From Bacteroidota bacterium (GTDB taxonomy: Bacteria > Bacteroidota > Bacteroidia > Chitinophagales > Chitinophagaceae): 44,468 nt of DNA. Positions 1 through 44,468 of the stretch are shown here, one piece after another. How positions within the stretch are numbered: position 1 is the first letter of the stretch; every line of letters starts with the position of its first letter. The stretch is from contig JBAXVH010000001.1 of NCBI GenBank assembly GCA_037129215.1, positions 1-44,468 on the forward strand, in the 5' to 3' direction. Position numbers and translations under genes: made by a program. The notes under the pieces were generated by a model. It searched no databases and was not told where the DNA came from. It saw only the letters and a list, made by a program, of their open reading frames with translations.

Positions 1-55
1 CGGGCGGTGTCGTAACGTCAGGTATGGCTATTTATGATACGATGCAATTTATCAA
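1..55. repeat. Terminal exact repeat, copy 1 (identical to 44414..44468)
   Basis: Both window ends read cgggcggtgtcgtaacgtcaggtatggctatttatgatacgatgcaatttatcaa. The repeat lies inside the clpP reading frame, so it is most simply the overlap of a circular or circularly permuted molecule linearised within clpP. Confidence 0.95.
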
Positions 56-392
56 ACCAGATGTAAGTACAGTGTGCATGGGTCAAGCGGCCAGCGCTGC
101 TGCGTTATTGTTATGTGCCGGCGCACCAGGAAAACGGCTTTGTTTGCCTAATGCACGTGTGATGATTCACCAACCTTTGGGCGGCTACCGAGGTCAGGCG
201 ACAGATATTGAGATTCATGCGCGTGAAACGATGGCCGTCAAGGAACGTTTGAACGCAATCATGGCAAAGCATACAAAGAAAACGACTGACCAAATTATGC
301 GAGATACAGAACGTGATAATTTCATGAATGCGAATCAAGCTTTGGATTATGGATTAATTGATAAAATAATGCATAACCGGAATGCTATCTGA
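1..392 (+). CDS. clpP: ATP-dependent Clp protease proteolytic subunit ClpP, C-terminal part (5'-partial in window; continues from 44197..44413 when the ends are joined)
   Basis: The frame is open from base 3. Translation [37 protein letters not shown]...[22 protein letters not shown]...DTERDNFM matches conserved cellular ClpP blocks, including catalytic Ser (GQAAS), His (MIHQP) and Asp (ERD). 217 nt + 392 nt = 609 nt = 202 aa plus stop. Confidence 0.92.
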
Positions 393-400
393 GGATTTAT

Positions 401-661
401 ATGAAATATCTTACAAAACAGCTTAATTTATCCAAACTCTCTACTAAAGAGTTGATTGAAGAACGTCATAGACTACGCGAAATAATGAAAGAGCTCAAAG
501 ATGAAGCTCATGCTATTTCCAGATATTGGGACGATATTAAGTTAGAATTGAAAGTTAATCTTACTCTACATGAATTAGACGCTAAAGAAATAGAACTGAT
601 GAGAACTAGATCATCTAATCCTTTATCAAATAAAGAACTTGCTGCATTAGATTTACAATAA
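401..661 (+). CDS. Hypothetical protein, predicted coiled-coil (86 aa)
   Basis: ORF starts 9 nt after the clpP stop, preceded by gaggattt. Charged heptad-like sequence. No recognisable family. Confidence 0.55.
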   Translation: MKYLTKQLNLSKLSTKELIEERHRLREIMKELKDEAHAISRYWDDIKLELKVNLTLHELDAKEIELMRTRSSNPLSNKELAALDLQ

Positions 662-715
662 TATATACCCGAATATACCTGGGTATACACATAATGTCTT
701 ATATGAGGATAAACT

Positions 716-1150
716 ATGTATAAATCAATTGGATTAACTTTGGGCTTATTAATTTCTGTCAATACATATGCCATGACTTTTGAACATGCCAGAGATATTT
801 ATAAACATGTTCTAAAAGCTAATCATATTGTATTTGCTCCTTCATTACATTTAGATAAATCACCAGACATTAATGCCTATAATACAGGCTTTACTATTAG
901 TATTAATCAAGGCATGTTGAACTATGTACGTAATGATGATGAGATGGCATTAATAGTAGGTCATGAATTAGGCCATTCTAAAGACGGCGATATAGACAAT
1001 GAACTAACAGCTGATAGTTATGGAGCTACGGCTATAATCCGAGCAGGATATAACAAATGCAGGGGTGCTCAAGCATTAGCTAGACTACATGATATTGGTG
1101 ATAGGGCTCATCCTCCATCAACTTATAGAGTTAAACACTTAGGTTGTTAG
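716..1150 (+). CDS. Secreted short M48-family Zn metallopeptidase (paralog of 37363..37947)
   Basis: N-terminal signal-like segment (LTLGLLISVNTYA), then INAYNTG...DDEMALIVGHELGHS (HExxH), downstream NELTADSYG...RAGYNKC...HPPSTYR. This is the pattern typical of M48 (LoiP/YcaL-like) peptidases. RBS-like gaggataaact precedes the ATG. Confidence 0.7.
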   Translation: MYKSIGLTLGLLISVNTYAMTFEHARDIYKHVLKANHIVFAPSLHLDKSPDINAYNTGFTISINQGMLNYVRNDDEMALIVGHELGHSKDGDIDNELTADSYGATAIIRAGYNKCRGAQALARLHDIGDRAHPPSTYRVKHLGC

Positions 1151-1541
1151 TTATATATGGCGGTAGTGATGTGCCTTAATATGAACTACCGTATAATAGC
1201 CCCTATGAAGACAGGGGCTAAGGAAACTTAAGGGGGGGACAGACATTTACTAGCGTAAATGAATGGCCTATCCCCTCTGTCTTTATCTTATTAGCTTTAA
1301 TCAAATGTCTGTCATCTCCCTCCCAATCCCTCCCCTTCTGTCAAGCAGAAATATGGAGGTCTTGTCCGTTAATTTACTCAAGAGAGTAAGAATTCTTTAA
1401 TCTATAGGATTAAAAGAATTCCTATTAGGGGTTAGGACCCCAAAGTAATTGACTGATGGCAAGAGTGGGTATACGGCCATCAACTACTTCTCGCCTCTTA
1501 CATAGCCTCTAAGCAGCCGGCCTAATAAAACACAGCTCAAC

Positions 1542-1631
1542 CATGAATCGAAGATTCATAATCTACGCATTTAGCCCCTCGCCAAGCTCGTGCCTACTCG
1601 GACATGAATTTTATGATTCATAATCCTCGCA
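1542..1631 (+). repeat. Two copies of a 28-29 nt hairpin-containing unit, CATGAAT(N3-6)(G)ATTCATAATCnnCGCA
   Basis: 1542-1569 is catgaatcgaagattcataatctacgca and 1603-1631 is catgaattttatgattcataatcctcgca. Each folds as ATGAAT(C)/(G)ATTCAT with a different loop, so the stem is conserved while the loop varies. Confidence 0.7.
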
Positions 1632-1726
1632 GTCACTAATACTTAGTCACTAAACCCCTGGTGCTTAAAGGAGTGGAACACGACAAATACTGGAGTAGGT
1701 TACGACAAAACTTGGTGAACCTAGGG

Positions 1727-1739
1727 GGAATTTCCGAAC
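1727..1739 (+). repeat. GGAATTTCCGAAC motif, copy 1 (copy 2 at 2000..2012 overlaps the -35 region of the rightward promoter)
   Basis: Exact 13-mer present twice, 273 bp apart. Confidence 0.6.
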
Positions 1740-1774
1740 TCCATGTGGGGGTATCGTCCGGAAAGAAAACCCAG

Positions 1775-1914
1775 TGTTTTCAAGCACTTAAGAAAATGTT
1801 TTCAAGGACCTAGGAAGTGGAACCAGAGCAGGAACATTCATAGCTATTATATCTAGTATGACTAGAAATAAAGAATCAAAAATAAACCATTTAATGTTTT
1901 CAAGGGCTTAGGAA
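1775..1914 (+). repeat. Three copies of a 20-bp motif, TGTTTTCAAGnnCnTAnGAA (iteron- or operator-like)
   Basis: 1775-1794 tgttttcaagcacttaagaa; 1797-1816 tgttttcaaggacctaggaa; 1895-1914 tgttttcaagggcttaggaa. Copies 1 and 2 are 22 bp apart. An AT-rich stretch (about 1840-1895) lies between copies 2 and 3. Confidence 0.65.
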
Positions 1915-1965
1915 AATGTTCCCTAAGTTACACATTTACTTTAAAAACACCAGTATAGCAGTGAT

Positions 1966-1983
1966 TGTTCCCTATCAGGAACA
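1966..1983. promoter_or_regulatory. Palindrome TGTTCC-ctatca-GGAACA (operator-like)
   Basis: Perfect 6-bp arms. The GGAACATT half-site also occurs at about 1831 and, inverted, at about 1916. It lies about 35 bp upstream of the promoter at 1997..2024. Confidence 0.45.
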
Positions 1984-1996
1984 TTGGTGTCAGGTA

Positions 1997-2024
1997 TTAG
2001 GAATTTCCGAACATGTGATATAAT
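1997..2024 (+). promoter_or_regulatory. Putative sigma70-type promoter with extended -10 (TTAGGA-N16-TGaTATAAT) heading the rightward structural operon
   Basis: The -10 TATAAT is at 2019-2024 with TG at 2016-2017. The same GTGATATAAT/TGATATAAT core recurs at 19294-19302 and 42574-42582. The -35 is weak and overlaps GGAATTTCCGAAC copy 2. Confidence 0.5.
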
Positions 2025-2040
2025 GTATTAAATCCTACTT

Positions 2041-2601
2041 GTGAAAACGCCTATGCCATTTTTACTTTTATTATTACCTCTCCTTGCTAAAATTCCCGGA
2101 ATGATCGGAGATTATTACAGCAAGCGTCTTGACCTTGAAGTTACTAAGGTTAATACAGCTAAGGAAGTTGAACTTGCTAAAGCACAGATGGCTACAGATA
2201 TTGCCAAGGCTGAATTAGCAAATGCGCAGCAAGTTGTTCTTATGACTTCTACAACTTTCCGCACAGTTATGACTTGTTTAGTATTTACACCGTTTGCTAT
2301 TACAATGATTTCTTCTAAATGGTCTGCTGTTATATTCGCTAACTTTTCTTTAATGCCTGCCTGGTATTCACAAATATGTCTTACAATCATTTTAGCTATA
2401 TACGGTATTACTGTAGGGGCCCCTGTTGTTAAGAACATATTTGACGGCTTAGGTACTTATCTAGATGGTAAAAGAAATTATATTCTAGAAAAAGCAAAAA
2501 TAAATAGAAAGGTATTTTTTGATAGTCTTCGTAAAGACGGAGCACTATCTCAACAGGAAGTAGACGAGGCTAATAAGGCCCTTGATGAAGCAGAGAAATA
2601 A
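2041..2601 (+). CDS. Membrane protein with an N-terminal coiled-coil and about 3 TM helices (possible holin-like protein; function uncertain)
   Basis: 186-aa ORF, GTG at 2041 or ATG at 2053, no clear SD. Hydrophobic segments are VMTCLVFTPFAITMI, AVIFANFSLMPAWY and ICLTIILAIYGITVGAPVV. The layout resembles 3-TM holins of gene-transfer-agent type, but this was not verifiable here. Confidence 0.45.
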   Translation: MKTPMPFLLLLLPLLAKIPGMIGDYYSKRLDLEVTKVNTAKEVELAKAQMATDIAKAELANAQQVVLMTSTTFRTVMTCLVFTPFAITMISSKWSAVIFANFSLMPAWYSQICLTIILAIYGITVGAPVVKNIFDGLGTYLDGKRNYILEKAKINRKVFFDSLRKDGALSQQEVDEANKALDEAEK

Positions 2602-2602
2602 C

Positions 2603-2833
2603 ATGGATTTTGATACCGCATCACTTAAATATGCTATGGGTATGGTAGTTTCTAGTATTCTATCGTATACATTATGGGCCTATAAGAAACATGTTAAAAG
2701 AATAGAGGTAATGAATGATACAATGAATACTCTACAAACAAATCAAAAAGTAACAGATGTAGAGATTCGAGCAATAAAAGAAGATGTTACAGAAATAAAA
2801 AGTACACTTAAACTAATTTTAAAACGTTTATAG
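2603..2833 (+). CDS. Small single-pass membrane protein with a C-terminal coiled-coil
   Basis: ATG at 2603 (MDFDTASLKY...) lies just after the upstream stop. The track ORF starts at 2582, inside the previous gene. TM segment is GMVVSSILSYTLWAY. Confidence 0.5.
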   Translation: MDFDTASLKYAMGMVVSSILSYTLWAYKKHVKRIEVMNDTMNTLQTNQKVTDVEIRAIKEDVTEIKSTLKLILKRL

Positions 2834-2885
2834 GAACTATTAAAGAATTCTTAATAGTTCAAAAAGAAGGCAAGTCAGCAATAGA

Positions 2886-3241
2886 CTAAATAATTAAATA
2901 ATCTAAAGGAATTAAAATGATAGTTACAATATTTAAAACAATATTATATGTAGTTCTATTACCTGTAAAATTTTGTTTATATTTTTTAAATAAAATATTA
3001 TCTTTTTCTGCACGAGAAGTTAAAGAATTACAAGATTTCGTAGTACCACTATGCGAGTCGCTTCTGTAGTTATAAACTAAATAATTAAATAACCCAAAGG
3101 AATTAAAATGATAGCTAAAATATTTAAAACAGTATTATATGTAGTTCTATTACCTGTAAGATTTTGTTTATATCTTATAAATAAAGGATTAGAATTTGCT
3201 GCACACGAATTTAAAGAATTACAAGATTTAGTAACTCCACC
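2886..3241 (+). repeat. Tandem duplication (about 191-bp period) of a small-gene unit including its RBS
   Basis: 2886.. ctaaataattaaataatctaaaggaattaaaatgatagttaca... matches 3077.. ctaaataattaaataacccaaaggaattaaaatgatagctaaa... Similarity runs through ...aaagaattacaagattt, then the copies diverge. Confidence 0.85.
2917..3069 (+). CDS. Small membrane-anchored protein (50 aa), paralog of 3108..3338 (absent from the ORF track)
   Basis: AAGGA RBS 7 nt upstream. Translation MIVTIFKTILYVVLLPVKFCLYFLNKILSFSAREVKELQDFVVPLCESLL parallels MIAKIFKTVLYVVLLPVRFCLYLINKGLEFAAHEFKELQDLV... Confidence 0.4.
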   Translation: MIVTIFKTILYVVLLPVKFCLYFLNKILSFSAREVKELQDFVVPLCESLL

Positions 3242-3338
3242 TGTAGCACCTATAGTTCCATTAGTTCCAGCCGCACCCGTTGCACCTGCTCCTGTAGTTC
3301 AAGATTTAGTACCTGCTCCTGTAGTTAAAGTAGAATAA
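3108..3338 (+). CDS. Small membrane-anchored protein with a Pro/Ala/Val-rich tail (76 aa)
   Basis: AAGGA RBS. N-terminal TM segment followed by PPVAPIVPLVPAAPVAPAPVVQDLVPAPVV. Confidence 0.5.
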   Translation: MIAKIFKTVLYVVLLPVRFCLYLINKGLEFAAHEFKELQDLVTPPVAPIVPLVPAAPVAPAPVVQDLVPAPVVKVE

Positions 3339-3364
3339 AAATACTTAATTAAGGATATCCTCAG

Positions 3365-3838
3365 ATGGATTATGATGAAAATGGCAAAGCAGGGGCAGGA
3401 CGCCCATGTAAATTTGAACCGTGGATGTGTGAAAAAATATTAGAAATAGCTAGTAACGGTGGTCACCAAGCTGCTATGATGCAAGCTATAGGTATTAAAA
3501 AAACTCAATTTCACACATGGAAAAAAGAAATTCCAGAATTCAAAGACGCAATTGAAGAAGCTAAACTAATTAGCCAAAGTGTATATGAAAATATATTACT
3601 TCAAGGAGCCATGGGAAAAATTCCTGGATTTAATTTTAATTCTATTTCATTATTAATGCATAATAAATTTCCTGATGAATATAAACGAGGGTCTAATGGC
3701 AGTACTGTTTCTAGTACAGAAATAACAATTAATCAATTACATTTAAGTCCTAAAGAAATAGATTATAAGATAGCACAAAAATTAGAAAAATTACAAGCTC
3801 TTGGTATAGACTTAAAAGGGATTGATAATGACTCTTGA
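3365..3838 (+). CDS. terS: Terminase small subunit
   Basis: Lies immediately upstream of, and overlapping, terL. The N-terminal GRPCKFEPWMCEKILEIASNGGHQAAMMQAIGIKKTQFHTWKK block is the HTH-type motif common in small terminases. Confidence 0.75.
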   Translation: MDYDENGKAGAGRPCKFEPWMCEKILEIASNGGHQAAMMQAIGIKKTQFHTWKKEIPEFKDAIEEAKLISQSVYENILLQGAMGKIPGFNFNSISLLMHNKFPDEYKRGSNGSTVSSTEITINQLHLSPKEIDYKIAQKLEKLQALGIDLKGIDNDS

Positions 3839-5297
3839 AACTAAGGAAGACTTACAAAAAGAGTTATTAGAGTTATTAGAAGAAAAAGAACGTCAAGTAG
3901 AGTTTAATAAAATCTCTACATTGTTTCCCGCTGTAGGACCCTTTCGTAGAGAATTGTATCCAAAGCATATAGCATTTATGAATGCTGGTAAAGATTTTTC
4001 TCAAAGAGCTTTCATCGCAGCAAATCGAACCGGCAAAACGGTTTCAGGAGCTGCTGAGATGTCTTATCATTTAACAGGACAATATCCTGAATGGTGGGAA
4101 GGAAGACGTTTCTTAAATGCTATCAGTGCATGGGCAGCAGGAGTATCAAATCAATCAACAAAAGAAATTCAACAATATGAATTAATAGGGGATTTATCTA
4201 ATTCTGGTACAGGATTAATTCCTAAAGATTGTATTTTAAAAATAACAAAAAAACCAGGGGTTGCTGATGCTGTAGAAACAGTATTTGTACAGCATATAAG
4301 TGGCGGAACAAGTCAATTAACATTTAAATCCTATGAACAGGGTAGAGATAGTTTTCAAGGAACTAAAAAACAAGTTATATGGTTAGATGAGGAACCAAAA
4401 GATAGGTCTATATTTACAGAATGTCTAACAAGGACAATGGACAAATATAACCCCGGTATAATATATTGTACTTTTACACCACTTTTTGGTTTATCTGATG
4501 TAGTTATGAACTTTTTACCAGATGGTAAAGTTCCAGAAGATGGTTTTGATCCATTACACCCATATAAATTTGTTACACAAGTTAACTGGGAAGAAGTACC
4601 TCATCTATCTGAGTCCCAAAAGAAAGAAATATTAGATAGTTATTCTCCTCATGAACGTGATGCACGTAGTAAAGGAGTTCCATCTCTAGGAGCTGGAGCT
4701 ATTTATCCTTATACAGAAGACAGTATTGTTACTGAACCATTTAAAATACCTAGTTGGTGGCCTAAAGCCTATGGTTTAGACGTAGGTTGGAACAAAACAG
4801 CCGCAGTTTGGGGGGCTTTAGATCCTGATAGTAATAAAATATTTATTTATTCCGAACATTATGAAGGATTTGAACAACCAGTTGTACATGCCCAATCTAT
4901 AAAAGCTAGGGGAGATTGGATTACAGGAGCAATTGATCCTGCATCTGAAGGATCTAGCCAAGTAGATGGTAAAGCTTTATTTAATTTGTATGAAGAAGCA
5001 GGATTAATTTTAGAATTTGCAGATAATTCGATAAATGCTGGTATAATGAAAGTAGGACAAATGTTTGCGTCCGGGCAATTAAAAATATTTAGCACATGTA
5101 AAAATCTATTAAAAGAATATCGTGTATACAGAAGAGATGAAAATGGTAAGATTGTTAAGAAAAATGATCATGCTCTAGATGCACTCAGATATTTAATGAT
5201 GACAGGAATGGATTATATGTCAATTCCTATTGATCCTGACTACACAGAAAAAGCCGATACCAATGACAGCGGCAGAGATGAATTTACCGGCTATTAA
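3822..5297 (+). CDS. terL: Terminase large subunit
   Basis: Walker A AANRTGKT, Walker B VIWLDEEP, C-terminal nuclease block KKNDHALDALRYL. 491 aa. The start could be 3822 or 3828. Confidence 0.95.
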   Translation: MIMTLETKEDLQKELLELLEEKERQVEFNKISTLFPAVGPFRRELYPKHIAFMNAGKDFSQRAFIAANRTGKTVSGAAEMSYHLTGQYPEWWEGRRFLNAISAWAAGVSNQSTKEIQQYELIGDLSNSGTGLIPKDCILKITKKPGVADAVETVFVQHISGGTSQLTFKSYEQGRDSFQGTKKQVIWLDEEPKDRSIFTECLTRTMDKYNPGIIYCTFTPLFGLSDVVMNFLPDGKVPEDGFDPLHPYKFVTQVNWEEVPHLSESQKKEILDSYSPHERDARSKGVPSLGAGAIYPYTEDSIVTEPFKIPSWWPKAYGLDVGWNKTAAVWGALDPDSNKIFIYSEHYEGFEQPVVHAQSIKARGDWITGAIDPASEGSSQVDGKALFNLYEEAGLILEFADNSINAGIMKVGQMFASGQLKIFSTCKNLLKEYRVYRRDENGKIVKKNDHALDALRYLMMTGMDYMSIPIDPDYTEKADTNDSGRDEFTGY

Positions 5298-7488
5298 ATT
5301 AGAGACCAATTGGATATTAAATATGACTAAAGACACGAAATTAACATTAGACAAATTAAAAAACAGTGGTAATATCGCCGACCTATTAGATGAATATAAA
5401 TTATCTGAAATTGGTGAACAAGTTTACAATGGTTATAAGATTGATGAAGATAGTAGATCTGAATGGAAAGAAACTGTTGATAAAGCAATGGATATTGCTA
5501 AACAAAAAGTAGATCCAAAAAACCATCCTTGGCCAGGGGCTTCTAATGTTAAGTTCCCATTAATCTCTGAAGCTTCTATTCAATTTGCTGCACGTGTAAT
5601 GCCTGAAATTATTCAAAATGATAAGGTTATTAGAGCTAATATTGTAGGCCAAGATTTAGACGGTGCTAAATTACGCAGGGCTCATCGCGTATCTGAATAT
5701 ATGTCTTATCAATTATTGTGTGAATCTACAGATTGGGAAGATGGAACAGATAAATTATTACAAGTTATTCCTGTATTAGGTACAGCATTTAAGAAAACAT
5801 ATTATGATGCTGCCGAAAAGAAAAATGTTAGTATGTTATGTGTTCCTGATAAAATTGTTGTAAATTATGCAACACAAAGTTTAGAAACAGCACGAAGAAT
5901 TACACATGTAATTACAATGTATTCTAATGATATTATAGAACGTCAAAGACGTGGTATATTTTCTGAATCTGTAGACCCTGAATTATTAAGACCAATAGAT
6001 TCTTCTGATAATGATAAAGATTTTGCTATTGAGTTACTAGAACAACATTGTTATTTAGATTTAGATGATGACGATTATAAAGAACCTTATATTGTTACAA
6101 TACATAAAAATAGTAGACAAGTTCTTAGAATTACACATAGATTTAATACAATAGAAAAGAATAAAAATGGTGAAGTAGTATGTATTGAACCAATACATTA
6201 TTTTACAGACTTCCATTTTATTAGATCACCAGATGGTGGATTCTATAGTATTGGTTTTGGTAGTTTGCTTCTCCCTATTAATTCCGCAATTAATACCTTA
6301 ATCAATCAGCTATTAGACGCAGGAACATTAAGTAATACACAAGGCGGCTTTTTAGGTAGAGGCTTAAGAATTAAAAATGGTGAATTAAAGATTAAAATGG
6401 GTGAGTGGAAAGTATTAGATGCTGCTTCAGGCACTAATATTTCTCAAAATGTGTTCCCATTACCTGTAAGAGAACCTTCTCAAACATTATTTAGTTTATT
6501 AGGCTTATTATTACAAATGGGTAAAGATCTTTCTTCTTCTACAGACGTGATGAAAGGACAACAACCTGCACAGAATGTAGCTACAGGTACAATTAGTGCT
6601 TTAGTAGAGCAAGGTAGTAAGATATTTGCTGCAATTAACAAAAGATTATATAGAAGTTTAAAAAAAGAATATACAAAACTTTATGCTTTAAATGCTCACC
6701 ATCTTTCTGATGCAAAATATAAAGAAATTATGGATGATCCAGAAGCAGATGCTAAAAAAGATTTTGAATTATATAGTATGGATGTTTATCCTGTATCAGA
6801 CCCTTCTTTATCTAGTGATCAACAACGATTAAATAGATCTATGGTTATGCACCAACTCCCTACAGTTGATATGAGAGCTGCTGATGAGTATACATTACAA
6901 TCTATGAGCTTAGATCAATCAACTATTGATAGATTATTACCAAAACCAGACCCTAGTGCACCCCCTCCTCCAGATCAACAACTTATTTTAGCGCAAATTC
7001 AACTAATTAATGCTCAAATAGTTGAAATGGGGCACAAAATGACAGTGCTGGCTCAAAATGCTAGTATTGGACAACAAGATATGGCATTAAAAGCTGCTAT
7101 GACAGATTCACAAATACAAGAATCTGCTGCTAGAACAGTTAAAATGCAAATTGATGCTTCTCATGGTGATAGTAAAGTTGCTATTGCTGCGGCTAAACTT
7201 AATTCTTCTGATTTAATGAAGGGTGCTCAATTTAATCATAAACAAGAACTAGATCAAGCTAAATTAGTATTAAATTCTATGGATGCTAAAACTAAAGCAA
7301 CTAAAGTAAGTACAGATTTAACTAAAACACTTATTAAAGATAAGACTGAGAATAAAAAAATAGAGTTGGATGCTAAAGAAAAAGGAATACCAAAATATTC
7401 TGAACATGATATTTTACATACGGCCAAATTAAAGGGATTATCTCCTGAACAGGTCAGAAATATTCTGAAAGAAAAGGATAAATCATGA
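5230..7488 (+). CDS. Portal protein (start uncertain: 5230, 5278 or 5323)
   Basis: About 720-750 aa ORF directly after terL, with a long helical C-terminal region. Call rests on position and size. Confidence 0.75.
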   Translation: MILTTQKKPIPMTAAEMNLPAIKLETNWILNMTKDTKLTLDKLKNSGNIADLLDEYKLSEIGEQVYNGYKIDEDSRSEWKETVDKAMDIAKQKVDPKNHPWPGASNVKFPLISEASIQFAARVMPEIIQNDKVIRANIVGQDLDGAKLRRAHRVSEYMSYQLLCESTDWEDGTDKLLQVIPVLGTAFKKTYYDAAEKKNVSMLCVPDKIVVNYATQSLETARRITHVITMYSNDIIERQRRGIFSESVDPELLRPIDSSDNDKDFAIELLEQHCYLDLDDDDYKEPYIVTIHKNSRQVLRITHRFNTIEKNKNGEVVCIEPIHYFTDFHFIRSPDGGFYSIGFGSLLLPINSAINTLINQLLDAGTLSNTQGGFLGRGLRIKNGELKIKMGEWKVLDAASGTNISQNVFPLPVREPSQTLFSLLGLLLQMGKDLSSSTDVMKGQQPAQNVATGTISALVEQGSKIFAAINKRLYRSLKKEYTKLYALNAHHLSDAKYKEIMDDPEADAKKDFELYSMDVYPVSDPSLSSDQQRLNRSMVMHQLPTVDMRAADEYTLQSMSLDQSTIDRLLPKPDPSAPPPPDQQLILAQIQLINAQIVEMGHKMTVLAQNASIGQQDMALKAAMTDSQIQESAARTVKMQIDASHGDSKVAIAAAKLNSSDLMKGAQFNHKQELDQAKLVLNSMDAKTKATKVSTDLTKTLIKDKTENKKIELDAKEKGIPKYSEHDILHTAKLKGLSPEQVRNILKEKDKS

Positions 7489-7790
7489 GAAAGAAACCTG
7501 TTGAATTAGTAGATTTATTACCCGAGATGATTAATGTAGATGATACAACAGATCCTGGTCTCGAGCCATTTAAAATACCTAATATGGATATACCAAATAA
7601 AGTTCCTAAAATTGAATCATATATGCCGATAATACCTGATAATATGGCACAAGGATATCAAGAATTTAAAACAAGAAATCCAATGGTTAATATAGATGAT
7701 TTAGGGATTATGACTCCTGATGACGCGACCCCCGCAGATTTATTGCCAGATTATGAAAATGTAGACGATCTACAAGGATTTAATACATGA
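7485..7790 (+). CDS. Hypothetical acidic protein (head module)
   Basis: ATGA overlap with the portal stop. 101 aa, Asp/Pro-rich. Confidence 0.6.
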   Translation: MRKKPVELVDLLPEMINVDDTTDPGLEPFKIPNMDIPNKVPKIESYMPIIPDNMAQGYQEFKTRNPMVNIDDLGIMTPDDATPADLLPDYENVDDLQGFNT

Positions 7791-8053
7791 AAATAGACAT
7801 TAGTAATTTTAGAACTTGGAAAAAAGATCCAATTACAATTGCCTTATTTAAAGCTTTAGAAGACGTAAGAAAAAATATTGAAAGTGGTATGATCAACGCT
7901 AACAATATCCTCGCCGAGGATTGCCAATCACGTATGACTAAATTATTGGGCATGCGAGAAGGAATTGATCTAGTGTTAGAGATAACTTGTGAAGACTTAG
8001 ACGATGGAGACGACTTAGATGTTGAAGAGACAGATAAAACCAGCAGGACATAG
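7787..8053 (+). CDS. Hypothetical protein (head module)
   Basis: ATGA overlap with the upstream gene. 88 aa with an acidic C-terminus. Confidence 0.6.
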   Translation: MKIDISNFRTWKKDPITIALFKALEDVRKNIESGMINANNILAEDCQSRMTKLLGMREGIDLVLEITCEDLDDGDDLDVEETDKTSRT

Positions 8054-8360
8054 AGTTTTGGTGAAGTTAAAAAGAGTAAGTGAAGTAAAAGAAGTCACTT
8101 ATGGAGACCAAAAAATTATTGTTGAAGTAAAAACCAACAAGAAATTGAATGCAGAAAAACTTAGTACTCAAGAAGCTAGAATTGTAGCTTTAGGGCCTAC
8201 AGCTTTTAAAGCATTTGATGATGGGCACCCATGGTGTAAAGAAGGAGATCTTGTCATGATTTGTCGATATTCAGGTGATGATAGAACTGATATTGAAGAT
8301 GATGAAATCTATAGAATTATTAATGACGAAGATGTTCAAGCAATTTTTGTAGGAGAATGA
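8019..8360 (+). CDS. GroES/Cpn10-like co-chaperonin
   Basis: IKPAGHRVLVKLKRV resembles GroES IRPLHDRVIVKRKEV. QEARIVALGPT resembles RGEVLAVGNG. KEGDLVMICRYSG and EIYRIINDEDVQAIF resemble VKVGDIVIF..GYG and EVLIMSESDILAIV. The mobile-loop region is longer than in GroES. Confidence 0.7.
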   Translation: MLKRQIKPAGHRVLVKLKRVSEVKEVTYGDQKIIVEVKTNKKLNAEKLSTQEARIVALGPTAFKAFDDGHPWCKEGDLVMICRYSGDDRTDIEDDEIYRIINDEDVQAIFVGE

Positions 8361-8361
8361 T

Positions 8362-9171
8362 ATGTCAATAGAAGACGAAATTAAAACAGAACTAAAAGCT
8401 CAGGGTATTATTGAAGATAAAGAACAACATGAAGAAATTATAGAAGAACCTGTAGACCATTCTGGTAAAGATTATACAGCTTTTGAAAAAGAACAGATGG
8501 ATAAAGGTTGGAGTCCTGATGGTGTTAAATCAGCAGAAGAATATGCTCGCACAGAACCTCTATATGAAGAAATCAAAGCTCGTGGTAAACAATTAAAACA
8601 AATGCAGAAAGCTATTGATTCTTTAACAGAGCATATGACCAAACAAGAAAAATTAGCGTACAATAGAGCTTTAGATACATTACGAAAAGAAAAAGAAGAA
8701 GCTGTTTTAAGAGGTGACTTACAAACTGTTACACAAATTGAACATGAACAAGCAAAATTAACCGCAGTTCCAGCATCTATTCCTGAAGCTGATGCTTTCA
8801 CAGACAAATATGGACATATCTTTAAATCTCCTGGATTTGAAGAAATGGAAATTGCTGAATTCGTTAAACAACGTGATATTGATTTAATGTCTAGAAAATT
8901 ATCTCCAAAAGATCATATGCAAGCACTAGAAGAACATATGGTAAAACGATTCCCTAATTATTTTAATAAAAAAGAAGTCGTTAGTAGAGATAATTCTTAT
9001 GTTGAAATGGGGGATGGTGATAATGTAGCCAGAAAATCATCTAATAGAAAATATTCTTTTAATGATTTATCATATGAACAGAAGAAGGTAGCACAAGATT
9101 TTAAATCTCGTGGTATAATGACTGTAGAGAAATACATAAAAGATTTAGTTGACTTAGGTGAACTTAAATAA
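8362..9171 (+). CDS. Putative scaffolding protein
   Basis: 269-aa, highly charged and helical, located between portal and capsid genes. Call rests on position and composition only. Confidence 0.45.
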   Translation: MSIEDEIKTELKAQGIIEDKEQHEEIIEEPVDHSGKDYTAFEKEQMDKGWSPDGVKSAEEYARTEPLYEEIKARGKQLKQMQKAIDSLTEHMTKQEKLAYNRALDTLRKEKEEAVLRGDLQTVTQIEHEQAKLTAVPASIPEADAFTDKYGHIFKSPGFEEMEIAEFVKQRDIDLMSRKLSPKDHMQALEEHMVKRFPNYFNKKEVVSRDNSYVEMGDGDNVARKSSNRKYSFNDLSYEQKKVAQDFKSRGIMTVEKYIKDLVDLGELK

Positions 9172-9184
9172 TTTAGATGGAGTT

Positions 9185-9604
9185 ATGAGTATGACTAATA
9201 AACATTTAGACAGTAGTAAAAGGCCACAGAGAACGCCATTACATAAGCAGCGAGCATTAGCAGCCACTCATCGGGAAGGATGGGAAAGACGGTATGTTAA
9301 TGAAACTCCTGATAGAATTGAATCTTACATGCAAGCAGGTTGGACTCCAGTAATGGATAAAAATGCTAATAGTAGCGATGAAAGAGCTCAATCAGAATCT
9401 CAATTAGGCTCAGTAGTACGAAAAGTAGTGAATAAAGATATCAATGCTTCTTGTCGAACAGCAATTTTAATGGAGATTCCAAAAGAAATTTATGATGAAG
9501 ATCAAAAAGATAAACAAAAAGAAATTGATCGCGTCGAGGCTTCATATGACCCAAGTAAGTTTGCCCAATCCGGTGCAGATTATGGGGATATGGAGATTAA
9601 ATAA
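9185..9604 (+). CDS. Hypothetical head-module protein
   Basis: ATG at 9185 is preceded by gatggag. The track ORF starts at 9158, inside the upstream gene. Confidence 0.55.
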   Translation: MSMTNKHLDSSKRPQRTPLHKQRALAATHREGWERRYVNETPDRIESYMQAGWTPVMDKNANSSDERAQSESQLGSVVRKVVNKDINASCRTAILMEIPKEIYDEDQKDKQKEIDRVEASYDPSKFAQSGADYGDMEIK

Positions 9605-9624
9605 TTTATTAAAGGAAAAAACAA

Positions 9625-10209
9625 ATGGCAAATTTAAACGCGCCACGCGGTTTTGAACCTGTACGACACTCTGATGGTAAACCTTACACAGGCCAATGCA
9701 ATCGGTATTATAAAGATGCTACAGCCGGTATTATTGGCGTAGGCGATCCTGTAATTCGTGTTGTATCAAGTTCCGATCCCTACGGTGGCCCTGAAATCGT
9801 TCGTGCTACAACTGGCTCTGCTATTACTGGTGTTGTTATTGGTATTGAACCTGTCCTAGGAAATCTAAGTCAAGTAGGTTACTTAGCTGCTGCTGATATT
9901 GGTTATGTATTAGTTGCTGATGACCCAAACCTACTCTTTGAAGTACAAGAGGGTGGAGCAGGCACTGCACTAGCTGTTACAGATGTTGGTAAACATATTA
10001 ATAGCGTCACTGCATTAAATGCAGATACAACTATTGGTCGTTCTAAATATCAAATTGATAATAATGCTAAAGCTACAAACAACACCTGGATTATCGTAGG
10101 TCTTTCTCCAAAATCAGATAACGCTGTAGGAACATATGCTAAATGGTTAGTTAGACCCAACTTGCATACTGAAGTTAATGCTAGTGCTACCAATGTTACG
10201 GAGATATAA
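9625..10209 (+). CDS. Putative capsid-associated or decoration protein
   Basis: Strong RBS (aaaggaaaaaacaaATG), 194 aa, Gly/Val/Ala-rich and beta-type, immediately upstream of the capsid gene. Confidence 0.4.
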   Translation: MANLNAPRGFEPVRHSDGKPYTGQCNRYYKDATAGIIGVGDPVIRVVSSSDPYGGPEIVRATTGSAITGVVIGIEPVLGNLSQVGYLAAADIGYVLVADDPNLLFEVQEGGAGTALAVTDVGKHINSVTALNADTTIGRSKYQIDNNAKATNNTWIIVGLSPKSDNAVGTYAKWLVRPNLHTEVNASATNVTEI

Positions 10210-10212
10210 TAT

Positions 10213-11118
10213 ATGATAAATACAGGTGCGATTTCCAAGGCCTTGCGCCCTGGAGTAAATTCCTGGTTTGGTCTTGCTTATAATCAATATCCAGAAGAAT
10301 ATAAACAAATCTTCGATACAATGATGTCATCAATGAATTTTGAAGAAGATGTTAATGTTAATGGATTTGGTTTAGCAGCAGTAAAACCAGAAGGCATGGC
10401 TTTATCATATGATAGTATGCAACAAGGGTTCTTGAAACGCTATGTTCATGTTACTTATGCATTAGGTTATGTAATTTCTAGAGAAGCTATTGAAGATAAT
10501 CTCTATATTAAATTAGCTCAACAACGTTCTGAAGCTTTGGCTCGTTCTATGAAACAAACTAAAGAAAACGTTGCTGCTAATATTCTAAATAGAGCATTCA
10601 ATAGTTCTTATACTGGTGCTGATGCTTTAGAACTTTGTTCTACAGCTCATTTACTTTCTAAAGGCGGTACTTTCTCTAACAAGATTGCTACAGCTGCAGA
10701 TTTAAGTGAAGCATCTTTAGAACAAGCTCTTATTGATATCGCAGGTTTTGTTGATGATGCAAATCTTCGAATGAGTGCTCGCGGAATGAAATTAATTATT
10801 CCTCGCCAACTTCAATTTGAAGCTCAACGTATTCTTAAGAATATGGATCGTCCAGGAACTGCTGAAAGAGATATTAATGCTATGGTTAGCCTTGGTATGT
10901 TGCCAGGTGGTATTGTAATGAATCATTATCTAACTGACACTGATGCATTCTTTATTAAAACTGACGTAGCTGAAGGTCTAAAACATTTCTCTCGTAGAGC
11001 ACTAGAAATCAAAGATGATAGTGACTTCGATACTGAAAATGTTAAGTTCAAAGCTTCTGAAAGATTTTCTTTTGGATGGACTGATCCTCGCGGAATATAT
11101 GGAAGTCCTGGTGCTTAA
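10213..11118 (+). CDS. Major capsid protein (HK97-fold type inferred)
   Basis: 301 aa. Followed by a terminator hairpin, as expected for a highly expressed late gene. Sequence pattern (...LSEASLEQALIDIAGFVDDANLRMSARGMKLIIPRQLQFEAQRIL...) resembles major head subunits. Confidence 0.72.
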   Translation: MINTGAISKALRPGVNSWFGLAYNQYPEEYKQIFDTMMSSMNFEEDVNVNGFGLAAVKPEGMALSYDSMQQGFLKRYVHVTYALGYVISREAIEDNLYIKLAQQRSEALARSMKQTKENVAANILNRAFNSSYTGADALELCSTAHLLSKGGTFSNKIATAADLSEASLEQALIDIAGFVDDANLRMSARGMKLIIPRQLQFEAQRILKNMDRPGTAERDINAMVSLGMLPGGIVMNHYLTDTDAFFIKTDVAEGLKHFSRRALEIKDDSDFDTENVKFKASERFSFGWTDPRGIYGSPGA

Positions 11119-11124
11119 ATCAAC

Positions 11125-11155
11125 AGTCCAGAATTTAAAAACCTCTGGACTTTAT
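11125..11155 (+). terminator. Hairpin terminator after the capsid gene
   Basis: agtccaga (11125-11132) pairs with tctggact (11144-11151), an 8-bp stem, followed by tttat. Confidence 0.5.
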
Positions 11156-11185
11156 CCAATTATATGATAGTATTCGAATAAAGAA

Positions 11186-11194
11186 TGCTATAAT
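11186..11194 (+). promoter_or_regulatory. Possible extended -10 promoter element (TGcTATAAT) upstream of the tail genes
   Basis: Lies in the 183-bp intergenic gap. No good -35 was found. Confidence 0.3.
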
Positions 11195-11301
11195 ATACTT
11201 GAACGCAAAGAAATAGTTAGAATTGGCCTCTTTATGGGGCCAGCTCTTCTCAAGTTTAACAATTAATTATAGATAACTATAATAATGGAGAAATAAAATA
11301 T

Positions 11302-12267
11302 ATGCCAATTTCAAATTACCCACATGGATTTGCCAACGGCCTTACGGTACGTGGACTCCCTATTAATTTAGCTCATCCAGGGAAAGTATTCTTCTTAAAT
11401 AACTCCGCAGTAGTTGCCGATGGCGGTATTGGTGGTAGTGATGGTAATCTCGGAAGTTATCAAAAACCATTCAGCACATTAAGTGGTGCTATGGCCTCCT
11501 GTACAGCTAGTCGTGGTGATATCATCATGGTTATGCCTGGACATGCCGAAACAATTTCAAGTGCTACAGCTCTAACACTCAGTGTTGCTGGTGTTGCTAT
11601 TGTAGGTTTAGGTGTAGGGTCTCTAAGACCAACATTTACCCTAGATACAGCTAATACAGCTACTATTAATGTTACAGCAGCTAATATTTCAATTAGTAAC
11701 TGTCTATTTGTAGCTAATTTTTTAGCTATTGCAGCTTTATTCACTACAACTACAGCTAAAGGCTTCAGTTTAAATAATTGTGAATTTAGAGATACTTCAT
11801 CAGTTCTTAATTTTAAAGCTATTGTTGATACTAGTGCTACTTCCAATAATACTGATGGTTTAGCTATTATTGAATGTCAAATGAATGGTTTAGGCACTAC
11901 TTCTGGTTCATGTCTTGTAAAAATGAATGGAACTAATCGTGGTTTAACTATTAAAGACAGTATTGTTAAACATGCTGCTACAAGCACTGCAGGTTTAATG
12001 CCTATTGCCACAGGTAAAGTAGTTACAGATGTAGAGATTAGCAGAAATGTTATTAGTTTAGTTGGTGCTCAAGCAGCAACTACAGGTATTATTATTACTA
12101 CTGATGGAACTACTAATGCTGGTATTATCAGATATAATCTAATTACAAGTTTAGATGACACATCTGAAATCTTAGTAACAGCATCTTCTGGTTTCATGTT
12201 TATGGAAAATAAATACTCTAGTTCTGTTGCATTGTCTGGCTACCTACTACCAGGTGCTGATTCTTAA
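11302..12267 (+). CDS. Right-handed beta-helix repeat protein (tailspike- or depolymerase-like)
   Basis: Recurrent beta-helix rungs: ANISISNCLFVA, GFSLNNCEFRD, LAIIECQMNG, LTIKDSIVKH, VEISRNVISL, GIIRYNLITS. Confidence 0.55.
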   Translation: MPISNYPHGFANGLTVRGLPINLAHPGKVFFLNNSAVVADGGIGGSDGNLGSYQKPFSTLSGAMASCTASRGDIIMVMPGHAETISSATALTLSVAGVAIVGLGVGSLRPTFTLDTANTATINVTAANISISNCLFVANFLAIAALFTTTTAKGFSLNNCEFRDTSSVLNFKAIVDTSATSNNTDGLAIIECQMNGLGTTSGSCLVKMNGTNRGLTIKDSIVKHAATSTAGLMPIATGKVVTDVEISRNVISLVGAQAATTGIIITTDGTTNAGIIRYNLITSLDDTSEILVTASSGFMFMENKYSSSVALSGYLLPGADS

Positions 12268-12271
12268 TAAA

Positions 12272-12296
12272 AAGGGGGCGAAAGCCCCTTCTTACA
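12272..12296 (+). terminator. Rho-independent terminator (GGGGC-gaaa-GCCCC + TTCTT)
   Basis: GC stem with a GNRA tetraloop, 5 nt after the stop codon, followed by a T-rich run. Confidence 0.6.
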
Positions 12297-12328
12297 TTAT
12301 TATAAACAGCTAAAAGAGGAGATTTATT

Positions 12329-12736
12329 TTGGCTAATACAATAACAAACACTAGATTACTAGCTAATGAACAAAGAGTTATACAATATATTTGTATTGCG
12401 AGTGATGGAACTCAAGAAACAAACACAATAATTTATAATAGCAGTGCTGTAGCAACAGCTATCGGAATAGCGGACCCTTTAAAATCTACTATTATACGGG
12501 CAAGATATGTATCTAATGCTGCATTAGGTGTTGTAAATTTAGATTTTGACGCTTCTACAAAAGTCCTAGCCTTAGCAATGCCGTATAATGGTTACAGTAT
12601 GGATATGAATTTTAAAGATATAGGCGGATTAAAAAATACAGCCGGAACAGGAATTACAGGTAATATTCTATTAACTACTACTGGTTTAGCTTCAGGCAAT
12701 AAAATTACTTTAATATTAGAAGTTAGACCTAATTAA
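12329..12736 (+). CDS. Hypothetical virion protein (TTG start)
   Basis: GAGGAG RBS 7 nt upstream of the TTG. 135 aa, beta-rich. Confidence 0.55.
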   Translation: MANTITNTRLLANEQRVIQYICIASDGTQETNTIIYNSSAVATAIGIADPLKSTIIRARYVSNAALGVVNLDFDASTKVLALAMPYNGYSMDMNFKDIGGLKNTAGTGITGNILLTTTGLASGNKITLILEVRPN

Positions 12737-13395
12737 TGCCAATAGAAAGGAAAACTGGTCCAGGATATGCCTATATATTATGTGATGTATGTGGTAGAAA
12801 GATCAGACAAAAAGATGCAATATTAATAACTGATAGATATAATACTCAGTCGAATTTACTCGTCTGTAAAGATGATGCTGATAAAACTAATCCTCAGAAT
12901 ATTCCATTTTCTATTTCCGAATTAAATATTATTAATCCTAAATTAGTAAGAAGTGAAGCACCAGATACTAATATTGTAAATCCTTATGATAATAGAGTTC
13001 CGAGTGCTCCTCAATTAGCAATAGCTACTATACATCCTATTAATAGTACTATTATATTACAATGGCAAGGTCCGGTAAATGCTGGAAGTGGCCCAATTAT
13101 CGGGTATCAAATAACTCGGGCAAAACCACAACTAACTTTGGATGAGACTATTGAATCCAATACAAATATTAACTCAACATATTATGAAGATTTAACGGGA
13201 GATATTTCTGTAGATTATTCATATACAATAGCAGCTATTAATACATTTGGTATGGGGCCTTCTACTATTGCGTACTATCCAGTAAACCGGTCAGATACTG
13301 TTCTAGGCCCAACAGATAAATACTTAATAACATCACAAACTAGTTATACAATAACTAATGGTAGTGGTGCATACATATTAGCAGGGAATACATAA
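12736..13395 (+). CDS. Zinc-ribbon plus fibronectin type III-like domain protein (tail-associated)
   Basis: CDVCGRKI...CKDD ribbon at the N-terminus. PSAPQLAIATIHPINSTIILQWQGPVNAGSGPIIGYQITRA fits an FN3 pattern. Confidence 0.5.
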   Translation: MPIERKTGPGYAYILCDVCGRKIRQKDAILITDRYNTQSNLLVCKDDADKTNPQNIPFSISELNIINPKLVRSEAPDTNIVNPYDNRVPSAPQLAIATIHPINSTIILQWQGPVNAGSGPIIGYQITRAKPQLTLDETIESNTNINSTYYEDLTGDISVDYSYTIAAINTFGMGPSTIAYYPVNRSDTVLGPTDKYLITSQTSYTITNGSGAYILAGNT

Positions 13396-15008
13396 TGACA
13401 ACTACAGTTAAAGTACAGGATTTAACAGGTTTAGGAGTAATTACTGCCGGAGATAAATTAGTTGGTGAACGTGTAGCCGGTACAACTTCTCTTATAACTT
13501 ATTCTGATATTGGTAGTACAGCTCGAACTACTGTAGGCACTTTAACTACAGGAGTGTGGAATGCAACAACAATAGCACCTGGTTATGGTGGTACAGGTAT
13601 TGCTTCTTATAGTACTAATTCAATGTTATATGCTACAGGTGCTACAACCTTAACACAATTAACTGCTGTAGCTAATGCTGTTCTTTCTTATAACGGTTCT
13701 GGTGTACCTAGTGCTTCTACTACATTACCCTCTGGTTTAACAATTCCAGGTTACCAAGCCACGCTAACTCCTGCAGCCCTTACTAAAGTAGACGACACTA
13801 ATGTTACATTAACTCTTGGTGGAACACCTGCCACAGCTCTTTTACAAGCGTCATCTCTCACTCTAGGTTGGACAGGTCAATTAGGCCTAACTAGAGGCGG
13901 TACAGCAGCAAGTTTAACAGCATCTAATGGTGGGGTAGTCTATTCCACTGCAAGTGCCTTAGCGGTGCTCTCAGGAACTGCTACAGCTAATAAAATGCTG
14001 TTATCAGGATCAAGTACAACTCCTACATGGAGTACTTCTACAATACCAACTAGTGCTGGTGCAACAGCAAATAAATTATTATTATCTGACGGCACAAATT
14101 ATGTACTATCAACCCCCACTTTCCCTAATGCTTCAGCAACTTCTGGTAAAATGATTAAATCTGATGGTACTAATTGGACTGCTAGTACAGAAACTTATGC
14201 AGTGCCTGGTACTGCAGGTAATTTACTTCGTTCTGACGGCACTAATTGGACTGCTGCTAAAGCAACTTTAACTACTGATGTTACAGGAGTATTACCTGTT
14301 GCTAATGGCGGTACTGCTGGGTCAACGACTGATGCTGCTAAAATTGCTTTAGCAGTAATAAGTGCTACTACAGGTTCGGAGATTCTGCCTACTGGAACAA
14401 CAGCACAAAGAGACGGAAGTCCAGTAGCAGGGTATTTTAGGTTTAATACTACCAACACAGCGTTTGAAGGATATAATGGCTCAGCATGGACAAACTTTAA
14501 CGATTTTGTTTTAATATCGTCAGCCACCGCTTCATCATCCGCCACTATTGATTTCACCTCGATTAGCAATTCAGTATATGACTCCTATAGACTTGTTATA
14601 AGGGATTTTTTACCTGCAACAAACAGTGTAAATTTGTTACTTCGAACATCAGCTGCCGGCGTATTTAGATCAACAGCCGATTACTCGTACCAAAACTTGC
14701 GCTGGACAACGGCGGCTGTGGGTTTTGGTGGATCAGCGGCTGGGGCAACAGGAATTATATTAGATGCGACTGGTGATGCTATGGTAAACACCAATCCCGG
14801 TAGTTGGATAGTAGACTTTTTTAATTGCTCAAATACAACAAAATCAAAGAAATGTATAAGCCAAGGATATTACTATGGTGCTACTCTTCTTGGGACCGTT
14901 GGCGGTGGGCAAAGCGCCCCAACTACTGCAGTGGACGGATTTAGACTATTAATGAGTTCTGGAAACATCGCATCTGGGACAGTTTACCTTTATGGAGCAA
15001 AAGCATAA
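13395..15008 (+). CDS. Tail fibre protein 1
   Basis: Thr/Ser/Gly/Ala-rich repeats, GGTG/NGGTA motifs, GYFRFNTTNTAFEGYNGSAWTNF collar-like motif. The C-terminal domain is homologous to that of 18005..19288. Confidence 0.7.
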   Translation: MTTTVKVQDLTGLGVITAGDKLVGERVAGTTSLITYSDIGSTARTTVGTLTTGVWNATTIAPGYGGTGIASYSTNSMLYATGATTLTQLTAVANAVLSYNGSGVPSASTTLPSGLTIPGYQATLTPAALTKVDDTNVTLTLGGTPATALLQASSLTLGWTGQLGLTRGGTAASLTASNGGVVYSTASALAVLSGTATANKMLLSGSSTTPTWSTSTIPTSAGATANKLLLSDGTNYVLSTPTFPNASATSGKMIKSDGTNWTASTETYAVPGTAGNLLRSDGTNWTAAKATLTTDVTGVLPVANGGTAGSTTDAAKIALAVISATTGSEILPTGTTAQRDGSPVAGYFRFNTTNTAFEGYNGSAWTNFNDFVLISSATASSSATIDFTSISNSVYDSYRLVIRDFLPATNSVNLLLRTSAAGVFRSTADYSYQNLRWTTAAVGFGGSAAGATGIILDATGDAMVNTNPGSWIVDFFNCSNTTKSKKCISQGYYYGATLLGTVGGGQSAPTTAVDGFRLLMSSGNIASGTVYLYGAKA

Positions 15009-15235
15009 TGCTTACAAAAATAGTGGACGGAAAAACAGTGGTAATGTCCGATGAGGAAGAAACTAATATTAGACTGGAGTGGGCGTCCTATACGGGGCCA
15101 ACCTACGCAGAGCTTCGTGCAAAAGCCTATCCATCAATACCAGACCAGCTAGACACCATATTTCACGATGGTCTTGATGCGTGGAGAGCTGGAATACAGG
15201 CTATAAAAAATAAATATCCGAAGGTGATAGCATGA
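15008..15235 (+). CDS. Small protein downstream of fibre 1 (possible fibre assembly or chaperone protein)
   Basis: ATAATG overlap with the fibre stop. Shares the elevated GC of the fibre tip. The function is a guess from position. Confidence 0.35.
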   Translation: MLTKIVDGKTVVMSDEEETNIRLEWASYTGPTYAELRAKAYPSIPDQLDTIFHDGLDAWRAGIQAIKNKYPKVIA

Positions 15236-15269
15236 GTAACTCTAGTTGCTATAGATAAAGGAGAATAAA

Positions 15270-16232
15270 TTGGCTACTTCAGGAAGCACTAATTTTACAC
15301 AGACTAAAAGTGATGTTATTAATGACGCCTTTCAAAATATTGGTGTTTATGGCTTAGGTAGAACAATATCTTCTGAAGATTTTAATTTTGCTAGTAATAC
15401 ATTAAATAAAATGATTAAAGCTTGGGGTTCTCAAGGATTACATCTTTGGACACGAGAAGAAAATACATTATTTTTAACTAAAGATCAAGCTTCATATACA
15501 TTAGGCAGTACGGCTAATGCTTGTTTAGCTAGTGATGCAATCATTACTAGATTAAATGGGGTTTTAGCAGCAAGTGCCACATCTGTAACAGTAGATAGCA
15601 CAACAGGAATGACTGTAGGAGATTATATTGGAATAGTCCTTACAAGTACAGCTGTTCATTATACTACTATAGCCACTATACCAACTTCTACTACATTAAC
15701 ATTGACCTCTGGTATTACCACTGCAGCTTCTGATAATGCTGAGGTATATACCTTTACTACTAAAATTAGTAAGCCACTAAGAATTTTAGGTTGTAGAAGA
15801 GCACAAGGTATTGATAATGGTGCTACTACATCTCTTACAGAAGTAGAAATGGCAGAAATTTCTTATTACGATTATATGAATCTTCCTAGTAAAACTAATT
15901 CTGGTCTTCCTAATCAATTTGCTTATGATCCAACAAATACTACAGGTATATTATATGTGTGGCAACGCCCTACTAGTGGTATCTATAGATTAAACTTTAC
16001 CTCTGAAAGAATGATTGAAGATTTAGATGCAGTTGGTGATAATTTTGATTTTCCAAGTGAATGGCTTGAACCTATCACATGGCAATTATCATTAAGACTT
16101 TGCCCTGCTTTTGGTAAAGATCAAAAAATGATTAATAGTATTGCTCCTATAGCACAGAGTATGTTACAAAATTTATTAGATTGGGATAGTGAAGTTACTT
16201 CAGTATCTCTACAACCAGATATTGAGACTTAA
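15270..16232 (+). CDS. Virion protein (possible head-tail adaptor or tail component; TTG start)
   Basis: AAGGAG RBS 7 nt before the TTG. 320 aa. Confidence 0.4.
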   Translation: MATSGSTNFTQTKSDVINDAFQNIGVYGLGRTISSEDFNFASNTLNKMIKAWGSQGLHLWTREENTLFLTKDQASYTLGSTANACLASDAIITRLNGVLAASATSVTVDSTTGMTVGDYIGIVLTSTAVHYTTIATIPTSTTLTLTSGITTAASDNAEVYTFTTKISKPLRILGCRRAQGIDNGATTSLTEVEMAEISYYDYMNLPSKTNSGLPNQFAYDPTNTTGILYVWQRPTSGIYRLNFTSERMIEDLDAVGDNFDFPSEWLEPITWQLSLRLCPAFGKDQKMINSIAPIAQSMLQNLLDWDSEVTSVSLQPDIET

Positions 16233-16233
16233 T

Positions 16234-18003
16234 ATGGATCTAAGTATAAATGGTGGTTCATACGAACATTATTCACTTGCGACTAATAATCAACGGTGTA
16301 TAAATGCTTATATTACAAACCCCGGACCTGAAGGTAGAGGAAAAGCAACTCTTATTTCTAGAGTAGGTAAAAAATTAATGACTACTCTTACTGGTGTATC
16401 AACAATTAGAGAAATGATATTTCTTGATGATGTTCTTTATGTTGTAGCAAGTAATAAATTTTTTAAAGTGGTAATTGATTATACAGCACACACTGCATCT
16501 TTTACAGAATTAGGGACAATTAATAATTATTCAGGGCTGGTATCAATAGCAGCTAATCCATATCAAATTATTATTGTTAACGGGACAACATCTGGATGGT
16601 TATATTCCCCTTTAAATTATAATGCTGTCACAGTTGGACCTATTGGAGGTACAGGAGGAGATACATATACATTAACAATTAATGGAACTCCAATATATAC
16701 AGCATTTGCTGTAACTACTGCCCTAACTGTTGTAGCACTAATTACTAAAATCAATACACTGACAAGCACTACTAATATTACTGCAGCTAGCGGGGGTACA
16801 GGAATATTAACATTAACAGGAATTGATTCCACTCCTATAGTTATTACTGAGAGTGGAACAGGATTTACTGCAGGGACAGATGGTATCACTGTATCTACAG
16901 GCCCTTTTTCTACAGGAACAGCTAATGCTTTTGCTCAAATAATAGACCCTGATTTTCAAGGTGGAAGTTGTGTAGCATTTTTAGATGGTTATTTCTTTAT
17001 TGCTGTTCCAGATAGTAATAGATTTTATGCTAGTCAAATAAATGATGGTTCGGCATATGATGCATTAGACCTTGCTACAGCAGAAATTAATAATAGTCCT
17101 ATTGTATCTTTACAAGTTAAAAATAGACAATTATGGATATTTAAAAAAGATTACATAGAAGTATGGTATGATGCAGCTAATGCAACAGGAATGCCGTTAG
17201 CACCACGAATAGGCAGTGAACTATCTATTGGGTGTATTGCTCCTGCCTCAGTTATTAATATTGATAATACCTTATACTGGTTTGACAGTAGAAAATTTAT
17301 TGCCATGGCTGTTGATTCATCTGCAGTAACTTCACAAACTACAGGTAATGCTGCAGTATCAGTAAGCACAGATGCTTTGAATAATATTTTTTCTGAATAC
17401 GAAACAATTGAGGATGCTGTGGCTTGCGGTTATCAAGAACGTGGTCATTTAATGTATCAAATTACATTTCCAACAGAAAATAAAACATGGGTATATGATT
17501 TAACAACAAAAACTTGGCACGAACGAACATTTTATGATAGTACTTTTGATGTATATGATCCTGATTTGGCAGAAATGGCTGTAAGTAATAATGGATTAAC
17601 AGTTGTTGGAAATAGAAATTCTTCTAAGTTATATATTTCACACCCAAATTATTTTAATGATGCGGGCACAGATATTTATTGTGTAAGATCAACGGCTCAA
17701 ATTAATCAAGATTTTAAATATTTTGGTATTGATATGTTAGAATTATGTTGTACCACAGGATTAGCTAATTCCTCAGGAAGTGGATCAGATCCTATGATTA
17801 GTATGAGATATTCGAATGATGGTGGATATACTTGGAGTAATGAGCAAATGCGGTCATTAGGACAAATTGGTGAATATGGAAAAAGAATTATTTGGAATAG
17901 ACTTGGGTCATCAGCGAATTGGATATTTGAATTTACAATTGTTGCTCCAATTAAGTGGTCTATTGTTAGTGGAAGCATAAATATTACAGAAATAGAGGTA
18001 TAA
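16234..18003 (+). CDS. Large beta-rich tail hub or 'DNA stabilisation'-type protein (P22 gp10-like role inferred)
   Basis: ATG at 16234 lies 1 nt after the upstream stop (track start 16189 is inside the previous gene). About 590 aa and beta-propeller-like. Assignment rests on size, position and general resemblance only. Confidence 0.4.
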
Positions 18004-18004
18004 C

Positions 18005-19288
18005 ATGAGCAAAATAATAGGCGAACCAATATTTTCTGCATTTGATAACAATGGAGATCCTTTAAATGGGGGTTTTGTATATAGTTATTCCGCAGGATCT
18101 TCTACACCATTAGCAACCTATCCTACATTAACAGATGCGGCTAATTCTACAAACGCCAATAGTAATCCTGTACAATTAAATAGTAGAGGTGAAGCTAATA
18201 TTATTATTAAAGGATCTACTAAATTAATATTAAAAGATGCGTTGTTAAATACTATATGGACTGTAGATAATATTGCTGATGTTACATCTAATTCCTTTTC
18301 GGAAATTGTTGATGTCAATGGCAACCCAATTATTACTTTTACAGCAGTTGCTAGTGCTATTAATCGATTAGAAATTAGAAATAGTACAACAACAAATCCT
18401 CCTGTAGTTACAGTTACGGGTACAGATACTAATATTGGTCTTCAAGTTACAACTAAAGGCTCAGGAGTATTAGCTGTAACAGGTGCTACTACTGTAACTG
18501 GAAACACTACTATAACAGGCAATACTACTGTAACAGGCACTATACAAGCTACTGGTGCTATTTCTACAGCAAGTAATTTAACTGTAACAGGCAATGTAAT
18601 TATTACAGATCATTTAGTTGGTTCATTATCTGGTGGCACATCTTTACCATTGGCTACTGGTGTCACAGGGAATTTAGCCGTTAGTAATTTAAATAGCGGT
18701 ACATCTGCCTCTGCTTCTACATTTTGGAGGGGGGACGGTACATGGGCATCAGCCACTACAGGTAGTCTAGTATTATTAACATCTGCTTCAGCATCTAGTC
18801 AAGCCACAGTAGATTTTACAAGTTTAAGTTTATCTACTTATAGTGCACTTAGAATTATTGGTACTCAGATAAAACCTGTTAATAATAATGTTACATTATC
18901 TATGAGATATTCTACAGCAGGAACTTTTGATACAGGAAGTAATTATAAATCTTCTTTATTTAGAAATACTGATGTTGCCAGTGGTTTATCAGGAAGTACC
19001 GCTGGAACTACATCTATAGCTATTAATTCCACTAGTGATCCATTAGGAAATAGTACTTATAATACTCTTAACTTTGATTTATTACTTTATAATCCTGCAA
19101 ATACTGTACAATATCATATGGCCACTTGGCATGCAGTATATTATTCTCAATCTAGTGCTTTACTTAGTGCACCAGGTTCTGCATTATATACTGCCTCAGT
19201 AACCGCAATAGATGGAGTAAGATTTTTTATGGATAGTGGAAATATATCTACAGGACTATTTTATGTCTATGGAATTAGAAATACTTAA
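18005..19288 (+). CDS. Tail fibre protein 2
   Basis: N-terminal [27 protein letters not shown] fibre-type motif, VTGNTT repeats, C-terminal domain paralogous to fibre 1 (ends [20 protein letters not shown] versus GFRLLMSSGNIASGTVYLYG). Confidence 0.7.
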
Positions 19289-19302
19289 TTATATGATATA
19301 AT
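19275..19302 (+). promoter_or_regulatory. Putative promoter TTAGAA-N16-TGaTATAAT that would give a leaderless mRNA for 19309..19812
   Basis: The -10 is at 19297-19302 and the ATG at 19309 sits at the expected transcription start. There is no SD. Architecture matches the promoter at 1997..2024. Confidence 0.4.
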
Positions 19303-19308
19303 AGCTAT

Positions 19309-19812
19309 ATGAAATTTGCTTTTAAAACCATAGACAATGTAAAAGCAGCACAATTTTTTTTAGAAGATCCTCTCCTATGCTTTATGGCACTAGGAGATGA
19401 AGCCCTAAAAGACTTTGATAATAATAGAGGATATAACCCTGCCCCATGTACAATAACAGGGATTTATCATAAAAATAAATTAATTTGTATAGTACAAGCA
19501 ACATTATTTACGGAAAGTACTGTATCACTTCATTTATATTTAAAAAGTAATTTACACCATAGTGGTATATTAAAACCTTTACATATAGAATATGGTAAAT
19601 ATTTACAAAAATATTATCCAAATCTTAAAAAAGTTATGATAATTAGCCCTACACCTTGTAAACATGTACATGATGCTATAAAAGGATTGGGATTTAAACA
19701 AGAGGGTTGTTTAACTAAATCAATGATTTGGAGAGGACAATTGGTGGATTTACTTATTTTTGGTCGAGAATTACTTCCAAAAGTAGAAAATAAATTATTA
19801 ATAGGTAATTAA
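19309..19812 (+). CDS. Hypothetical protein, weakly GNAT-acetyltransferase-like (moron-like insert in the late operon)
   Basis: 167 aa. The C-terminal GFKQEGCLTKSMIWRGQLVDLLIFGRE resembles GNAT C-termini. The acetyl-CoA motif is not clear. Confidence 0.3.
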   Translation: MKFAFKTIDNVKAAQFFLEDPLLCFMALGDEALKDFDNNRGYNPAPCTITGIYHKNKLICIVQATLFTESTVSLHLYLKSNLHHSGILKPLHIEYGKYLQKYYPNLKKVMIISPTPCKHVHDAIKGLGFKQEGCLTKSMIWRGQLVDLLIFGRELLPKVENKLLIGN

Positions 19813-19814
19813 CA

Positions 19815-21236
19815 ATGGCAAGTACTACACAATCTGCATCAGGCTTAGCAGGATCAACTAATGTTGCTAATGCTGGACCTAACTTAGTTTATAGTCAAGG
19901 CGGTGGTAAAACTAAAGAAGCAAAAGCCTTAAATTCTGCTATTCAAATAAATCCAAATAATATGGTAGATTTGTTAAAATCAGGACAACAAGCACAACAA
20001 CAATATTATCAACAAGGACTACAATATTATACACAGGCTGTAAATACAGCTTCTCAGCAAATACAACAAAGTTATAATACAGCTAATGCTACATTACAAC
20101 CTATTTCTATAGCTGGGCAACAAGCCATGGCAGAACAAATGAAAATGTTGGGATTACAACCTATTTCCCTTACTTCTAGTTATGCTAACAGACTTAATGG
20201 AATTGGGGTTAGTAATACTACCGATTTACAAAATCAAATTCAATCTGCTGAAAACCTTACAGATCCAGCAGCTCGTGCTGCGGCTAAACAAGATATTATT
20301 TCAAAACTTAATACTTTAAATACCCCTTTTGATTTAGCAGGAAAGAAAGCGGCCCTAGTTGCTCCTGATGAGCATCAATTAGCTTTACAGAATGTAAGAA
20401 ATCAATATAATGCTGGACAACCATTTAGTCAAGAAGAAGCTTATTTATCTGACAAAAACATTGGGTTCACAGCAAGGAGAGATGCCGCAGCTTCCGCTGT
20501 TAGTATGAAACAAGATTATAATGCTAAAGTAGCTGATTTAGAGACTCAAAATGCTGCAGCTACGCTTACAGGAAATAAACTTCAAGGATTGACTAATGAT
20601 TACAATCAATTCTACAGCCCTGAAAGTCAGAAAGCATATACAGGTGAAGAAGTTGGCGCAAAACTTGCTTCAACTCCAGGATATGAAAATCAATTAGCAT
20701 CAGGAACTGCCGCCATTGCTAGACGAGGGGCTGCTGTTGGAATGTTAAATAGTGGTAATACATTAGCATCTTTACTTGAATATGGCCAAGGATTAGCTGC
20801 TAATACTTTTAGTCAATATATGGGAAATTTAAATTCTATTTCTGGTTTGGGAGCTCAATTTACTAATTCTATAGCTAATAACCAAGTAGGTGAAGGTGCT
20901 GCTCAATCTAGTTTAGCTACAGGTCTTGGTAGTGCTGGTGCACAAACGTATAATAATATTGGTAATTCTATAAATAGTAGTAATGCAGCCCAAGCTAATT
21001 TACTTCAACAAACTGCTCAAGCTAATGCTGCTTTCCAATATAATCAGAAACAAGCTAATTTAGATAGACAACAAGCTGCTAGTAATGCTGCTTTAGGTGC
21101 TACCGCCGGTATAATGAATGCTGGAACTAATGCAGCAGCATGGGGATATAATGTTTATCAAAATCAGCAACAAGCTAATTCTTTTGCTGCTAACTCAGGT
21201 GCATCATTTAGACCGTCTGGCTATTGGCAAGTATAG
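19815..21236 (+). CDS. Putative internal virion or ejection protein (Gln/Asn/Ala-rich)
   Basis: 473 aa, low complexity, first of three large genes at the end of the structural operon. Confidence 0.45.
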   Translation: MASTTQSASGLAGSTNVANAGPNLVYSQGGGKTKEAKALNSAIQINPNNMVDLLKSGQQAQQQYYQQGLQYYTQAVNTASQQIQQSYNTANATLQPISIAGQQAMAEQMKMLGLQPISLTSSYANRLNGIGVSNTTDLQNQIQSAENLTDPAARAAAKQDIISKLNTLNTPFDLAGKKAALVAPDEHQLALQNVRNQYNAGQPFSQEEAYLSDKNIGFTARRDAAASAVSMKQDYNAKVADLETQNAAATLTGNKLQGLTNDYNQFYSPESQKAYTGEEVGAKLASTPGYENQLASGTAAIARRGAAVGMLNSGNTLASLLEYGQGLAANTFSQYMGNLNSISGLGAQFTNSIANNQVGEGAAQSSLATGLGSAGAQTYNNIGNSINSSNAAQANLLQQTAQANAAFQYNQKQANLDRQQAASNAALGATAGIMNAGTNAAAWGYNVYQNQQQANSFAANSGASFRPSGYWQV

Positions 21237-21286
21237 GTGACTTATGTTAAATCAAAATAGAAATTCTTCAGGATGGGTAGTCTAAT

Positions 21287-22780
21287 ATGTTAACAAAAAC
21301 TGATTTACTTAGTACAGATCTTCCTAATGCAGATGCACGAGATGTACAATATCGAGCAACTAATCCTGCTCAACAAGCACCTATAGTTCCTGCTGGCGCT
21401 GATCCATCACTTGGTTGGATGCAGGGGGTCATGGCAGCTAAAGATCTTCAATTTAAACAAAATGAAGATGCTAATAGAAAAGGAATGTTAGATATTGCAC
21501 AACATGGCGATATCAGAGAAGAACGTGTTTCTATGCACGGAGCAGAGTCTTTTGATTGGAAAAGACAAGATAGAGCCCAAGAACAATTTATTCAACAAGG
21601 AATGGCAACATCATTCCAACAAGGTGGTTATGAAGGAGTTATAGATTTCTTAGGGGCTAATGATCCTCAAAGAGCTATGGATTTTACTAAACAAAAATTA
21701 GAACTTGATGCTAGTATTATGGGCAATAAAGTAATGCAATCTTTAGTACCAAGTAAACAAGCAGAAGCTATGGTAGAAGGTTATAATGTAATAGGTAAAA
21801 TGGGGCAGTCATTATTAAATGCTCCTGAACAAGATAGAAGTGGTATGTATCAACATATGTTACCTATTATTAAAACTATTAATCCTAACGCGTCTGATGG
21901 ATTAGATTCTAATGCAATTAATATGTTTATGTTAGCTGCTGGACAAGCTATGCCAGAGAGTCAATTATTTGGTGCTCAGAGAGCTCAATTAACTTCTGAA
22001 TCTGCTATGGGTAAACTAGATATTGATATTCGATCTAGATTGCAGAATGGTGAGACTATGGAAAATAGTCCATCACTTAGAGGAATGATTTCTGAATATA
22101 AACAGCATGAAGTTAATGCTGACTATAATAAGGAAAAATTAGACAGTATACAATATAAAAATATGATGGTTAATGCTGGACAAGCAAAAGACCAAGCACA
22201 AGCTAATGCAGCTAAATATCAAATTACTTCTAATATGAATTCTAAATTACAAGCTGAAAGTAAGAGATTTATAGAACTACAAGACCAAAAGAATACATTT
22301 GAAGGTGCTATGGATGCTATCGCTAGTGGTGGTGGTGGTGCTGCGCAAACAGCTGCTTATAGAAATGTCGCTATGATGTTTAATAAAGGCGCACTATCTG
22401 AACCTGACGTTGCTGCATTTGCTAATAGTGATAATACTGTTGCAGTTGCCAGAAAGAAATTAGAAAGTGTATATAGCCCTAACGGTATTCAAGCATTAAA
22501 CCCTACAGAAATTCAAAGACTTAGAATATTAGTTGATAAAGTATATGAAAGAGCTTCTATTAAGCAACAAACTATAAATGATAGGTATAAAGGAATGGCA
22601 CAGAAATTTGGTGTTGATGAAAAAGATTTGTCAATATATGATCCTTCTTCTCCTAATGACTGGATGCAACCTAATGTCCCACCAGATATTGCTGAACAGG
22701 CTCGTGCTGCTGTAGCAGCGGGCGCTAGTAAAGCTGCTGTAAATCAGAGAGTTAAAGAATTACTAAAAGGAAATCAATAA
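21287..22780 (+). CDS. Putative internal virion or ejection protein
   Basis: 497 aa, helical and charged. Call rests on position. Confidence 0.45.
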   Translation: MLTKTDLLSTDLPNADARDVQYRATNPAQQAPIVPAGADPSLGWMQGVMAAKDLQFKQNEDANRKGMLDIAQHGDIREERVSMHGAESFDWKRQDRAQEQFIQQGMATSFQQGGYEGVIDFLGANDPQRAMDFTKQKLELDASIMGNKVMQSLVPSKQAEAMVEGYNVIGKMGQSLLNAPEQDRSGMYQHMLPIIKTINPNASDGLDSNAINMFMLAAGQAMPESQLFGAQRAQLTSESAMGKLDIDIRSRLQNGETMENSPSLRGMISEYKQHEVNADYNKEKLDSIQYKNMMVNAGQAKDQAQANAAKYQITSNMNSKLQAESKRFIELQDQKNTFEGAMDAIASGGGGAAQTAAYRNVAMMFNKGALSEPDVAAFANSDNTVAVARKKLESVYSPNGIQALNPTEIQRLRILVDKVYERASIKQQTINDRYKGMAQKFGVDEKDLSIYDPSSPNDWMQPNVPPDIAEQARAAVAAGASKAAVNQRVKELLKGNQ

Positions 22781-24621
22781 TGGGTTCTTTTGATGATTTA
22801 ATTCCTAAACAGCCAGATACAAGTTCTCCTGAAGTTAACACTACTCCAGATAATTCTGTTGCTTCGCCTAAAAATCAATTTCAAGATTTAGTTCCTAAAC
22901 AAGAAGCACAACAAGAGCCAGTACATAATAGTGCTTTTATGTCTGCTATAGACGGCTGGAATAGGGCTTTTGGTAGAACTGCTGAAGGCGGATTACAATT
23001 ATTATCTAATTATCTCCCAGATAAATTTAATAAAGCTGTTACACAATTGAATCAACAAAAAGAAAGAGAATATGCCCAAGATCTTATAGATCATCCAGTA
23101 GCTTCAAAAATAGGGGAGTTTTCAGGATATATTGGACAAGAGGCCTTATTACCAGTAGCTAAAGCTAATCTTGCTACTAAAATAGCATCTTATGCTGCTA
23201 CAGGTGGAACTTTAATGGGGAGTCAATATGGATCTCCAGAACAAAGACAAGAAAGAGGCTTATATGGGGCTGCAATGTCTGGCGTATTTGGGGCTGCAGG
23301 TGAACTAGGCTGGATGGGTGCTAAATCCTTATTAAATTCCACGGCTGAATCTTCTCCAGGTTTATTAAGGAAATTATTCAAACCAGAAGATGCTGCCACA
23401 CAGGAAATTGCTTCTAATATTAGTAATACAACTAATTTAAACAATACGTTAGTTAGAGGACAAGCTGCTGACAGAGTCGGTGTAACATTAACTCCAGGAG
23501 AAACTGTGGGAGGTAATATATTACCTCAGGCAGAGAAAGGATATTTAGTTTCTCAACAAAGTAAACTAGAAGCAGCTAAATATTTAAATGACAGATCTAG
23601 TGTATTAAAAACAAAAGTTAAAGACCTTATAGATAATTTTGTTCCTGAAGGTGATGAAGTAGCTAAAACAACTAAAGCTAAAATGTATGAAGACTTAGCA
23701 CCCTTACAAGCTACTCCTCAAACATCAGAAGCTTTATTAAGTCATCCTGTAATTTCTAATGAACTTCAAGCACTAAATAAAAATCCTTTGATGCCTCAAG
23801 CTTTAAAAGAAATGCCTGATAACAGCGTATTAAAACTTGATGCCGTAAAAAAAGAGATTGATAGTCAATTATATAATAATAAAACATTTTTAAATGGAAA
23901 TGAAAAAACAATATCAGCTTCTGAAAAATCTGTTTTACAAGATGCTAGAGCACAGATTGTTGATAGATTAGATAGTGAATATCCTCAATATGCTCAAGCT
24001 AGGAAAATAGCTGAAAGACTTACATTAAAGAGTCAGATTAATAAAGAATTAGGAATGATTAAACCAGAACCTAGAGCTATAAATGGTGAGGTTACTTTAG
24101 ATCAGATGTATAATAAATTATGGAGCACTCCTGAAAAACAATCTAGATTTATAGAAGCTGTTAAACGTACCGGTGGTAATGACTATCAAGCTTCTGATGT
24201 AATACAAGTATTAAATCAGATTAGACAATCGCCTTTAGAATCATTGCTTAAAGCAAAACCAGAAGGCGTTAATGCAGGTACTTCTATAAGAGGAAATCTT
24301 ATGAATGGATCTGCGACTATCTTTAGTCGTCTTTCAAGTTTCGTAGATGATCTTACACTAGGTAGATATAATAAAGCATTGGTTGATTTAACAATTAATG
24401 GGAAATGGAAACCGGACGTTGCTAAATTAATGTCTAAACCAAATGAACAAACATTATTAATGACATTTAAAAAAGTTTTAGATAAAGTATCTATTGCTGG
24501 TCCTGGTATGTCTGCAAGACGTGTTGCTCATATATTTGATGGTAGTGGTCCACAAGGTTTTACAGATACTTATTTAGCACCGCCAGGTGATTCTTATTTA
24601 GACGACAAGTCTAAAAAGTAG
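22780..24621 (+). CDS. Putative internal virion or ejection protein
   Basis: 613 aa. ATAATG overlap with the upstream gene. Last gene of the rightward operon. Confidence 0.45.
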   Translation: MGSFDDLIPKQPDTSSPEVNTTPDNSVASPKNQFQDLVPKQEAQQEPVHNSAFMSAIDGWNRAFGRTAEGGLQLLSNYLPDKFNKAVTQLNQQKEREYAQDLIDHPVASKIGEFSGYIGQEALLPVAKANLATKIASYAATGGTLMGSQYGSPEQRQERGLYGAAMSGVFGAAGELGWMGAKSLLNSTAESSPGLLRKLFKPEDAATQEIASNISNTTNLNNTLVRGQAADRVGVTLTPGETVGGNILPQAEKGYLVSQQSKLEAAKYLNDRSSVLKTKVKDLIDNFVPEGDEVAKTTKAKMYEDLAPLQATPQTSEALLSHPVISNELQALNKNPLMPQALKEMPDNSVLKLDAVKKEIDSQLYNNKTFLNGNEKTISASEKSVLQDARAQIVDRLDSEYPQYAQARKIAERLTLKSQINKELGMIKPEPRAINGEVTLDQMYNKLWSTPEKQSRFIEAVKRTGGNDYQASDVIQVLNQIRQSPLESLLKAKPEGVNAGTSIRGNLMNGSATIFSRLSSFVDDLTLGRYNKALVDLTINGKWKPDVAKLMSKPNEQTLLMTFKKVLDKVSIAGPGMSARRVAHIFDGSGPQGFTDTYLAPPGDSYLDDKSKK

Positions 24622-24727
24622 TTTCATTATAAACGCACCAGATAACAAGTGCTGCAGTTAAGAAACCTAGTCCCGCTAATGGGACTAGGACACCAATACC
24701 TAAAGCTATCATCATTACAGTTGGCAT
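24611..24727 (-). CDS. Possible 38-aa hydrophobic peptide (MPTVMMIALGIGVLVPLAGLGFLTAALVIWCVYNETTF)
   Basis: AAGGA RBS 7 nt upstream, 3 nt after the ClpX-like stop. However, its centre is also the 9-bp terminator hairpin, so the ORF may be fortuitous. Confidence 0.25.
   Translation of the reverse strand: MPTVMMIALGIGVLVPLAGLGFLTAALVIWCVYNETTF
24660..24692. terminator. Convergence-point hairpin terminator (CCTAGTCCC-gctaat-GGGACTAGG)
   Basis: Perfect 9-bp stem at 24666-24674/24681-24689, between the last + gene and the last - gene. A TTTCTT run follows on the minus strand. Confidence 0.6.
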
Positions 24728-24730
24728 AGT

Positions 24731-25744
24731 TTAGTCCTTTTTATTTGCAATCAAGTCTTTAAGTTCTGCTTCAAAGATTCTAGATTTTGGTTTTGGTTTT
24801 GGTGCTACAACCTCCCATTCGTAATCAAATTCTATTTCTTGAGCCAATTTCAAGACTTCTTTCCTAAGTATTCTAACACCCATCTTAGATTTTACAGCTT
24901 TATTAATTATATCCTCTTCTTCTTTAACAGACAAGGTGAAGTTTGGGCAATTAAAATGTTTCAATTCTTTTCTCATATTTGGAAGAATAAGAGTTCTCAA
25001 TATCTTCTTATAATCAGCCTTTTCCAATTTGTCAAGAGGTACGATATTATGAATACGACCTACTAATTCCGGAAGTAGTCCATATTTAATAACTTCTTGT
25101 TCCAAATCAAATTCATTATTTACTTCATGTACTTCTGTTTTAAAGCCAATAGATCTTTTATTACTTTCTTTACTAAGAGTCATTTTATCAAATGCGCCGG
25201 CAAAGATAAATGAAAGATTGGCCAATTCAGTAGTGTTCTCAAACAGAGATAGAAACCCTGCTTGTACATGTTGGTTCCAACTACCAGTGCTGTCGAATGC
25301 TTTGGCTAGTTTATCTACTTCATCGATAAACACAACCATTTGATCTAGAGCACCATCTTTAGAAAAGTATATTTCTGGCTTTTCTTCTACCAACCTAGAC
25401 GCTTCTTTTTTAAGAGTTTTAATCAGTCTATCAACACTAAATCCATCAGACGCGTTAGTAGGTGCTAATTGGTTGGCATCTATACAAACCAAAGGAAAAT
25501 CACAAATCTTAGACAAAGATTGAACCAAATGGGTTTTACCTGTACCACTATTACCAATCAATAGACAGTTAACATTCTTAACTAAATCGTCCTGAGCTAC
25601 AGGTGTTTCAGCATGCCATATTTGGTGATAACGCATCTTAGAACGATTGACTAGTGTAATCAAAGCCATTTTAGCTGCTTTGTGTCCATATACCACTTGG
25701 TCTAGTTCTTTAAGAATAGTCTCGTTACTTCTAGAGTACAGCAT
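24731..25744 (-). CDS. ClpX-like AAA+ unfoldase lacking the N-terminal zinc-binding domain
   Basis: Walker A GNSGTGKT, Walker B VVFIDEVDK, sensor-1 FIFAGAF, IGF loop RSIGFKT, LLPELVGRI (Arg finger block), MGVRILRKEV (sensor-2 region). ATG at 25744 has an AAGGAA RBS; the track start 25783 is less likely. Confidence 0.8.
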   Translation of the reverse strand: MLYSRSNETILKELDQVVYGHKAAKMALITLVNRSKMRYHQIWHAETPVAQDDLVKNVNCLLIGNSGTGKTHLVQSLSKICDFPLVCIDANQLAPTNASDGFSVDRLIKTLKKEASRLVEEKPEIYFSKDGALDQMVVFIDEVDKLAKAFDSTGSWNQHVQAGFLSLFENTTELANLSFIFAGAFDKMTLSKESNKRSIGFKTEVHEVNNEFDLEQEVIKYGLLPELVGRIHNIVPLDKLEKADYKKILRTLILPNMRKELKHFNCPNFTLSVKEEEDIINKAVKSKMGVRILRKEVLKLAQEIEFDYEWEVVAPKPKPKSRIFEAELKDLIANKKD

Positions 25745-25799
25745 ATCATTTCCTTTTGTTGTATATATTATATATAATAACATATATTTGGAAGAATTG

Positions 25800-26615
25800 C
25801 TAGATGATTTTTAACTCTTTCAAGCGTTTTTTACATGAGCGGAGTTTGTTGAATTGATCAAAAGTATTAATGCCATAACTAAGTGAATCAGAAAGCGTCC
25901 CCATTGTGCTATTAGCCTGCATTAGATGGCCCAGGGTCATCGTTGTACTAAAGTACTCTGGTGCTATGATGAGCAAGGGGATAATCACGCCGAGTTGTCC
26001 GTAGAAGCTCTGGAAGTACTGTAGATGCTTGAGTTTCTTCGCTAGTTTTAGTTGAATGTCAATACATTTACGAAAATTTAATTTTGTCAAGGAATTTCTA
26101 TATGTAGCTTCTAGCATTTGATTTTTATAATTAAGGTGGACTAATGGTGCCCCAATATAATGAGCAATGACAGTGGATAGAATACTATAACCTATTATCC
26201 ATATTAGCCACACAGAATTAAAGTTGAATATGATTGATAAAGAGAATAAGAGAACATACAGGAAAGCCTTAAAAGCACCGCCGCCTAATACAATACATAA
26301 GTTAGGGTAGTCAAAACAATCAGCTTGAATTCTTTGAGAAACGTTTTCTATTTTTGATGTCTTAAATTTATTAGCTAAAGCGCTAAGTTTCTCTCTCCAA
26401 GAAATAGCTGCTCTTGTTCCAAAATAAACACTGGAGGATGTTACAAAACAAAGAACTAGGGTTAATACGGCAAATATACCTAAATAAAAAAAGAATCCAT
26501 GAATATCTTTAGTAGATATTGCATTCCAGAAATGTTCTCTCCAGAATGTCAAGCCTAAGACTAATAATACTTCTAATATATTTACTAGTCCTAGGGCAGT
26601 GAGCCATTTTATCAT
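25800..26615 (-). CDS. Polytopic membrane protein resembling SbmA/BacA-ABCD-type transporter transmembrane domains (short form, no NBD)
   Basis: 271 aa with about 5-6 hydrophobic helices. Blocks ISWREKL, VSQRIQADCFDY, LNYKNQMLEATYRNSL and TMTLGHLMQANSTMGTL...KLRSCKKRLKELK resemble conserved SbmA/BacA blocks as remembered. ATGA-type overlap with the upstream 75-aa gene. Confidence 0.5.
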   Translation of the reverse strand: MIKWLTALGLVNILEVLLVLGLTFWREHFWNAISTKDIHGFFFYLGIFAVLTLVLCFVTSSSVYFGTRAAISWREKLSALANKFKTSKIENVSQRIQADCFDYPNLCIVLGGGAFKAFLYVLLFSLSIIFNFNSVWLIWIIGYSILSTVIAHYIGAPLVHLNYKNQMLEATYRNSLTKLNFRKCIDIQLKLAKKLKHLQYFQSFYGQLGVIIPLLIIAPEYFSTTMTLGHLMQANSTMGTLSDSLSYGINTFDQFNKLRSCKKRLKELKII

Positions 26616-26839
26616 TTGCAGATCCCGACTAATCGTTCGTGCTCTAATTTAGCAATACAATTTAATACACCTTGTTCAAGTCCCTGAGTATAAATATACT
26701 GTAATTGGTCAGAAAGAATCTTTTCACCCTCACTAATAGATGAAGCTGTTTTAATGTCGTCAACTAATGATTCTGCCATTAAATCGAAATAAAAATTCTT
26801 TGATCCTGCCATTAAATCGTAATTTAAATCCTGTTTCAT
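26612..26839 (-). CDS. Hypothetical protein (75 aa) with an internal YDLMAGS/FDLMAES repeat
   Basis: AAGGAG-like RBS (aataaggagtgcttatATG). Overlaps the start of the membrane-protein gene. Confidence 0.55.
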   Translation of the reverse strand: MKQDLNYDLMAGSKNFYFDLMAESLVDDIKTASSISEGEKILSDQLQYIYTQGLEQGVLNCIAKLEHERLVGICK

Positions 26840-26900
26840 ATAAGCACTCCTTATTTATTGACTTTACGGCAGTCTTCACTGCAATACCATAAGTCATTGA

Positions 26901-27119
26901 CTAGTTAACATCCTCTTGTTTACTAATAAATTGTCTATCGTATAATTCTAGTGTGTGTGCTAAATGGTCTATCGTTTGTAAAGCATTAGCAAGTAATATA
27001 GCTTTACCATTTAGAATATCTGCCTTATTATCTGTTACTTCTTCTTGGTAGTAATCTTTAAGTCTTTTTTTGAGTAGTACTACTTCAAATAATATGTAGT
27101 CATAGTTTTCATTATACAT
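26901..27119 (-). CDS. Hypothetical protein (72 aa), first gene of the accessory cassette
   Basis: AGGAG RBS and a consensus promoter directly upstream. Confidence 0.6.
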   Translation of the reverse strand: MYNENYDYILFEVVLLKKRLKDYYQEEVTDNKADILNGKAILLANALQTIDHLAHTLELYDRQFISKQEDVN

Positions 27120-27137
27120 AAATATCTCCTTTTTCTC

Positions 27138-27166
27138 ATTATAATATATTTATAACTATTTGTCAA
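27138..27166 (-). promoter_or_regulatory. Sigma70-type promoter TTGACA-N17-TATAAT
   Basis: The reverse complement reads TTGACAaatagttataaatatatTATAAT. It precedes the RBS and ATG of 26901..27119. Confidence 0.65.
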
Positions 27167-27365
27167 TAACCAATTCTAGTGTGCTATATGCTTTATATAT
27201 AAATGATATGGCAGCTTTTAATGCAAATTTATCTTCAATACTAAGTATCGGAGCACAAGCTAAATACCCTAATTGTCCATTTAACGATTTTAATGAATCT
27301 CGCACAGACTTAATTGAAATGTCATCCTTAATTTCTTCTTCTTTTTTATATAATAAGAAAGTCAT
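27156..27365 (-). CDS. Hypothetical protein (69 aa)
   Basis: ATGA overlap with the upstream gene. Co-oriented small ORF. Confidence 0.5.
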   Translation of the reverse strand: MTFLLYKKEEEIKDDISIKSVRDSLKSLNGQLGYLACAPILSIEDKFALKAAISFIYKAYSTLELVIDK

Positions 27366-27682
27366 ATTAATCCTTCTCCCAACATAGAAAACATAATATA
27401 TTTATCTAACTGATCGCTAAGCCTAGTTTTTAATATAGATTCTAAATTATGATTATTTAGTTTTAAAGAACCAGGATTTTGTATATTTAGTACTAAACCA
27501 AATATCATGTAGCTGTTAATTTTATGAAGGAGCATGGAACCCGCACATGTTATTAATTGGTCGTATGTGTATATAACGCCCCTTCTCTTTTTTAGTTTGT
27601 ATATAGATGAAGGCAGGCATCTAACAGTAAGTTCTTCACGACCCCCTGCCTTGATTTCTACTACATAATACAGCTTAGTCAT
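27362..27682 (-). CDS. Hypothetical protein (106 aa)
   Basis: Start overlaps the stop of the exonuclease gene (translational coupling). Confidence 0.55.
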   Translation of the reverse strand: MTKLYYVVEIKAGGREELTVRCLPSSIYKLKKRRGVIYTYDQLITCAGSMLLHKINSYMIFGLVLNIQNPGSLKLNNHNLESILKTRLSDQLDKYIMFSMLGEGLI

Positions 27683-28569
27683 TATGATAACCTCGTCTTA
27701 CTTGTCATTTTAATAGGTGTTCTACCAGCATAACACATACAGTCTTTACATTGATATGTTTGCCATAAGGTCTTACCTGATGCTTTAGTTCCCCATTTTG
27801 TTAAATTACTTCCATTACAATGTCTACAAGTAATGTCCGTAGCAGAGTTGTAAAGTGTAGCAAGATTTAATTTGGGTTCAAAATGTTTTTTAAGTTTGTT
27901 CCACAGAGTACGAGTATCACATGTATCTTTCTTACCATAGAAACACATCTTATCCATTGCTTTTTTACCAACTTTTAATATATCATCTATAGATGTTCTA
28001 TATTGGTTATTGCATACAGCATTTATACTGACTTCATCTAAGCGTTTATCTTGTAATAATTTTTGAACATCAAAATATCTATCAATATCAATCCAATCTT
28101 GAAGTTCCATTTTAACCTTACCACCTAGGCCTAATTGCGCAGATATATAATCTAACGATTGTGAGGGAAGTCTAAAATATCTCCTCATTTGTTTTTCTAA
28201 GTCGTCTGCGTATTTAGACCAAGACGGATTACCTGGAAGACCTTGCAACATTCTATGTGCATTAAGAATTTTAACGTCAAATCTATCACTATTCTTACCA
28301 ATAGTGTGATCGGCTTTTTCAAGTAATAGATCAAACTCTTTCATCATTTGTTCTGTACCGCCTTCTGGTGTCCATTTAATAATTTGTACAGGGTCATCAT
28401 TCCAGCAATATGTAATACAAATTAATTCCCACATGTTTTTATTAGGAAGTAATTGTTGATGTCGAATATGATTTTCGCCGCAACCCCAGACATAAGCTTG
28501 TAGCGGAAGCGATTCTAAATCATAAAAGAGAATTAAAGGCTTTTTAACACCACCTTGTACTTTATTCAT
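27682..28569 (-). CDS. DEDD/RNase H-fold 3'-5' exonuclease-like protein with a C-terminal zinc ribbon
   Basis: Exo I-like LILFYDLES motif near the N-terminus. C-terminal CRHCNGS...CKDCMC ribbon. 295 aa. Confidence 0.5.
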   Translation of the reverse strand: MNKVQGGVKKPLILFYDLESLPLQAYVWGCGENHIRHQQLLPNKNMWELICITYCWNDDPVQIIKWTPEGGTEQMMKEFDLLLEKADHTIGKNSDRFDVKILNAHRMLQGLPGNPSWSKYADDLEKQMRRYFRLPSQSLDYISAQLGLGGKVKMELQDWIDIDRYFDVQKLLQDKRLDEVSINAVCNNQYRTSIDDILKVGKKAMDKMCFYGKKDTCDTRTLWNKLKKHFEPKLNLATLYNSATDITCRHCNGSNLTKWGTKASGKTLWQTYQCKDCMCYAGRTPIKMTSKTRLS

Positions 28570-28595
28570 TAATTACTCCTAAAAGGATTATTTAT

Positions 28596-28624
28596 AGAAT
28601 ACTATAAAAATTTGTTTGTGTCAA
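28596..28624 (-). promoter_or_regulatory. Sigma70-type promoter TTGACA-N17-TATTCT
   Basis: The reverse complement reads TTGACAcaaacaaatttttatagTATTCT, upstream of 27682..28569. Confidence 0.45.
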
Positions 28625-28626
28625 CA

Positions 28627-28923
28627 TTAATTATTAATAAGGTATTTTAATGTATCTTTGATATGTAAAATATAGTCTTTTAAAAACCCTTTAGATGGTT
28701 TTAAATTTAATTTTTTTCTAAAGACATTTTCTAAAGTTGTTAAAGGGCACTCATCCGGACTAAATATTACTCGTATAACTAAAGCAATAAGAGTTATAGC
28801 GACAAACCACGGTATAAATAAAAAACTAATTAAACAAGTAAGCACAAAACTTAAAAAAGTTACATAATGAAGTAATACAACAAGGCATAAAACTAATTTA
28901 GTTAATTTCATTCTTAATCCCAA
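28627..28923 (-). CDS. Membrane protein, DUF2784-like (CPLTxLEN motif)
   Basis: Two or three TM helices followed by DECPLTTLENVFRKKL. Confidence 0.45.
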   Translation of the reverse strand: MGLRMKLTKLVLCLVVLLHYVTFLSFVLTCLISFLFIPWFVAITLIALVIRVIFSPDECPLTTLENVFRKKLNLKPSKGFLKDYILHIKDTLKYLINN

Positions 28924-29360
28924 AAAAATGGCAAGTGTTTATGTAAATATGTCCAAGCTTCTTTCTGTCTATTTTTCTCTATTTCTTTTACTCTTTTAGA
29001 CGCTACTTCATATAGTTTATCAAAATACTTTTCTGAATGTTTATATGTATGTTTTAATGTATTATTTTGTCTTATAAGTGGATTAATTTTAAATAAATAG
29101 TTTATACTTTTATCATCATAATAGTTATAAGCAGTTTTTAATTTATGTGCTGCATAAATAGCTCTTCTTCCATGCTTTTTACTATTAACACAGTTTCCGT
29201 ATTTAATCATTGTATTTCCTGTAACCTCTAAACTTTTAGAAAATAAATCAATATTATATTGATAATCCCAACATCTAAAATTCCAAGCAGCAGGGATCAT
29301 CCATTTAAGATTGTCTTTAAAAGCTTTAAGATTATAATAAAAATCTATTAATTTTTTCAT
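28914..29360 (-). CDS. Hypothetical protein (148 aa)
   Basis: Its start ATG overlaps the TGA of the upstream 53-aa ORF. Confidence 0.55.
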   Translation of the reverse strand: MKKLIDFYYNLKAFKDNLKWMIPAAWNFRCWDYQYNIDLFSKSLEVTGNTMIKYGNCVNSKKHGRRAIYAAHKLKTAYNYYDDKSINYLFKINPLIRQNNTLKHTYKHSEKYFDKLYEVASKRVKEIEKNRQKEAWTYLHKHLPFFWD

Positions 29361-29518
29361 TGTTTATCTATCCAATTAAATATAGTTCTAAATAATCTAT
29401 AAGTAACATAAAACATTATAAACATTGGTCCTGCTATTGATACTAATAAAACACCATCTGGACCAAATACATTGAGTAGCACTAAAGCTATTATAATAGG
29501 AATTGCTAAATAATTCAT
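29357..29518 (-). CDS. Small two-TM membrane protein (53 aa; not in the ORF track)
   Basis: MNYLAIPIIIALVLLNVFGPDGVLLVSIAGPMFIMFYVTYRLFRTIFNWIDKQ. TAATG overlap with the upstream stop and ATGA overlap with the downstream start fill the gap exactly. Confidence 0.45.
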   Translation of the reverse strand: MNYLAIPIIIALVLLNVFGPDGVLLVSIAGPMFIMFYVTYRLFRTIFNWIDKQ

Positions 29519-29919
29519 TATAGTTTCTCCTTATTCTTTTCATTATACGTTAATTTTTTATGGCAGTCAAGACATAAAATTTCAAATCCATCTTTTTCAC
29601 AGAATAGTCGTTGACAAAATGGTCCAATATCACCAAAACTTTTAAGACTGCCACAGGGAATTATATGATTAACTTCTACATGTGCTCTTATAAACCATTG
29701 TTTACATGTTTTACATGGATATTCCCATTTACTTCTCCCTCCATTCTCTTTAGGTCTTCTAATTTCTGCTAATACTTCATTCTTTGGTCTCCATCGAATA
29801 GACATTCGTCTTAAACCTGAACGTATCCATCCAAAGAAGGCTGCCTCAGTCATCGATCCACCATTAAATGGTCTATCTTTTAATTTTTTCATTCGTCCAC
29901 TTAATCCAACTGTATACAT
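29518..29919 (-). CDS. HNH/zinc-finger nuclease-like protein
   Basis: CKTCKQWF...VEVNHIIPCG...LCLDCHKKLT gives Cys pairs and a His-Asn-His arrangement. The start may lie further downstream. Confidence 0.45.
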   Translation of the reverse strand: MYTVGLSGRMKKLKDRPFNGGSMTEAAFFGWIRSGLRRMSIRWRPKNEVLAEIRRPKENGGRSKWEYPCKTCKQWFIRAHVEVNHIIPCGSLKSFGDIGPFCQRLFCEKDGFEILCLDCHKKLTYNEKNKEKL

Positions 29920-30127
29920 TCATGCAGGCATACATACCCGCTGTAAATATTAAGCCATAGCTTTTAGTGCTGTAGCCTATGTATGCCAAGGATAATTCTG
30001 CTAGAATAAAGATGACAAAGCCCCATTTGTTTTTATTAGCAATACATAGCATGCCTATAAGGGCACTAAAGAACACGGCTATATTTGCTATAAGGAGCAT
30101 TAAAGTCATAGATTTTCCCCGCCCCAT
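29873..30127 (-). CDS. Small 3-TM membrane protein (PnuC-repeat/SemiSWEET-like topology, speculative)
   Basis: 84 aa with three hydrophobic helices. Ends in MNVYSWIKW. Confidence 0.4.
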   Translation of the reverse strand: MGRGKSMTLMLLIANIAVFFSALIGMLCIANKNKWGFVIFILAELSLAYIGYSTKSYGLIFTAGMYACMNVYSWIKWTNEKIKR

Positions 30128-30747
30128 CGACTAAGTCTACTTCTTTCACAGTCTTTTAGATAAACAGCTTTAATAAAGTCTTCATTCCCAATTCTAGATT
30201 CTAGAATTGTAAGGGCATTGTTGTGAATAGTTAGTTTTCGATTATCAATCTGTGAGGTGTCGCCTAGACATACAATTTTAGAGTTTTCACCTATGCGGGT
30301 GATAATAACCTTTAATTGCTGTGGTGTGAGATTCTGCACTTCGTCGATAATTACAAATCTACCGCGTAAACTTCTACCACGAATATGTTGAATAGAGATT
30401 GTTTTTATCTTACTTTCTATAATAGATTGTGTAGTTTTAGAGTCTCCTACTAACATCTCTAAGTTATCCATTAAAGCACCCATCCAAGGCAATAGTTTTT
30501 CCTCTAATTCCCCTGGTAAATGTCCTAAATCCTCACCGACGCCTGTAGGTCCTCGAGTAAATATTATCTCTTTATACATGTGTTGCTCTATAACCAATTC
30601 TAATGCACTTGCAAGCGATAATAAGGTCTTACCACTACCTGCCCCACCATTAAGCACTACGAGCTCCACAGAAGGGTCTGTCAAGTATTTTAAAGCGACT
30701 TTTTGCTCTTCATTTTTTGGGGTAATACCCCACACTTTATAACTCAT
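30106..30747 (-). CDS. phoH: PhoH-family ATPase
   Basis: VVLNGGAGSGKTLLSLA (Walker A), TRGPTGVGEDLGHLPG, IRGRSL, FVIIDEVQN (Walker B), VCLGDTSQID. The ATG at 30747 overlaps the TGA of the upstream pseudogene fragment; the track uses TTG at 30759. Confidence 0.9.
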   Translation of the reverse strand: MSYKVWGITPKNEEQKVALKYLTDPSVELVVLNGGAGSGKTLLSLASALELVIEQHMYKEIIFTRGPTGVGEDLGHLPGELEEKLLPWMGALMDNLEMLVGDSKTTQSIIESKIKTISIQHIRGRSLRGRFVIIDEVQNLTPQQLKVIITRIGENSKIVCLGDTSQIDNRKLTIHNNALTILESRIGNEDFIKAVYLKDCERSRLSRWGGENL

Positions 30748-31199
30748 ACTCTTCTCCAAACTCTGTTAAATTTAATGTTGCTGATTGTTTGCTCACACAC
30801 ACCAAATATTCGAGCGATAGTTCTTTGGTTTAATACAGCTTTTTTTAATAATACTTTTATCTGCACAACATCTTTTTCTGTTAATTTTGCATTACAATGG
30901 GCTTCTCCAATCCCAGTTATCTAATAAATTTTATACTGTTTTTGTGGCAATACCCCACACTCAAACCAGTATAAGGCATTATCAATACTATATATTCCAT
31001 TATTTGCAGCTAGCATGATAGCTAAATAACCGGCATTGTGTAGTGCTGGTTTTAATTTCTTATAAACACCAGCTTTTGTTAAGTATACATTTCCCTTCTT
31101 TGTTACAAAATAATTTGGGTGGTTAGGTAGGGGATAATATTTTAAAGCTTCTTCTTGTTCTGGGTTTTTTAAGCGTATGCCCCAAGTTTTAATGTTCAT
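30744..31199 (-). pseudogene. Decayed HNH-type homing endonuclease (NUMOD4-like N-terminus, in-frame TAG, C-terminal HTH, catalytic core missing) fused to a diverged copy of the phoH 5' end
   Basis: ORF 30921..31199 ends in TAG and the same frame continues ITGIGEAHCNAKLTEKDVVQIKVLLKKAVLNQRTIARIFGVCEQTISNIKFNRVWRRV*. This tail parallels the C-terminus of the intact HNH at 35460..35945 (GESRPNSKLTDIKVREIR...). The first 22 aa, MNIKTWGIRLKNPEQEEALKYY, parallel PhoH MSYKVWGITPKNEEQKVALKYL. Confidence 0.6.
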
Positions 31200-31384
31200 T
31201 ATAAGTCTCCATCATTATTAATTTCGGCAACTATTTTGGCGCTAAATTGACATGCTAAGAGAAAAGATTTAAAATCTTCTAAAATTTCATCTATTGTTTG
31301 ATGTTGTCCAGACACTAAGACTTTTCTATAGCCTTCTACATCTATATCACCTTCCATAATAAAAGTATATTTATCTGAGATCAT
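31199..31384 (-). CDS. Hypothetical acidic protein (61 aa)
   Basis: Small co-oriented ORF overlapping its neighbours. Confidence 0.5.
   Translation of the reverse strand: MISDKYTFIMEGDIDVEGYRKVLVSGQHQTIDEILEDFKSFLLACQFSAKIVAEINNDGDL
31247..31275 (+). promoter_or_regulatory. Promoter-like TTGACA-N17-TAAAAT on the plus strand, antisense to minus-strand genes
   Basis: Exact -35 hexamer and 17-nt spacer. It may be fortuitous in AT-rich DNA. Confidence 0.2.
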
Positions 31385-32240
31385 TTAAATAATCCTCACC
31401 GTTACGTTTCTGATTATCAACAATATATAAGAGATTAGCGATTTCATATAGTTTTTCTTTATATTCATCCTTATAATGATTATAATACATTTCTGTAACA
31501 ATAGCAAGCATTTCTTTCTCTGTTTTAGCCTTGCTTAATAGCTTTGATGACTTGACAGGTCCAATGTTAGGTATTCCTGGTATATTATCGACATTGTCAC
31601 CTGTAAGCATTTGGTGAAAGAAGAAAGCTTTTCCTGTCCCTCTTTGACCATCCATGGGTAAAACACCAATACTATCATTTACTACATATCTTTCTTGTTT
31701 AACCCAGTGATAATGTTTTCCTTCTATCATAGAAATGTCTTTGTCTATGTGGGATGCAATAGTGTTGTCTGTTTGATACATCCCCAAGGCATCGTCAGCC
31801 TCAAATCCATCTATTTCCTGTGCACCCCAATGCTTAATTAAATACTCTCTAATAGAGGCATAATGAAGGGGTCTAGCGGGGCGATTGGCTTTATAACCTA
31901 GCCCTTTAGGACCAGGTGTTTTAGCAAGCTTAAAACGAAAATTAGAGCCATTAGAAGGAGAGAGCCATAAATTAAGGGCTCCAATGTTATTTAATGATTT
32001 TAATTGGGATTTTACAATATAAATCGCATGTTCTAAAGGTTCTGTTATTTTATATCCTTCTAAAGAGAATTCTTTTAGAGCTAACGTCTTGACTTTTTGA
32101 ATAATTTGTGATTTAGTGTGTTTATTACCAAAATCATAGGTTTTCTTAGGGGTTACTAATTTATAAGCCTGTTTTTCGACTGCAAATGCGGAGCGATAGA
32201 GAATTTCATCGGCTTCTATATTTAATAGTAATTTACTCAT
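31371..32240 (-). CDS. 5'-3' exonuclease / flap endonuclease (FEN, PIN + H3TH)
   Basis: GFEADDALG metal-binding block. QMLTGDNVDNIPGIPNIGPVKSSKLL is the H3TH motif. Confidence 0.9.
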   Translation of the reverse strand: MSKLLLNIEADEILYRSAFAVEKQAYKLVTPKKTYDFGNKHTKSQIIQKVKTLALKEFSLEGYKITEPLEHAIYIVKSQLKSLNNIGALNLWLSPSNGSNFRFKLAKTPGPKGLGYKANRPARPLHYASIREYLIKHWGAQEIDGFEADDALGMYQTDNTIASHIDKDISMIEGKHYHWVKQERYVVNDSIGVLPMDGQRGTGKAFFFHQMLTGDNVDNIPGIPNIGPVKSSKLLSKAKTEKEMLAIVTEMYYNHYKDEYKEKLYEIANLLYIVDNQKRNGEDYLNDLR

Positions 32241-32422
32241 AATCCCTCACTCGAATCATGGCCTAATTTATCAAACATATCATCAACATCTTTACATCTT
32301 ACAATTCCTTCACCCTTTCTAGCCTCCTCAATAGCTTTAGCCGTTTCTTTATTAGGATCAAGTTGCTTTCTTGATACCAACTCATTAAATATTGCTTTTA
32401 TATTAAGAATAAGATTGGACAT
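32237..32422 (-). CDS. Hypothetical protein (61 aa)
   Basis: ATGA overlap with the FEN gene. Confidence 0.5.
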   Translation of the reverse strand: MSNLILNIKAIFNELVSRKQLDPNKETAKAIEEARKGEGIVRCKDVDDMFDKLGHDSSEGL

Positions 32423-32433
32423 AATTCACCTTT

Positions 32434-32462
32434 AATATAAAGGGCGCAATTAGAGCGCCCTT
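32434..32462 (-). terminator. Hairpin terminator after the SSB-like gene (AAGGGCGC-N7-GCGCCCTT)
   Basis: 8-bp GC-rich stem at 32440-32447/32455-32462, followed on the minus strand by TATATTAAA. Confidence 0.55.
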
Positions 32463-32474
32463 CCTTAGGTATTA

Positions 32475-33137
32475 TTAAAGTTCAATTTCTAATGATTCAA
32501 AATCATCATCTAAGTCATCTAAAGATGAATCTGCTTTAATTGACTGAGTAATTGTTTTTGTTTGACTGGGTTTTGACTCATTAGGTTTATTATACTCTCC
32601 TGATTTAACCTCCTGCTCTAATGCCATACTAAGTTTTAGAAGTTCTCTAGCTACTTTACCCACTTGTTCTACACTTGTTTTAGTGCCTTGTTGGGCAACA
32701 ACAATAGCTACAGCATCGTGTAATGTAGCGCCTACTTTAACACCGGCTTCATTATATGGTGTTTTAGTTGCAAAAGAATTTCCGCCCCCTCCTCCGTTAA
32801 ATGCGGGTTTGTTAAATGCGGGTTTAGGTTTAGATGTAAAAGTACTGGCCGCCTTAATTTCTTTTAAATTCCAGAAACCTTGAGGAGCCCCTTCTTTTTG
32901 TGCAAAGACTTTAACTAAGACAAGTTCATCTCCATTTTTAGCTGCGGATTTTAGCAGTTCTTTTTCTTCATTAGAGAAATTACTTGTCAACTTGGAGGCT
33001 GTAGATGCTTGGTTACTGTCATTATCTGTACGAATGTAGTTAATAGTAATTTTATCTACTTTAGTACCTTCTCCAGTACGTTCGTAGCCCGTAATTTTAC
33101 CTTTTTGTTGTGATTCCTGTCCATTCGTGAAAACCAT
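32475..33137 (-). CDS. Putative single-stranded DNA-binding protein
   Basis: Strong RBS (aaggagataactatATG), Gly-rich linker (FNGGGGGNSF), acidic C-terminal tail (SSLDDLDDDFESLEIEL), located between the pol and FEN genes. Confidence 0.5.
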   Translation of the reverse strand: MVFTNGQESQQKGKITGYERTGEGTKVDKITINYIRTDNDSNQASTASKLTSNFSNEEKELLKSAAKNGDELVLVKVFAQKEGAPQGFWNLKEIKAASTFTSKPKPAFNKPAFNGGGGGNSFATKTPYNEAGVKVGATLHDAVAIVVAQQGTKTSVEQVGKVARELLKLSMALEQEVKSGEYNKPNESKPSQTKTITQSIKADSSLDDLDDDFESLEIEL

Positions 33138-33149
33138 ATAGTTATCTCC

Positions 33150-33305
33150 TTAGTTCATGTTATCAAACTCTTTTAAAATACCGGTAAGAACGTTGGCTAC
33201 TGTAGCATACAATAAAATTGTATGACTGCCTACAAATAGCCCCGTTATTACACAGCTTAGCGAAACAAAGTATAAGTATCTATGTAATTTTATATTATGC
33301 TTCAT
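33150..33305 (-). CDS. Possible 51-aa single-TM peptide (not in the ORF track)
   Basis: MKHNIKLHRYLYFVSLSCVITGLFVGSHTILLYATVANVLTGILKEFDNMN. Its ATG overlaps the end of the pol gene. Fills the pol-SSB gap. Confidence 0.3.
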   Translation of the reverse strand: MKHNIKLHRYLYFVSLSCVITGLFVGSHTILLYATVANVLTGILKEFDNMN

Positions 33306-35442
33306 AATTTTCCATTAAGTAGAAGTTATTACCTACTTTTACATCTACTTTAAATTTAAAAGGGGCGTCTTTCTTTAAATACTTTTTAAATAAAGTCGGT
33401 ATATCCTCCATTATACCTTTAATTTTAGGGACTGTCAAGCTTAATTTATCTTCTTTTACGTAAAACTCAATACTATCATGCACCTGATTAATCATCTTAA
33501 CATCGTCATTATTCAATGATAGAATGTATTGAAAGATTTCACTAGTTGCAAGAGCTACAACATCTGCTGCACCGCCTTGTACCGCATAGTTCTTCATCTG
33601 TGTAGGTGAGAAACCTGCTCTTACCTTTCCAAATTTATCATATTGTCCCATTTCTTCAAATGCATATCGCTTACCTGTAATAGATTGGTAATAACCAATA
33701 TCTCTAAATCTATCATTTATGTAATCTGCGTTTAATTTATCTTTCATAATCGGAAGCAATTCTATTCCACCAATAAATCTTTTAGAGTACTTATTAAACC
33801 CTTTTCGAAAATTAGGTATGTGTTTAGATAATGAAGGAAATTTATTACTGTTTACAGTACTAACTACTTTATCATTAAATTCTTTAACGCAAGGATAATC
33901 TTCATCTTCTTTGGTAAAGATCTTTTTAATAACATCCTCATCTAATCCTGTAGACAGGGCTAGTTTTTTAGGTGAAGCACCATAGGCTTTTTGATAACTA
34001 ATAGTCTTAGCTTTACTACGCTTTAATTCCCATTCTGGTAATTTATCTATTTTACACAATTTGTATACGTCATTATAGGCCATATCTTCTGCGTAAGAAA
34101 GGCGTAATATATGAAAATCAACTCCGTCTAATAGGTCATTAGTAAGTTTAGGATCTTCACTAATCATTGCTAGAATATAAATTTCTAGCTGACTAAAATC
34201 TATAGACACACATTTGTAACCGACTAGTGCTATGAATTGATTTTTAATATATTTCTCCATGCCTCCTTTACTTGTAATGTTTTGTAAATTAGGTTTAGAT
34301 GAACTTAAACGCCCAGTTGTTGTAGCTGTATTATTGTAGTGTGGGTACAATATCCCGTCAATAGAATAGTTAAGAAATGGCTCAAGATAAGTTGAGCACA
34401 CTTTCTCCACTTTCATAGACAGTTTTTGTAATTTACAATATTGTTTAACTAATGGATCTTCAATTGTATTAGAAATTTTTTCAATAATTTCAGCACCAGT
34501 TCTATACCTGCCGTTTACTTCACTAGGTGATGTTAGTGTTATGGGCAAGTTAAATCCGTGAATTTCTATATTAGTTTCAATAATTTTAGTCTTGGGTTTA
34601 CCATTTTTATAAAATCCAGCGTCTTCTCGTTTCTTACATTTAATACTTCCACCAAACAACAGGGCACTCTTATGTGTAGGAGACTGTATATTAAATGGTG
34701 GTAAGTCTGGATCAGACCAGAATTGGCTAACAATCTCTTCGGACTTTTGTAAAAACTCTATAGATTTAAGTTTCAAAGCTTTTAATGTTTTTTCTGTATT
34801 TATTAGGTCAACTTTAATCCCTGTAGTCATTGTAGATACTAAGGCCAACATATACATGTTATATGTTTTAATAACATCTACCATACCGAGTCTTTTAGCT
34901 CTTTCTATTTGTTTAACAGCTATTTCAAATGTAGAACTGCCGTCTCCATAACAGTATTTATTAAATAATTCAAATATTCTTTTATGACTGTTTTTATGTG
35001 TTATGATTACATCAGCACCAATCCCTTTTTTAAATAGTTTAGAAATTCTATCTTCTTTTACTTTTTTATCTAAATAGATTAATTGCAGTTCTGCAAGGGA
35101 AGCAAATGCATGTCGTTGTCCAGACATAAGATATTCAGCAATTTGAGTATCCCAAGTAAAGCCCCCTCTTTTAATAAAGGCTTGAAAAGACTTGTCATGC
35201 CATATGTAAGCTAAATCGAATGGTGCATTATGTGCGATAATACAATCGGATTGTTCTAAAGCTTTGACGCAACCTTCAGACAAGGTTCTTTTGAATCCTT
35301 GTAGATTATGCTCTACATTAATAGCTTTAGGATGTGTCCCATAAATTAATGTGTATATATCATTTTTAGGATCACGAAATGTGCCTGAATGGATAGTTTT
35401 TCCAATGCTGGTTTCTGTATCTAGAACACAAAATTTAGTCAT
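33295..35442 (-). CDS. Family A DNA polymerase with a 3'-5' exonuclease domain
   Basis: Exo motifs FCVLDTETS and IIAHNAPFDL. Pol motifs RLSSSKPNLQNI, KTISYQKAYGAS and INQVHDSIEF. The ATG at 35442 has a GGAGAG RBS; the track start 35484 overlaps the HNH gene. Confidence 0.95.
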   Translation of the reverse strand: MTKFCVLDTETSIGKTIHSGTFRDPKNDIYTLIYGTHPKAINVEHNLQGFKRTLSEGCVKALEQSDCIIAHNAPFDLAYIWHDKSFQAFIKRGGFTWDTQIAEYLMSGQRHAFASLAELQLIYLDKKVKEDRISKLFKKGIGADVIITHKNSHKRIFELFNKYCYGDGSSTFEIAVKQIERAKRLGMVDVIKTYNMYMLALVSTMTTGIKVDLINTEKTLKALKLKSIEFLQKSEEIVSQFWSDPDLPPFNIQSPTHKSALLFGGSIKCKKREDAGFYKNGKPKTKIIETNIEIHGFNLPITLTSPSEVNGRYRTGAEIIEKISNTIEDPLVKQYCKLQKLSMKVEKVCSTYLEPFLNYSIDGILYPHYNNTATTTGRLSSSKPNLQNITSKGGMEKYIKNQFIALVGYKCVSIDFSQLEIYILAMISEDPKLTNDLLDGVDFHILRLSYAEDMAYNDVYKLCKIDKLPEWELKRSKAKTISYQKAYGASPKKLALSTGLDEDVIKKIFTKEDEDYPCVKEFNDKVVSTVNSNKFPSLSKHIPNFRKGFNKYSKRFIGGIELLPIMKDKLNADYINDRFRDIGYYQSITGKRYAFEEMGQYDKFGKVRAGFSPTQMKNYAVQGGAADVVALATSEIFQYILSLNNDDVKMINQVHDSIEFYVKEDKLSLTVPKIKGIMEDIPTLFKKYLKKDAPFKFKVDVKVGNNFYLMENYEA
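33410..33438 (-). promoter_or_regulatory. Sigma70-type promoter TTGACA-N17-TATAAT inside the 3' end of the pol gene
   Basis: The reverse complement reads TTGACAgtccctaaaattaaaggTATAAT. It would drive the SSB-like gene. Confidence 0.5.
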
Positions 35443-35459
35443 TTGTCTCTCCATTACCA

Positions 35460-35945
35460 TCAATTTTGTTTTACATGACTCCAAATTTCACCTGTCCAAA
35501 TACGATAAATTAAAGAAGAATGAACCTTATATAAAGCTGCAATTTTAGGGCCTGACAACTTTCCTTGATAGTTTCTTATTTCTCTAACTTTAATATCTGT
35601 TAATTTAGAATTAGGCCGAGATTCACCCTTCACTCTTGAACATCTCCCTTTAAGCATCTTATCTCTATTATTATCTGCAACAGTTCCTAAAAATAAATGT
35701 TGCAAATTTAAACATTTAGGATTATCACATTTATGACATACAAGTAATTTTTCTGGTATAGGACCATTGTGTCTAATCCAAACAGCTCGATGTAATAATC
35801 GTGCATAATTATTTCCTACGTATGTTTTACCTACTCTAGCATATCCCCATTCATTAACAACTTTAGTAAATTCTACACAATTATTTTCATTATTTAATAA
35901 AGTATTAGTTTTAATATAATGATCAAATCTACTATGATCTACCAT
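35460..35945 (-). mobile_element. Free-standing HNH homing endonuclease gene between the helicase and polymerase genes
   Basis: 161-aa ORF. GYARVG...HRAVWIRHNGPIPEKLLVCHKCDNPKCLNLQHLFLGTVADNNRD (HNH core) plus a C-terminal HTH (SKLTDIKVREIRNYQGKLSGPKIAALYKVHSSLIYRIWTGEIW). Confidence 0.85.
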
Positions 35946-37216
35946 GCAAGTTCCTCGTAACTACTATATTTAGGATTAATCTGACATGTAAATTTAATAG
36001 GTTCCCCACGTTTTACTTTAGGGGTACTAATAAATCTCAAATGTGGATTACTAGGTTCTCTACCAATACCAATAAAAGTTTCGGCTGAAGCCACTTTAGC
36101 TTTACAACCTAATACATCTTGTTCACTTAAGAAGCGTTTAGTCTTTTCTTCGCCAGTTTCTTTATCAAAGTATCCTGTATTACCTGATTGTGTAGTTCCT
36201 ATAATTGGGCAGGAACTAAGTGAAATTCTTCTAACACTATCGTACAATTTCTTCAACGATATAGCATCCTCTTCATTAGCTAATGAATCTAACATATCGA
36301 TAATAACTAATGATGGATTATATTTTCTAATCTTTTGTTCTACGAAATCCAATTGTTGTATTCCTAATTGAAATACAACAAATTTATCAATATCATATTC
36401 TTCTATGAATTTAGCACGAATTTCAGTACGTTTTTCAACAATTTCTTCCATACCTTCTTTATATACATCTCTATATAAATTAGACCAAAATCTACCATAA
36501 ATATCTGCGGGCGTTCCTTCGCTATTAAAATAAAGAATAGGGCCTGAGTCTTTTACATTAGATAAATGTTTAAAAGCATGTACTGCCTCAGATATAGTAA
36601 ATGCTGATTTACCAGTATTTTTATCGGCAGCTATAACAACAAACTGCCCTTGAATTAATCCTCCTAAACTATTTTGTAATTCAGGAAGAAAGTAAGGAAT
36701 ACCCTTAGATTTATCTAGTATTTCTAAATCAACAGTAGTGGCTGTAATAGCATCAGGGTCAACAGCATTGTGTGTTAATGTGAAAGTTGTTGATTCAAAT
36801 TTATCTAAAATATTTCGTAATTCTGTAATATTTAAATTATTAATATTTTTATTTAAATCCTCAATAGCAATTTGTTTTATAAAGTTAACTAGGCAAGACT
36901 CTCTTGATTCAGGAGCCGCATTCTTAATTGCGGGAAATACATAATCTTTATAGTAATCTAATTCTTCATTTGATAAATCTTTATAATGCCAGTTTTGAGA
37001 AAATTCTGTGTAGAATAAACCAAAATCTATGTGTTCGTGGTTCGCGAACTGAGAATAATATTTCTTATAATCTTGTAAGATTAGTTTAGTGTCAGGAAGG
37101 AGTCTTTTAATATCTAAGAGATAAATATAACTGTCATAATCAGCTTTAAACGACAGTATGTTTAACAAAGCTGCTTCTAAAGCTACATCTGGACTAACTA
37201 TATTTATGTTGTTCAT
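35939..37216 (-). CDS. DnaB/T7 gp4-type replicative helicase
   Basis: Walker A AADKNTGKSAF, Walker B LVIIDMLDSL, RecA-like C-terminal domain. 425 aa. Confidence 0.85.
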   Translation of the reverse strand: MNNINIVSPDVALEAALLNILSFKADYDSYIYLLDIKRLLPDTKLILQDYKKYYSQFANHEHIDFGLFYTEFSQNWHYKDLSNEELDYYKDYVFPAIKNAAPESRESCLVNFIKQIAIEDLNKNINNLNITELRNILDKFESTTFTLTHNAVDPDAITATTVDLEILDKSKGIPYFLPELQNSLGGLIQGQFVVIAADKNTGKSAFTISEAVHAFKHLSNVKDSGPILYFNSEGTPADIYGRFWSNLYRDVYKEGMEEIVEKRTEIRAKFIEEYDIDKFVVFQLGIQQLDFVEQKIRKYNPSLVIIDMLDSLANEEDAISLKKLYDSVRRISLSSCPIIGTTQSGNTGYFDKETGEEKTKRFLSEQDVLGCKAKVASAETFIGIGREPSNPHLRFISTPKVKRGEPIKFTCQINPKYSSYEELAW

Positions 37217-37247
37217 TATAACCTTATAGTGTGATGTCTATAGGGTT

Positions 37248-37276
37248 ATAATAACATTTATCTACATTTGTGTCAA
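37248..37276 (-). promoter_or_regulatory. Sigma70-type promoter TTGACA-N17-TATTAT upstream of the helicase gene
   Basis: The reverse complement reads TTGACAcaaatgtagataaatgtTATTAT, in the 146-bp intergenic gap. Confidence 0.6.
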
Positions 37277-37362
37277 GGTTTATTAGATATAATAGCATAT
37301 AAATAAACTAAAGTTTAATTTAAAATAAAATATTCGAGGAATGCTAGAATTTTTAAATAAAA

Positions 37363-37947
37363 TTAAAACTTATATATTAAATGACACATTGGAAAATCCA
37401 TACTAGCTTCTCTAGTATCTAAAGGAGGGTGAATATTGTCAAGACTAATAGTTTCATGACCATATTTATCAATCATTCGTTGCCAAAGGGCCTCACCTGC
37501 ACATGGGTCATAACCAGCACGCAAAGCTAAATAAACACCATATCGATCAGCGTTTGATTCATTAATAGTAGGAGATATAACGGGAATATCCCAATTTAAT
37601 AAATGTCCTAGCATAACATGACCAATTTCATGGCCTAAAATAATAGCCATTTCATCGTCTGTTTGTAGAAATTCTAGCATCGCTGTCGTGATTGTAACTG
37701 TTTTGCCGTCTGTGTATGCATTGATTTCGTCACTTTCATCCACAACTAGCGCAGGAAATTTAACACCACTATCTGTATACGCTTGAAGGGTCATAAAAAC
37801 AGCGTTAGCATGTTGTAGTTTTGTTTTTATATCCATTTTGGCTGATTTAAATGCGAAAACACTAGCAAGACTTAGTGTAACTAGAGATATTATAAGGATT
37901 CTGATATATTTATATTGAAATAGTTTTTTCATTGGCTCCATCATCAT
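37363..37947 (-). CDS. Secreted M48-family Zn metallopeptidase (paralog of 716..1150)
   Basis: Signal/TM segment ILIISLVTLSLASVFA. INAYTDG...DDEMAIILGHEIGHVMLGH (HExxH), SNADRYGVYLALRAGYDPC...HPPLDTRE. Confidence 0.7.
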   Translation of the reverse strand: MMMEPMKKLFQYKYIRILIISLVTLSLASVFAFKSAKMDIKTKLQHANAVFMTLQAYTDSGVKFPALVVDESDEINAYTDGKTVTITTAMLEFLQTDDEMAIILGHEIGHVMLGHLLNWDIPVISPTINESNADRYGVYLALRAGYDPCAGEALWQRMIDKYGHETISLDNIHPPLDTREASMDFPMCHLIYKF

Positions 37948-38731
37948 TTATATAATGTTTTAATTCTGTACTTACATATTCTTTTGGGTCTTTTTCTGTA
38001 GTGATAATTTTTAAATTATAAGATTTAGAATTATATGCATTTAATTTACATCTATGTTTAATTATATCATATAACTTCTGAAAAATTTTTGCTGCAGATT
38101 CTTGTCCTGGTTTATCGCCGTCTAACCATATAATTATATTTTCATAACGTAAGATAGAATCAATATATTCTTGTTTTAATTTAGTTCCAAACAAACACAG
38201 ACAATCTTCAATGTCACCAACACGAATACATGAAATAAAATCCTCTACTAATATAATTGTAGTATTATTTGGTTGATTGTTGTTTGATGCAACAAAAGCT
38301 ACATTAATGTTACCAACAGATAAATAGCTCTTATTAGGAAAAAATCTTCTTTGATAACCGTGAATATTACCATTCTCTATTACAGGGAAAATTAAACTTT
38401 CGCCTTTGAACTCAATACCTGAATTAGTAACAAATTCATCATACGGACAGTACATTATTTTGTATTTCTTAATTAAATTAGAGTAAATACCGTATTTAGT
38501 AAGCCATTTATTAGTTTCTAAAGAGAATTCTTTTTGATTTGTTACCAAATTAGAGGGGATATATAAAGAATTAAATTGTTCTATTTTTTCTCTAAAACTA
38601 TAAGAAACTTTAGAGTTAAATGTTGAATAACCACAAGAAAAACAATATGCACCATTCGTATACACACAAAAACACTGGTTTAAATGATCGTCTCCACATT
38701 GAACACATGAAGTACTCTTAGATATTAACAT
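37910..38731 (-). CDS. DNA primase (zinc finger + TOPRIM)
   Basis: CVQCGDDH...CFSCGY zinc finger. TOPRIM blocks ILVEDFISCIRV and IIWLDGDKPG. Confidence 0.85.
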   Translation of the reverse strand: MLISKSTSCVQCGDDHLNQCFCVYTNGAYCFSCGYSTFNSKVSYSFREKIEQFNSLYIPSNLVTNQKEFSLETNKWLTKYGIYSNLIKKYKIMYCPYDEFVTNSGIEFKGESLIFPVIENGNIHGYQRRFFPNKSYLSVGNINVAFVASNNNQPNNTTIILVEDFISCIRVGDIEDCLCLFGTKLKQEYIDSILRYENIIIWLDGDKPGQESAAKIFQKLYDIIKHRCKLNAYNSKSYNLKIITTEKDPKEYVSTELKHYINDDGANEKTISI

Positions 38732-39012
38732 GCGTCCTCAATCTGCCATATTCTATTAAAAGCTTCTCTAACAGAAATAGAATTTAATTTAGCTACTTTA
38801 CATATACGATTACAGAACGTATGTAGAAATACAGTATCTCTGTATTTAGCTGCGTCAATTAATACAGCAATCCATAAATGAACTTCTGGATTATATTTAC
38901 CTATTCGGTATTCGCTAATGTCGTGTAAACCACCTAAATAGCTTTTATCAGTAGATAAAGACTCATTATTGGGAACACCATATTCTAGGTTTTTCCATAA
39001 TCCAAATTTCAT
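38725..39012 (-). CDS. Hypothetical protein (95 aa)
   Basis: Co-oriented ORF overlapping both neighbours. Confidence 0.55.
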   Translation of the reverse strand: MKFGLWKNLEYGVPNNESLSTDKSYLGGLHDISEYRIGKYNPEVHLWIAVLIDAAKYRDTVFLHTFCNRICKVAKLNSISVREAFNRIWQIEDAC

Positions 39013-39554
39013 AATGAGGCCTCTTTATTATAATAAGTATTAATTTGGTATCTAATAATTATAACATTTGCTAACATGTGTGATAAATGAAGACATTCAG
39101 ATTCATCATCAAAGTTATCCCCAAATGAATATTTAATATAATGTCTCGCTAAAGCATCTAATAATAATATTATACTTATTTGTTGTTTATAACTGTTTTC
39201 TCTGTATTTACCACTTTGTAATGCTAATGAACGTAATTTTATAAAATCATTAATAATATCTTTTGTTTCTGTAACATTATCATGTAATATTGTATCTTGA
39301 AGCGCTTGTAAAGTAGCTTGTATAACTTTTATATCTTTATTATTTTCTATATTTTTATTTAGTTCCTCAATTAATTCTCCTAGGCCATTAGCCCAGTCAT
39401 TACCGTTTAAAGTAGGTAAAAAACAATATCTAGCTCCTTCAGGCTTCCCTTCTTTTTGTTTCAATACTAGTTCTTCATTAGATAATTCATTTAATTGTCT
39501 ATTATCTTCAATGTCTTCATAATTAGACATAGTATAGTTGTCTGGTGTTAACAT
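39009..39554 (-). CDS. Hypothetical protein, possibly dATP/dGTP diphosphohydrolase-domain-like
   Basis: SGKYRENSYKQ...ALARHYIKY...DDESECLHLSHMLANVIII resembles the KY..NW / RH / D.ESG..HL.H...N pattern of that phage domain family, as remembered. The ATG at 39554 (TAATG overlap, GGAGG RBS) is preferred over 39572. Confidence 0.35.
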   Translation of the reverse strand: MLTPDNYTMSNYEDIEDNRQLNELSNEELVLKQKEGKPEGARYCFLPTLNGNDWANGLGELIEELNKNIENNKDIKVIQATLQALQDTILHDNVTETKDIINDFIKLRSLALQSGKYRENSYKQQISIILLLDALARHYIKYSFGDNFDDESECLHLSHMLANVIIIRYQINTYYNKEASL

Positions 39555-39781
39555 TATGCATCCTCCAAACAATCTTCGTCATAAGGATATTGATGATAAT
39601 TTAAATAATTATCCCAAGCCTTTCTAGCAAAATAATCTTCACTAAAAATAGTAGTTTCGATAGGTGAATTAGTACAATCTTTCACATCAAGTAATGTTAA
39701 TTCTGTATCTTCATCTATAGAATAAAATATTGTTACAGTTTCATTTTCTATATCCATATCAAAATGATATTTATATGACAT
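39554..39781 (-). CDS. Hypothetical acidic protein (75 aa)
   Basis: GGAGAA RBS and a consensus promoter directly upstream. Confidence 0.55.
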   Translation of the reverse strand: MSYKYHFDMDIENETVTIFYSIDEDTELTLLDVKDCTNSPIETTIFSEDYFARKAWDNYLNYHQYPYDEDCLEDA

Positions 39782-39802
39782 AATGTTCTCCTATATAATT
39801 CT

Positions 39803-39831
39803 ATTATACTAGAGATTAATTACCGTGTCAA
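39803..39831 (-). promoter_or_regulatory. Sigma70-type promoter TTGACA-N17-TATAAT
   Basis: The reverse complement reads TTGACAcggtaattaatctctagTATAAT. Its -35 overlaps the last codons of the endolysin gene. Confidence 0.65.
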
Positions 39832-40376
39832 CATAATTTATAGAGTTTTAATACATCAAATACATTAATTAATTTACCTTTTGAATAAATAGGTTTATGA
39901 CCAGCACCAACAGGAAATAATAGTGCGTTTCCATCCTCACTATATACGCCAGTGGCGTACAATTTAGCTTCTTTAGTACGTCTACCGATAATTTCTTTAG
40001 GTTTGTTCCATTTCATAAAATCATTGCATATAGTTTTATAATCTGCTTTCAAATTTATATCTCTAATAAGAGAAGATTTTTTCATACCACCAACACCCAC
40101 GTTATAACACCAACTAGTTAATGCGTCAAATTGATATTGCGTAATCTGCACTTTTAATGCATCATTAATAGGGTCAGTATATTTTGTAATTGATTTTTTA
40201 AGGAAGAATATCGCATCATCCATAGTTATATCTGGATGAGAAAGACTTAGATCGGGGATTTCTGTTTTTGTAGTGCCAATGCCTATAGTTACAACACCAA
40301 CACTGTCTAAATAAGGACTTAAAGAAATTCCTTCAAGTCCTATTATATTAACTAAACCTGCTAATGATATATTCAT
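39828..40376 (-). CDS. Endolysin, GH24 (T4 lysozyme-like) muramidase
   Basis: GLEGISLSPYLDSVGVVTIGIGTT carries the Glu-Asp-Thr catalytic pattern of GH24 lysozymes. Confidence 0.88.
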   Translation of the reverse strand: MNISLAGLVNIIGLEGISLSPYLDSVGVVTIGIGTTKTEIPDLSLSHPDITMDDAIFFLKKSITKYTDPINDALKVQITQYQFDALTSWCYNVGVGGMKKSSLIRDINLKADYKTICNDFMKWNKPKEIIGRRTKEAKLYATGVYSEDGNALLFPVGAGHKPIYSKGKLINVFDVLKLYKLC

Positions 40377-40585
40377 CGGTGTAATCCTGATTGTTTCATC
40401 CTCTCAGTATATCCTGGAGTATCGTTTGGGTCATAATGACCAACTTGTATTTGTATATCCCCTGAGTTTACATATGTATTAGTACTTCCATCACTGTTAA
40501 ATACAGTAGTAGTGCTAGAAGCTCTAGAAACACCGGCCATAATAATTAAAGCTAATGCTGTTGTTACCATAATTTTATTTAACAT
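40373..40585 (-). CDS. Small signal-anchored or secreted protein in the lysis cassette (spanin-like role possible)
   Basis: N-terminal hydrophobic segment VTTALALIIMAGVSRA. Overlaps both the holin and endolysin genes. No lipobox Cys. Confidence 0.35.
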   Translation of the reverse strand: MLNKIMVTTALALIIMAGVSRASSTTTVFNSDGSTNTYVNSGDIQIQVGHYDPNDTPGYTERMKQSGLHR

Positions 40586-40883
40586 TATGTTTCTCCTTAT
40601 TATGCGTATTTTTTAATTTATTCAATTTTAATAAAGTTTTCAATAATTCATTTCTATTTTCTTTTAATTGTTGTTTATGGTATTTATGTAAAGCAATTGT
40701 TAAAGTTACTAAAGCTGTAATTAATAGTGTAGAGATTAAAATCATAGCTGGAGTAAATCCATTGACAAAGCTATCTCTTAATACCCAAATTACGTCAGCT
40801 ATAACAGCTATCCAACCAGCGATAGACATAGCCTCAATAAGATTGACAGCAGTTTTTATATGTAATAAAAAAGAAGTTTTCAT
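40575..40883 (-). CDS. Putative holin
   Basis: 102 aa with two or three TM helices, then a highly basic C-terminal tail (KYHKQQLKENRNELLKTLLKLNKLKNTHNKEKHNVK). Heads the lysis cassette. Confidence 0.5.
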   Translation of the reverse strand: MKTSFLLHIKTAVNLIEAMSIAGWIAVIADVIWVLRDSFVNGFTPAMILISTLLITALVTLTIALHKYHKQQLKENRNELLKTLLKLNKLKNTHNKEKHNVK

Positions 40884-41039
40884 ATGTCCTCAAAAAGTTA
40901 GTTAAGAAGTCTTAAATGCACTACTGGATAGTTTTACATTCAAAACTGCTTAAATAACTAAAATGTTTGGCACCCAGTTCTAGACTACTATTACGTCGGT
41001 GTTTACACTCTTGTATGAGTTTTGTACTATATAAGATTA

Positions 41040-41074
41040 GTACATATTACTTCCTAATCTTATAAGTTCTTCAC
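41040..41074 (-). promoter_or_regulatory. Perfect 11-bp inverted repeat (TATAAGATTAG-N13-CTAATCTTATA) in the holin leader
   Basis: Arms at 41040-41050 and 41064-41074, lying between the upstream terminator and the holin start. Confidence 0.4.
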
Positions 41075-41153
41075 TAACCTTTTGCAGTATGCTGATATTA
41101 ATCCATATACATAATGCAAGTAGTTGTTAGTTATCATGGCCTCAAACATTTAG

Positions 41154-41205
41154 TTAAAAAAGTGGTCTGACTAATAAAGACTTTGGAGGTCTATTCAAAC
41201 CACTT
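41154..41205 (-). terminator. Intrinsic terminator-like hairpin (11-bp stem with one G-U) followed by a U-run
   Basis: On the minus strand, AAGUGGUUUGA (41205-41195) pairs with UCAGACCACUU (41170-41160), followed by UUUU. Confidence 0.55.
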
Positions 41206-41383
41206 TAATAAACACACTCCTCAACTGCCTGCTGATTACTCAGTCCCTAGCTACTTTCAAGTCTTTCTAGGTTGCTTATCGATCTTACTAAGTCTTTTTA
41301 AAGTCTCCTGCGGTATGCTTGAGGAGGGTTTTTACTTAGTAATTCCGAGGCTTCGAATGTGTTTATTAAAACTTGTTTCTCTT
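41155..41383 (-). ncRNA. Candidate small RNA or terminated leader transcript of about 230 nt
   Basis: Bounded by the promoter at 41390..41418 and the terminator at 41154..41205. No SD-led ORF on this strand. A 13-bp perfect long-range helix (41358-41370 with 41204-41216) encloses about 140 nt. Further complementary pairs are CCUCCUCAA/UUGAGGAG and AUUACU/AGUAAU. Confidence 0.45.
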
Positions 41384-41389
41384 ATTACT

Positions 41390-41418
41390 ATTATCTCATT
41401 TCTTACTACCTTTGTCAA
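41390..41418 (-). promoter_or_regulatory. Sigma70-type promoter TTGACA-N17-GATAAT
   Basis: The reverse complement reads TTGACAaaggtagtaagaaatgaGATAAT. Confidence 0.55.
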
Positions 41419-41567
41419 CTCTTTTCTTATTCCTTAAAAGTGATTGTTGATCCCCTCGGCTAGTTAGGGAAGACCTTCTAGCTCTGCTGTCATCGACGAG
41501 CATTTTTATCAAGGAGATTAATAATAACTCTTTTTTTTCTTATTTATTCTTTATTCTTTATACTTAT

Positions 41568-41596
41568 AGTATATCAATTTATAGGGTATAAGTCAA
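41568..41596 (-). promoter_or_regulatory. Sigma70-type promoter TTGACT-N17-TATACT
   Basis: The reverse complement reads TTGACTtataccctataaattgaTATACT. Lies in tandem upstream of the 41390..41418 promoter. Confidence 0.45.
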
Positions 41597-41640
41597 GCCT
41601 TTTGTCCGCTAAGTGCATACTCTTTTCGGACAAAAGAGGC
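41597..41640. terminator. Long hairpin (GCCTTTTGTCCG ... CGGACAAAAGAGGC) downstream of 41662..41895
   Basis: About 12 bp with one bulge. TTTATTAGGTGTTTTTT follows on the plus strand. It is the first element after the minus-strand gene stop, so it may act bidirectionally. Confidence 0.5.
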
Positions 41641-41661
41641 TTTATTAGGTGTTTTTTAAGG

Positions 41662-41895
41662 CTATAGTAAGCAATTTATAGATTCTGGATCTAATTCTAA
41701 TCGTTGCATAATTGTATTTACAATAGCATGACAATCAGACATTTCACCAGAATGAAGAATTAGTGCTACACCATCTTTAACAATAGTAGACATCCAGCAA
41801 TCTTCTTCATCACTATAATAAACACTCATAGTAGGATTGTCTTCAATATTAATATATAATACTGCCCTATCTTTCCCTAAAATTTTAACATACAT
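41662..41895 (-). CDS. Hypothetical protein (77 aa)
   Basis: GGAG-type RBS (ataggagattaatATG). Co-oriented with the HAD gene. Confidence 0.55.
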   Translation of the reverse strand: MYVKILGKDRAVLYINIEDNPTMSVYYSDEEDCWMSTIVKDGVALILHSGEMSDCHAIVNTIMQRLELDPESINCLL

Positions 41896-41904
41896 ATTAA
41901 TCTC

Positions 41905-42480
41905 CTATGGAATATAGTAAAATGGATTTGGTAATTTAAATACTTTTTTAGCGTAGCCGCCAAGTAAATCTGATTTTTGATCGCCTATAGAAGCTATTAT
42001 AACATAACCTTGCTGTTCTATTTCCGCTCTTTTTGTTGTTTTAAATGATGACGCTGAAGACAAATCATTTTTATTTCTTAAAATAATTTGCTCATATTGC
42101 TTATATCCTGCAGAATCAAGGGCTTTTACAGTGTTTTTGCGTAATTTCTCTGATCTACCAGAAAGAAAGAATACTTTAATACCTAATTTGATAGCTTTTT
42201 CATATAATTTGAACACAGGTTTAATAGCTGTGCTGTTAATTTTATTTAGTTGCAACTTTACTTGCCAAGGAAGATTAGCAAAGTCATTAGCGTCTATATC
42301 TGCATAATTTGATATAGAAGTTTCGTCAATATCAAGCACAATACATGAATTTTTAATTTTTTTATTATAATTTTGAATAAAAACCATAGCTTTTTTAGCT
42401 ATAACATCAATTTCATCAAAATAAGCACCAGTATTATAATATTCTCTAAGTTTTAACTTAAGTTGTCCAATATTATCCAT
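41905..42480 (-). CDS. HAD-superfamily phosphatase, class B/C acid phosphatase-like, without a signal peptide
   Basis: Motif I VLDIDETSISN (DxDxT), motif II FFLSGRSEK, motif IV IGDQKSDLLGG. Confidence 0.75.
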   Translation of the reverse strand: MDNIGQLKLKLREYYNTGAYFDEIDVIAKKAMVFIQNYNKKIKNSCIVLDIDETSISNYADIDANDFANLPWQVKLQLNKINSTAIKPVFKLYEKAIKLGIKVFFLSGRSEKLRKNTVKALDSAGYKQYEQIILRNKNDLSSASSFKTTKRAEIEQQGYVIIASIGDQKSDLLGGYAKKVFKLPNPFYYIP

Positions 42481-42510
42481 ACTATTCTCTGCCTAATTAG
42501 CTATGTTTAC

Positions 42511-42539
42511 AGTATACAGACTCCATATGTATTTGTCAA
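42511..42539 (-). promoter_or_regulatory. Sigma70-type promoter TTGACA-N17-TATACT (leftward arm of a divergent promoter pair)
   Basis: The reverse complement reads TTGACAaatacatatggagtctgTATACT, upstream of 41905..42480. Confidence 0.55.
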
Positions 42540-42554
42540 CTACCATTAACAGTA

Positions 42555-42582
42555 TTGCAAATTATTTTTATTGTGATATAAT
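42555..42582 (+). promoter_or_regulatory. Sigma70-type promoter TTGCAA-N16-TGaTATAAT (rightward arm of the divergent pair)
   Basis: -35 at 42555-42560, extended -10 at 42574-42582. Confidence 0.6.
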
Positions 42583-42996
42583 TATATATGTACGTGAACA
42601 CATAAGTAGACTCCGCTATTAAGAGACGGCGGAAACATACTCTACGATGTCCGGGGTATGTTAAGAACATAAAAACTCGACTTCAGACTGGTTAGTTGCC
42701 AGCAACAGATAGTTATACAATAACCCCACCAATGTCAATGCGGGGAACTATCGAAGGTAGATTCAAACCTTATTCGCTAGTAGAGAATAGAATTGAACTA
42801 ATGAAAATTGTTCTACTTAAGCTTTATAAGACATCAAGATTCTTCTCCTGCTTTCCTTCAATGTCAAGCAGGCTTATGTTAAAAGATTATTACTTAAGTA
42901 ATCTAAACATAAAGAGATCTTATATATTATACTTATATCTGAAGAGAGTAACGTCTCTTAATTGACAACTATGTCCTAAATAAATAGGTAATAATT

Positions 42997-43197
42997 ATGA
43001 TAAATAATATAAAATTAACTTATAGATATTTTTGTAATGATTGTAATGCACGATATAAATTCAAATTAACTCCATTAGAAGCCCAAAATAAATTTCCATG
43101 TAATTATTGTGACAATGCTTACATTACACATAATTTAAAAACAAATAATAATCTATTACACAGATTAGTTCATTTCATTTGCAAATATACAAGGTAG
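42997..43197 (+). CDS. Small zinc-ribbon protein (CxxC...CxxC)
   Basis: FCNDCNARY...PCNYCDN. 66 aa. Confidence 0.5.
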   Translation: MINNIKLTYRYFCNDCNARYKFKLTPLEAQNKFPCNYCDNAYITHNLKTNNNLLHRLVHFICKYTR

Positions 43198-43208
43198 TAA
43201 GGAGACGT

Positions 43209-43394
43209 ATGTGCCCTATATATGAAAAATATTGTGAAAAATGCGATAAAACAGAGGAATATCTCTTGACACTAAGTAAGAAAGATAATATAATAACATG
43301 TAGAGACTGTAAAAATGATATGACCTCCCTTGTATCCAGCGGTAACTTTAAATTGTATGGCGAAGGGGTATATAAACCAAGTAAAAAGGAGTAA
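43209..43394 (+). CDS. Small zinc-ribbon protein (FmdB-like CxxC...CxxC)
   Basis: MCPIYEKYCEKCDK...TCRDCKND. AAGGAG RBS before the ATG at 43209; the track start is 43179. Confidence 0.55.
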   Translation: MCPIYEKYCEKCDKTEEYLLTLSKKDNIITCRDCKNDMTSLVSSGNFKLYGEGVYKPSKKE

Positions 43395-43397
43395 GTT

Positions 43398-43520
43398 ATG
43401 CAAGTATGTCCAATTTGTAAAAATGAATATATCATTTGTAAATGTAAGTTCTGTGGTCAGTCACCTAACCATAGCGACCCTATTCAGTATCCATTAAGAC
43501 CACCATACAGCAGATTGTAA
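43398..43520 (+). CDS. Small zinc-ribbon protein (40 aa; not in the ORF track)
   Basis: AAGGAG RBS 7 nt upstream. MQVCPICKNEYIICKCKFCGQSPNHSDPIQYPLRPPYSRL. Confidence 0.45.
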   Translation: MQVCPICKNEYIICKCKFCGQSPNHSDPIQYPLRPPYSRL

Positions 43521-43620
43521 AAGAAAACCCGCTCGTACATTTTTCAATGCAGAGGAGCGGGCCATGTTATTTATAGTATAACATTATTCATGGTAACAAT
43601 TGACAGTTGGAGATTTAATC

Positions 43621-43815
43621 ATGCCGAATAAAATTAAAAGAGGGCCTAGTAATGTAGCTTACTTTAAGAATTACTCAGCCCAAGATAAACGTGAAAAGAA
43701 TAAGACTAAGAAAATAGAGAAACATTCAGCTAAGCACCCAGATGATAAACAATCTATTGAACGGAAAGTACCTGATTATGGCGTAGGATGGGAAGGTAGA
43801 AAGAAAAGAGAGTAA
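43621..43815 (+). CDS. Small highly basic protein (64 aa)
   Basis: GGAG RBS before the ATG at 43621; the track start is 43600. Lys/Arg-rich. Confidence 0.5.
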   Translation: MPNKIKRGPSNVAYFKNYSAQDKREKNKTKKIEKHSAKHPDDKQSIERKVPDYGVGWEGRKKRE

Positions 43816-43829
43816 ATATTTAAAAATTA

Positions 43830-43838
43830 TGCTATAAT
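43830..43838 (+). promoter_or_regulatory. Possible extended -10 element (TGcTATAAT) upstream of the tRNA and clpP
   Basis: Intergenic. No convincing -35. Confidence 0.3.
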
Positions 43839-43924
43839 TATATTATGTAGACATACAGAATGAATAATCGTTACGCTTTCGACAGGTCTATAGAAGAGCT
43901 AAGCACCTCTAAAAAATGCTATTT

Positions 43925-44000
43925 GCGCCCGTAGCTCAGTTGGGTAGAGCATTAGCATTGTAGCTGATGGAGGCAGGTTCGAATCCTGCCGGACGCACCA
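43925..44000 (+). tRNA. tRNA-like gene with a non-canonical anticodon arm (closest to tRNA-Thr UGU lacking one loop nucleotide), encoded CCA
   Basis: Acceptor GCGCCCG/CGGACGC (one C:A mismatch), D arm GCTC-AGTTGGGTA-GAGC, T arm GCAGG-TTCGAAT-CCTGC, discriminator A plus CCA. The anticodon stem TTAGC/GCTGA leaves only a 6-nt loop (ATTGTA), or 8 nt if the closing C-G pair opens. Confidence 0.7.
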
Positions 44001-44010
44001 TTTGTATTGT

Positions 44011-44032
44011 ACTAGGAACGAACTAGGAACGC
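44011..44032 (+). repeat. Tandem 11-bp direct repeat ACTAGGAACG(A/C)
   Basis: actaggaacga actaggaacgc lies just 3' of the tRNA. A related cctagaaca follows at about 44056. The AGGAAC core also recurs in the 1.8-2.0 kb region. Confidence 0.6.
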
Positions 44033-44196
44033 TAATCACTTAGAATGGCGCACCAGTCCTAGAACAGACGGGGCGAATCGTCTATAAATAGCGCCCATGG
44101 ATTTTGCAAAATATTATTTTGCATCCACCCTTCAAATTGTCTTGATCATATCAAAATCCGAAAACAAATGCTAAGAATAGTCAAGGAGAATAAAGA

Positions 44197-44468
44197 ATGG
44201 TAGAGACTGCAGCTAGTCATTTAGTTCCAATGGTCGTTGAACAAACCTCTCGCGGGGAGCGGTCTTACGATATATATTCTCGCTTACTAAAAGAACGTAT
44301 TATCTTCTTATTAGGTCAAGTTGAAGATAATATGGCCAATCTAGTCGTTGCCCAATTGTTATTTCTTGAGTCAGAAAACCCAGAAAAAGATATTTTTCTC
44401 TATATCAATTCACCGGGCGGTGTCGTAACGTCAGGTATGGCTATTTATGATACGATGCAATTTATCAA
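44197..44468 (+). CDS. clpP: ClpP, N-terminal part (3'-partial in window; continues at 1..392)
   Basis: [89 protein letters not shown] matches the conserved cellular ClpP N-terminus. Confidence 0.92.
44414..44468. repeat. Terminal exact repeat, copy 2 (identical to 1..55)
   Basis: See the feature at 1..55. Confidence 0.95.

Follow-up and report, generated by a model that had tools for sequence, protein, structure and literature searches.

How a phage genome of only 44 kb comes to carry five proteostasis genes, and whether these genes serve a single programme, is the question raised by the window, that is, the whole stretch of 44,468 nucleotides analysed here. The initial annotation had listed a ClpP, a ClpX-like unfoldase, a GroES-like co-chaperonin and two M48 metallopeptidases, and had read them as a systematic remodelling of host protein quality control in both cytoplasm and periplasm. 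All five genes are present, the GroES and M48 coordinates given at that time are correct, and profile searches, structure comparisons and alignments bear out the family assignment of each (Table 1). The combination is unusual in a genome of 44 kb, because among 50,697 deposited phage records there are 58 with any ClpX match, 8 with a GroES of the window type, and 1 with a weak M48b match; the ClpX matches among the records listed come from jumbo phages or short fragments, none of them above 28% identity.

The window is a complete circular phage assembly, since the contig ends share a 55-nt overlap, positions 44414..44468 repeating 1..55, which gives a true length of 44,413 bp. The gene set is of the podovirus (short-tailed) type, the genome has 33.4% GC, no integrase was recognised among the genes screened in the 44,413 bp, and the five proteostasis genes are spread over three transcription blocks. 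The most likely host is an uncultured member of the Legionellaceae from freshwater; the host-type contigs that bear clpP (42.8% GC, gene order tig-clpP-clpX-lon-hupB-ppiD) encode Lon and trigger factor proteins that fall in 90%-identity clusters with “Legionellaceae bacterium” proteins.

Table 1. Positions of the proteostasis genes, their neighbours and the ClpX-like motifs in the window.
Feature	Position	Strand	Evidence or remark
clpP, 5' part	44197..44468	+	runs over circular junction; 55-nt terminal overlap
clpP, 3' part	56..392	+	stop codon 390..392; Pfam CLP_protease PF00574, E 2e-55
tRNA (ARAGORN: Tyr-GTA)	43925..44000	+	a short way 5' of clpP
Candidate early promoter, perfect sigma-70 consensus TTGACA-17-TATAAT	43266..43294	+	12/12 pattern match
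86-aa ORF between clpP and M48a	401..661	+	no family match
M48a, 144-aa mini-M48 zinc peptidase	716..1150	+	Pfam M48, E 9e-13
Portal protein, start of head module	5230..7488	+	homology to QDWS535 and HTVC027P genes
GroES/Cpn10-like co-chaperonin, 113 aa	8019..8360	+	Pfam Cpn10, PHROG 3188
269-aa protein, probable scaffold	8362..9171	+	weak DUF7118 match; position 3' of GroES
Major capsid protein, Mu gpT-like	10213..11118	+	Pfam Phage_capsid_4, E 2e-11
ClpX-like AAA+ ATPase, 337 aa	24731..25744	-	AAA_2, E 5e-13; last gene of replication block
ClpX-like Walker A	25532..25555
ClpX-like pore-1 position	25436..25453
ClpX-like Walker B	25310..25333
ClpX-like IGF loop	25142..25153
ClpX-like Arg finger	25052..25066
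ClpX-like sensor-2	24863..24880
SbmA/BacA-like inner-membrane transporter, 271 aa	25800..26615	-	Pfam SbmA_BacA, E 1e-19
M48b, 194-aa mini-M48 zinc peptidase	37363..37947	-	Pfam M48, E 1e-16; between primase and helicase

For the ClpX-like ATPase, the reading frame of which could begin at 25783 instead of 25744, the best NCBIfam model is ClpX, at 106 bits vs. a cut-off of 359, the best PDB sequence matches are ClpX, and the top 50 fold matches are all ClpX, with query-normalised TM scores of 0.51–0.70, mostly 0.6–0.7. It belongs to a family of about 94 proteins (E < 1e-40), carried mostly on phage contigs of 30–50 kb. Alignment of 35 family members showed the Walker A, Walker B, Arg finger and sensor-2 Arg residues to be invariant, with a hydrophobic-Gly-Phe tripeptide, (I/L)GF, at the position of the ClpP-docking loop in all 35, where the structure model places a flexible loop. 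The same alignment shows an ATPase that has neither zinc domain nor RKH loop, nor a GYVG pore-1 loop; the pore-1 position has no aromatic residue in 31 of the 35 members, while a conserved aliphatic residue stays. With these three elements missing, substrate gripping and tag recognition as in classical ClpX cannot be assumed. The complete Clp-type protease proposed at first is no more than plausible, the docking loop being kept and the three other elements lost.

It may also be that the ClpX-like protein does not feed ClpP, and that it works either as a ClpP-independent remodeller or loader for phage DNA replication, or as a cap that sits on host ClpP without translocation, blocking it and shielding phage proteins from ClpXP and ClpAP, which we regard as unlikely but deserving of serious attention. 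The gene lies in the replication block, and in relatives it is found between primase and helicase (L049) or just upstream of dUTPase and primase-helicase genes (L130, L132 and L215); this, together with the Gly-rich loop that replaces GYVG, the deleted RKH loop, the shortened pore-2 loop and an NCBIfam ClpX score far below its cut-off, would suit such a role. Nevertheless, the docking tripeptide retained throughout the aligned members argues for a ClpP partner, no DnaC-type or clamp-loader model reached the similarity threshold with this ATPase, Clp-fold protease genes neighbour those for M48 and the ClpX-like protein in two relatives, and an extra host-type clpP kept under purifying selection (dN/dS of 0.23) would make little sense if the ATPase ignored or blocked ClpP.

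The two M48 proteins are paralogs (40% identity, E 8e-24) with the expected short motifs, HELGH at residue 83, ELTAD at 96 and HPP at 132 in M48a, and HEIGH at residue 106, ESNAD at 130 and HPP at 173 in M48b. Of the 186 positions in the Pfam profile, their matches cover only about 70, and they miss every NCBIfam cut-off by a wide margin; the nearest solved relative of M48b is the BepA protease domain. Both begin with a hydrophobic segment that is signal- or anchor-like, and their probable export was judged by eye from these N-terminal segments and a conserved Cys pair. M48b has orthologs in the phage lineage, and the M48a copy of the sister phage is 67% identical.

The linkage among these genes was examined in 12 related contigs, the view in each being limited to 10 kb from the query gene. 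Ten of the 12 carry a mini-M48 gene besides the ClpX-like one, over ClpX-like identities from 80% to 39%; in three contigs the two lie next to each other, and in a fourth a single Clp-fold protease gene stands between them (M48, ClpP-like, ClpX-like in L128), and a ClpP-like gene also follows M48 in L048. The ClpX-like and mini-M48 genes are a previously undescribed, lineage-wide pair, usually encoded side by side near replication genes. Clp-fold protease genes have joined this neighbourhood repeatedly, in L128, in L048 and, as host clpP, in the window. Those of L128 and L048 are highly diverged, and the L128 protease may not be a cytoplasmic partner, because its N-terminus is signal-like. The SbmA/BacA-like gene immediately upstream of the ClpX-like gene was found in 6 of the 12 contigs.

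Homology of the GroES-like gene to Cpn10 is genuine. Its product scores 28.9 bits against Pfam Cpn10 (gathering score 21.1) and matches PHROG 3188, “co-chaperonin GroES”; its family profile gives full-length matches to Cpn10/GroES structures with E values from 1e-9 to 1e-20, and its AF2 model (pLDDT 93) has 35 best PDB matches that are all Cpn10, including T4 gp31 at ranks 34–35. The gene is a fixed part of a head-assembly module, in an arrangement already known for aquatic phages: the synteny of GroES, a “kinesin-like” gene and a head protein was described in phages of aquatic viromes (Marine et al. 2017, PMC5649160), and the GroES arrangement of the pelagiphages HTVC023P and HTVC027P has been published (bioRxiv 10.1101/2019.12.14.876532). 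The order portal, GroES, about 270 aa, about 140 aa, about 190 aa and capsid is common to the window, Alcaligenes phage QDWS535 and HTVC027P. The window portal is 43% identical to the gene after TerL in QDWS535 and 32% to one lying upstream of GroES in HTVC027P, the capsid protein is 51% and 48% identical to their respective capsid genes, and the 269-aa protein is 24% identical to its QDWS535 equivalent. This last protein occupies the slot of the “kinesin-like” gene of the literature.

Such separate histories could suggest that the phage acquired the five as accessory genes independently of one another, that they have no functional connection, and that their concentration reflects coincidence plus an annotation bias toward recognisable families, a reading that we find distinctly improbable. 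Three transcription blocks and three evolutionary histories speak for it, as do a GroES sitting in the same head slot of two phages where the other four genes were not found in the stretches examined, and a sister phage without clpP. Against it stand the pairing of ClpX-like and mini-M48 genes in 10 of 12 contigs, as neighbours in four and across such divergence, the recurrence of Clp-fold proteases at this locus, and the conservation of the captured clpP at 98–100% in several independent assemblies.

As judged from sequence, clpP itself is an authentic ClpP and was evidently taken over from the host only very recently, because it shares 95.8% nucleotide identity over 590 nt with the chromosomal clpP of a host-type contig (L044) and because the closest sister phage (ClpX-like 80% identical) has neither clpP nor the tRNA, while retaining the ClpX-like, M48a and M48b genes. 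The homology to the host extends from 41 nt 5' of the ATG to the stop codon, the 202-aa protein is 86–91% identical to Legionella ClpP proteins and has the same catalytic Ser/His/Asp motifs as the host copy, and the gene has 42.4% GC vs. 33.4% for the genome, and a GC3 of 0.37 vs. 0.18 in phage core genes, without a shift toward the phage value. That clpP is not a phage gene, being either host DNA joined by chimeric assembly or a misread ClpP-like prohead protease of the kind common in phages, is very hard to credit in spite of the contig break inside it, its host-like GC and its near identity to a bacterial gene, given that it lies within phage genes in three or more further assemblies, which come from different samples (inside the independent 28.5-kb contig L040 and in L041 with the same phage genes on both flanks, and followed by the phage 86-aa ORF in L042 and L043), recurs at 98–100% identity on other contigs of 37–44 kb, scores 327.6 bits with the clpP model TIGR00493 (equivalog cut-off 308.6) vs. 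89.6 with the model of ClpP-related head-maturation proteases (cut-off 120), and is positioned outside the head module.

The phage tRNA likewise derives from the host tRNA-Arg(TCT), located 1.6 kb upstream of host clpP, which its body matches at 62 of 77 positions, and the variant in the same-species contig L040 at 70 of 77. The candidate promoter reads toward tRNA, clpP, the 86-aa ORF and M48a, but is a pattern match only, the promoter-like count over the whole being not above that of shuffled controls. The 86-aa ORF is conserved (92% in L040, 75% in the sister phage) and gave no NCBIfam or PADLOC match.

The explanation that we favour, with moderate confidence, is that of three separate units, namely a capsid-folding GroES, a ClpX-like ATPase that redirects ClpP, and exported M48 peptidases that act on the envelope. 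Most likely, the GroES-like protein caps host GroEL and folds the Mu gpT-like capsid protein, as T4 gp31 does. The ClpX-like ATPase, as a hexamer, would dock on ClpP through its (I/L)GF loops, translocate protein with its aliphatic pore loop, and turn the host ClpP barrel onto substrates of the phage's choice, away from those that host ClpX and ClpA select. In most relatives the partner would have to be host ClpP; the phage species of the window, having in addition copied host clpP with the neighbouring tRNA, would increase the ClpP supply during infection. One or two exported mini-M48 zinc peptidases would act on periplasmic or outer-membrane proteins, possibly for receptor removal or envelope weakening. 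Counted against this explanation is the encoding of the ATPase among replication genes, 19 kb from clpP and in a different transcription block. Of the idea that the five genes co-occur, the ClpX-like/M48 part stood, while clpP is missing from the sister phage and GroES is tied to the head module, in unrelated phages too. A single coordinated programme remodelling cytoplasm and periplasm is in turn only partly supported, by the ClpX-like/M48 linkage, and should be taken as interpretation rather than finding, with three transcription blocks and the separate histories of GroES and clpP against it.

Compared with known co-chaperonins, the window resembles the viral GroES-only phages of the HTVC023P/HTVC027P type in having a Cpn10 homolog, a larger gene and a head protein, without a phage GroEL. 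HTVC027P and QDWS535 share the GroES slot, with 35% identity to the window protein, but show no ClpX-like, ClpP or M48 homolog in the 10–12 kb head-region stretches examined. Like T4 gp31 and RB49 CocO, the window protein is a phage-encoded replacement for GroES that presumably acts with the GroEL of the host on a capsid protein; unlike gp31, it is much closer in sequence and structure to cellular Cpn10 (E 1e-5, 19–29%) than to gp31 (E 1e-2, 11%), and its presumed client is the Mu gpT-like capsid protein, not gp23. Its loop region is longer than that of GroES, and the model shows an additional helix there. The best matches of the phage GroES family profile are the Cpn20 and Cpn23 chains of PDB 7ekq, the Chlamydomonas chloroplast ClpP core with Cpn11/20/23, which sets a precedent for contact between a co-chaperonin of the Cpn10 type and a ClpP barrel; in contrast, there is no indication of a GroES-ClpP contact in the phage, where the position of the GroES gene favours a role in capsid folding.

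The M48 proteins share with BepA, LoiP/YcaL and HtpX the HExxH motif, the downstream ExxAD glutamate, and the AGYD/N-x-C and HPxxxR motifs, but have 144–196 aa vs. about 250–490 aa, a segment from HExxH to ExxAD of about 8–20 residues vs. about 50, and neither a TPR domain nor a multi-pass membrane domain. With bacterial ClpXP, the phage proteins have in common the AAA+ fold, Walker A/B, Arg finger, sensor-2, an IGF-type docking loop and intact ClpP catalytic motifs, and differ from it by an ATPase without the N-terminal zinc-binding domain and RKH loop, with a shortened pore-2 loop and with pore-1 GYVG changed to (A/G)SGG plus an aliphatic residue, and by genes outside any clpP-clpX operon. 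Finally, jumbo phages (Agrobacterium phage Atu_ph07, Bacillus phage G, Salicola SCTP-2 and Lak phages) also carry a Clp protease subunit and an ATPase, but in genomes of 440–640 kb and with ATPases annotated as ordinary ClpX, to which that of the window is 26–28% identical, belonging to a separate family on contigs of about 30–50 kb, and accompanied in the window by a clpP almost identical to that of the host.

The initial annotation had pointed out five proteostasis genes in one 44-kb phage (clpP, a ClpX-like ATPase, a GroES-like co-chaperonin and two M48 peptidases, M48a and M48b), and this observation was confirmed, but its reading of the set as systematic remodelling of host protein quality control in the cytoplasm and periplasm was only partly supported. 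The ClpX-like and mini-M48 genes are indeed linked, whereas the five genes do not form one module: the GroES-like gene is an already-described head-assembly gene, and clpP was taken from the host very recently. The family assignments held, and the genes are not fully scattered singly among the relatives of this phage.

The window ends with a repeat of its initial 55 nt, and the assembly therefore closes into a circle of 44,413 bp, with a GC content of 33.4%. The large terminase subunit is at most 52% identical to those of deposited phages, its top matches being uncultured spring-water phages and EBPR podovirus 1, and in IMG/VR its sole matches were a fragment of the same species (L001, 99%) and a 65% relative (L002); this database is too sparse for co-occurrence counts over whole genomes. 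The 3-kb region between the structural and replication blocks carries divergent sigma-70-like promoters, recognized by pattern match only, and PADLOC gave zero defence-system matches on the genes. Several other genes deserve mention in their own right. A class B (HAD IIIB) acid phosphatase gene (Pfam E 5e-41; 78% in the sister phage L046, YANG21 scaffold_296) is preceded by an 11/12 sigma-70-like promoter; a short ORF resembles the PnuC/NMN-transporter family (E 1e-9), the match being confined to the initial ~70 positions of that family, and is kept in several relatives, likewise short there; and a protein of the replication block, conserved in relatives, has a dATP/dGTP diphosphohydrolase N-terminal domain (E 5e-8), a possible sign that the nucleotide pool is manipulated or the DNA modified. 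Between M48b and the helicase, the sister phage has an inserted DNA cytosine methyltransferase gene (PF00145) that the window lacks.

Coordinates of the features discussed, in the window and in related or putative host contigs
Feature	Contig	Position	Strand	Remarks
orf86	window	401..661		86 aa
M48a	window	716..1150		mini-M48 peptidase
TerS	window	3365..3838	+	structural block
TerL	window	3822..5297	+	structural block
Portal	window	5230..7488	+	structural block
Variable-slot ORF	window	7485..7790		101 aa
GroES-like	window	8019..8360		
Capsid	window	10213..11118	+	structural block
Tail genes	window	to 24621	+	structural block
Replication block	window	40883 down to 24731	-	lysozyme, primase, DnaB-like helicase, family-A DNA polymerase, 5'-3' exonuclease, PhoH
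ClpX-like ATPase	window	24731..25744	-	337 aa
SbmA/BacA-like transporter	window	25800..26615	-	271 aa
PnuC-like ORF	window	29873..30127	-	84 aa
M48b	window	37363..37947	-	mini-M48 peptidase
Diphosphohydrolase-domain protein	window	39009..39572	-	
Acid phosphatase	window	41905..42480	-	
Promoter of acid phosphatase	window	42539..42511		sigma-70-like, 11/12
Perfect sigma-70 consensus	window	43266..43294		facing tRNA-clpP-orf86-M48a; pattern match only
tRNA	window	43925..44000		
clpP	window	44197..44468 + 56..392		across circular junction; 202-aa product
tRNA	L040 (same species)	9324..9400		
tRNA-Arg(TCT)	L044 (putative host)	4283..4359		
Tyrosine integrase	L044/L045 (putative host)	2785..4140		
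Cytosine methyltransferase	L046 (sister phage)	10670..11746		
Diverged Clp-fold protease	L128	9284..9988		after M48
Diverged Clp-fold protease	L048	2840..3394		after M48

Co-occurrence of the five genes was counted, by means of a local HMM and precomputed Pfam matches, in 12 contigs that carry the ClpX-like gene at 39-80% identity; each was covered to a distance of ~10 kb from it. The association expected from the initial annotation stood for the mini-M48 peptidase, which accompanies the ClpX-like gene in 10 of the 12 contigs, both misses (L049 and L214) being truncated contigs, but it fell for the host-type clpP, which is found in the window species only. In three relatives (L130, L132 and L215) the mini-M48 gene directly adjoins the ClpX-like gene, and in L128 the two are separated by a diverged Clp-fold protease gene and nothing else. 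The GroES-like gene is present wherever the head module was covered, that is, in the window, in L040 and in L130, and an SbmA/BacA-like transporter gene in 6/12 contigs. The window's own homolog of this inner-membrane peptide transporter (Pfam E 1e-19) lies directly upstream of the ClpX-like gene. The conserved core of the five genes is the ClpX-like and mini-M48 pair, of which we found no description in the searchable literature.

The length of the ClpX-like ATPase was set at the second Met of its ORF because the homologs start there. Its AAA+ core is complete, with Walker A (GNSGTGKT), Walker B (VFIDEVDK), Arg finger (LVGRI) and sensor-2 (GVRILR) motifs whose key residues are invariant in the 35 ClpX-like members aligned, and it also has an IGF-type ClpP-docking loop (RSIGF, residues 197-201) that aligns with the IGF loop of solved and host ClpX and shows a hydrophobic-Gly-Phe triplet in 35/35 members. 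The protein starts ~58 residues in relative to host ClpX, without the zinc-binding domain, and has no zf-C4_ClpX match; a ~19-residue deletion relative to ClpX spans the RKH loop; the pore-2 loop is shortened; and the pore-1 GYVG is replaced by ASDGF in the window protein and by (A/G)SGG(I/V/L) in the family, leaving 31 of the 35 members without any aromatic residue at pore-1 and with a conserved aliphatic one instead. The top 50 PDB fold matches of its AF2 model (pLDDT 83) are all ClpX chains, with TM scores normalised to the query of 0.51-0.70, mostly 0.6-0.7, and E values of 1e-13 to 1e-15; the model is of low confidence exactly at the pore-1 and IGF loops, at the latter as expected of a flexible loop. 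The family comprises ~94 proteins at E <1e-40, 38-96% identical and mostly on 30-50 kb contigs. A family-alignment scan of IMG/VR recovered 3 true members (L048-L050), the other 77 loci being ordinary ClpX at 25-33% identity. We named the protein ClpX-like because it misses the curated ClpX equivalog cut-offs (NF003745, 106 bits vs 359; TIGR00382, 81.6 vs 370.75) and because, among the records listed, deposited phage genomes hold no relative above 28% identity; the ClpX genes of these records belong mostly to jumbo phages and short fragments. From its motifs, the ATPase is a putative ClpP-docking AAA+ motor lying outside ClpX proper.

The two mini-M48 peptidases are paralogs, 40% identical, each carrying the zinc-peptidase signature HExxH and ExxAD (HELGH at 83 and ELTAD at 96 in M48a; HEIGH at 106 and ESNAD at 130 in M48b) as well as AGY(D/N)xC and HPP motifs; the signature is kept in nine lineage homologs, except for YQSD at the ExxAD site of L133. 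They exceed the Pfam M48 gathering score of 20.3 with 48.9 and 61.9 bits over a partial domain, the alignment being limited to about positions 10-82 of the 186 in the profile. Among solved structures the BepA protease domain is closest to them, but the phage proteins lack the accessory domain, the HExxH-ExxAD spacer is ~8-20 residues vs ~50 in BepA, and the BepA, LoiP and HtpX equivalog models give 20-38 bits against cut-offs of 245-570. In place of the TPR or multi-TM architecture of those three proteins there is a single N-terminal hydrophobic segment, and the conserved Cys pair and positive-inside N-termini fit a putative export. Essentially no homolog was found in deposited phages, and nothing on phage M48 peptidases in the searchable literature; a word-based homolog search with M48b returned only 3 proteins, and the lineage homologs were recovered via gene neighbourhoods and a local HMM.

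The clpP product is, as judged from its sequence, an authentic ClpP. It surpasses the curated equivalog cut-offs (TIGR00493, 327.6 bits vs 308.6; NF001368, 350 vs 249), it has the same catalytic Ser-His-Asp motifs as host ClpP (GQAASAA, MIHQP and ERDNFM), and its 19-residue N-terminal axial-loop segment equals that of the host except for one Val/Ile change. A prohead-protease identity was rejected, with NF045542 at 89.6 bits, below its cut-off of 120, and the gene placed by the tRNA and M48a and not between portal and capsid. The closest named relatives are Legionella ClpP proteins (86-91%), and among the matches listed in a scan of genome contigs identity is at most 77%, all to other gammaproteobacteria. 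Two putative host contigs (L044 and L045) have the bacterial order tig-clpP-clpX-lon-hupB-ppiD at 42.8% GC, and their clpP is 95.8% identical to the phage gene over 590 nt, with homology running from 41 nt upstream of the ATG to the stop codon; their Lon and trigger factor cluster, at 90% identity, with proteins under the name 'Legionellaceae bacterium'. Between the phage and host ClpP there are 12 differences in 197 residues, mostly conservative, with the catalytic motifs untouched. The phage gene retains a host-like composition (GC 42%; GC3 0.37 vs 0.18 in phage core genes) and, with a dN/dS of 0.23 and a dS of 0.12, has evolved under purifying selection. A chimeric assembly was dismissed, since the gene has the same phage surroundings in additional assemblies, made from different samples; at 98-100% identity, clpP also occurs on further contigs of 37-44 kb. 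The sister phage (45.5 kb), which is 80% identical to the window in ClpX-like, 67% in M48a and 68% in M48b, has only ~190 nt in place of the tRNA and clpP of the window, and clpP was acquired from the host very recently.

The tRNA beside clpP, which is missing in the sister phage, derives from the tRNA-Arg(TCT) that the host has 1.6 kb upstream of its clpP, with a changed anticodon loop; its body matches the host tRNA at 62/77 positions in the window and at 70/77 in the same-species contig L040. It is called Tyr(GTA) in the former vs Ile(GAT) in the latter, so its anticodon loop has changed on at least two occasions in a single phage species. Most simply, a segment of host DNA would have been captured once, recently, and then have lost an internal part. 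In the host contigs a tyrosine-integrase gene lies beside a tRNA-Pro/Arg/His/Leu cluster just upstream of tig-clpP, which marks the locus as a mobile-element hotspot that may have eased its capture by the phage. The near-identical clpP, together with the tRNA from the same host locus, ties this phage to an uncultured Legionellaceae bacterium as its probable host, an assignment based on gene capture (ClpP relatives, host-type contigs, and Lon and trigger factor clusters). The only confirmed phage of Legionellaceae described in the searchable literature is LME-1 (PMC12407071).

Regarding the GroES-like protein, its Cpn10 identity is agreed upon by Pfam (PF00166, 28.9 bits vs a gathering score of 21.1), PHROG, HMMER (650 cluster representatives at E <= 0.001 in a full-library search), a family-profile search of PDB Cpn10 (E 1e-9 to 1e-20 over positions 2-106), and the AF2 model (pLDDT 93), whose best 35 fold matches are all Cpn10 or gp31. 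Its NCBIfam score (best 27.1 bits vs a GroES cut-off of 96) is that of a divergent viral branch of Cpn10/GroES. At the mobile loop the family consensus has GGI and the window protein G-DQK-IIV, in a longer loop modelled as a hairpin plus helix. The protein is presumably a capsid-folding co-chaperonin using host GroEL. Homologs occupy the same slot in Alcaligenes phage QDWS535 and pelagiphage HTVC027P, with the portal upstream and the order GroES, ~270 aa, ~140 aa, ~190 aa, Mu-gpT-like capsid. Marine et al. (2017, PMC5649160) already described phages with GroES only as a common component of aquatic viromes, in which GroES usually precedes a 'kinesin-like' protein and then a head protein, and the description of HTVC023P/027P reports the same arrangement (bioRxiv 10.1101/2019.12.14.876532); this component of the window is therefore ordinary. 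Within the same head module, the 101-aa ORF between the portal and an 88-aa ORF has no tblastn match in L001 (99% identical) or L040, the latter having a different 99-aa gene in this small variable slot. In profile comparison the phage GroES family matches best the Cpn20 and Cpn23 chains of PDB 7ekq, solved on the Chlamydomonas ClpP core, a precedent for Cpn10-ClpP contact, and this phage carries both partner types.

The picture with the most support consists of three units. The GroES-like protein would fold the capsid protein with host GroEL, as its homology and position suggest; hexamers of the ClpX-like ATPase would dock on ClpP via their IGF loops and redirect it, and the captured clpP would add ClpP capacity; and the putatively exported mini-M48 enzymes would act on envelope proteins. 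We infer docking because the loop is invariant and Clp-fold proteases were repeatedly recruited. The loss of the aromatic pore residue makes translocation uncertain. The recruited proteases of L128 and L048, encoded directly after the mini-M48 gene, score 40-47 bits with Pfam CLP_protease and retain Ser and His. L128 has a signal-like N-terminus, and L048 has none and also lacks the ClpP N-terminal loop region. Their divergence and the signal-like N-terminus of L128 keep them from being counted as bona fide ClpP, and a double acquisition of ClpP was rejected, as these Clp-fold genes, ~26% identical over at most 76 residues, are too diverged. The main rival is an ATPase that acts independently of ClpP or blocks it, but purifying selection on an additional, host-type clpP that the phage keeps speaks against a role as blocker only. 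Beyond docking and redirection of ClpP, it is conceivable, although we hold it to be rather unlikely, that the ClpX-like protein is the founding member of a class of ATPases specific to phages that hijack ClpP, genetically coupled to the exported mini-M48 as a two-compartment host-takeover kit. With the docking loop and motor of ClpX kept and every substrate-selecting element (zinc domain, RKH loop and aromatic pore loop) replaced, the host ClpP barrel would be commandeered for phage-defined targets, for example defence or regulatory proteins. The coupling to mini-M48, and often to an SbmA/BacA-like transporter too, would extend across the whole uncultured podophage lineage, and the repeated Clp-fold recruitment, including the wholesale host clpP copy, would show selection for more ClpP capacity.

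Phages are known to manipulate host proteolysis mainly by means of small adaptors or inhibitors, besides the full ClpP and ClpX genes of jumbo phages, and we found nothing on ClpX-like proteins of small phages in the searchable literature. A stripped-down ClpX relative that keeps the docking loop but has lost the known substrate-recognition elements, and that is conserved in many ~40-kb phages, where it is linked to a putatively exported mini-M48 peptidase, is possibly new; such a protein would be a small, naturally evolved device to redirect ClpP, and would allow tests of how little of ClpX suffices to drive the protease. In comparison with bacterial ClpX, the phage ClpX-like protein has the motor and the IGF-type loop in common with it but neither zinc domain nor RKH loop, and its GYVG pore loop is replaced.

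Follow-up and report, generated by a model that had tools for sequence, protein, structure and literature searches.

A candidate structured RNA of about 0.5 kb between the early/middle operon and the late promoter of a phage genome

Introduction

To our knowledge, only a few classes of large (>400 nt) structured RNAs have been described from bacteria and phages (GOLLD, ROOL, OLE, HEARO and raiA). Each of these classes is structurally remarkable, and the role of the phage-borne ones is still being sought. Many GOLLD members exceed 800 nt. Other structured phage RNAs are smaller, for example the pRNA of phi29 (174 nt) and the put element of HK022 (~70 nt). ROOL and GOLLD are large, multi-helix non-coding RNAs of phages and prophages that are often encoded near tRNA genes; no protein partner or function is known for them, and cryo-EM structures of both are available (PMC12286853). 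Candidate structured RNAs have also been catalogued from intergenic regions of IMG/VR (29-151 nt, each in at least three IMG/VR regions; PMC10690425).

Here we describe a locus in a phage genome (the window, i.e., the whole 44,468-nt stretch of DNA analyzed) at which a structured RNA is very probably encoded on the + strand, at 1160 to ~1666, as judged from patterns of change among related sequences. Like ROOL and GOLLD, the candidate (~0.5 kb) has many covarying helices, is carried by a phage and has a tRNA gene nearby (tRNA-Tyr, 43925-44000), which is 1.56 kb upstream on the circle, rather than the 2 kb initially estimated, and is transcribed in the same direction. These properties (large size, covarying helices, phage location and proximity to a tRNA) place it among the "ornate" phage RNAs, which are a functional kind and not a family. 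Unlike ROOL and GOLLD, it has so far been found in one narrow clade of uncultivated phages, and it is shorter than GOLLD. RNA-only homo-oligomeric assembly, a further trait of the ROOL and GOLLD kind, is for the candidate a possibility.

The initial annotation had proposed a large structured RNA of 0.87 kb that could not be assigned to a family by eye, citing GOLLD and ROOL as known examples of such RNAs. A large RNA lacking a recognizable family is supported, but at ~0.5 kb (~1160-1666), and it does not belong to GOLLD or ROOL: neither covariance model matched the window or its relatives in Rfam cmscan searches (whole window at the gathering threshold; 1000-2200 with E up to 10; 7-12 relatives), nor did any other Rfam family. 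The families without a match in 1000-2200 and in the relatives include HEARO/omega RNA, OLE, raiA, group I and II introns, tmRNA, RNase P, 6S and SRP RNA, and tmRNA was also not found by ARAGORN. At permissive E-values, 1000-2200 returned just chance-level miRNA, snoRNA and viral matches (E 0.8-7, 13-19 bits), far below gathering thresholds.

The phi29 pRNA is likewise a phage-encoded structured RNA, and the candidate lies beside the packaging and structural module. However, pRNA is confined to phi29-like phages with protein-primed replication. This phage has a two-subunit terminase, and no Rfam family (presumably including that of pRNA) matched the region. The candidate resembles HK022 put and the boxA/boxB elements of lambda nut in having hairpin modules with a short, conserved single-stranded tail after each (AAUCYNCGCA in Z1 and Z2) and in its location between an upstream operon and later genes. 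Those elements differ in being tens of nucleotides long and downstream of the promoter that is modified, whereas here the late promoter is downstream of the RNA. A boxA-like string, GGCTCTTTA, was identified in only one relative, L002 (GCCTCTTA in the window), and is absent from the others. Like the IMG/VR candidates, the RNA is intergenic in a phage and supported by covariation; at ~500 nt vs. 29-151 nt it is set apart from them, going by the published description of that catalogue.

Results

The interval 1151-2040 (890 nt) is the longest in this circular 44.4-kb phage genome without an ORF of at least 60 aa in any frame, in agreement with the initial description of the region as ORF-free, and the only ORFs within it encode 31-50 aa. 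Downstream, the following gene begins at GTG 2041 or ATG 2053. GC content is raised, as had been noted (0.401 in the gap vs. 0.334 in the genome), with 0.428 in 1160-1666 and 0.372 in 1667-2040. The gap is made of two parts, a + strand segment at ~1160-1666 and a second segment at ~1667-2040.

The genes before the element are those of the early/middle operon (tRNA-Tyr, ClpP, M48 peptidase), and the first hairpin of the element, P1, begins 9 nt past the M48 peptidase stop codon. The late operon after the gap encodes a membrane protein, the small and large terminase subunits (1.3 kb downstream of the region), a portal protein and the proteins of the genes that follow. The window was assembled as a circle, with its junction within ClpP. 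No genes for TnpB/IscB, reverse transcriptase or intron-encoded proteins were identified near the region.

We identified the element at the same position in ~10 distinct relatives, the flanking proteins of which are just 47-89% identical. A gene-free stretch of 0.66-1.06 kb precedes a homologous gene for a 183-aa protein in L002, L006, L012, L013, L014, L196 and L199. The family of this protein comprises 149 clusters, and L006 and L014 come from sequencing runs SRR28494107 and SRR34148720. Thus, relatives do not carry ordinary protein genes at this place, which the initial annotation had named as a refuting outcome, and there is no reading-frame signal. In all relatives the element is the last of the rightward early/middle genes, lies before the late promoter and is co-oriented with both. 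All groups share collinear motifs and hairpins in the order P1, G-run/C-run domain, P5, X, Y and Z1/Z2. In L199, the end of an ORF runs into P1. In L196, an HNH gene that brings a promoter of its own is inserted between the RNA and the late promoter.

We found no match to the region by blastn against GenBank phages, no relative in a scan of IMG/VR with the flanking M48 protein, and only one partial copy of the element in IMG/VR. The closest TerL among cultured or deposited phages is at most 52% identical, so there is no annotated relative for comparison. The loop pattern of P1 occurs once in the window (none expected by chance). Scans of viral, metagenome and genome collections with this loose pattern gave ~175 matches, nearly all due to chance, from which a filter on the closing stem left L088 and L118, both related phage loci, as the only new true relatives; none of 185,579 reference genomes contained a true copy. 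Distant relatives of the 183-aa protein (L193-L195 and L197) were rejected as members. Their upstream stretches are also long and gene-poor, but lack P1; they contain sigma-70 promoters of the ordinary type, AT-rich repeats or unrelated sequence.

The predicted parts of the structured segment are as follows.

1160-1192, + strand: P1 hairpin, present in all 10 distinct sequences
1160-1167 with 1185-1192, + strand: P1 outer stem, GCGGTAGT pairing with ACTACCGT, G1168 bulged
1169-1172 with 1179-1182, + strand: P1 inner stem, ATGT pairing with ATAT, apical loop GCCTTA
1193-1238, + strand: AUAAUAG linker (conserved as UAuAAUAC), local hairpin and motif
1198-1204 with 1213-1219, + strand: local hairpin, AGCCCCU with AGGGGCU
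1224-1238, + strand: conserved motif AAACUUAAGGGGGGG
1238-1335, + strand: central 5' domain, with an exact 11-bp inverted repeat
1238-1248 with 1303-1313, + strand: long-range pairing of the G-run and GACAGACAUUU with AAAUGUCUGUC and the C-runs at 1316-1324 and 1328-1335
1242-1250 with 1255-1261, + strand: competing local hairpin, GACAUUUAC with GUAAAUG
1336-1350, + strand: P5 hairpin UUCUG-UCAAG-CAGAA, directly after the C-run, conserved as CCCC-UUCU-GUCAAG
1374-1453, + strand: X domain, small hairpin at 1374-1389 and long hairpin of 1387-1402 with 1407-1424
1387-1424, + strand: long hairpin of X, loop UAUA, conserved as UCUAUAG
1428-1441, + strand: GC mini-hairpin of X, GGGG-UUAGGA-CCCC, then the conserved single strand AAAGUAAUUGAC
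1454-1491, + strand: Y hairpin, UGAUGGC (1454-1460) with GCCAUCA (1476-1482), then the single strand ACUACUUCU (CAYUUCU)
1543-1569, + strand: Z1 module, AUGAAUC-GAA-GAUUCAU then AAUCUACGCA, of a direct-repeat family
1600-1631, + strand: Z2 module, outer GGA (1600-1602) with UCC (1624-1626), inner AUGAAU-UUUAUG-AUUCAU (1604-1621)
1622-1631, + strand: Z2 tail, within AAUCCUCGCA, conserved motif (G)GAWTCYNCGCA
1657-1666, + strand: CCUGGUGCUU (YCTGGTGYT), the last motif common to all relatives and the provisional 3' limit of the RNA

The pairs of the P1 inner stem alternate between U-A and U-G and between G-U and G-C among relatives, and so are compatible only with the + strand. The motif AAACTT(A/G)A(G/C)GGGGG and the C-run upstream of it were identified in all relatives. 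The 5' domain (1193-1355) has competing pairings, and its central part (1238-1335) is the least settled portion of the fold. The 11-bp pairing reported initially (1238-1248 with 1303-1313) is present and 100% complementary; it has one mismatch in a 97%-identical strain and is reduced to ~6 bp in L002. The pairing is an extension of a G-run/C-run helix, which could form in every relative. RNAalifold predicts this long-range helix in an independent subgroup, where it is invariant and thus uninformative. The competing local hairpin (1242-1261) is kept, but its loop differs in L002 and its stem in L004. The motif CCCCTnCTGTC, initially reported in both orientations, is found on the + strand (CCCCTCTGTC, 1272-1281, and CCCCTTCTGTC, 1332-1342), but its reverse copy is only the shorter CCCCTGTC (1210-1217).

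There is a hairpin at the place of P5 in the window, L002, L004, L014, L196 and L199, with stems that differ (GTCAAGC/GCTTGAC, TCAAGA/TCTTGA, TTTCTG/CAGAAA). In the X domain, GAATTC/GAATTC of the window is GGATTC/GAATCC in L002, a compensatory change, and the motif GGGGnTnnnACC(CC)AAAAGnAA occurs in all relatives. The Y stem appears as GATGGGG/CCCCATC, GGATG.GGGG/CCCC.CGTCC, AGAG..GGGGGG/CCCTCCCTCT and AAGAGAGGGG/CTCCTCTCTT, with G-U wobbles on the + strand. The two hairpin modules described initially (1543-1559 and 1604-1621, each followed by AATCnnCGCA) recur in relatives with different stems. Z1 is ATGATTC-GAA-GAATCAT in the 97%-identical strain, a compensatory change from A-U to U-A. Z2 stems covary (GTCAAT/ATTGAC in L002, GAATCCAT/ATGGATTC in L006, GAATCGTA/TACGATTC in L199 and GATTCCAT/ATGGAATC in L004), and the outer GGA/TCC of Z2 is AGA/TCT in L002. 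The motif YCTGGTGYT follows Z2 by 10-60 nt in the window, L002, L004, L006, L012, L014, L198 and L199.

The segment 1155-1645 folds better than expected by chance (z = -3.5 for the + strand, z = -4.9 for the - strand; none of 100 shuffles folds as well), as does the + strand of eight relatives (z = -2.5 to -8.1). The fold of 1646-2040 is not above chance (z = -0.5 and -1.0). Thus, the hairpin density initially attributed to the whole region exceeds chance in its 5' part, but not in 1646-2040. The z-score is more negative on the - strand in the window and in three of the eight relatives, and fold energy alone does not choose a strand.

Several helices covary among homologs; a lack of such covariation had been named at the outset as refuting the proposal. 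Covarying helices are P1, P5, X, Y, Z1 and Z2, although the events are few and not independent because the ~10 distinct sequences fall into 3-4 close subgroups. MAFFT placed the stems of the X-Y domain out of register across all groups, so the helices were extracted by hand. In the curated P1, Y and Z2 alignment, which was fitted by hand to the structure, 95.6% of positions are paired and 17 of the 31 pairs have changed on both sides, a result reached in none of 500 shuffles (slid controls 32-45%). A plain MAFFT alignment of P1 gave a similar outcome, with 98.3% of cells paired and 7 of 12 pairs changed on both sides (0/500 shuffles; slid controls 16-48%). In an unfitted alignment of L006, L014 and L199, RNAalifold predicts 92 pairs, 18 of them with compensatory change. 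The alifold energy is -57.4 on the + strand vs. -51.7 on the - strand, where the P1 inner stem is lost. The curated helices contain 21 G-U and three A-C combinations; this excess suggests reading from the + strand, and the wobble-pair statistics as a whole fit a + strand RNA. Compensatory changes above controls, together with the absence of a protein-coding signal, are the features expected of a structured non-coding RNA.

A covariance model of one subgroup (win, win2 and L002) finds the syntenic X-domain site in L012 (E = 2.5e-6) and L013 (E = 0.037). The same model did not recover L006, L014 and L199, and scored L004 and L196 only at noise level, though its hits there lay at the syntenic position.

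We identified the following features in the remainder of the gap.

1667-1995, no strand assigned: variable spacer; fold not above chance, repeat units gained and lost between strains
1727-1739: GGAATTTCCGAAC, a degenerate duplicate of the late-promoter region
1775, 1797 and 1895: three copies of TGTTTTCAAGnnCTTAGGAAAATGTT
~1840-1895: AT-rich block
1966-1983: palindrome TGTTCC-N6-GGAACA
1997-2024, + strand: predicted late-operon promoter, by consensus match
1997-2002 and 2016-2024, + strand: its -35 element TTAGGA, 16-nt spacer and extended -10 element TGATATAAT
2000-2008: 9-bp palindrome GGAATTTCC, overlapping the 16-nt spacer of the promoter

Relative to the 97%-identical strain (L001), the window has gained or lost whole repeat units of 12, 20 and 21 nt in the spacer. 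A variable spacer of 230-360 nt separates the RNA from the late promoter in the window, L002 and L004. Large parts of it are missing in L002, and all of it in L006 and L014, where the RNA adjoins the promoter and the YCTGGTGYT motif adjoins the -35 element. Because it is partly deleted or absent in these relatives, the repeat-bearing half is dispensable. The predicted promoter at 1997-2024 has the form of a sigma-70 extended -10 promoter (TGnTATAAT, preceded at 16-18 nt by a -35-like hexamer). Immediately before the late operon, TGnTATAAT is retained in the window, L002, L004, L006, L012 and L014, and TTAGGA-N17-TATAAT is present in L006. Most likely, 1667-2040 is a dispensable, repeat-built DNA spacer that lies outside the RNA and ends in the predicted late promoter. 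The 0.87-kb "RNA" described initially is two things, which matters for the design of constructs: the RNA at 1160 to ~1666 and the late promoter at 1997-2024.

Consensus scans identified no conserved sigma-70 promoter upstream of P1, and no consistently placed intrinsic terminator follows the element in the window or relatives. The reading of a TATAAT located after P1 as the RNA's own promoter was rejected as the main one, as it lacks a -35 element, its sequence is disrupted in the 97%-identical strain (GTAATACC) and the wobble pattern of P1 argues that P1 is itself transcribed.

Discussion

We favor, as the probable explanation, a structured RNA gene of no described family, which may act in trans as a stand-alone molecule and is followed by a promoter spacer. 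If a structured RNA is indeed present, we consider the chances of action in trans as a stand-alone molecule, by analogy with other phage RNAs, to be about even, and action in cis to be appreciably less likely. The RNA may be transcribed rightward as the final element of the early/middle operon (tRNA-Tyr, ClpP, M48 peptidase), because P1 follows the M48 stop codon so closely, overlaps an ORF end in L199 and has no conserved promoter before it. It would probably be released as a discrete, stable molecule, like the co-transcribed tRNA. Action in trans could occur via the three-dimensional fold, with the RNA serving as a scaffold or decoy for a phage factor, a host factor or the RNA itself, rather than by base-pairing with a target. 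This mode is modelled on how GOLLD and ROOL are thought to work.

A tentative extension is that the RNA would be the first member of a previously undescribed class of large ornate phage RNAs and would act by itself as an RNA machine or scaffold. Its production might then involve processing of the early operon transcript, which would also yield the phage tRNA. It could form a self-assembling particle, as for ROOL and GOLLD, or take part as an RNA cofactor in the switch from early to late or, like the pRNA of phi29, in virion assembly. If a structured RNA is encoded here, the locus would represent an independent large phage RNA family with a fixed address, at the end of the early operon and directly before the late promoter. 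A compact 44-kb lytic-type phage would then offer a second system, with simpler genetics, for studying the use of these RNAs to a phage.

The genome itself is that of a compact lytic-type phage of 44 kb with a conventional two-subunit terminase. Its clade is uncultivated and encodes T7-type replication genes.

Alternatively, the folded RNA may work in cis, which we regard as unlikely. As a structured 3' end of the early/middle operon, or an insulator, it would set the amount of transcription that continues into the late operon. It could do so through termination (Rho- or structure-dependent), as a processing site or through processive antitermination similar to that of HK022 put, and it would also shield the upstream mRNA/tRNA transcript from 3' exonucleases. 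The constant position after the last early/middle gene and just before the late promoter fits such a role, as do the 9-nt distance of P1 from the upstream stop codon, the lack of a conserved promoter of its own, and the final conserved motif abutting the late-promoter -35 in L006 and L014. In addition, C-rich, G-poor tracts at 1314-1340 resemble, by their sequence, Rho loading sites, and the boxA-like string of L002 comes after the Y hairpin. However, that string is not kept in other relatives, and neither is a canonical terminator. A separate, conserved promoter for the late operon lies further downstream, and the RNA tolerates a spacer of 230-360 nt, or an HNH gene, before it. Moreover, ~500 nt with at least seven conserved helices is far above what known terminators, put or nut need.

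It is improbable that the region is a DNA-level element (a replication origin, a pac or cos site, or a genome terminus), whose hairpins would form in cruciforms or in single-stranded DNA and whose repeats would be targets of terminase or replication proteins. In favor of this reading, it is 1.3 kb upstream of the terminase genes, its 3' zone contains repeated units, palindromes and an AT-rich block, many contigs of relatives end within it, and fold z-scores are significant on the - strand too. However, those contig ends are scattered and do not mark one terminus, and the window assembled as a circle joined in ClpP. The structured half lacks iterons; repeats are confined to the variable 1667-2040, of which part is deleted in L002, and L006 and L014 lack this repeat-bearing half. 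The strand-asymmetric use of G-U (21 vs. 3 A-C) and the U-G/G-U pairs of the P1 inner stem fit a one-stranded RNA and not duplex or cruciform DNA. Terminases like the one here (Terminase_6N; the small subunit is Sf6-like in L013 and L199) usually start headful packaging at a pac site in or near terS, which also argues against a site here.

It is very improbable that the region is coding sequence that has decayed or escaped annotation (pseudogenes or several small ORFs), or that its hairpins cluster by chance within an insert of higher GC, for example a MITE-like mobile element: the gap does contain ORFs of 31-50 aa, its GC differs from that of the genome, and gene callers placed a 57-aa ORF (L004) and a 127-aa - strand ORF (L011) in the homologous region, but these ORFs are not common to relatives (the DNA of L006 and L011 is identical, with an ORF called in only one), tblastx similarity is alike in all six frames with none preferred, indels between relatives are located in loops and have lengths not divisible by three, every relative has the region at a strictly syntenic position, true copies of the P1 pattern elsewhere are just L088 and L118, with none in the reference genomes, and covariation is above all 500 shuffles.

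Two palindromes close to the late promoter are probably sites for regulators. One is GGAATTTCC, and the other is TGTTCC-N6-GGAACA, which has changed symmetrically in L002 to TATTCC/GGAATA.

Genome setting and the gene-free gap

The assembly is circular: the 55 nt at its two termini are identical, and the junction lies inside the gene for a full ClpP of cellular type (188 bits to PF00574). The GC content of clpP (~0.49 versus 0.33 for the genome) suggests recent capture. The main features are as follows.

From ~42.7 kb, rightward: tRNA-Tyr (43925-44000), ClpP (44100-44468 plus 1-392), an 86-aa protein, M48-like peptidase (716-1150)
1151-2040: gene-free gap
Rightward after the gap: 186-aa membrane protein (2041-2601), small proteins, small and large terminase subunits, portal; remaining virion genes to ~24.6 kb
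24731-25783: ClpX-like AAA ATPase
37363-37947: second M48-like peptidase
Leftward half: T7-type replication genes (family A polymerase, primase-helicase, 5'-3' exonuclease), PhoH, lysozyme and others

ClpP, the ClpX-like ATPase and the two M48-like peptidases form a proteolysis toolkit that is unusual for a phage of 44 kb. An HNH gene (35460-35945) lies between the polymerase and helicase genes, and small overlapping ORFs whose products have CxxC pairs (42997-43520; zinc-ribbon-like, 40-71 aa) are clustered between the tRNA and the region of the divergent early promoters. Genes for reverse transcriptase, TnpB/IscB, integrase or phage RNA polymerase were not found in the window. The large terminase is at most 52% identical to those of the nearest deposited phages, and blastn with the gap region gave no match among GenBank phages.

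The gap is the genome's longest interval without an ORF of at least 60 aa on either strand. Its GC content is 0.40 (genome 0.33), and it contains several inverted repeats besides an exact one of 11 bp and the two hairpin modules. The initial annotation, which had noted such features and proposed 1151-2015 as a hairpin-dense candidate for a large structured RNA, was largely correct. However, hairpin density holds for 1155-1645 (fold z -3.5 on the + strand, -4.9 on the - strand) and not for 1646-2040 (-0.5 and -1.0). The excess of structure is limited to the 5' part, and thus the gap consists of two different objects. The RNA interpretation stands with corrected boundaries: 1160 to ~1666 (+ strand; GC of 1160-1666, 0.43) makes a strong candidate for a large structured phage RNA of a new family, and 1667-2040 (GC 0.37) is a variable promoter spacer.

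Conservation in related phages

Homologs of the 186-aa downstream protein were identified at 37-89% identity, and a profile search recovered a family of 149 clusters. In the fetched contigs L002, L006, L012, L013, L014, L196 and L199, the M48 peptidase gene (sometimes with a few small genes) is followed by 0.66-1.06 kb of gene-free sequence and then by the late operon (virion and packaging genes). The L006 copy is identical in L007, L008, L009 and L011; L004 and L198 carry partial copies only, and L001 and L118 combined represent another strain, with 97% identity to the window. IMG/VR contains one copy of the element, a partial one. In tblastx comparisons of the gene-free stretches, similarity is equal in all six frames and is thus at the nucleotide rather than the protein level; that the region is coding sequence is unlikely. 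All stretches in relatives fold better than dinucleotide shuffles (+ strand z -2.5 to -8.1).

The same elements occur in the same order in ten distinct sequences:

1. P1 hairpin: outer stem of 7-8 bp, bulged G, inner stem of 4 bp, loop of 6 nt
2. UAuAAUAC
3. C-run and motif AAACUUAAGGGGGG
4. Downstream C-run, then the UUCU-GUCAAG hairpin (P5)
5. X: long hairpin tipped by UCUAUAG, then GGGGnUnnnACC(CC)AAAAGnAA
6. Y hairpin, then CAYUUCU
7. Z1, Z2: one or two hairpin modules with (G)GAWUCYNCGCA at the end
8. YCUGGUGYU

In P1, Y and Z2, pairing is kept while the stem sequences vary. Even in the 97%-identical strain, Z1 shows a compensated change (ATGAATC..GATTCAT to ATGATTC..GAATCAT).

Table. Stem variants (5' side/3' side)
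P1 outer: CGGTAGT/ACTACCG, CAGTAGT/ACTACTG, CATTAGT/ACTAATG, TATTAGT/ACTAATA, GTAGTAGT/ACTACTAC, CAGTGAC/GTTACTG, ACAGTAGC/GCTACTGT
Y: TGATGGC/GCCATCA, GATGGGG/CCCCATC, AGAG..GGGGGG/CCCTCCCTCT, AAGAGAGGGG/CTCCTCTCTT
Z2: ATGAAT/ATTCAT, GTCAAT/ATTGAC, GAATCCAT/ATGGATTC, GAATCGTA/TACGATTC, GATTCCAT/ATGGAATC

In a plain MAFFT alignment of the real sequence, 98.3% of P1 cells are paired and 7 of 12 pairs show double-sided change; none of 500 shuffles reached these values, and slid partners pair at 16-48%. Hand-extracted P1, Y and Z2 (31 pairs, 11 sequences) gave 95.6% paired, a fraction inflated because that alignment was fitted to the structure, with double changes in 17 pairs (0 of 500 shuffles; slid, 32-45%). 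RNAalifold on the unfitted alignment of L006, L014 and L199 found 18 compensatory among 92 pairs and independently recovered P1, a G-run:C-run helix, X, Y and Z2. As the sample is small and phylogenetically clumped, these figures show that structure is conserved, not the number of independent events. A covariance model built solely from the window's group detected the X-Y domain in syntenic position in L012 (E = 2.5e-6) and in L013 (E = 0.037), and matched L004 and L196 at the right place at noise level. It missed L006, L014 and L199, where the X domain is built differently.

Strand, ends and presumed expression

Fold energies do not settle the strand, in the window or in relatives. The sense strand is most likely +, as for the flanking genes, given 21 G-U pairs versus 3 A-C juxtapositions in the curated helices, the P1 inner stem (which alternates U-A/U-G and G-U/G-C and is lost on folding the reverse strand), and an Alifold energy of -57.4 (+) versus -51.7 (-). 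The same strand bias speaks against hairpins that act at the DNA level only, and a role of that kind is unlikely.

In the window, P1 starts 9 nt past the stop codon of the M48 gene; in L199, it overlaps the final codons of a 66-aa ORF. We found neither a conserved promoter upstream of P1 nor a conserved canonical terminator at the 3' side. A TATAAT-like box after P1 lacks a -35 element, is broken in the sister strain and was rejected as the main reading for the RNA's own promoter. In the simplest reading, the RNA would share one early/middle transcript with the tRNA, forming its tail, and would then be processed or just stabilised by its own structure. In L004, CCTGGTGYT, the motif at the 3' boundary, has a further occurrence ~25 nt ahead of P1 (~205-225), and in L012 GATGGTGTT lies ~95 nt upstream of P1; these could be processing or boundary signals flanking the RNA, or chance.

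Spacer and predicted late promoter

The spacer folds no better than chance. Compared with the sister strain, whole repeat units of 12, 20 and 21 nt are gained or lost; L002 lacks three blocks, and L006 and L014 lack the spacer, so that the last RNA motif adjoins the promoter.

1997-2024: predicted late promoter (TTAGGA-N16-TGATATAAT), at the end of the spacer
1727-1739: GGAATTTCCGAAC, followed by a decayed copy of the promoter sequence
2000-2012: second GGAATTTCCGAAC, overlapping the promoter spacer

The extended -10 is conserved ahead of the late operon in six relatives. A 26-nt unit is present three times in the spacer, which also has a palindrome (TGTTCC-N6-GGAACA) with a symmetric change in L002. 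We read 1667-2040 as dispensable regulatory DNA that arose by promoter-region duplication, its sites having putative functions. A TTCCGAA motif recurs, in the two GGAATTTCCGAAC copies of the window and in three tandem TTCCGAAG upstream of the RNA in L012 (~4080-4120); a phage regulator that is itself conserved likely binds it. Contigs from many independent assemblies (L001, L003, L005, L010, L088, L118, L198 and L200) end within the region at differing positions, consistent with indel variation among strains in the repeat spacer rather than with a fixed terminus of the genome.

Identity and possible function

The Rfam search proposed initially gave no family match in the window (gathering threshold; 1000-2200 at E up to 10) or in relatives. 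The RNA is thus not GOLLD, ROOL, HEARO, OLE, raiA, an intron, tmRNA, RNase P, 6S or another Rfam family. In a large survey of intergenic regions from IMG/VR, the structures reported were all 29-151 nt long (PMC10690425). Phages and prophages encode the large RNAs GOLLD and ROOL, often close to tRNA genes; these RNAs, of unknown function, form RNA-only cages (PMC12286853). The candidate is of a similar kind in its size class, ornate fold, phage origin and tRNA neighbourhood, but differs in sequence and modelled structure.

This likeness favours an RNA that would act stand-alone, in trans, as a folded molecule; provided that the RNA exists, we give this an even chance. Under the same proviso, action in cis at the early/late boundary is possible but less likely, because of the element's size, the separate and conserved late promoter, and the tolerance of a variable spacer or an HNH gene between the two. 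In L196, the insertion that separates the RNA from the late operon is this HNH endonuclease gene (2301-2786), with its own TTGACA-N17-TATAAT promoter.

Other elements in relatives

An uncalled ORF of ~55-60 aa, absent from the window, lies between the late promoter and the 183-aa membrane protein in L006 (~4830-5000) and at homologous places in L012, L013, L014 and L199. It has a good Shine-Dalgarno sequence, and its hydrophobic product may be a holin or some other small membrane protein. In the more distant relative L197, the same position is taken by 1.4 kb of gene-free, GC-richer sequence (1566-3000), with a T-arm-like GGGGTTCGAATCCCC, a fold z of only -1.8 and no match in Rfam or ARAGORN; it could be a different non-coding element in the same slot. 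In L012 (1468-1504 and 1573-1679), a tRNA has as its neighbour an abiF RNA motif from Rfam (45.5 bits, above the gathering threshold), located upstream in the same early operon; the motif may be an RNA-based counter-defence element.

Follow-up and report, generated by a model that had tools for sequence, protein, structure and literature searches.

The 44,468-nucleotide stretch of DNA analysed here (the window) contains an uncultured phage's entire genome, which is circular (about 44.4 kb, 33.4% GC), and on balance, with modest confidence, we read two of its genes as a phage ClpXP-like protease component and an independent transporter-like accessory gene, with two separate functions. The assembly is marked as circular by a terminal overlap of 55 bp. 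The features concerned are listed in Table 1.

Table 1. Features of the ClpX-like/SbmA-like region and of the ClpP gene
Feature	Position	Strand	Basis or remark
ClpP gene, 3' part	1..392	+	Pfam CLP_protease 2e-55
38-aa hydrophobic ORF MPTVMMIALGIGVLVPLAGLGFLTAALVIWCVYNETTF	24611-24727	-	Missed in the preliminary description; peptide conserved
Terminator-like hairpin CCTAGTCCC-ATTAGC-GGGACTAGG, tail TTTCTT	24689..24666	-	9 pairs (6 G-C)
Minimal ClpX-like AAA+ ATPase, 337 aa	24731-25744	-	Sequence, profile and fold searches
SbmA/BacA-like (SLiPT-core) membrane protein, 271 aa	25800-26615	-	Pfam, PDB, AF2/Foldseek
p75, 75-aa acidic helical protein	26612-26839	-	ORF call; homologs in relatives
p72, 72-aa protein	26901-27119	-	ORF call; AAGGAG ribosome-binding site
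Sigma-70 consensus promoter TTGACA-N17-TATAAT	27138..27166	-	12/12 match
ClpP gene, 5' part	44197..44468	+	Circular assembly; gene continues at window position 56

The AAA+ protein was identified by searches in which ClpX always ranked first. Against the sequences of solved structures (phmmer, PDB) the best match was ClpX (2e-15) and the next HslU (1e-12). The NCBIfam ClpX model was likewise the best match, at 106 bits against an equivalog cut-off of 359 bits, and alignment with canonical ClpX using hhalign gave a probability of 100 with E = 2e-47. The AF2 model (pLDDT 85.6) was compared using Foldseek, and 50/50 of the top 50 matches were ClpX. An upstream AAGGA site and the homologs P0001 and P0002 back the 337-aa start. 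The preliminary description of a ClpX-like protein that has lost the zinc finger and kept the IGF loop is borne out by profile, structure and fold searches.

About 94 short ClpX-like proteins, encoded on uncultured phage contigs of about 40 kb, make up the family. The zinc finger and the RKH hairpin are both missing from it, and the Walker motifs, Arg finger, sensor-2 and IGF tripeptide are near-invariant. Invariant residues in a 48-sequence alignment (A1) comprise S66, G67, G69, K70 and T71 of Walker A, D141, E142, D144 and K145 of Walker B, G229-R230 of the Arg finger, R291 of sensor-2 and the IGF-loop glycine G200. Walker A is preceded by 62 residues, compared with 100-182 in canonical ClpX, with no CxxC motif among them; the RKH/pore-2 region, rightly described before as shortened, spans 33 residues, compared with 53-56. 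RSIGFKT aligns with the ClpX IGF loop, the tripeptide being I199-G200-F201. Its first position is Ile in 75, Leu in 10 and Met in four of 92 family members, the glycine is found in 92/92 and the phenylalanine in 90/92. Conservation of this tripeptide within an otherwise unconserved stretch of low pLDDT is the pattern typical of a docking loop that is flexible.

The pore-1 loop had been described as GFSV in place of GYVG. The motif does depart from GYVG, but F102 lies one position past it and not at the Tyr position: phmmer, MAFFT and hhalign place A98-S99 under Y-V and G101 under the last glycine. The Tyr column across the 92 members holds Ala (60), Asn (12), Gly (10) or Ser (8), and the position of F102, after the next glycine, is mostly aliphatic. 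Since the Tyr column is lost and only this mostly aliphatic residue follows, processive unfolding is not assured.

The ClpP expected from the preliminary description is encoded in the same genome, as a full-length protein of 202 aa whose gene spans the circular junction 19 kb from the AAA+ gene. It is cytoplasmic-type ClpP of the canonical gammaproteobacterial kind and shares 64-77% identity with ClpP from a diverse range of genomes, most of them gamma- or betaproteobacterial; its AAS, MIHQP and DTERD blocks match those of Escherichia coli ClpP. The GC content of the gene is 42.4%, compared with 33.4% for the genome.

Judged from sequence, the ClpX-type unfoldase most likely works with this phage-encoded ClpP. 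The AAA+ protein would assemble as a hexamer, and its invariant IGF loops would dock the ring onto tetradecamers of the phage's canonical ClpP or, in relatives without their own, of host ClpP. The substrate set supplied to ClpP would be unlike that of host ClpX, because the protein has neither an adaptor-binding N-domain nor an RKH loop of the kind used by ClpX for ssrA-tag recognition. Proteolysis would in this way be retargeted during infection.

In distant relatives the AAA+ gene often comes right behind other protease genes, which also favours a role in proteolysis. An M48 gene, a Clp-protease-family gene and the AAA+ gene follow one another directly in L006, with 24 further similar places, and the M48 gene directly precedes the AAA+ gene in L171 and L251. 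The Clp protease in L006 is divergent with an N-terminal hydrophobic segment, and the M48 peptidases carry signal or anchor sequences; such neighbours may act outside the cytoplasm and not pair with a ring in the cytosol. The sampled flanks (up to 10 kb) of L007-L009 and L250-L252 showed no Clp-protease gene, and host ClpP would be the target there if the AAA+ protein were a ClpP-capping decoy or regulator and not a productive unfoldase. The IGF loops of such a decoy would dock onto host ClpP and block host ClpXP/ClpAP, for example protecting phage proteins; a ClpP-independent remodeller is a further variant. The joint loss of the pore-1 Tyr, RKH hairpin and N-domain while the IGF loop stays invariant speaks for this reading. 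However, the (near-)invariance of Walker A/B, Arg finger and sensor-2 suggests that ATP hydrolysis is under selection, an activity that a passive cap could do without, a hydrophobic pore-1 residue (I, V, L, F, Y or M) is present in 82/92 members, and a ClpP gene in the window genome itself makes little sense for an inhibitor. We consider this reading unlikely.

The membrane protein proved to be SbmA/BacA-like, shortened and free of a nucleotide-binding domain, as had been described. Its Pfam matches were SbmA_BacA (71.7 bits, above the gathering cut-off) and ABC_membrane_2 (63.5 bits), and SbmA and Rv1819c were matched in PDB sequences at about 1e-8; the NCBIfam SbmA equivalog scored 55 bits against a cut-off of 492 bits. 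SbmA was also the best Foldseek match of the AF2 model (pLDDT 88), with a TM-score of 0.84-0.85, and other fold matches included Rv1819c (0.82) and ABCD1/3. The protein has six long TM helices and no TM0 domain. In the phage family (n = 55, mostly from 30-47-kb contigs) the equivalents of SbmA R190, D194, Q273, R280 and R385 are invariant, and those of E276 and Y368 are kept in 41/42 and 36/42 members, respectively. The glutamate ladder is partial: the E276 equivalent is present, those of E203 and E378 are hydrophobic or basic, and that of E193 is Ala in the window protein and Glu in 32/42 relatives. The cytoplasmic-gate loop (Y285/E287/D288 of SbmA) is deleted.

We picture the SbmA-like protein as a separate accessory inner-membrane protein, probably a homodimeric six-helix transmembrane core of SLiPT/YddA type that could offer a solute or peptide pathway. 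It could instead be half of a split ABC transporter, a YddA-type TMD served by a host nucleotide-binding subunit, and not a proton-driven SLiPT. The ABC_membrane_2 score, the Rv1819c and ABCD1/3 fold matches and the incomplete ladder favour such a transporter, and in some organisms the transmembrane and ABC parts of YddA each have a gene of their own (PMC12912959). Against it, SbmA_BacA outranks the alternatives both in Pfam and in fold matches, the intracellular loops are short in the AF2 model, and an ABC ATPase gene was found neither in the window nor adjoining the SbmA-like gene at any locus; we regard the split transporter as improbable.

The leftward and rightward gene arrays meet at the hairpin, and the p72, p75, SbmA-like, AAA+ and 38-aa genes would form a sub-operon at the far end of the leftward array, in which host sigma-70-type promoters would drive the early/replication genes of the phage. 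The consensus promoter and ribosome-binding site said to open the run were both found, the AAGGAG being separated by 7 nt from the ATG at 27119, as were the four products of 72, 75, 271 and 337 aa. The claim of a self-contained cassette did not hold: the promoter overlaps the last codons of a 69-aa ORF upstream and lies within a co-directional array of about 18 kb, and a scan of 24300-29700 returned no terminator-like site upstream of it. L001 has this promoter at the corresponding position, and L002 has it there with one mismatch. Near-consensus sites (at most one mismatch) number ten in the window, compared with 1.29 expected, and 8/10 are on the minus strand. The SbmA-like and AAA+ genes both have a GC content of 34-35%, which matches that of the phage and argues for long residence in it.

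Homologs of p72 were found in L001 (2e-39) and L002/L003 (2e-20), and no match in Pfam, PHROG, NCBIfam or PADLOC. The p75 stop and the SbmA-like start overlap by 4 nt, which suggests translational coupling; in L002, L087 and L254 the SbmA-like gene is immediately preceded by a p75 homolog. The 38-aa ORF begins 3 nt past the AAA+ stop and shares 11 nt with the end of the convergent 613-aa gene. In L001, L002/3 and L087 the conserved peptide again follows the AAA+ gene (HMM E-values 5e-16 to 2e-23), and the equivalent slot in L253 and L254 holds hydrophobic ORFs of 66 and 36 aa. The 9-bp GC hairpin said to close the run does lie at the point of convergence, with six of its nine pairs G-C, and is situated inside this ORF; L001 retains it with a single G-U pair, and it is degraded (5/7 pairs, by eye) in L002, which conserves the peptide.

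The arrangement of the two genes was surveyed in relatives within flanks of up to 10 kb. The SbmA-like gene directly precedes the AAA+ gene in 5/6 lineages of one subclade (window/L001, L002/3, L087, L253 and L254), with identities down to 44% (SbmA-like) and 59% (AAA+). In the exception, L004/5, the p75 homolog stands immediately upstream of the AAA+ gene, the SbmA-like gene is absent at that spot and a hydrophobic ORF is kept. Adjacency is confined to the clade with AAA+ identity of at least 59%, and because all the early genes keep their order there it adds little information. None of the more distant genomes examined (L171, L176, L251, L252 and L088) retains it; the genes are 3-9 kb apart in the first four, once on opposite strands. 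Many loci hold only one of the two within the flanks, either the AAA+ gene (L006-L009 and L250) or the SbmA-like gene (L172-L175, L177, L181 and L089).

These data bear on the earlier proposal of one membrane-tethered device, in which the SbmA-like protein, possibly with the 38-aa peptide, would tether or cooperate with the ClpX-like ring at the inner membrane and extract, translocate or degrade proteins or peptides (for example by peptide import and destruction or membrane-protein extraction). In its favour are the co-directional, tightly spaced adjacency across the five lineages, the small hydrophobic ORF after the AAA+ gene in all of them, the presence of both genes in at least nine of about 20 distinct loci, roughly half of those sampled, and the recurrence of both near M48 peptidase genes. 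Set against the uninformative adjacency, the reshuffled and single-gene loci and L004/5, and given that no membrane segment is predicted in the AAA+ protein and that the coupling helices used by ATPase partners are missing from SbmA-type proteins (PMC8442886), the device is quite improbable, and physical coupling is unsupported. Since the genes sit together only in one branch of the phage group, they probably represent two separate accessory functions and not one machine, their adjacency presumably stemming from inheritance within one subclade and not from complex formation. Co-occurrence and the hydrophobic peptide gene may reflect a looser functional link to the membrane. As the preliminary description had supposed, our literature search found no paper describing a phage module that joins a transporter-like protein to a ClpP-dockable unfoldase.

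Among known systems, the AAA+ protein is closest to bacterial ClpX and engineered ClpX-deltaN, beginning about where the latter begins. It shares with ClpX the large and small AAA+ domain folds (TM-score about 0.65-0.70), Walker A/B, the Arg finger (PELVGR), sensor-2 (GVRxL) and the IGF tripeptide and, as in ClpXP, ClpP is encoded in the same genome. It differs in having about 27% identity, no C4 zinc-binding domain, a 12-residue insertion between Walker A and Walker B, about 21 residues fewer from Walker B to sensor-1, so that the RKH hairpin is gone, an IGF loop about nine residues shorter and a family loop of G-A-S-G-G-(I/V/L/F) type; the ClpX C-terminal domain PF10431 had no match in its precomputed annotations. 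It would be a minimal ClpX-family ring ATPase, approximately ClpX minus the N-domain and RKH hairpin and with the pore-1 loop remodelled. HslU, the second-best sequence relative over the N-terminal half, has an I-domain but lacks an IGF loop; the AAA+ protein has an IGF loop and no I-domain-sized insertion, and ClpX outranks HslU in all searches. The ClpX homologs of jumbo phages (Agrobacterium phage Atu_ph07, Bacillus phage G, Lak phages and Salicola phage SCTP-2), some annotated 'Clp protease ATP-binding subunit', are likewise phage-encoded ClpX-type ATPases, but are only 26-28% identical and come from genomes of 440-640 kb; the short family is absent from all isolated phages in a collection of 50,697 records. 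The SbmA-like protein has the same six-helix core as SbmA/BacA and the Rv1819c/YddA-type TMDs. It differs from SbmA/BacA in being phage-encoded, in the gate-loop and glutamate changes given above and, in the AF2 model, in lacking the TM0a/TM0b domain that characterises SbmA/BacA (PMC8442886).

The relationship of the 337-residue AAA+ protein to ClpX was assessed by sequence, profile and structure comparison, and ClpX ranked first in every search. A phmmer run against the sequences of the PDB returned ClpX at 2e-15, followed by HslU at 1e-12, and Pfam AAA_2 was matched at 4.6e-13. The top 50 Foldseek matches of the predicted model (pLDDT 85.6) were ClpX in 50 of 50 cases, and hhalign aligned the family to canonical ClpX sequences with a probability of 100 and an E-value of 2e-47 at 27% identity. 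These matches point to an ATPase that resembles ClpX in its modelled fold and predicted function. The NCBIfam ClpX equivalogs scored it far below their cut-offs (106.1 bits against 359 for PRK05342 and 81.6 against 370.75 for TIGR00382), and between the family and canonical ClpX the E-values leap from 1e-40 to 1e-17. The family comprises about 94 clusters of 305–362 residues, mostly from contigs of 30–49 kb. A search of 50,697 phage records in protein mode gave only relatives of 26–28% identity, in jumbo phages and unannotated records; the best-matching PHROGs family, phrog_4339, is listed there as of unknown function. Among the PADLOC defence-system models the AAA+ protein gave only weak matches at the P-loop level (E ≥ 1e-5), and none was matched by the 271-residue SbmA-like membrane protein or by p72 and p75, the 72- and 75-residue proteins encoded upstream of it.

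ClpX is among the best-studied protein-unfolding motors, and substrate recognition and grip are held to centre on the zinc-binding N-domain, the RKH loops and the tyrosine of GYVG. In the phage family a median of only 62 residues precedes Walker A, compared with 100–182 in canonical ClpX, so that no zinc finger is present; Pfam zf-C4_ClpX (the C4 zinc-binding domain) gave no match in the AAA+ protein, and its first 60 residues contain no CxxC, of which most canonical ClpX sequences checked have two. The segment from Walker A to Walker B has a median of 65 residues (53 in canonical ClpX), that from Walker B to the sensor-1 strand 33 (53–56) and that from sensor-1 to the Arg-finger block 39 (47–49). 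The shortness of the stretch between Walker B and sensor-1 indicates that the RKH hairpin has been deleted, and hhalign left a gap of 19 columns in the family facing the segment that bears this hairpin in canonical ClpX. Walker A, Walker B, the PELVGR Arg finger and the GVRxL sensor-2 motif are invariant or nearly so in 48 family sequences. Residues I199-G200-F201 align with the IGF of ClpX; across 92 members the first position is Ile, Leu or Met (75, 10 and 4 members, respectively), the second is Gly in all 92 and the third is Phe in 90. The flanks are unconserved and the pLDDT of the segment is low. Such strict conservation of three residues within a flexible loop has the look of a ClpP-docking loop, and binding is predicted.

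In the pore-1 loop, phmmer, MAFFT and hhalign agree in aligning A98-S99 with the Y-V of GYVG and G101 with the final G of the motif. The tyrosine column is occupied in the family by Ala (60), Asn (12), Gly (10), Ser (8) and Arg (2), and the residue after the next glycine is Ile (34), Val (19), Leu (9), Phe (8), Tyr (6) or Met (6), F102 in the window. By these columns the classical pore-1 tyrosine is lost, and a residue that is shifted and mostly aliphatic has taken its place. The protein was classed as ClpX-like and not as ClpX, since it departs from ClpX in the zinc finger, the GYVG tyrosine, the RKH loop and the equivalog score, four of the features tested, and agrees with it in the other two, its AAA+ module and its IGF loop. 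The preliminary description had matched it to ClpX by eye, with the IGF loop kept, the C4 zinc-binding domain missing and the RKH/pore-2 region shortened, and in all of this it was correct; it had also read GFSV in place of GYVG, where the motif is indeed altered but F102 lies past the final glycine. The family, with at least 94 clusters, thus represents a natural ClpX variant without the zinc-binding N-domain, the RKH loops and the GYVG tyrosine, in which the ATPase machinery and the IGF tripeptide are nonetheless strictly conserved.

The account that we favour, and hold somewhat likelier to be right than wrong, has two parts. The AAA+ protein would form a minimal ClpX-type hexamer that docks on ClpP through its IGF loops; this ClpP could be the canonical enzyme of the phage itself or that of the host. 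Having lost the adaptor-binding N-domain and the RKH loops, the docked ring would degrade a different set of substrates from host ClpX. The SbmA-like protein would be an independent inner-membrane accessory of the SLiPT/YddA-core type, with transport as its putative activity. This two-part account is weakest at the lost pore-1 tyrosine and at L006, a locus (contig neighbourhood) of a related uncultured phage, where the Clp-protease beside the AAA+ gene is divergent and carries an N-terminal hydrophobic segment. That the AAA+ protein is instead a decoy capping ClpP, or a remodeller acting independently of ClpP, we regard as unlikely, although the missing pore tyrosine and the retained docking tripeptide would speak for it.

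Bases 1–55 and 44414–44468 of the window are identical, and the window is therefore a circular assembly (or a terminally redundant genome) of about 44.4 kb with a GC content of 33% (33.4%). The ClpP product matched Pfam CLP_protease at 2e-55, and its AAS, MIHQP and DTERD blocks presumably correspond to those of E. coli ClpP. It is 64–77% identical to ClpP from many genomes, mostly gammaproteobacterial and betaproteobacterial, which suggests a proteobacterial, probably gammaproteobacterial, host. The GC content of the ClpP gene (42.4%, against 33.4% for the genome and 34–35% for the SbmA-like and AAA+ genes) would fit either a more recent acquisition of the gene from a gammaproteobacterial host or a strong constraint on its amino acids. 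The Clp-protease-like protein of L006 had no match in the window by tblastn; the window ClpP belongs to another type, the canonical one. The presence of ClpP in relatives was judged from flanks reaching only 10 kb.

The genome further encodes PhoH, a family A DNA polymerase, a primase/helicase, an HNH endonuclease (probably a homing endonuclease), a terminase, a capsid protein, an SU10-type adaptor, a lysozyme, a HAD acid phosphatase and tRNA-Tyr. A class B acid phosphatase is an unusual accessory gene in a phage this small. The two M48 peptidases of the window are small, and M48 genes recur in related phages (L006, L088, L171–L177, L251 and L252), beside the ClpX-like gene in some and the SbmA-like gene in others. 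A split FtsH-like protease formed by the M48 and AAA+ proteins was rejected, the window M48 proteins being probably extracytoplasmic from their N-terminal segments. The region of the AAA+ and SbmA-like genes gave no match by blastn in the 50,697 phage records, the identity of the DNA polymerase did not exceed 29% there in protein mode, and by these comparisons the phage appears to have no close cultured relative.

Coordinates of the features of the window
Feature	Position	Strand	Remarks
Hydrophobic ORF, 38 aa	24611-24727	-	begins 3 nt past AAA+ stop; 11-nt overlap with end of convergent 613-aa structural gene
9-bp hairpin	24689..24666	-	6 G-C pairs, tail TTTCTT; inside 38-aa ORF
AAA+ ORF, 337 aa	24731-25744	-	second Met as start
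SbmA-like ORF, 271 aa	25800-26615	-	
p75 ORF, 75 aa	26612-26839	-	stop overlaps start of 271-aa ORF
Insertion in p75	26770-26815	-	13 residues
p72 ORF, 72 aa	26901-27119	-	AAGGAG 7 nt upstream of ATG
Sigma-70 consensus promoter, TTGACA-N17-TATAAT	27166..27138	-	12/12 match; overlaps last codons of upstream 69-aa ORF
HNH endonuclease	35460-35945	-	between helicase and DNA polymerase genes; placement repeated in L251
M48-type zinc peptidase (HExxH)	37363-37947	-	N-terminal signal or anchor segment
HAD-superfamily class B acid phosphatase	41905-42480	-	Pfam Acid_phosphat_B 5e-41; start of early array
tRNA-Tyr (GTA anticodon)	43925-44000	+	just upstream of ClpP, divergent region between early and late arrays
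ClpP gene	44197-44468 then 56-392	+	spans circular junction; 202-aa product
M48-type zinc peptidase (HExxH)	716-1150	+	follows ClpP; N-terminal signal or anchor segment

The membrane protein matched Pfam SbmA_BacA with 71.7 bits (gathering cut-off 24) and ABC_membrane_2 with 63.5 bits, and scored well under the cut-offs of NCBIfam PRK12369 and SbmA. Against PDB sequences it matched SbmA and Rv1819c at about 1e-8, with the alignment beginning at SbmA residue 130. Its predicted model (pLDDT 88) consists of six long helices, and Foldseek returned SbmA as the best match (TM-score 0.84–0.85, rmsd about 3 Å) and also Rv1819c. Throughout the 42-member phage family the equivalents of R190, D194, Q273, R280 and R385 (SbmA numbering) are invariant, and that of Y368 is kept in 36 members. 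In SbmA/BacA (SLiPT) transporters, which import peptides as proton-driven homodimers, a glutamate ladder serves proton coupling. At the ladder positions compared (E193, E203, E276 and E378, a subset of the SbmA ladder), E276 is kept in 41 of the 42 and E193 is Glu in 32 and Ala in the window; a hydrophobic residue stands for E203, and Lys or Arg for E378. The loop bearing SbmA Y285, E287 and D288 is absent. By Pfam and by fold the protein is of the SbmA/BacA type, without the TM0 domain and seemingly without part of the glutamate ladder. The family comprises 55 clusters, whose proteins almost all have about 271 residues and which come mostly from 30–47-kb contigs. Its pattern had no relative in 185,579 species genomes, which therefore gave no prophage or host clue, and the 50,697 phage records yielded three weak matches in protein mode.

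No ABC ATPase was found in the 271-residue protein, among the scanned ORFs of the window or among the neighbouring genes of related loci; together with Pfam and Foldseek this supports the earlier assignment to SbmA/BacA without a nucleotide-binding partner. It is improbable, in our estimate, that the protein is a split ABC transmembrane domain using an ATPase of the host; such an arrangement would touch only its energy source and would thus be compatible with the two-part account. SbmA-like genes seem to be widespread among viral contigs from the environment. Some 68 viral contigs of IMG/VR (L182–L248) carry a second and more distantly related family, with proteins of about 340 residues that are 24–28% identical to the window protein, and in L242–L244 a ClpP gene lies 3.7 kb downstream. 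In L178 (6618-7802) and L180 (5149-6342), a longer (394–397 residues) and more distant ClpX-like gene lies 2–3.6 kb upstream of the SbmA-like gene.

In the window, the SbmA-like and AAA+ genes are separated by a 55-nt spacer carrying an AAGGA site. The mechanically called AAA+ ORF has 350 residues, and the homologues of clusters P0001 and P0002 start at the second Met, which gives 337. The window contains ten near-consensus promoters (at most one mismatch, 17-nt spacer) against 1.29 expected, eight of them on the minus strand, so that the phage appears to use host sigma-70 promoters; these appear to drive the leftward array, the promoter upstream of p72 being one of a series. Because this promoter overlaps the upstream ORF, and because scanning 24300-29700 revealed no terminator-like site on its upstream side, the unit from p72 to the 38-residue ORF is a sub-operon within a co-directional array of about 18 kb and not the self-contained cassette of the preliminary description. 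The consensus promoter, the ribosome-binding site and the run of 72-, 75-, 271- and 337-residue genes given there were all recovered. The hairpin said to close the run is also real, but it lies within the 38-residue ORF, which had been overlooked, and is degraded in L002; its role as a clean operon terminator was downgraded, the surrounding coding sequence being conserved. L001, L002/3 and L087 all conserve the 38-residue peptide, and other hydrophobic ORFs occupy its slot in L253 and L254. Compared with its homologues in L002, L087 and L005, p75 carries an insertion in which a segment seems to have been duplicated locally (DLMAGSKNFYF / DLMAESL), although at score 30 it was not listed by Tandem Repeats Finder.

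Neighbourhoods with flanks of at most 10 kb were gathered from about 20 distinct related genomes. The p75-like, SbmA-like, AAA+ and small hydrophobic ORFs occur in this order in the window/L001, L002/3, L087 and L254, the SbmA-like protein of L254 being 44% identical to that of the window. L253 has the last three in order, but no p75-like ORF was detected upstream of its SbmA-like gene, and in L004/5 the p75-like ORF is followed directly by the AAA+ gene. Clusters P0006 and P0125 may form a sixth adjacent pair, as both list a longest contig of 2,709 bp. In the subclade so delimited (AAA+ identity of at least 59%) the other early genes keep their order too, and outside it adjacency was never seen among the sampled loci. 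L250 has the AAA+ gene at the same genome position, with no SbmA-like gene found in 7.5 kb upstream; L006 has M48, a Clp-protease-family gene and AAA+; L171 and L251 have M48 then AAA+, with the SbmA-like gene 7.5–8.1 kb off; in L252 the two genes are 9 kb apart; and in L176 the SbmA-like gene is followed by M48, with AAA+ 3.2 kb off on the opposite strand. L088, L089, L172–175, L177 and L181 have the SbmA-like gene and no AAA+ gene in the flanks, and L007–L009 have AAA+ and no SbmA-like gene. Since adjacency is confined to one subclade and the genes stand apart or alone elsewhere, both are common, independently placed members of the accessory pool of this phage group, and their adjacency in the window is inherited synteny.

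The coupling of transporter and unfoldase, potentially the most striking claim of the preliminary description, thus gains no support from comparative genomics, and a coupled membrane device of the two proteins is quite unlikely. In our view also very doubtful is an import-and-destroy or membrane-anchored proteolysis system of p75, the SbmA-like and ClpX-like proteins and the hydrophobic peptide, in which the TM0-less SbmA core could import peptides or present membrane substrates, the 38-residue peptide could recruit the zinc-finger-less, Tyr-less ClpX ring to the membrane with p75 as adaptor, and the ring could pass substrates to the phage ClpP; if it were true, the recurrent SbmA-like/ClpX-like/ClpP/M48 association in this phage group would reflect one shared peptide or proteostasis function.

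Full-text literature searches, whose matches included papers on jumbo phages and megaphages, returned none that describes this short ClpX-like family or a phage-encoded SbmA-like protein. The minimal ClpX, which has kept its IGF loop but not its pore tyrosine, merits experiment. Should it drive ClpP, it would show how little of ClpX a working degradation motor needs, and it would point to a strategy by which phages redirect the proteolysis of the host with a specificity factor of their own, accompanied in some cases by their own ClpP. The SbmA-like family extends the known range of SLiPT-type proteins to phages and offers a minimal core for testing the roles of the TM0 domain and the glutamate ladder. 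SbmA itself has, according to PMC8442886, eight helices per protomer, two of which are the extra TM0 domain (TM0a/0b), whereas the phage protein is the six-helix core alone; it differs from the YddA/ABCD-type type IV ABC exporters in having no fused nucleotide-binding domain and, among the genes scanned, no adjacent one. ClpX homologues are annotated in jumbo phages, whereas the AAA+ family described here is carried by small phages of about 40 kb.

Follow-up and report, generated by a model that had tools for sequence, protein, structure and literature searches.

A candidate multi-domain structured RNA leader upstream of a holin-like gene in uncultured, podovirus-like aquatic phages

The window, by which we mean the whole 44,468-nucleotide stretch of DNA analysed here, is an AT-rich phage genome (~44.5 kb, ~29% G+C). 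Genes for terminase, portal, capsid and tail-related proteins lie on the plus strand between ~3.8 and 24.6 kb (3822..24621), and an extensive unit on the minus strand covers the interval from ~42.5 to 24.7 kb, with the phage's operon-end terminator, a short GC-rich hairpin, at 24689..24666. In the direction of transcription, the minus-strand unit encodes a HAD acid phosphatase and a 77-aa open reading frame (ORF), followed by a 778-nt gene-free gap (41661..40884), a holin-like protein with two transmembrane segments (2TM), a 70-aa signal-peptide protein and a lysozyme. Beyond the lysozyme come a dGTP-diphosphohydrolase-like protein, a primase, an M48 peptidase, a DnaB-like helicase, a family A DNA polymerase, exonucleases and PhoH. 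A DNA-level similarity search gave no match among cultured phages, and a tblastn search with the holin gave none in INPHARED. The DNA polymerase is 27-29% identical to known polymerases, and the nearest relatives of the terminase are uncultured freshwater podoviruses and EBPR podovirus 1. The gap and its flanks hold the following features, given in the order of transcription.

41595..41642, minus strand: hairpin ending the 77-aa ORF (inverted repeat I4 and a predicted fold), its 3' arm overlapping the -35 element of P2
41568..41596, minus strand: promoter P2, TTGACT-N17-TATACT with a TG upstream, 10/12 positions matching the sigma-70 consensus
41543..41565, minus strand: tandem copies of an A-rich heptamer, AAUAAAG, where the P2 transcript begins, their number differing among close relatives
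41436..41532, minus strand: RNA domain A, in which a ~21-bp closing helix encloses a hairpin with invariant CGUCGAUGAC and a second, variable hairpin
41390..41418, minus strand: promoter P1, TTGACA-N17-GATAAT with a TG upstream, 11/12 positions matching the sigma-70 consensus and the spacer largely conserved
41377..41389, minus strand: conserved purine-rich first transcribed bases AGUAAUAAGAGAA, a motif that also follows the P1-like promoter of the related contig L010
41203..41376, minus strand: RNA domain B, the core of the 230-nt RNA, with a 16-22-bp closing helix around a ~135-nt multi-branch junction
41156..41206, minus strand: terminator-like hairpin T followed by six U residues (dG -16.4 kcal/mol, z -4.3), in this lineage only
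40957..41153, minus strand: third domain, with a predicted ~13-bp closing helix pairing AACUAAAUGUUUG with CAAACAUUUUAGUU, from folds and an inverted-repeat search
40955..41012, minus strand: block C, of which ~50 nt are identical in the related contig L002 (AAACACCGACGUAAUAGUAGUCUAGAACUGGGUGCCAAACAUUU)
40902..40953, minus strand: hairpin H, immediately 5' of the holin ribosome-binding site (dG -18, z -5.5)
40575..40883, minus strand: holin-like 2TM protein whose C-terminal tail is basic, with weak holin and SLATT matches
39828..40585, minus strand: 70-aa signal-peptide protein and phage lysozyme, in reading frames that overlap mutually and with the holin gene
39803..39831, minus strand: perfect consensus promoter (12/12) directly 3' of the endolysin, driving the replication genes

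We gathered relatives of this locus through protein-anchored look-ups and pattern scans, and compared the window with 10 related contigs that fall into three clades (~12 contigs overall, representing ~4-5 independent lineages). Near-identical contigs are L001 and L006 (IMG/VR), L013 (a Tara Oceans scaffold) and L014; L002-L004 (a 45-kb contig, holin 75% identical) were grouped with them in the window clade. A second clade, reached via the endolysin and the 77-aa ORF, comprises L007, L015, L016 and L017, the last from groundwater, and L010 and L011 form a third type whose endolysin is 55% identical. Scanning public collections with the P1 pattern returned only near-identical relatives and one chance match (L018), and a holin-alignment profile scan of viral contigs returned only a known contig. 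The phages that carry the leader are uncultured, aquatic and podovirus-like, and come from marine (Tara) and groundwater samples.

The two promoters of the gap held up well in this comparison. The TTGACA-N17-GATAAT element from which the first-pass annotation started is P1, and it is retained in L002, L007, L015 and L017 with almost invariant hexamers and a somewhat variable spacer; the sole hexamer deviation is TTGACT in L015 (10/12). Across clades the P1 region is similar beyond the hexamers, and P1 may itself be regulated, adding a further layer. The second promoter reported in tandem upstream, P2, is likewise conserved in position, with equivalents at 5392-5420 in L002 (11/12), 5284-5312 in L015 (12/12) and 941-969 in L007. 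Matches to the promoter consensus at 11 or more of the 12 positions numbered four in 38500..44468, against 0.5 expected from dinucleotide shuffles, and none of 200 shuffles reached four; promoter-like matches overall were not enriched. The replication promoter at 39831..39803 is kept in L002 (7072-7100). Transcription from P1 would start at approximately 41383, ~228 nt from the end of the U-run.

The place equivalent to 41595..41642 is occupied in L001, L002 and L007 by a hairpin of differing sequence, and the heptamer array, with 3.3 copies, is the leader's only tandem repeat. A type III toxin-antitoxin system (ToxIN-like) was rejected on the grounds that this 7-nt A-rich repeat is the only one present and that the downstream gene encodes a 2TM protein, not an endoribonuclease. 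We also rejected a genome-wide operator role for the motif TAGTAAGARAA, which occurs 6 times where 5.1 matches would be expected and is not enriched.

Conservation of the gap is concentrated in blocks. Between the window and L002, identity is 79% in domain A, 83% in the P1 region, 86% in domain B and 87% in block C, while the stretches between blocks are 20-48% identical, and the last 71 nt only 20%, so low that they cannot be aligned. The genes of the two contigs are 73-88% identical, about equal to the non-coding blocks A, B and C, and the proposal that these blocks are more conserved than the genes was rejected. From P2 to the holin ATG the leader is ~680 nt long, and whole-leader folds gave z scores of -4.5 for the window (678 nt) and -3.7 for L015 (719 nt). 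In every clade the leader is predicted to form beads on a string, each domain being closed by a duplex of 13-22 bp, and members of the L007 clade differ by the insertion or deletion of whole hairpins. In the window clade the modules run P2-A-P1-B, in the L007 clade P2-P1-B'-...-A', from which we conclude that A and B are independent modules.

Domain A gave a solid comparative signal for a folded RNA. Its homology between the window clade and the L007 clade is supported by BLAST (E = 1e-9), and in the two-clade alignment A7, 11 of 31 pairs are changed on both sides with 96.8% of cells paired, whereas controls with slid partners gave 0-2. A covariance model of the domain (R2) scored 104-121 bits on the sense strand against 22-24 bits on the antisense strand. 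The G-U pairs and these strand-asymmetric scores indicate an RNA on the holin strand and not a DNA element. Domain A sits upstream of P1 and is transcribed only by P2 in the window clade, so the functional full-leader transcript would start at P2 and run through P1. Searching public collections with the core pattern of domain A yielded 73 viral and 36 genome matches, all of which were rejected by model R2, and the GTDB genomes among the pattern matches gave no clue to the host.

Domain B forms the core of the RNA expected from P1. The 13-bp perfect closing helix described in the first-pass annotation is present and extends to 16-17 bp in the window; the ~175-nt domain has a fold z score of -4.3, and the RNA 41390..41150 as a whole folds at -63.3 kcal/mol (z -4.6). 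Covariation in relatives had been put forward as a check on the structure, and compensatory changes appear in B as they do in A: the domain B model has 59 pairs with 99.7% of cells paired, and seven pairs are changed on both sides, against 0-1 in slid-partner controls. The outer 4 bp of the closing helix (AAAC with GUUU), which overlap the 5' arm of T, include one compensatory change. Few independent lineages are available, so the covariation counts for A and B are strong hints and not proof. In L007 the domain B model finds a weak full-length match directly after P1 (15.8 bits), and the cross-clade matches as a set are weak (15.8, 13.3 and 11.1 bits); the putative cross-clade homology of B has weak support, mainly from position and shape. 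A pseudoknot had been proposed as well. The pairing in question, 41334..41319 with 41224..41209, is broken by uncompensated changes in L001, L013 and, partly, L002 (G41219A in both L001 and L013), and we rejected it both as a pseudoknot and as an alternative pairing.

Between T and the holin gene lies a further structured stretch. Within the third domain, the hairpin 41064..41030 shows one compensatory change. A 25-codon ORF in the same domain (41137..41060) is absent from L002 and its predicted start is paired, and it was rejected as a leader peptide. From the U-run to the holin ATG (40883) is 272 nt, matching the distance of about 270 nt given earlier, and the stretch 41150..40884 holds no minus-strand promoter match of at least 9/12, in keeping with the earlier view that the holin lacks a convincing promoter of its own. 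We folded seven leaders and found the holin ribosome-binding site mostly predicted open, with predicted partners that vary among relatives. As masking strands for the site, neither AAACACC nor the CU-rich strand of domain B behaved consistently across the seven, and masking was rejected; a search for long-range duplexes that would join domain A or B to the 5' UTR or to block C was uninformative.

Hairpin T belongs to the window's own lineage. A hairpin and U-run some 230 nt past P1 had been noted before and are indeed present; the stem consists of a 9-bp core (with one G-U pair) extended by A-U pairs, encloses a 24-nt interior that holds a 4-bp hairpin, and is followed by UUUUUU. An automated terminator scan misses T because its loop exceeds 8 nt, and our call was based on folding and reading of the sequence. 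T with its six U residues is present only in the window, L001, L013 and L014; L013 carries two substitutions in the 3' arm, both compatible with pairing, and on this sequence evidence T is maintained within the window's own sub-lineage. At the position of T, L002 has an unrelated 90-nt hairpin without a U-run. No terminator-like site was found after domain B in L002 or L015, and T is absent from the L007 and L010 clades, whose sequence at this place is likewise unrelated and has no U-run. T is the least conserved part: the segment 41202..41013, which includes it, is only 45% identical to L002, compared with 79-87% for the RNA blocks.

The sequence following T resembles the start of the holin gene. 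Namely, T together with the UUUUUUAACUAAAUGUUUGAGGCCAUG behind it looks like hairpin H together with the holin start region, through a 25-nt direct repeat of 84% identity (D1) that spans 40884..40908, from the 3' end of H through the holin start region, and recurs after T at 41136..41160. Given this repeat, T may have arisen by duplication of the pre-holin hairpin and start region, an event that would also have given rise to the 25-codon ORF.

Across the three clades the leader keeps its place in front of one gene. Homologues of the 2TM protein occur in L002, L007, L015, L017 and L010, and each has a P1-type promoter and a structured leader in front of it; the arrangement of P1-type promoter, long-stem domains and holin-like 2TM gene is found in the window clade, the L007 clade and L010/L011. 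The holin homologue of L010 is 41% identical and lies ~1.2 kb from the endolysin. It is preceded by TTGACA-N17-TATACT, AAUAGUAAGAGAAG and a 290-nt leader with two long-stem domains, which neither the A nor the B model detects (the second of them is missed by the domain A model). Because this arrangement persists with the endolysin elsewhere, we conclude that the partner of the leader is the holin-like gene, not the whole lysis cassette. With only three clades, the conserved gene order could reflect inheritance and not selection.

The most likely role for the ~680 nt, and one to which we give about an even chance, is that of a structured 5' leader of the holin gene acting in cis on holin expression. 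Under this model, the tandem host-type (sigma-70) promoters P2 and P1 would transcribe a leader composed of a chain of elements: domain A, domain B, the lineage-specific T, the third domain with block C, and H, ending at the holin ribosome-binding site. The leader would hold back or time holin expression in cis. A lethal gene that belongs to an early-type transcription unit and has consensus host promoters immediately before it would need some restraint. In the window lineage, partial termination at T may add to this restraint, which would yield a ~230-nt RNA from P1 and a ~400-nt RNA from P2. Across the family, the conserved agent would be the folded domains, which may serve as binding sites for a small molecule or for a protein of phage or host origin, or may be RNase III substrates that are cleaved in their long stems. 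The cis-regulatory step is one that we infer, because no terminator is conserved across clades and no shared expression platform was identified; that masking of the ribosome-binding site by thermodynamic folds is not consistent counts against it.

The main alternative role for the same domains is possible, if doubtful: A and B may be released from a precursor as stable non-coding RNAs, by RNase III in the ~20-bp helices or at T, and act in trans on host or phage targets, with the position beside the holin incidental or merely a matter of shared timing. The domains are self-contained, each closed by a duplex of 16-22 bp, and change their order without being lost; two near-consensus promoters would supply the RNA, T would give it a discrete 3' end in this lineage, and neither a masked ribosome-binding site nor a terminator is conserved that would couple the domains mechanically with the holin. 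Set against this, in all three clades, whose neighbourhoods are otherwise rearranged, the leader always shares the strand of the holin-like gene and lies immediately 5' of it, and most relatives have no terminator between the RNA and the holin gene.

Antitermination by a Q-type factor we regard as unlikely. According to this explanation, which takes up the lambda-like logic of the first-pass annotation, P1 is constitutive and yields a short RNA that ends at T, until a Q-type antiterminator, perhaps a zinc-ribbon protein, modifies RNA polymerase at P1 and gives late read-through into the lysis genes. Part of that logic stands, namely a real promoter, a conserved structured RNA, a terminator-like hairpin with six U residues and a promoterless holin gene, with promoter, hairpin and holin ordered in this genome as in lambda pR'-tR'-S. 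In addition, the P1 region is conserved beyond the hexamers, where a Q-type factor would load, and both substitutions in T of L013 preserve pairing. The rest found no support. L002 and the L007 and L010 clades lack T yet keep the promoter and the RNA domains, and the phage's clear operon-end terminator (24689..24666) is unlike T in form. None of the 46 ORFs scanned, the neighbouring genes among them, matched a Q-type antiterminator in Pfam or PHROGs, and the zinc-ribbon ORFs (42997..43520) that had been suggested for the part gave only weak, generic matches below the cut-off (Zn_ribbon_8, DUF7836 and FmdB-like); an antiterminator of a novel kind is conceivable. The lysis cassette does not head a late structural operon, as the structural genes are on the opposite strand and replication genes lie downstream. 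Moreover, a Q-type model leaves no role for the conserved fold or for domain A upstream of P1.

A riboswitch-type sensor, in which A and/or B would bind a metabolite and thereby choose between T and a read-through fold in this lineage, coupling lysis to the state of the host, is improbable in our judgement. A and B show the conserved, aptamer-like folds with covariation expected of such a sensor, with multiple branches, invariant junction or loop bases such as CGUCGAUGAC and variable peripheral stems, and the overlap of the outer 4 bp of domain B with the 5' arm of T is a point in its favour. However, the closing helices, at 16-22 bp, greatly exceed in stability the P1 helices that typically switch, the expression platform is not conserved (there is neither a shared terminator nor consistent masking of the ribosome-binding site), and no riboswitch family matched, even at E values up to 10. 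Finally, it is extremely improbable that the region is not an RNA at all and instead a DNA-level site (an origin, operator cluster or packaging site) or a hidden small gene: its tandem promoters and its place beside replication genes recall some phage origins, and it contains an 84-aa plus-strand ORF (41183..41437) as well as the 25-codon ORF 41137..41060, but substitutions cluster in compensatory pairs, G-U pairs fit the sense strand only, the antisense score is ~100 bits lower, the 25-codon ORF is missing from L002 with its start predicted within a helix, and the reading frame is not preserved in the L007-clade homologues.

Returning to the structured holin leader itself, we compared it with catalogued RNAs. 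At gathering thresholds, Rfam 15 identified only a tRNA in the whole window; at E values up to 10, the leaders of the window, L015 and L010 gave chance hairpin matches only, and ARAGORN found no tmRNA. A full-text literature search found no paper describing a structured leader upstream of a holin gene. Judged by sequence comparison, the leader is best described as a new RNA family, either a leader-type element or a phage non-coding RNA. It is a tentative possibility that the 0.5-0.7-kb leader represents a new class of multi-domain phage RNA, a lysis timer or gate whose folded domains would respond to a metabolite, a host factor or a phage protein and would set the moment at which a lethal holin gene behind constitutive host promoters is expressed.

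The timing of lysis is central to the fitness of a phage. Where it has been studied, late-promoter control and the chemistry of holin and antiholin proteins determine it, and to our knowledge RNA-based control has no counterpart among the known mechanisms (holin/antiholin, Q antitermination). If the leader RNA restrains or times the holin, this would be a new mode of lysis control, and one more family would join the short list of large structured phage RNAs with unknown roles. If it is merely a processed by-product, it would still be a new RNA family with solid comparative support. The leader could also serve as a marker for an uncultured aquatic podovirus-like lineage.

Several known systems resemble the locus in part. 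As in lambda pR'-tR'-S, a host-type promoter is followed ~200 nt on by a hairpin and U-run and then by a promoterless holin gene. The locus departs from lambda in several ways: the terminator is not retained across relatives, the ORF scans turned up no Q-like gene, the promoter has another conserved RNA domain (A) on its upstream side, and it is replication genes, not a structural late operon, that follow the lysis genes. Lambda 6S RNA is a by-product without a conserved fold of its own, whereas in the RNA of the window the fold, which covaries, is the feature that selection keeps. The likeness to lambda pR'/6S/tR' is a superficial one only.

Two other phage systems place structured RNA behind early promoters. 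In the T7 early region, the RNase III sites are simple intergenic hairpins behind the tandem A1-A3 promoters; here too, tandem strong host promoters are followed by irregular duplexes of ~20 bp that would suit RNase III, but the duplexes close conserved multi-branch domains inside a single leader. The HK022 put RNAs consist of two stem-loops of ~70 nt. By analogy with them, a structured RNA encoded close behind an early phage promoter could act on its own polymerase, but the domains of the window (97 and ~175 nt, multi-branch) differ from them in size and form.

Like attenuating leaders and riboswitches, the element is a conserved folded 5' leader between a promoter and a gene, and in the window lineage the terminator-like T borders the closing helix of domain B and shares part of it. 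It differs from them in its very long closing helices and in that no terminator, antiterminator or masking is conserved across relatives. The large, ornate GOLLD and ROOL RNAs of phages and prophages are thought to act in trans, and GOLLD expression has been linked to phage lysis. The leader resembles them in being phage-borne, hundreds of nucleotides long and rich in conserved hairpins and junctions. Unlike GOLLD and ROOL, it has no Rfam match, and it is a chain of separately clamped domains directly 5' of a gene, not a free-standing RNA beside tRNAs.

Host RNA polymerase seems to drive the minus-strand unit, which carries the lysis and replication genes, along its whole length. A perfect consensus promoter lies just beyond the lysis genes and is kept at 7072..7100 in L002, a contig with a 75%-identical holin. 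We found further promoter matches (11-12/12) 5' of minus-strand genes at 42539, 37276, 33438, 29570 and 27166. The unit meets the plus-strand structural genes at the clearest intrinsic terminator of the phage.

39803..39831, minus strand: consensus promoter, 12/12, directly 3' of the endolysin stop codon
24666..24689: intrinsic terminator, a canonical GC-rich hairpin then a T-run, where the two transcription units converge
42481..42996: divergent control region, 516 nt, gene-free, between the two transcription units

G+C in the control region reaches up to 0.41, and its conservation against L002 is partial, with three blocks at 74-92% identity. Between the zinc-ribbon ORFs, the near-identical relative L001 carries a 40-nt insert (1121..1160) that matches window positions 1848..1887 on the opposite strand with 100% identity; it may be a small segment that is mobile or prone to recombination.

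Two sets of repeats mark the structured RNA leader of the holin-like gene and its surroundings.

40884..40908 and 41136..41160: 25-nt direct repeat, 84% identity, the second copy after the terminator-like hairpin
41543..41565: repeated heptamer (AAUAAAG), 5' end of the transcript from the leader promoter P2

The direct repeat duplicates the holin start region 3' of the terminator-like hairpin and thereby creates a 25-codon ORF (41137..41060), which shows no conservation in L002. Copy number of the heptamer varies among the window and its near-identical relatives L014, L013 and L001.

One candidate for a nucleic-acid-binding partner of the leader is a DUF7022-like protein, whose gene lies between holin and endolysin in the second clade (L007 2038..2229; L015 6437..6628).

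43600..43815, plus strand (opposite to the leader): small, very basic DUF7022-like protein (PNKxKRGPSNxAYFKNY...)

More distant relatives contain a further non-coding stretch, perhaps an origin or an additional RNA, with higher G+C and packed with short repeats (TATACAT-like and CCCC/GGGG motifs). Near the contig end of L010 (8560..8597), a second promoter is followed by AAGUAAGAGAAG.

L010 7527..8196 and L012 6558..7477: non-coding stretch, 650-900 nt

The protease load of the window is unusual for a 44-kb phage, and the same set is present in relatives.

24..392, 716..1150 and 37363..37947: part of a Clp protease (at the edge of the window) plus two peptidase-like proteins of the M48 type

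The tRNA of the window is of doubtful identity and function.

43925..44000, plus strand: tRNA, Tyr(GTA) by ARAGORN, 53.7 bits by Rfam

Its anticodon arm can be drawn only with a loop of 6 nt or 8 nt, and its acceptor stem contains a C-A mismatch. It also lacks the long variable arm that is usual in bacterial tRNA-Tyr. The gene may have decayed, or it may represent an oddity of decoding.

Follow-up and report, generated by a model that had tools for sequence, protein, structure and literature searches.

A recently acquired host clpP and a minimal ClpX-like ATPase in a 44-kb phage genome

What does a phage with a 44-kb genome do with a full-length clpP gene of cellular type? The question is raised by the DNA analysed here, a stretch of 44,468 nucleotides that we refer to as the window. 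An earlier note, made from the sequence alone, had suggested that this genome may encode a ClpXP pair of its own. The answer depends on where the gene came from, on whether it belongs to the phage and on which ATPase its product would serve.

The joined gene and its product

The window is a circularly closed contig whose positions 1..55 are identical to 44414..44468 (a 55-bp terminal overlap). The circular unit of the phage is 44,413 bp, with a GC content of 33.4%. The clpP reading frame crosses the closure: 44197..44413 and 1..392 join to 609 nt, which encode 202 residues plus a stop, and the RBS AAGGAG lies 8 nt 5' of the ATG. The joined frame of the earlier note, with its N-terminal axial region and intact triad, was thus recovered, and its motifs could be located.

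44197..44468, + strand: 5' part of clpP, with the ATG at 44197, a 7-residue propeptide and the axial LVPMVVEQ segment
44414..44468, + strand: assembler overlap, duplicate of 1..55
1..392, + strand: 3' part of clpP, with Ser104, His129, Asp178 and the stop codon at 390..392
401..661, + strand: 86-aa open reading frame, 9 nt past the clpP stop, with no family match

The protein exceeded the cut-offs of Pfam CLP_protease PF00574 (292 bits, cut-off 20.2), of the clpP equivalog TIGR00493 (327.6 bits, cut-off 308.6) and of NF001368 (350, cut-off 249). It remained below those of the ClpP-related head maturation protease model NF045542 (89.6 versus 120 bits) and the protease-capsid fusion model NF045540 (91.4 versus 475). 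Its top match among solved structures was E. coli ClpP (330 bits), with phage S104, H129 and D178 aligning with E. coli S97, H122 and D171. The three residues lie in the motifs GQAAS (from residue 100), MIHQP (from 127) and TERD (from 175), and the N-terminal axial loop is kept ([17 protein letters not shown]). On these scores and motifs, the phage protein is a bona fide cellular-type ClpP and no diverged prohead protease, as the earlier note had judged. Given its identity of 94–95% to the ClpP of the presumed host (see below), it would be expected to form a tetradecameric barrel whose peptidase activity is stimulated by Clp ATPases.

Two further points concern the details of the protein. Positions 23, 48, 49, 60, 62, 82, 90, 92, 112, 114 and 189 in E. 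coli numbering are those that we take to form the pocket in which Clp ATPases dock. At every one of them the phage ClpP has the residue of some host allele; the V at 90 and the M at 92 are those of host allele P0020. The second point is the Ala-Ala that follows the catalytic Ser in place of the usual Met-Gly, to which the earlier note had drawn attention. The motif is present, but it is not specific to the phage: all Legionellales ClpPs retrieved carry it, L. pneumophila included, which rules out a phage-specific change of the active site. By this comparison, Ser-Ala-Ala is inherited from a Legionellales donor.

A copy of a Legionellaceae chromosomal gene

We searched 5.8 billion proteins for ClpP homologues. 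Copies that are 96–100% identical in protein were found on about 30 contigs of up to 44 kb. The chromosomal protein P0023, 94% identical to the phage ClpP, was present on 76 contigs with a GC content of 42.6%, in the context tig-clpP-clpX-lon-hupB-ppiD, that is, in the canonical chromosomal order. Overall, the presumed host alleles share 94–95% protein identity with the phage ClpP, and the ClpPs of named Legionella 86–88%. Among the matches listed for GTDB representative genomes, the best was a Legionellaceae MAG (83% identical). In a neighbour-joining tree, the phage ClpPs formed a tight cluster nested among the chromosomal ClpPs of uncultured Legionellaceae, beside allele L177. Homologue search and tree, the latter a check that the earlier note had proposed for the joined protein, therefore bear out its 'gammaproteobacterial flavour' and narrow it to the Legionellaceae.

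The relationship extends to the DNA. Positions 44156..385 of the window align with 7960..8620 of host locus L001 at 92% nucleotide identity. The match starts about 41 nt 5' of the host clpP start, within the 3' end of tig, and takes in the tig stop codon and the clpP RBS; a separate 14-nt exact match to tig lies at 44132..44145. Across the clpP coding sequence, the window shares 94.7% of its nucleotides with host allele L001 and 96.0% with L177; both alleles stand in a tig-clpP-clpX-lon context. The phage clpP has a GC content of 42.4%, compared to 35–36% in its flanks and 42.6% at the host locus. Because of this identity of 95–96%, the tig relic and the host-like GC, the phage clpP is a recent DNA-level copy of the host chromosomal gene. 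Taken alone, it is an ordinary clpP.

Upstream of the gene, three features were located:

44132..44196, + strand: relic of the tig 3' end with the native clpP RBS AAGGAG; includes the tig stop codon, with host homology contiguous from 44156
43925..44000, + strand: tRNA gene (ARAGORN: Tyr-GTA) that goes back to the host tRNA-Arg(TCT); its anticodon arm is remodelled
43266..43294, + strand: perfect match to the sigma-70 consensus TTGACA-17-TATAAT, 5' of the tRNA and clpP; a consensus match only

The earlier note had placed clpP in an early-type operon next to a tRNA. The tRNA does adjoin, 196 nt upstream of clpP; what speaks for 'early' is the sigma-70 consensus match. No terminator-like site was found between this match and clpP, and a terminator search around clpP was likewise negative, the terminator-like matches at 86–106 being discounted because of their position within the clpP coding region. 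The terminase and structural genes follow about 3.4 kb downstream of clpP on the same strand.

The tRNA may have arrived together with clpP. The host chromosome has four tRNA genes (Pro, Arg-TCT, His, Leu) immediately 5' of tig, with tRNA-Arg(TCT) at a distance of about 1.55 kb on the 5' side of clpP. In the related phage L005, the tRNA is still 95–96% identical to the host tRNA-Arg(TCT), with its anticodon now TTT, and the tRNA of the window is further diverged (82% identical). Since tRNA and clpP have the same order and orientation in phage and host, both may have been captured in one piece, with tRNA-His, tRNA-Leu and most of tig deleted afterwards. We infer this single event rather than observe it, because no residual homology connects the two pieces: sensitive blastn between the tRNA and the tig relic found no leftover host sequence except one 14-mer.

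The ClpX-like ATPase and the proposed role of the captured gene

The earlier note had also pointed to an IGF-loop ClpX-like gene about 19 kb away. An AAA+ ATPase with such a loop is indeed encoded 18.4 kb from clpP, on the opposite strand:

24731..25783, - strand: ClpX-like AAA+ ATPase with Walker A/B, Arg finger, sensor-2 and an [ILVMF]-G-F loop; no zinc finger and no pore-2/RKH

Its true start is probably the internal Met at 25744, as in its relatives, which gives a protein of 337 residues. The family to which it belongs comprises about 95 clusters that are 38–96% identical and 300–360 residues long, and many of their longest contigs measure 35–49 kb. Beyond this family, identity drops to only about 29%, and the next matches are to true ClpX proteins. 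In deposited phage genomes we did not find the family; the only matches there were ClpX proteins of jumbo phages (26–28%).

We aligned 33 family members (35–96% identity) with the host ClpX. The Walker A segment G77–T84, D154/E155 of Walker B, the Arg finger R243 and R304 of sensor-2 were invariant. The tripeptide loop reads 'SIGF' at residues 211–214 and aligns to 'GIGF' of the host ClpX; G213 and F214 are invariant and preceded by I, L, V, M or F, and this Gly-Phe is among only about 23 invariant columns of the family. In the AlphaFold2 model (pLDDT 83.3, pTM 0.79) the segment is a low-confidence loop. Foldseek searches of the PDB with this model returned ClpX chains for all of the top 50 matches (E 3e-16 to 1e-13, TM about 0.65–0.70). 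That is, the protein shares with ClpX the AAA+ large and small domains, the nucleotide-handling residues and the IGF tripeptide.

However, the ATPase differs from ClpX in several respects. It does not reach the ClpX cut-offs (106.1 bits against NF003745, cut-off 359; 81.6 against TIGR00382, cut-off 370.75). The C4 zinc-binding domain PF06689, which the host ClpX has, gave no match, and the protein begins about 50 residues into the ClpX alignment. Where ClpX has pore-2 and RKH, about 19 residues are absent ([21 protein letters not shown]). Pore-1, GYVG in ClpX, reads S-D-G-F-S in the window and S-G-G-[VI] in most relatives, a pattern of S-x-G-[FILV] without tyrosine. The IGF-loop ClpX-like ATPase of the earlier note is present; given the low scores and the missing zinc finger, pore-2/RKH and pore-1 tyrosine, it can be called a functional ClpX only tentatively. 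Since the pore loops are non-canonical, the ATPase could unfold substrates, open the ClpP gate or block it; it may be unable to unfold substrates and instead cap, open or block ClpP.

The relative L171/L176 has the ATPase and no clpP. By this distribution, the ATPase is ancestral to the phage family and clpP was added later, so that the ATPase–ClpP 'pair' arose in two steps: an old, family-wide ATPase, followed by a clade-restricted clpP.

We consider it likely that a functional ClpP was captured recently from a Legionellaceae host and would serve the ClpX-like ATPase of the phage. According to this proposal, one lineage of a lytic, podovirus-like phage of about 44 kb would have copied the host clpP by DNA-level recombination. 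The gene would probably be transcribed by the host RNA polymerase from the consensus promoter that heads the rightward unit. With 94–95% identity, an unchanged triad and axial loop, and a docking pocket as in host alleles, the protein would assemble into ordinary barrels, by itself or possibly together with host subunits, and would raise or secure the ClpP supply of the infected cell, be it for the phage ATPase, for the Clp ATPases of the host or for both. The presumed beneficiary is the family's own minimal ATPase with its putative ClpP-docking IGF loop. Should the ATPase dock on ClpP, which the invariance of the loop suggests, it would have to use host ClpP in most of the family and would depend on it in relatives without clpP. 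ATPase and ClpP together would constitute a ClpXP-like protease, encoded in part by the virus, for the degradation or remodelling of selected proteins of host or phage. A self-encoded ClpXP-like pair, as the earlier note had suggested, is therewith plausible on the motifs described.

The strongest alternative, unlikely in our view yet to be taken seriously, is that the phage ClpP serves only the ClpX and ClpA of the host, either as additional dosage or as a replacement after shut-off, and that the ATPase is unrelated to ClpP or acts on it as a cap or inhibitor and not as an unfoldase. A protein that is almost identical to the host ClpP and retains the docking pocket of host alleles would fit such a role. 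In addition, clpP and the ATPase gene are 18 kb apart on opposite strands, and the pore-1 tyrosine and pore-2/RKH loops that the ATPase lacks are used by ClpX for grip and translocation. But the invariant Gly-Phe of the IGF loop is hard to explain without docking on ClpP, and the retention of Walker A/B, Arg finger and sensor-2 makes ATP-driven work likely. We therefore keep to service for the phage ATPase as the preferred reading.

Two extensions of this reading are more speculative. Possibly, though we hold this only tentatively, the ATPase of a whole, widespread family of 35–50 kb podophages hijacks host ClpP, by re-targeting it or by an ADEP-like deregulation, and the Legionellaceae lineage completed a viral ClpXP that shares a recombining pool of clpP alleles with the host, including residues 90/92. 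Moreover, the phage clpP might provide the homology by which the phage inserts at the clpP of the host without an integrase, compare the type of junction found on contig L170 (see below).

Distribution, exchange with the host and known phage ClpPs

Homologues of the large terminase subunit (TerL) were either tightly clustered at 99% identity or no more than 76% identical. The closest outgroups are L171 and L176 (one whole 34.4-kb contig, TerL 74%) and L173 (TerL 75%). Both have the gene order of the window (M48 peptidase ... terS-terL-portal-GroES-like-scaffold-capsid). No clpP was found in either of them, the first being covered over the whole 34.4-kb contig. The 86-aa reading frame that follows clpP was likewise found only in the clpP-bearing clade and is missing from L171/L176 and L173. 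By this comparison, clpP is a clade-specific addition in a variable region, and it would be dispensable for the family's lifestyle since relatives manage without a copy of their own. Its location in a variable 'moron' region and a GC content not yet shifted towards that of the phage mark the gene as young.

In the clade that carries clpP, Nei-Gojobori dN/dS was 0.07 between the window and L005 (12 synonymous and 3 non-synonymous substitutions), 0.10–0.15 for other phage pairs and 0.13–0.23 between phage and host. These ratios indicate that the phage clpP is under purifying selection, with counts as small as 15–32 substitutions per pair. In addition, the variable sites of clpP form three blocks whose combination differs from allele to allele. 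In phage L166 the 3' block is of host type, and in host allele L177/L178, which lies in full chromosomal context, the middle block is of phage type; positions 90 and 92 within the middle block presumably line the ATPase-docking pocket, judged from E. coli ClpP. Phage and host copies thus exchange sequence. Since the mosaic alleles reveal such recombination, part of the apparent conservation could result from repeated re-copying off the host and not from selection in the phage.

Is clpP then an accidental passenger, picked up by illegitimate or homologous recombination with the host chromosome, without benefit to the phage and simply not yet purged? The gene is very recent, given its nucleotide identity, its host-like GC and the tig relic. 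It lies in a region where relatives carry other small genes (RNA ligase, HNH endonuclease), and sister phages do without it. Yet clpP was intact in every clade member examined, across several samples and data sets, and synonymous outnumber non-synonymous changes between the phage copies. Furthermore, tig and other captured DNA were trimmed whereas clpP and its RBS were precisely kept. On balance, we regard a mere passenger as improbable.

A role in capsid maturation, with clpP as an S14 prohead protease placed outside the head module, is far less credible. The location away from the head genes described in the earlier note was confirmed: the portal gene starts about 5 kb downstream of clpP, with the terminase genes in between, and clpP lies outside the portal–capsid interval. 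It is true that the six reading frames between portal and capsid gave no match to a protease family, and that the match of the capsid protein is to the capsid portion of protease-capsid fusion families. Protease-independent podoviruses have a scaffold protein in the head module, however, and the head module of the window includes a scaffold-like protein of 269 residues. Head maturation proteases (NF045542, NF045540) and the phage ClpP have a common ClpP/crotonase-like fold, and their profiles match weakly, but the phage protein is nearly identical to a chromosomal housekeeping ClpP. Its NF045542 score below the cut-off, and sister phages that keep the same head genes in the same order without clpP, rule out a prohead protease.

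We finally considered that the clpP segment is an assembly chimera of phage and host, or that the contig shows a phage inserted into the host chromosome at clpP. The chromosomal clpP of the host contains the same 55-mer by which the circle is closed, so the join falls within a k-mer common to phage and host. An exact stretch of 226 nt, which exceeds common assembly k-mers, is found both in host allele L177 and in the window, and contig L170 passes from host tig and a 5' portion of clpP into downstream genes of the phage. Because of this shared 226-nt stretch, L170 may be an assembler artefact; it may also be a real recombinant or integrated form. Independent assemblies, however, yielded the gene in the same slot. 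The clpP context was checked for five loci (L005, L166–L169) of the about 30 contigs with copies. L005 (Logan, SRR12487001) contains the complete clpP with up to 10 kb of phage DNA per side, and L166–L168 (three other sequencing runs) and L169 (an ENA assembly) contain it between phage reading frames on both sides. Compared to the host alleles examined, the phage copies share derived features, namely the tig truncation and a phage-type 5' block, to which the window adds a 15-nt in-frame deletion in the propeptide (five residues). No integrase was found among the reading frames screened against Pfam or PHROGs, with several small frames outside the screen. Since other samples and other assemblers place the full gene between phage DNA in related phages, a chimera, the risk that the earlier note had named for clpP, is ruled out for the gene itself, and the combined chimera-or-integration explanation is very improbable.

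How does the system compare with what is known? Relative to Legionellaceae ClpP (MEROPS S14, TIGR00493; tig-clpP-clpX-lon), the phage protein has the same triad, Ser-Ala-Ala, axial LVPMV[IV]EQ segment and propeptide, and its gene has the native RBS. It differs in that neither clpX nor lon follows downstream and only 40–65 nt of tig relic precede it, and the window protein has a propeptide shorter by five residues and 10–12 conservative substitutions.

Cellular-type ClpPs on phages are not rare, so that the gene is less surprising than the earlier note had implied. The jumbo Agrobacterium phage Atu_ph07 carries cellular-type ClpP/ClpX genes (PMC6102473), as does Bacillus phage G with gp257/gp258 (PMC12484599), and we matched such genes in Lak phages. 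A pattern scan of IMG/VR for cellular-type ClpP matched at least 600 stretches. Among the best 80 of these, only 4 stood in the tig-clpP-clpX-lon order of a host, and in 28 a ClpX homologue was encoded no more than 10 kb away. No close relative of the window ClpP was present among the IMG/VR matches listed (best 71%). The ClpPs of jumbo and mega phages and of IMG/VR viruses are likewise of cellular type, often with a ClpX-type ATPase in the genome. However, they are 47–72% identical to the window ClpP and older, whereas the window encodes a near-unmodified copy from the current host. Those phages also have near-full ClpX homologues (40–53% to host ClpX on IMG/VR contigs), in contrast to 337 residues and 25–29% identity to ClpX here, and the jumbo and mega phages have genomes of 200–600 kb, compared to 44 kb.

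Megablast of window positions 1–25000 against GenBank phages gave no match. In the literature on phage ClpPs, on IGF-loop ClpX-like proteins of phages and on Legionella phages with ClpP, we found no description of this system. Cellular-type ClpP on phages is thus already known; distinctive here are the recent and traceable capture, the small genome, the Legionellaceae host and the family of minimal ClpX-like partners.

Through the captured gene, the phage family can be linked to an uncultured host among the Legionellaceae; for Legionella, it was only in 2025 that a first stably isolated phage was reported (PMC12407071). The gene also represents an unusually clean and datable acquisition of a host gene, in which the donor locus, the tig junction, the RBS and possibly a co-captured tRNA are all visible. 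The order of events that it suggests is testable: an old ATPase dependent on host ClpP came first, and the acquisition of clpP second. If the partnership is real, the minimal ATPase would show the least that a ClpX needs to work, or interfere, with ClpP.

Proteostasis genes of the phage

Besides ClpP and the ClpX-like ATPase, we found three further genes in the window whose products are related to proteostasis:

716..1150, plus strand: M48-type (HExxH) metallopeptidase-like protein, small, with a hydrophobic N-terminus
37363..37947, minus strand: a second M48-type (HExxH) metallopeptidase-like protein, likewise small with a hydrophobic N-terminus
8019..8360, plus strand: GroES/Cpn10-like protein of 113 aa, in the head module between portal and scaffold

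The first M48-type protein is kept 5' of the terminase gene in related phages (35-46% identity), and the GroES/Cpn10-like protein is kept family-wide, that is, in the clpP-bearing relatives L005 and L166 as well as in the outgroup phages L171 and L173. With two M48-type proteins, ClpP, a ClpX-like ATPase and a GroES-like protein, this 44-kb phage is unusually rich in proteostasis genes.

Accessory genes and large terminase

Three additional ORFs were annotated:

25800..26615, minus strand: 271-aa membrane protein resembling SbmA/BacA (PF05992, 72 bits)
41905..42480, minus strand: class B acid phosphatase, HAD IIIB type (PF03767, 141 bits)
35460..35945, minus strand: HNH endonuclease ORF, flanked by the genes for DNA polymerase and helicase

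The SbmA/BacA-like gene lies directly upstream of the ClpX-like gene in the window and was not seen beside the ATPase gene in the outgroup relative L176. Among the loci compared, L005 was the only member of the clpP-bearing clade with a counterpart of the acid phosphatase. The HNH endonuclease ORF overlaps the ends of both genes that flank it. As regards the large terminase subunit, some relatives encode a TerL of 820-840 aa (homologues P0254, P0298, P0355 and P0358). Intein/LAGLIDADG domains are present in P0298, P0355 and P0358; P0254 (831 aa) also has extra length, and its recorded domains are the two terminase domains only.

Neighbours of clpP

Two features were analysed in the vicinity of clpP:

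401..661, plus strand: ORF of 86 aa, starting 9 nt 3' of the clpP stop
43925..44000: phage tRNA (L005 counterpart 9608..9685; host tRNA-Arg(TCT) at 6284..6360 of the chromosomal locus L001)

The 86-aa ORF, for which no family match was obtained, is limited to clpP-bearing phages (92-95% identity in L005, L166 and L170) and was not found in L171, L173, L175 and L176. A functional link between this ORF and clpP is possible. The phage tRNA derives from the host tRNA-Arg(TCT): the L005 copy is 95-96% identical to it, with the anticodon now TTT (Lys), and the window copy, called as Tyr-GTA, is 82% identical. RNAfold gave the window tRNA a 7-bp anticodon stem and a 6-nt loop, and its acceptor carries a C4:A69 mismatch. 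This tRNA may be identity-switched or decaying.

Signs of clpP allele exchange between host and phage

Comparison of L170 (1..1365) with the host locus L001 (7263..8627) and the window clpP revealed host tig, together with the 5' portion of clpP, fused to the phage genes that lie downstream of clpP, namely the 86-aa ORF, M48 and terminase, with the crossover point within clpP. Such a junction was read in two contigs. Two explanations fit L170: a chimera made by the assembler across an exact repeat of 226 nt, or a genuine recombinant between phage and host or an integrated form. In addition, the phage-type middle block of clpP, including residues V90 and M92, occurs in a host chromosomal allele (L177 1558..2181 and L178 1587..2210), which is embedded in the full tig-clpP-clpX-lon context. 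This host allele indicates that the phage and host pools of clpP swap alleles.
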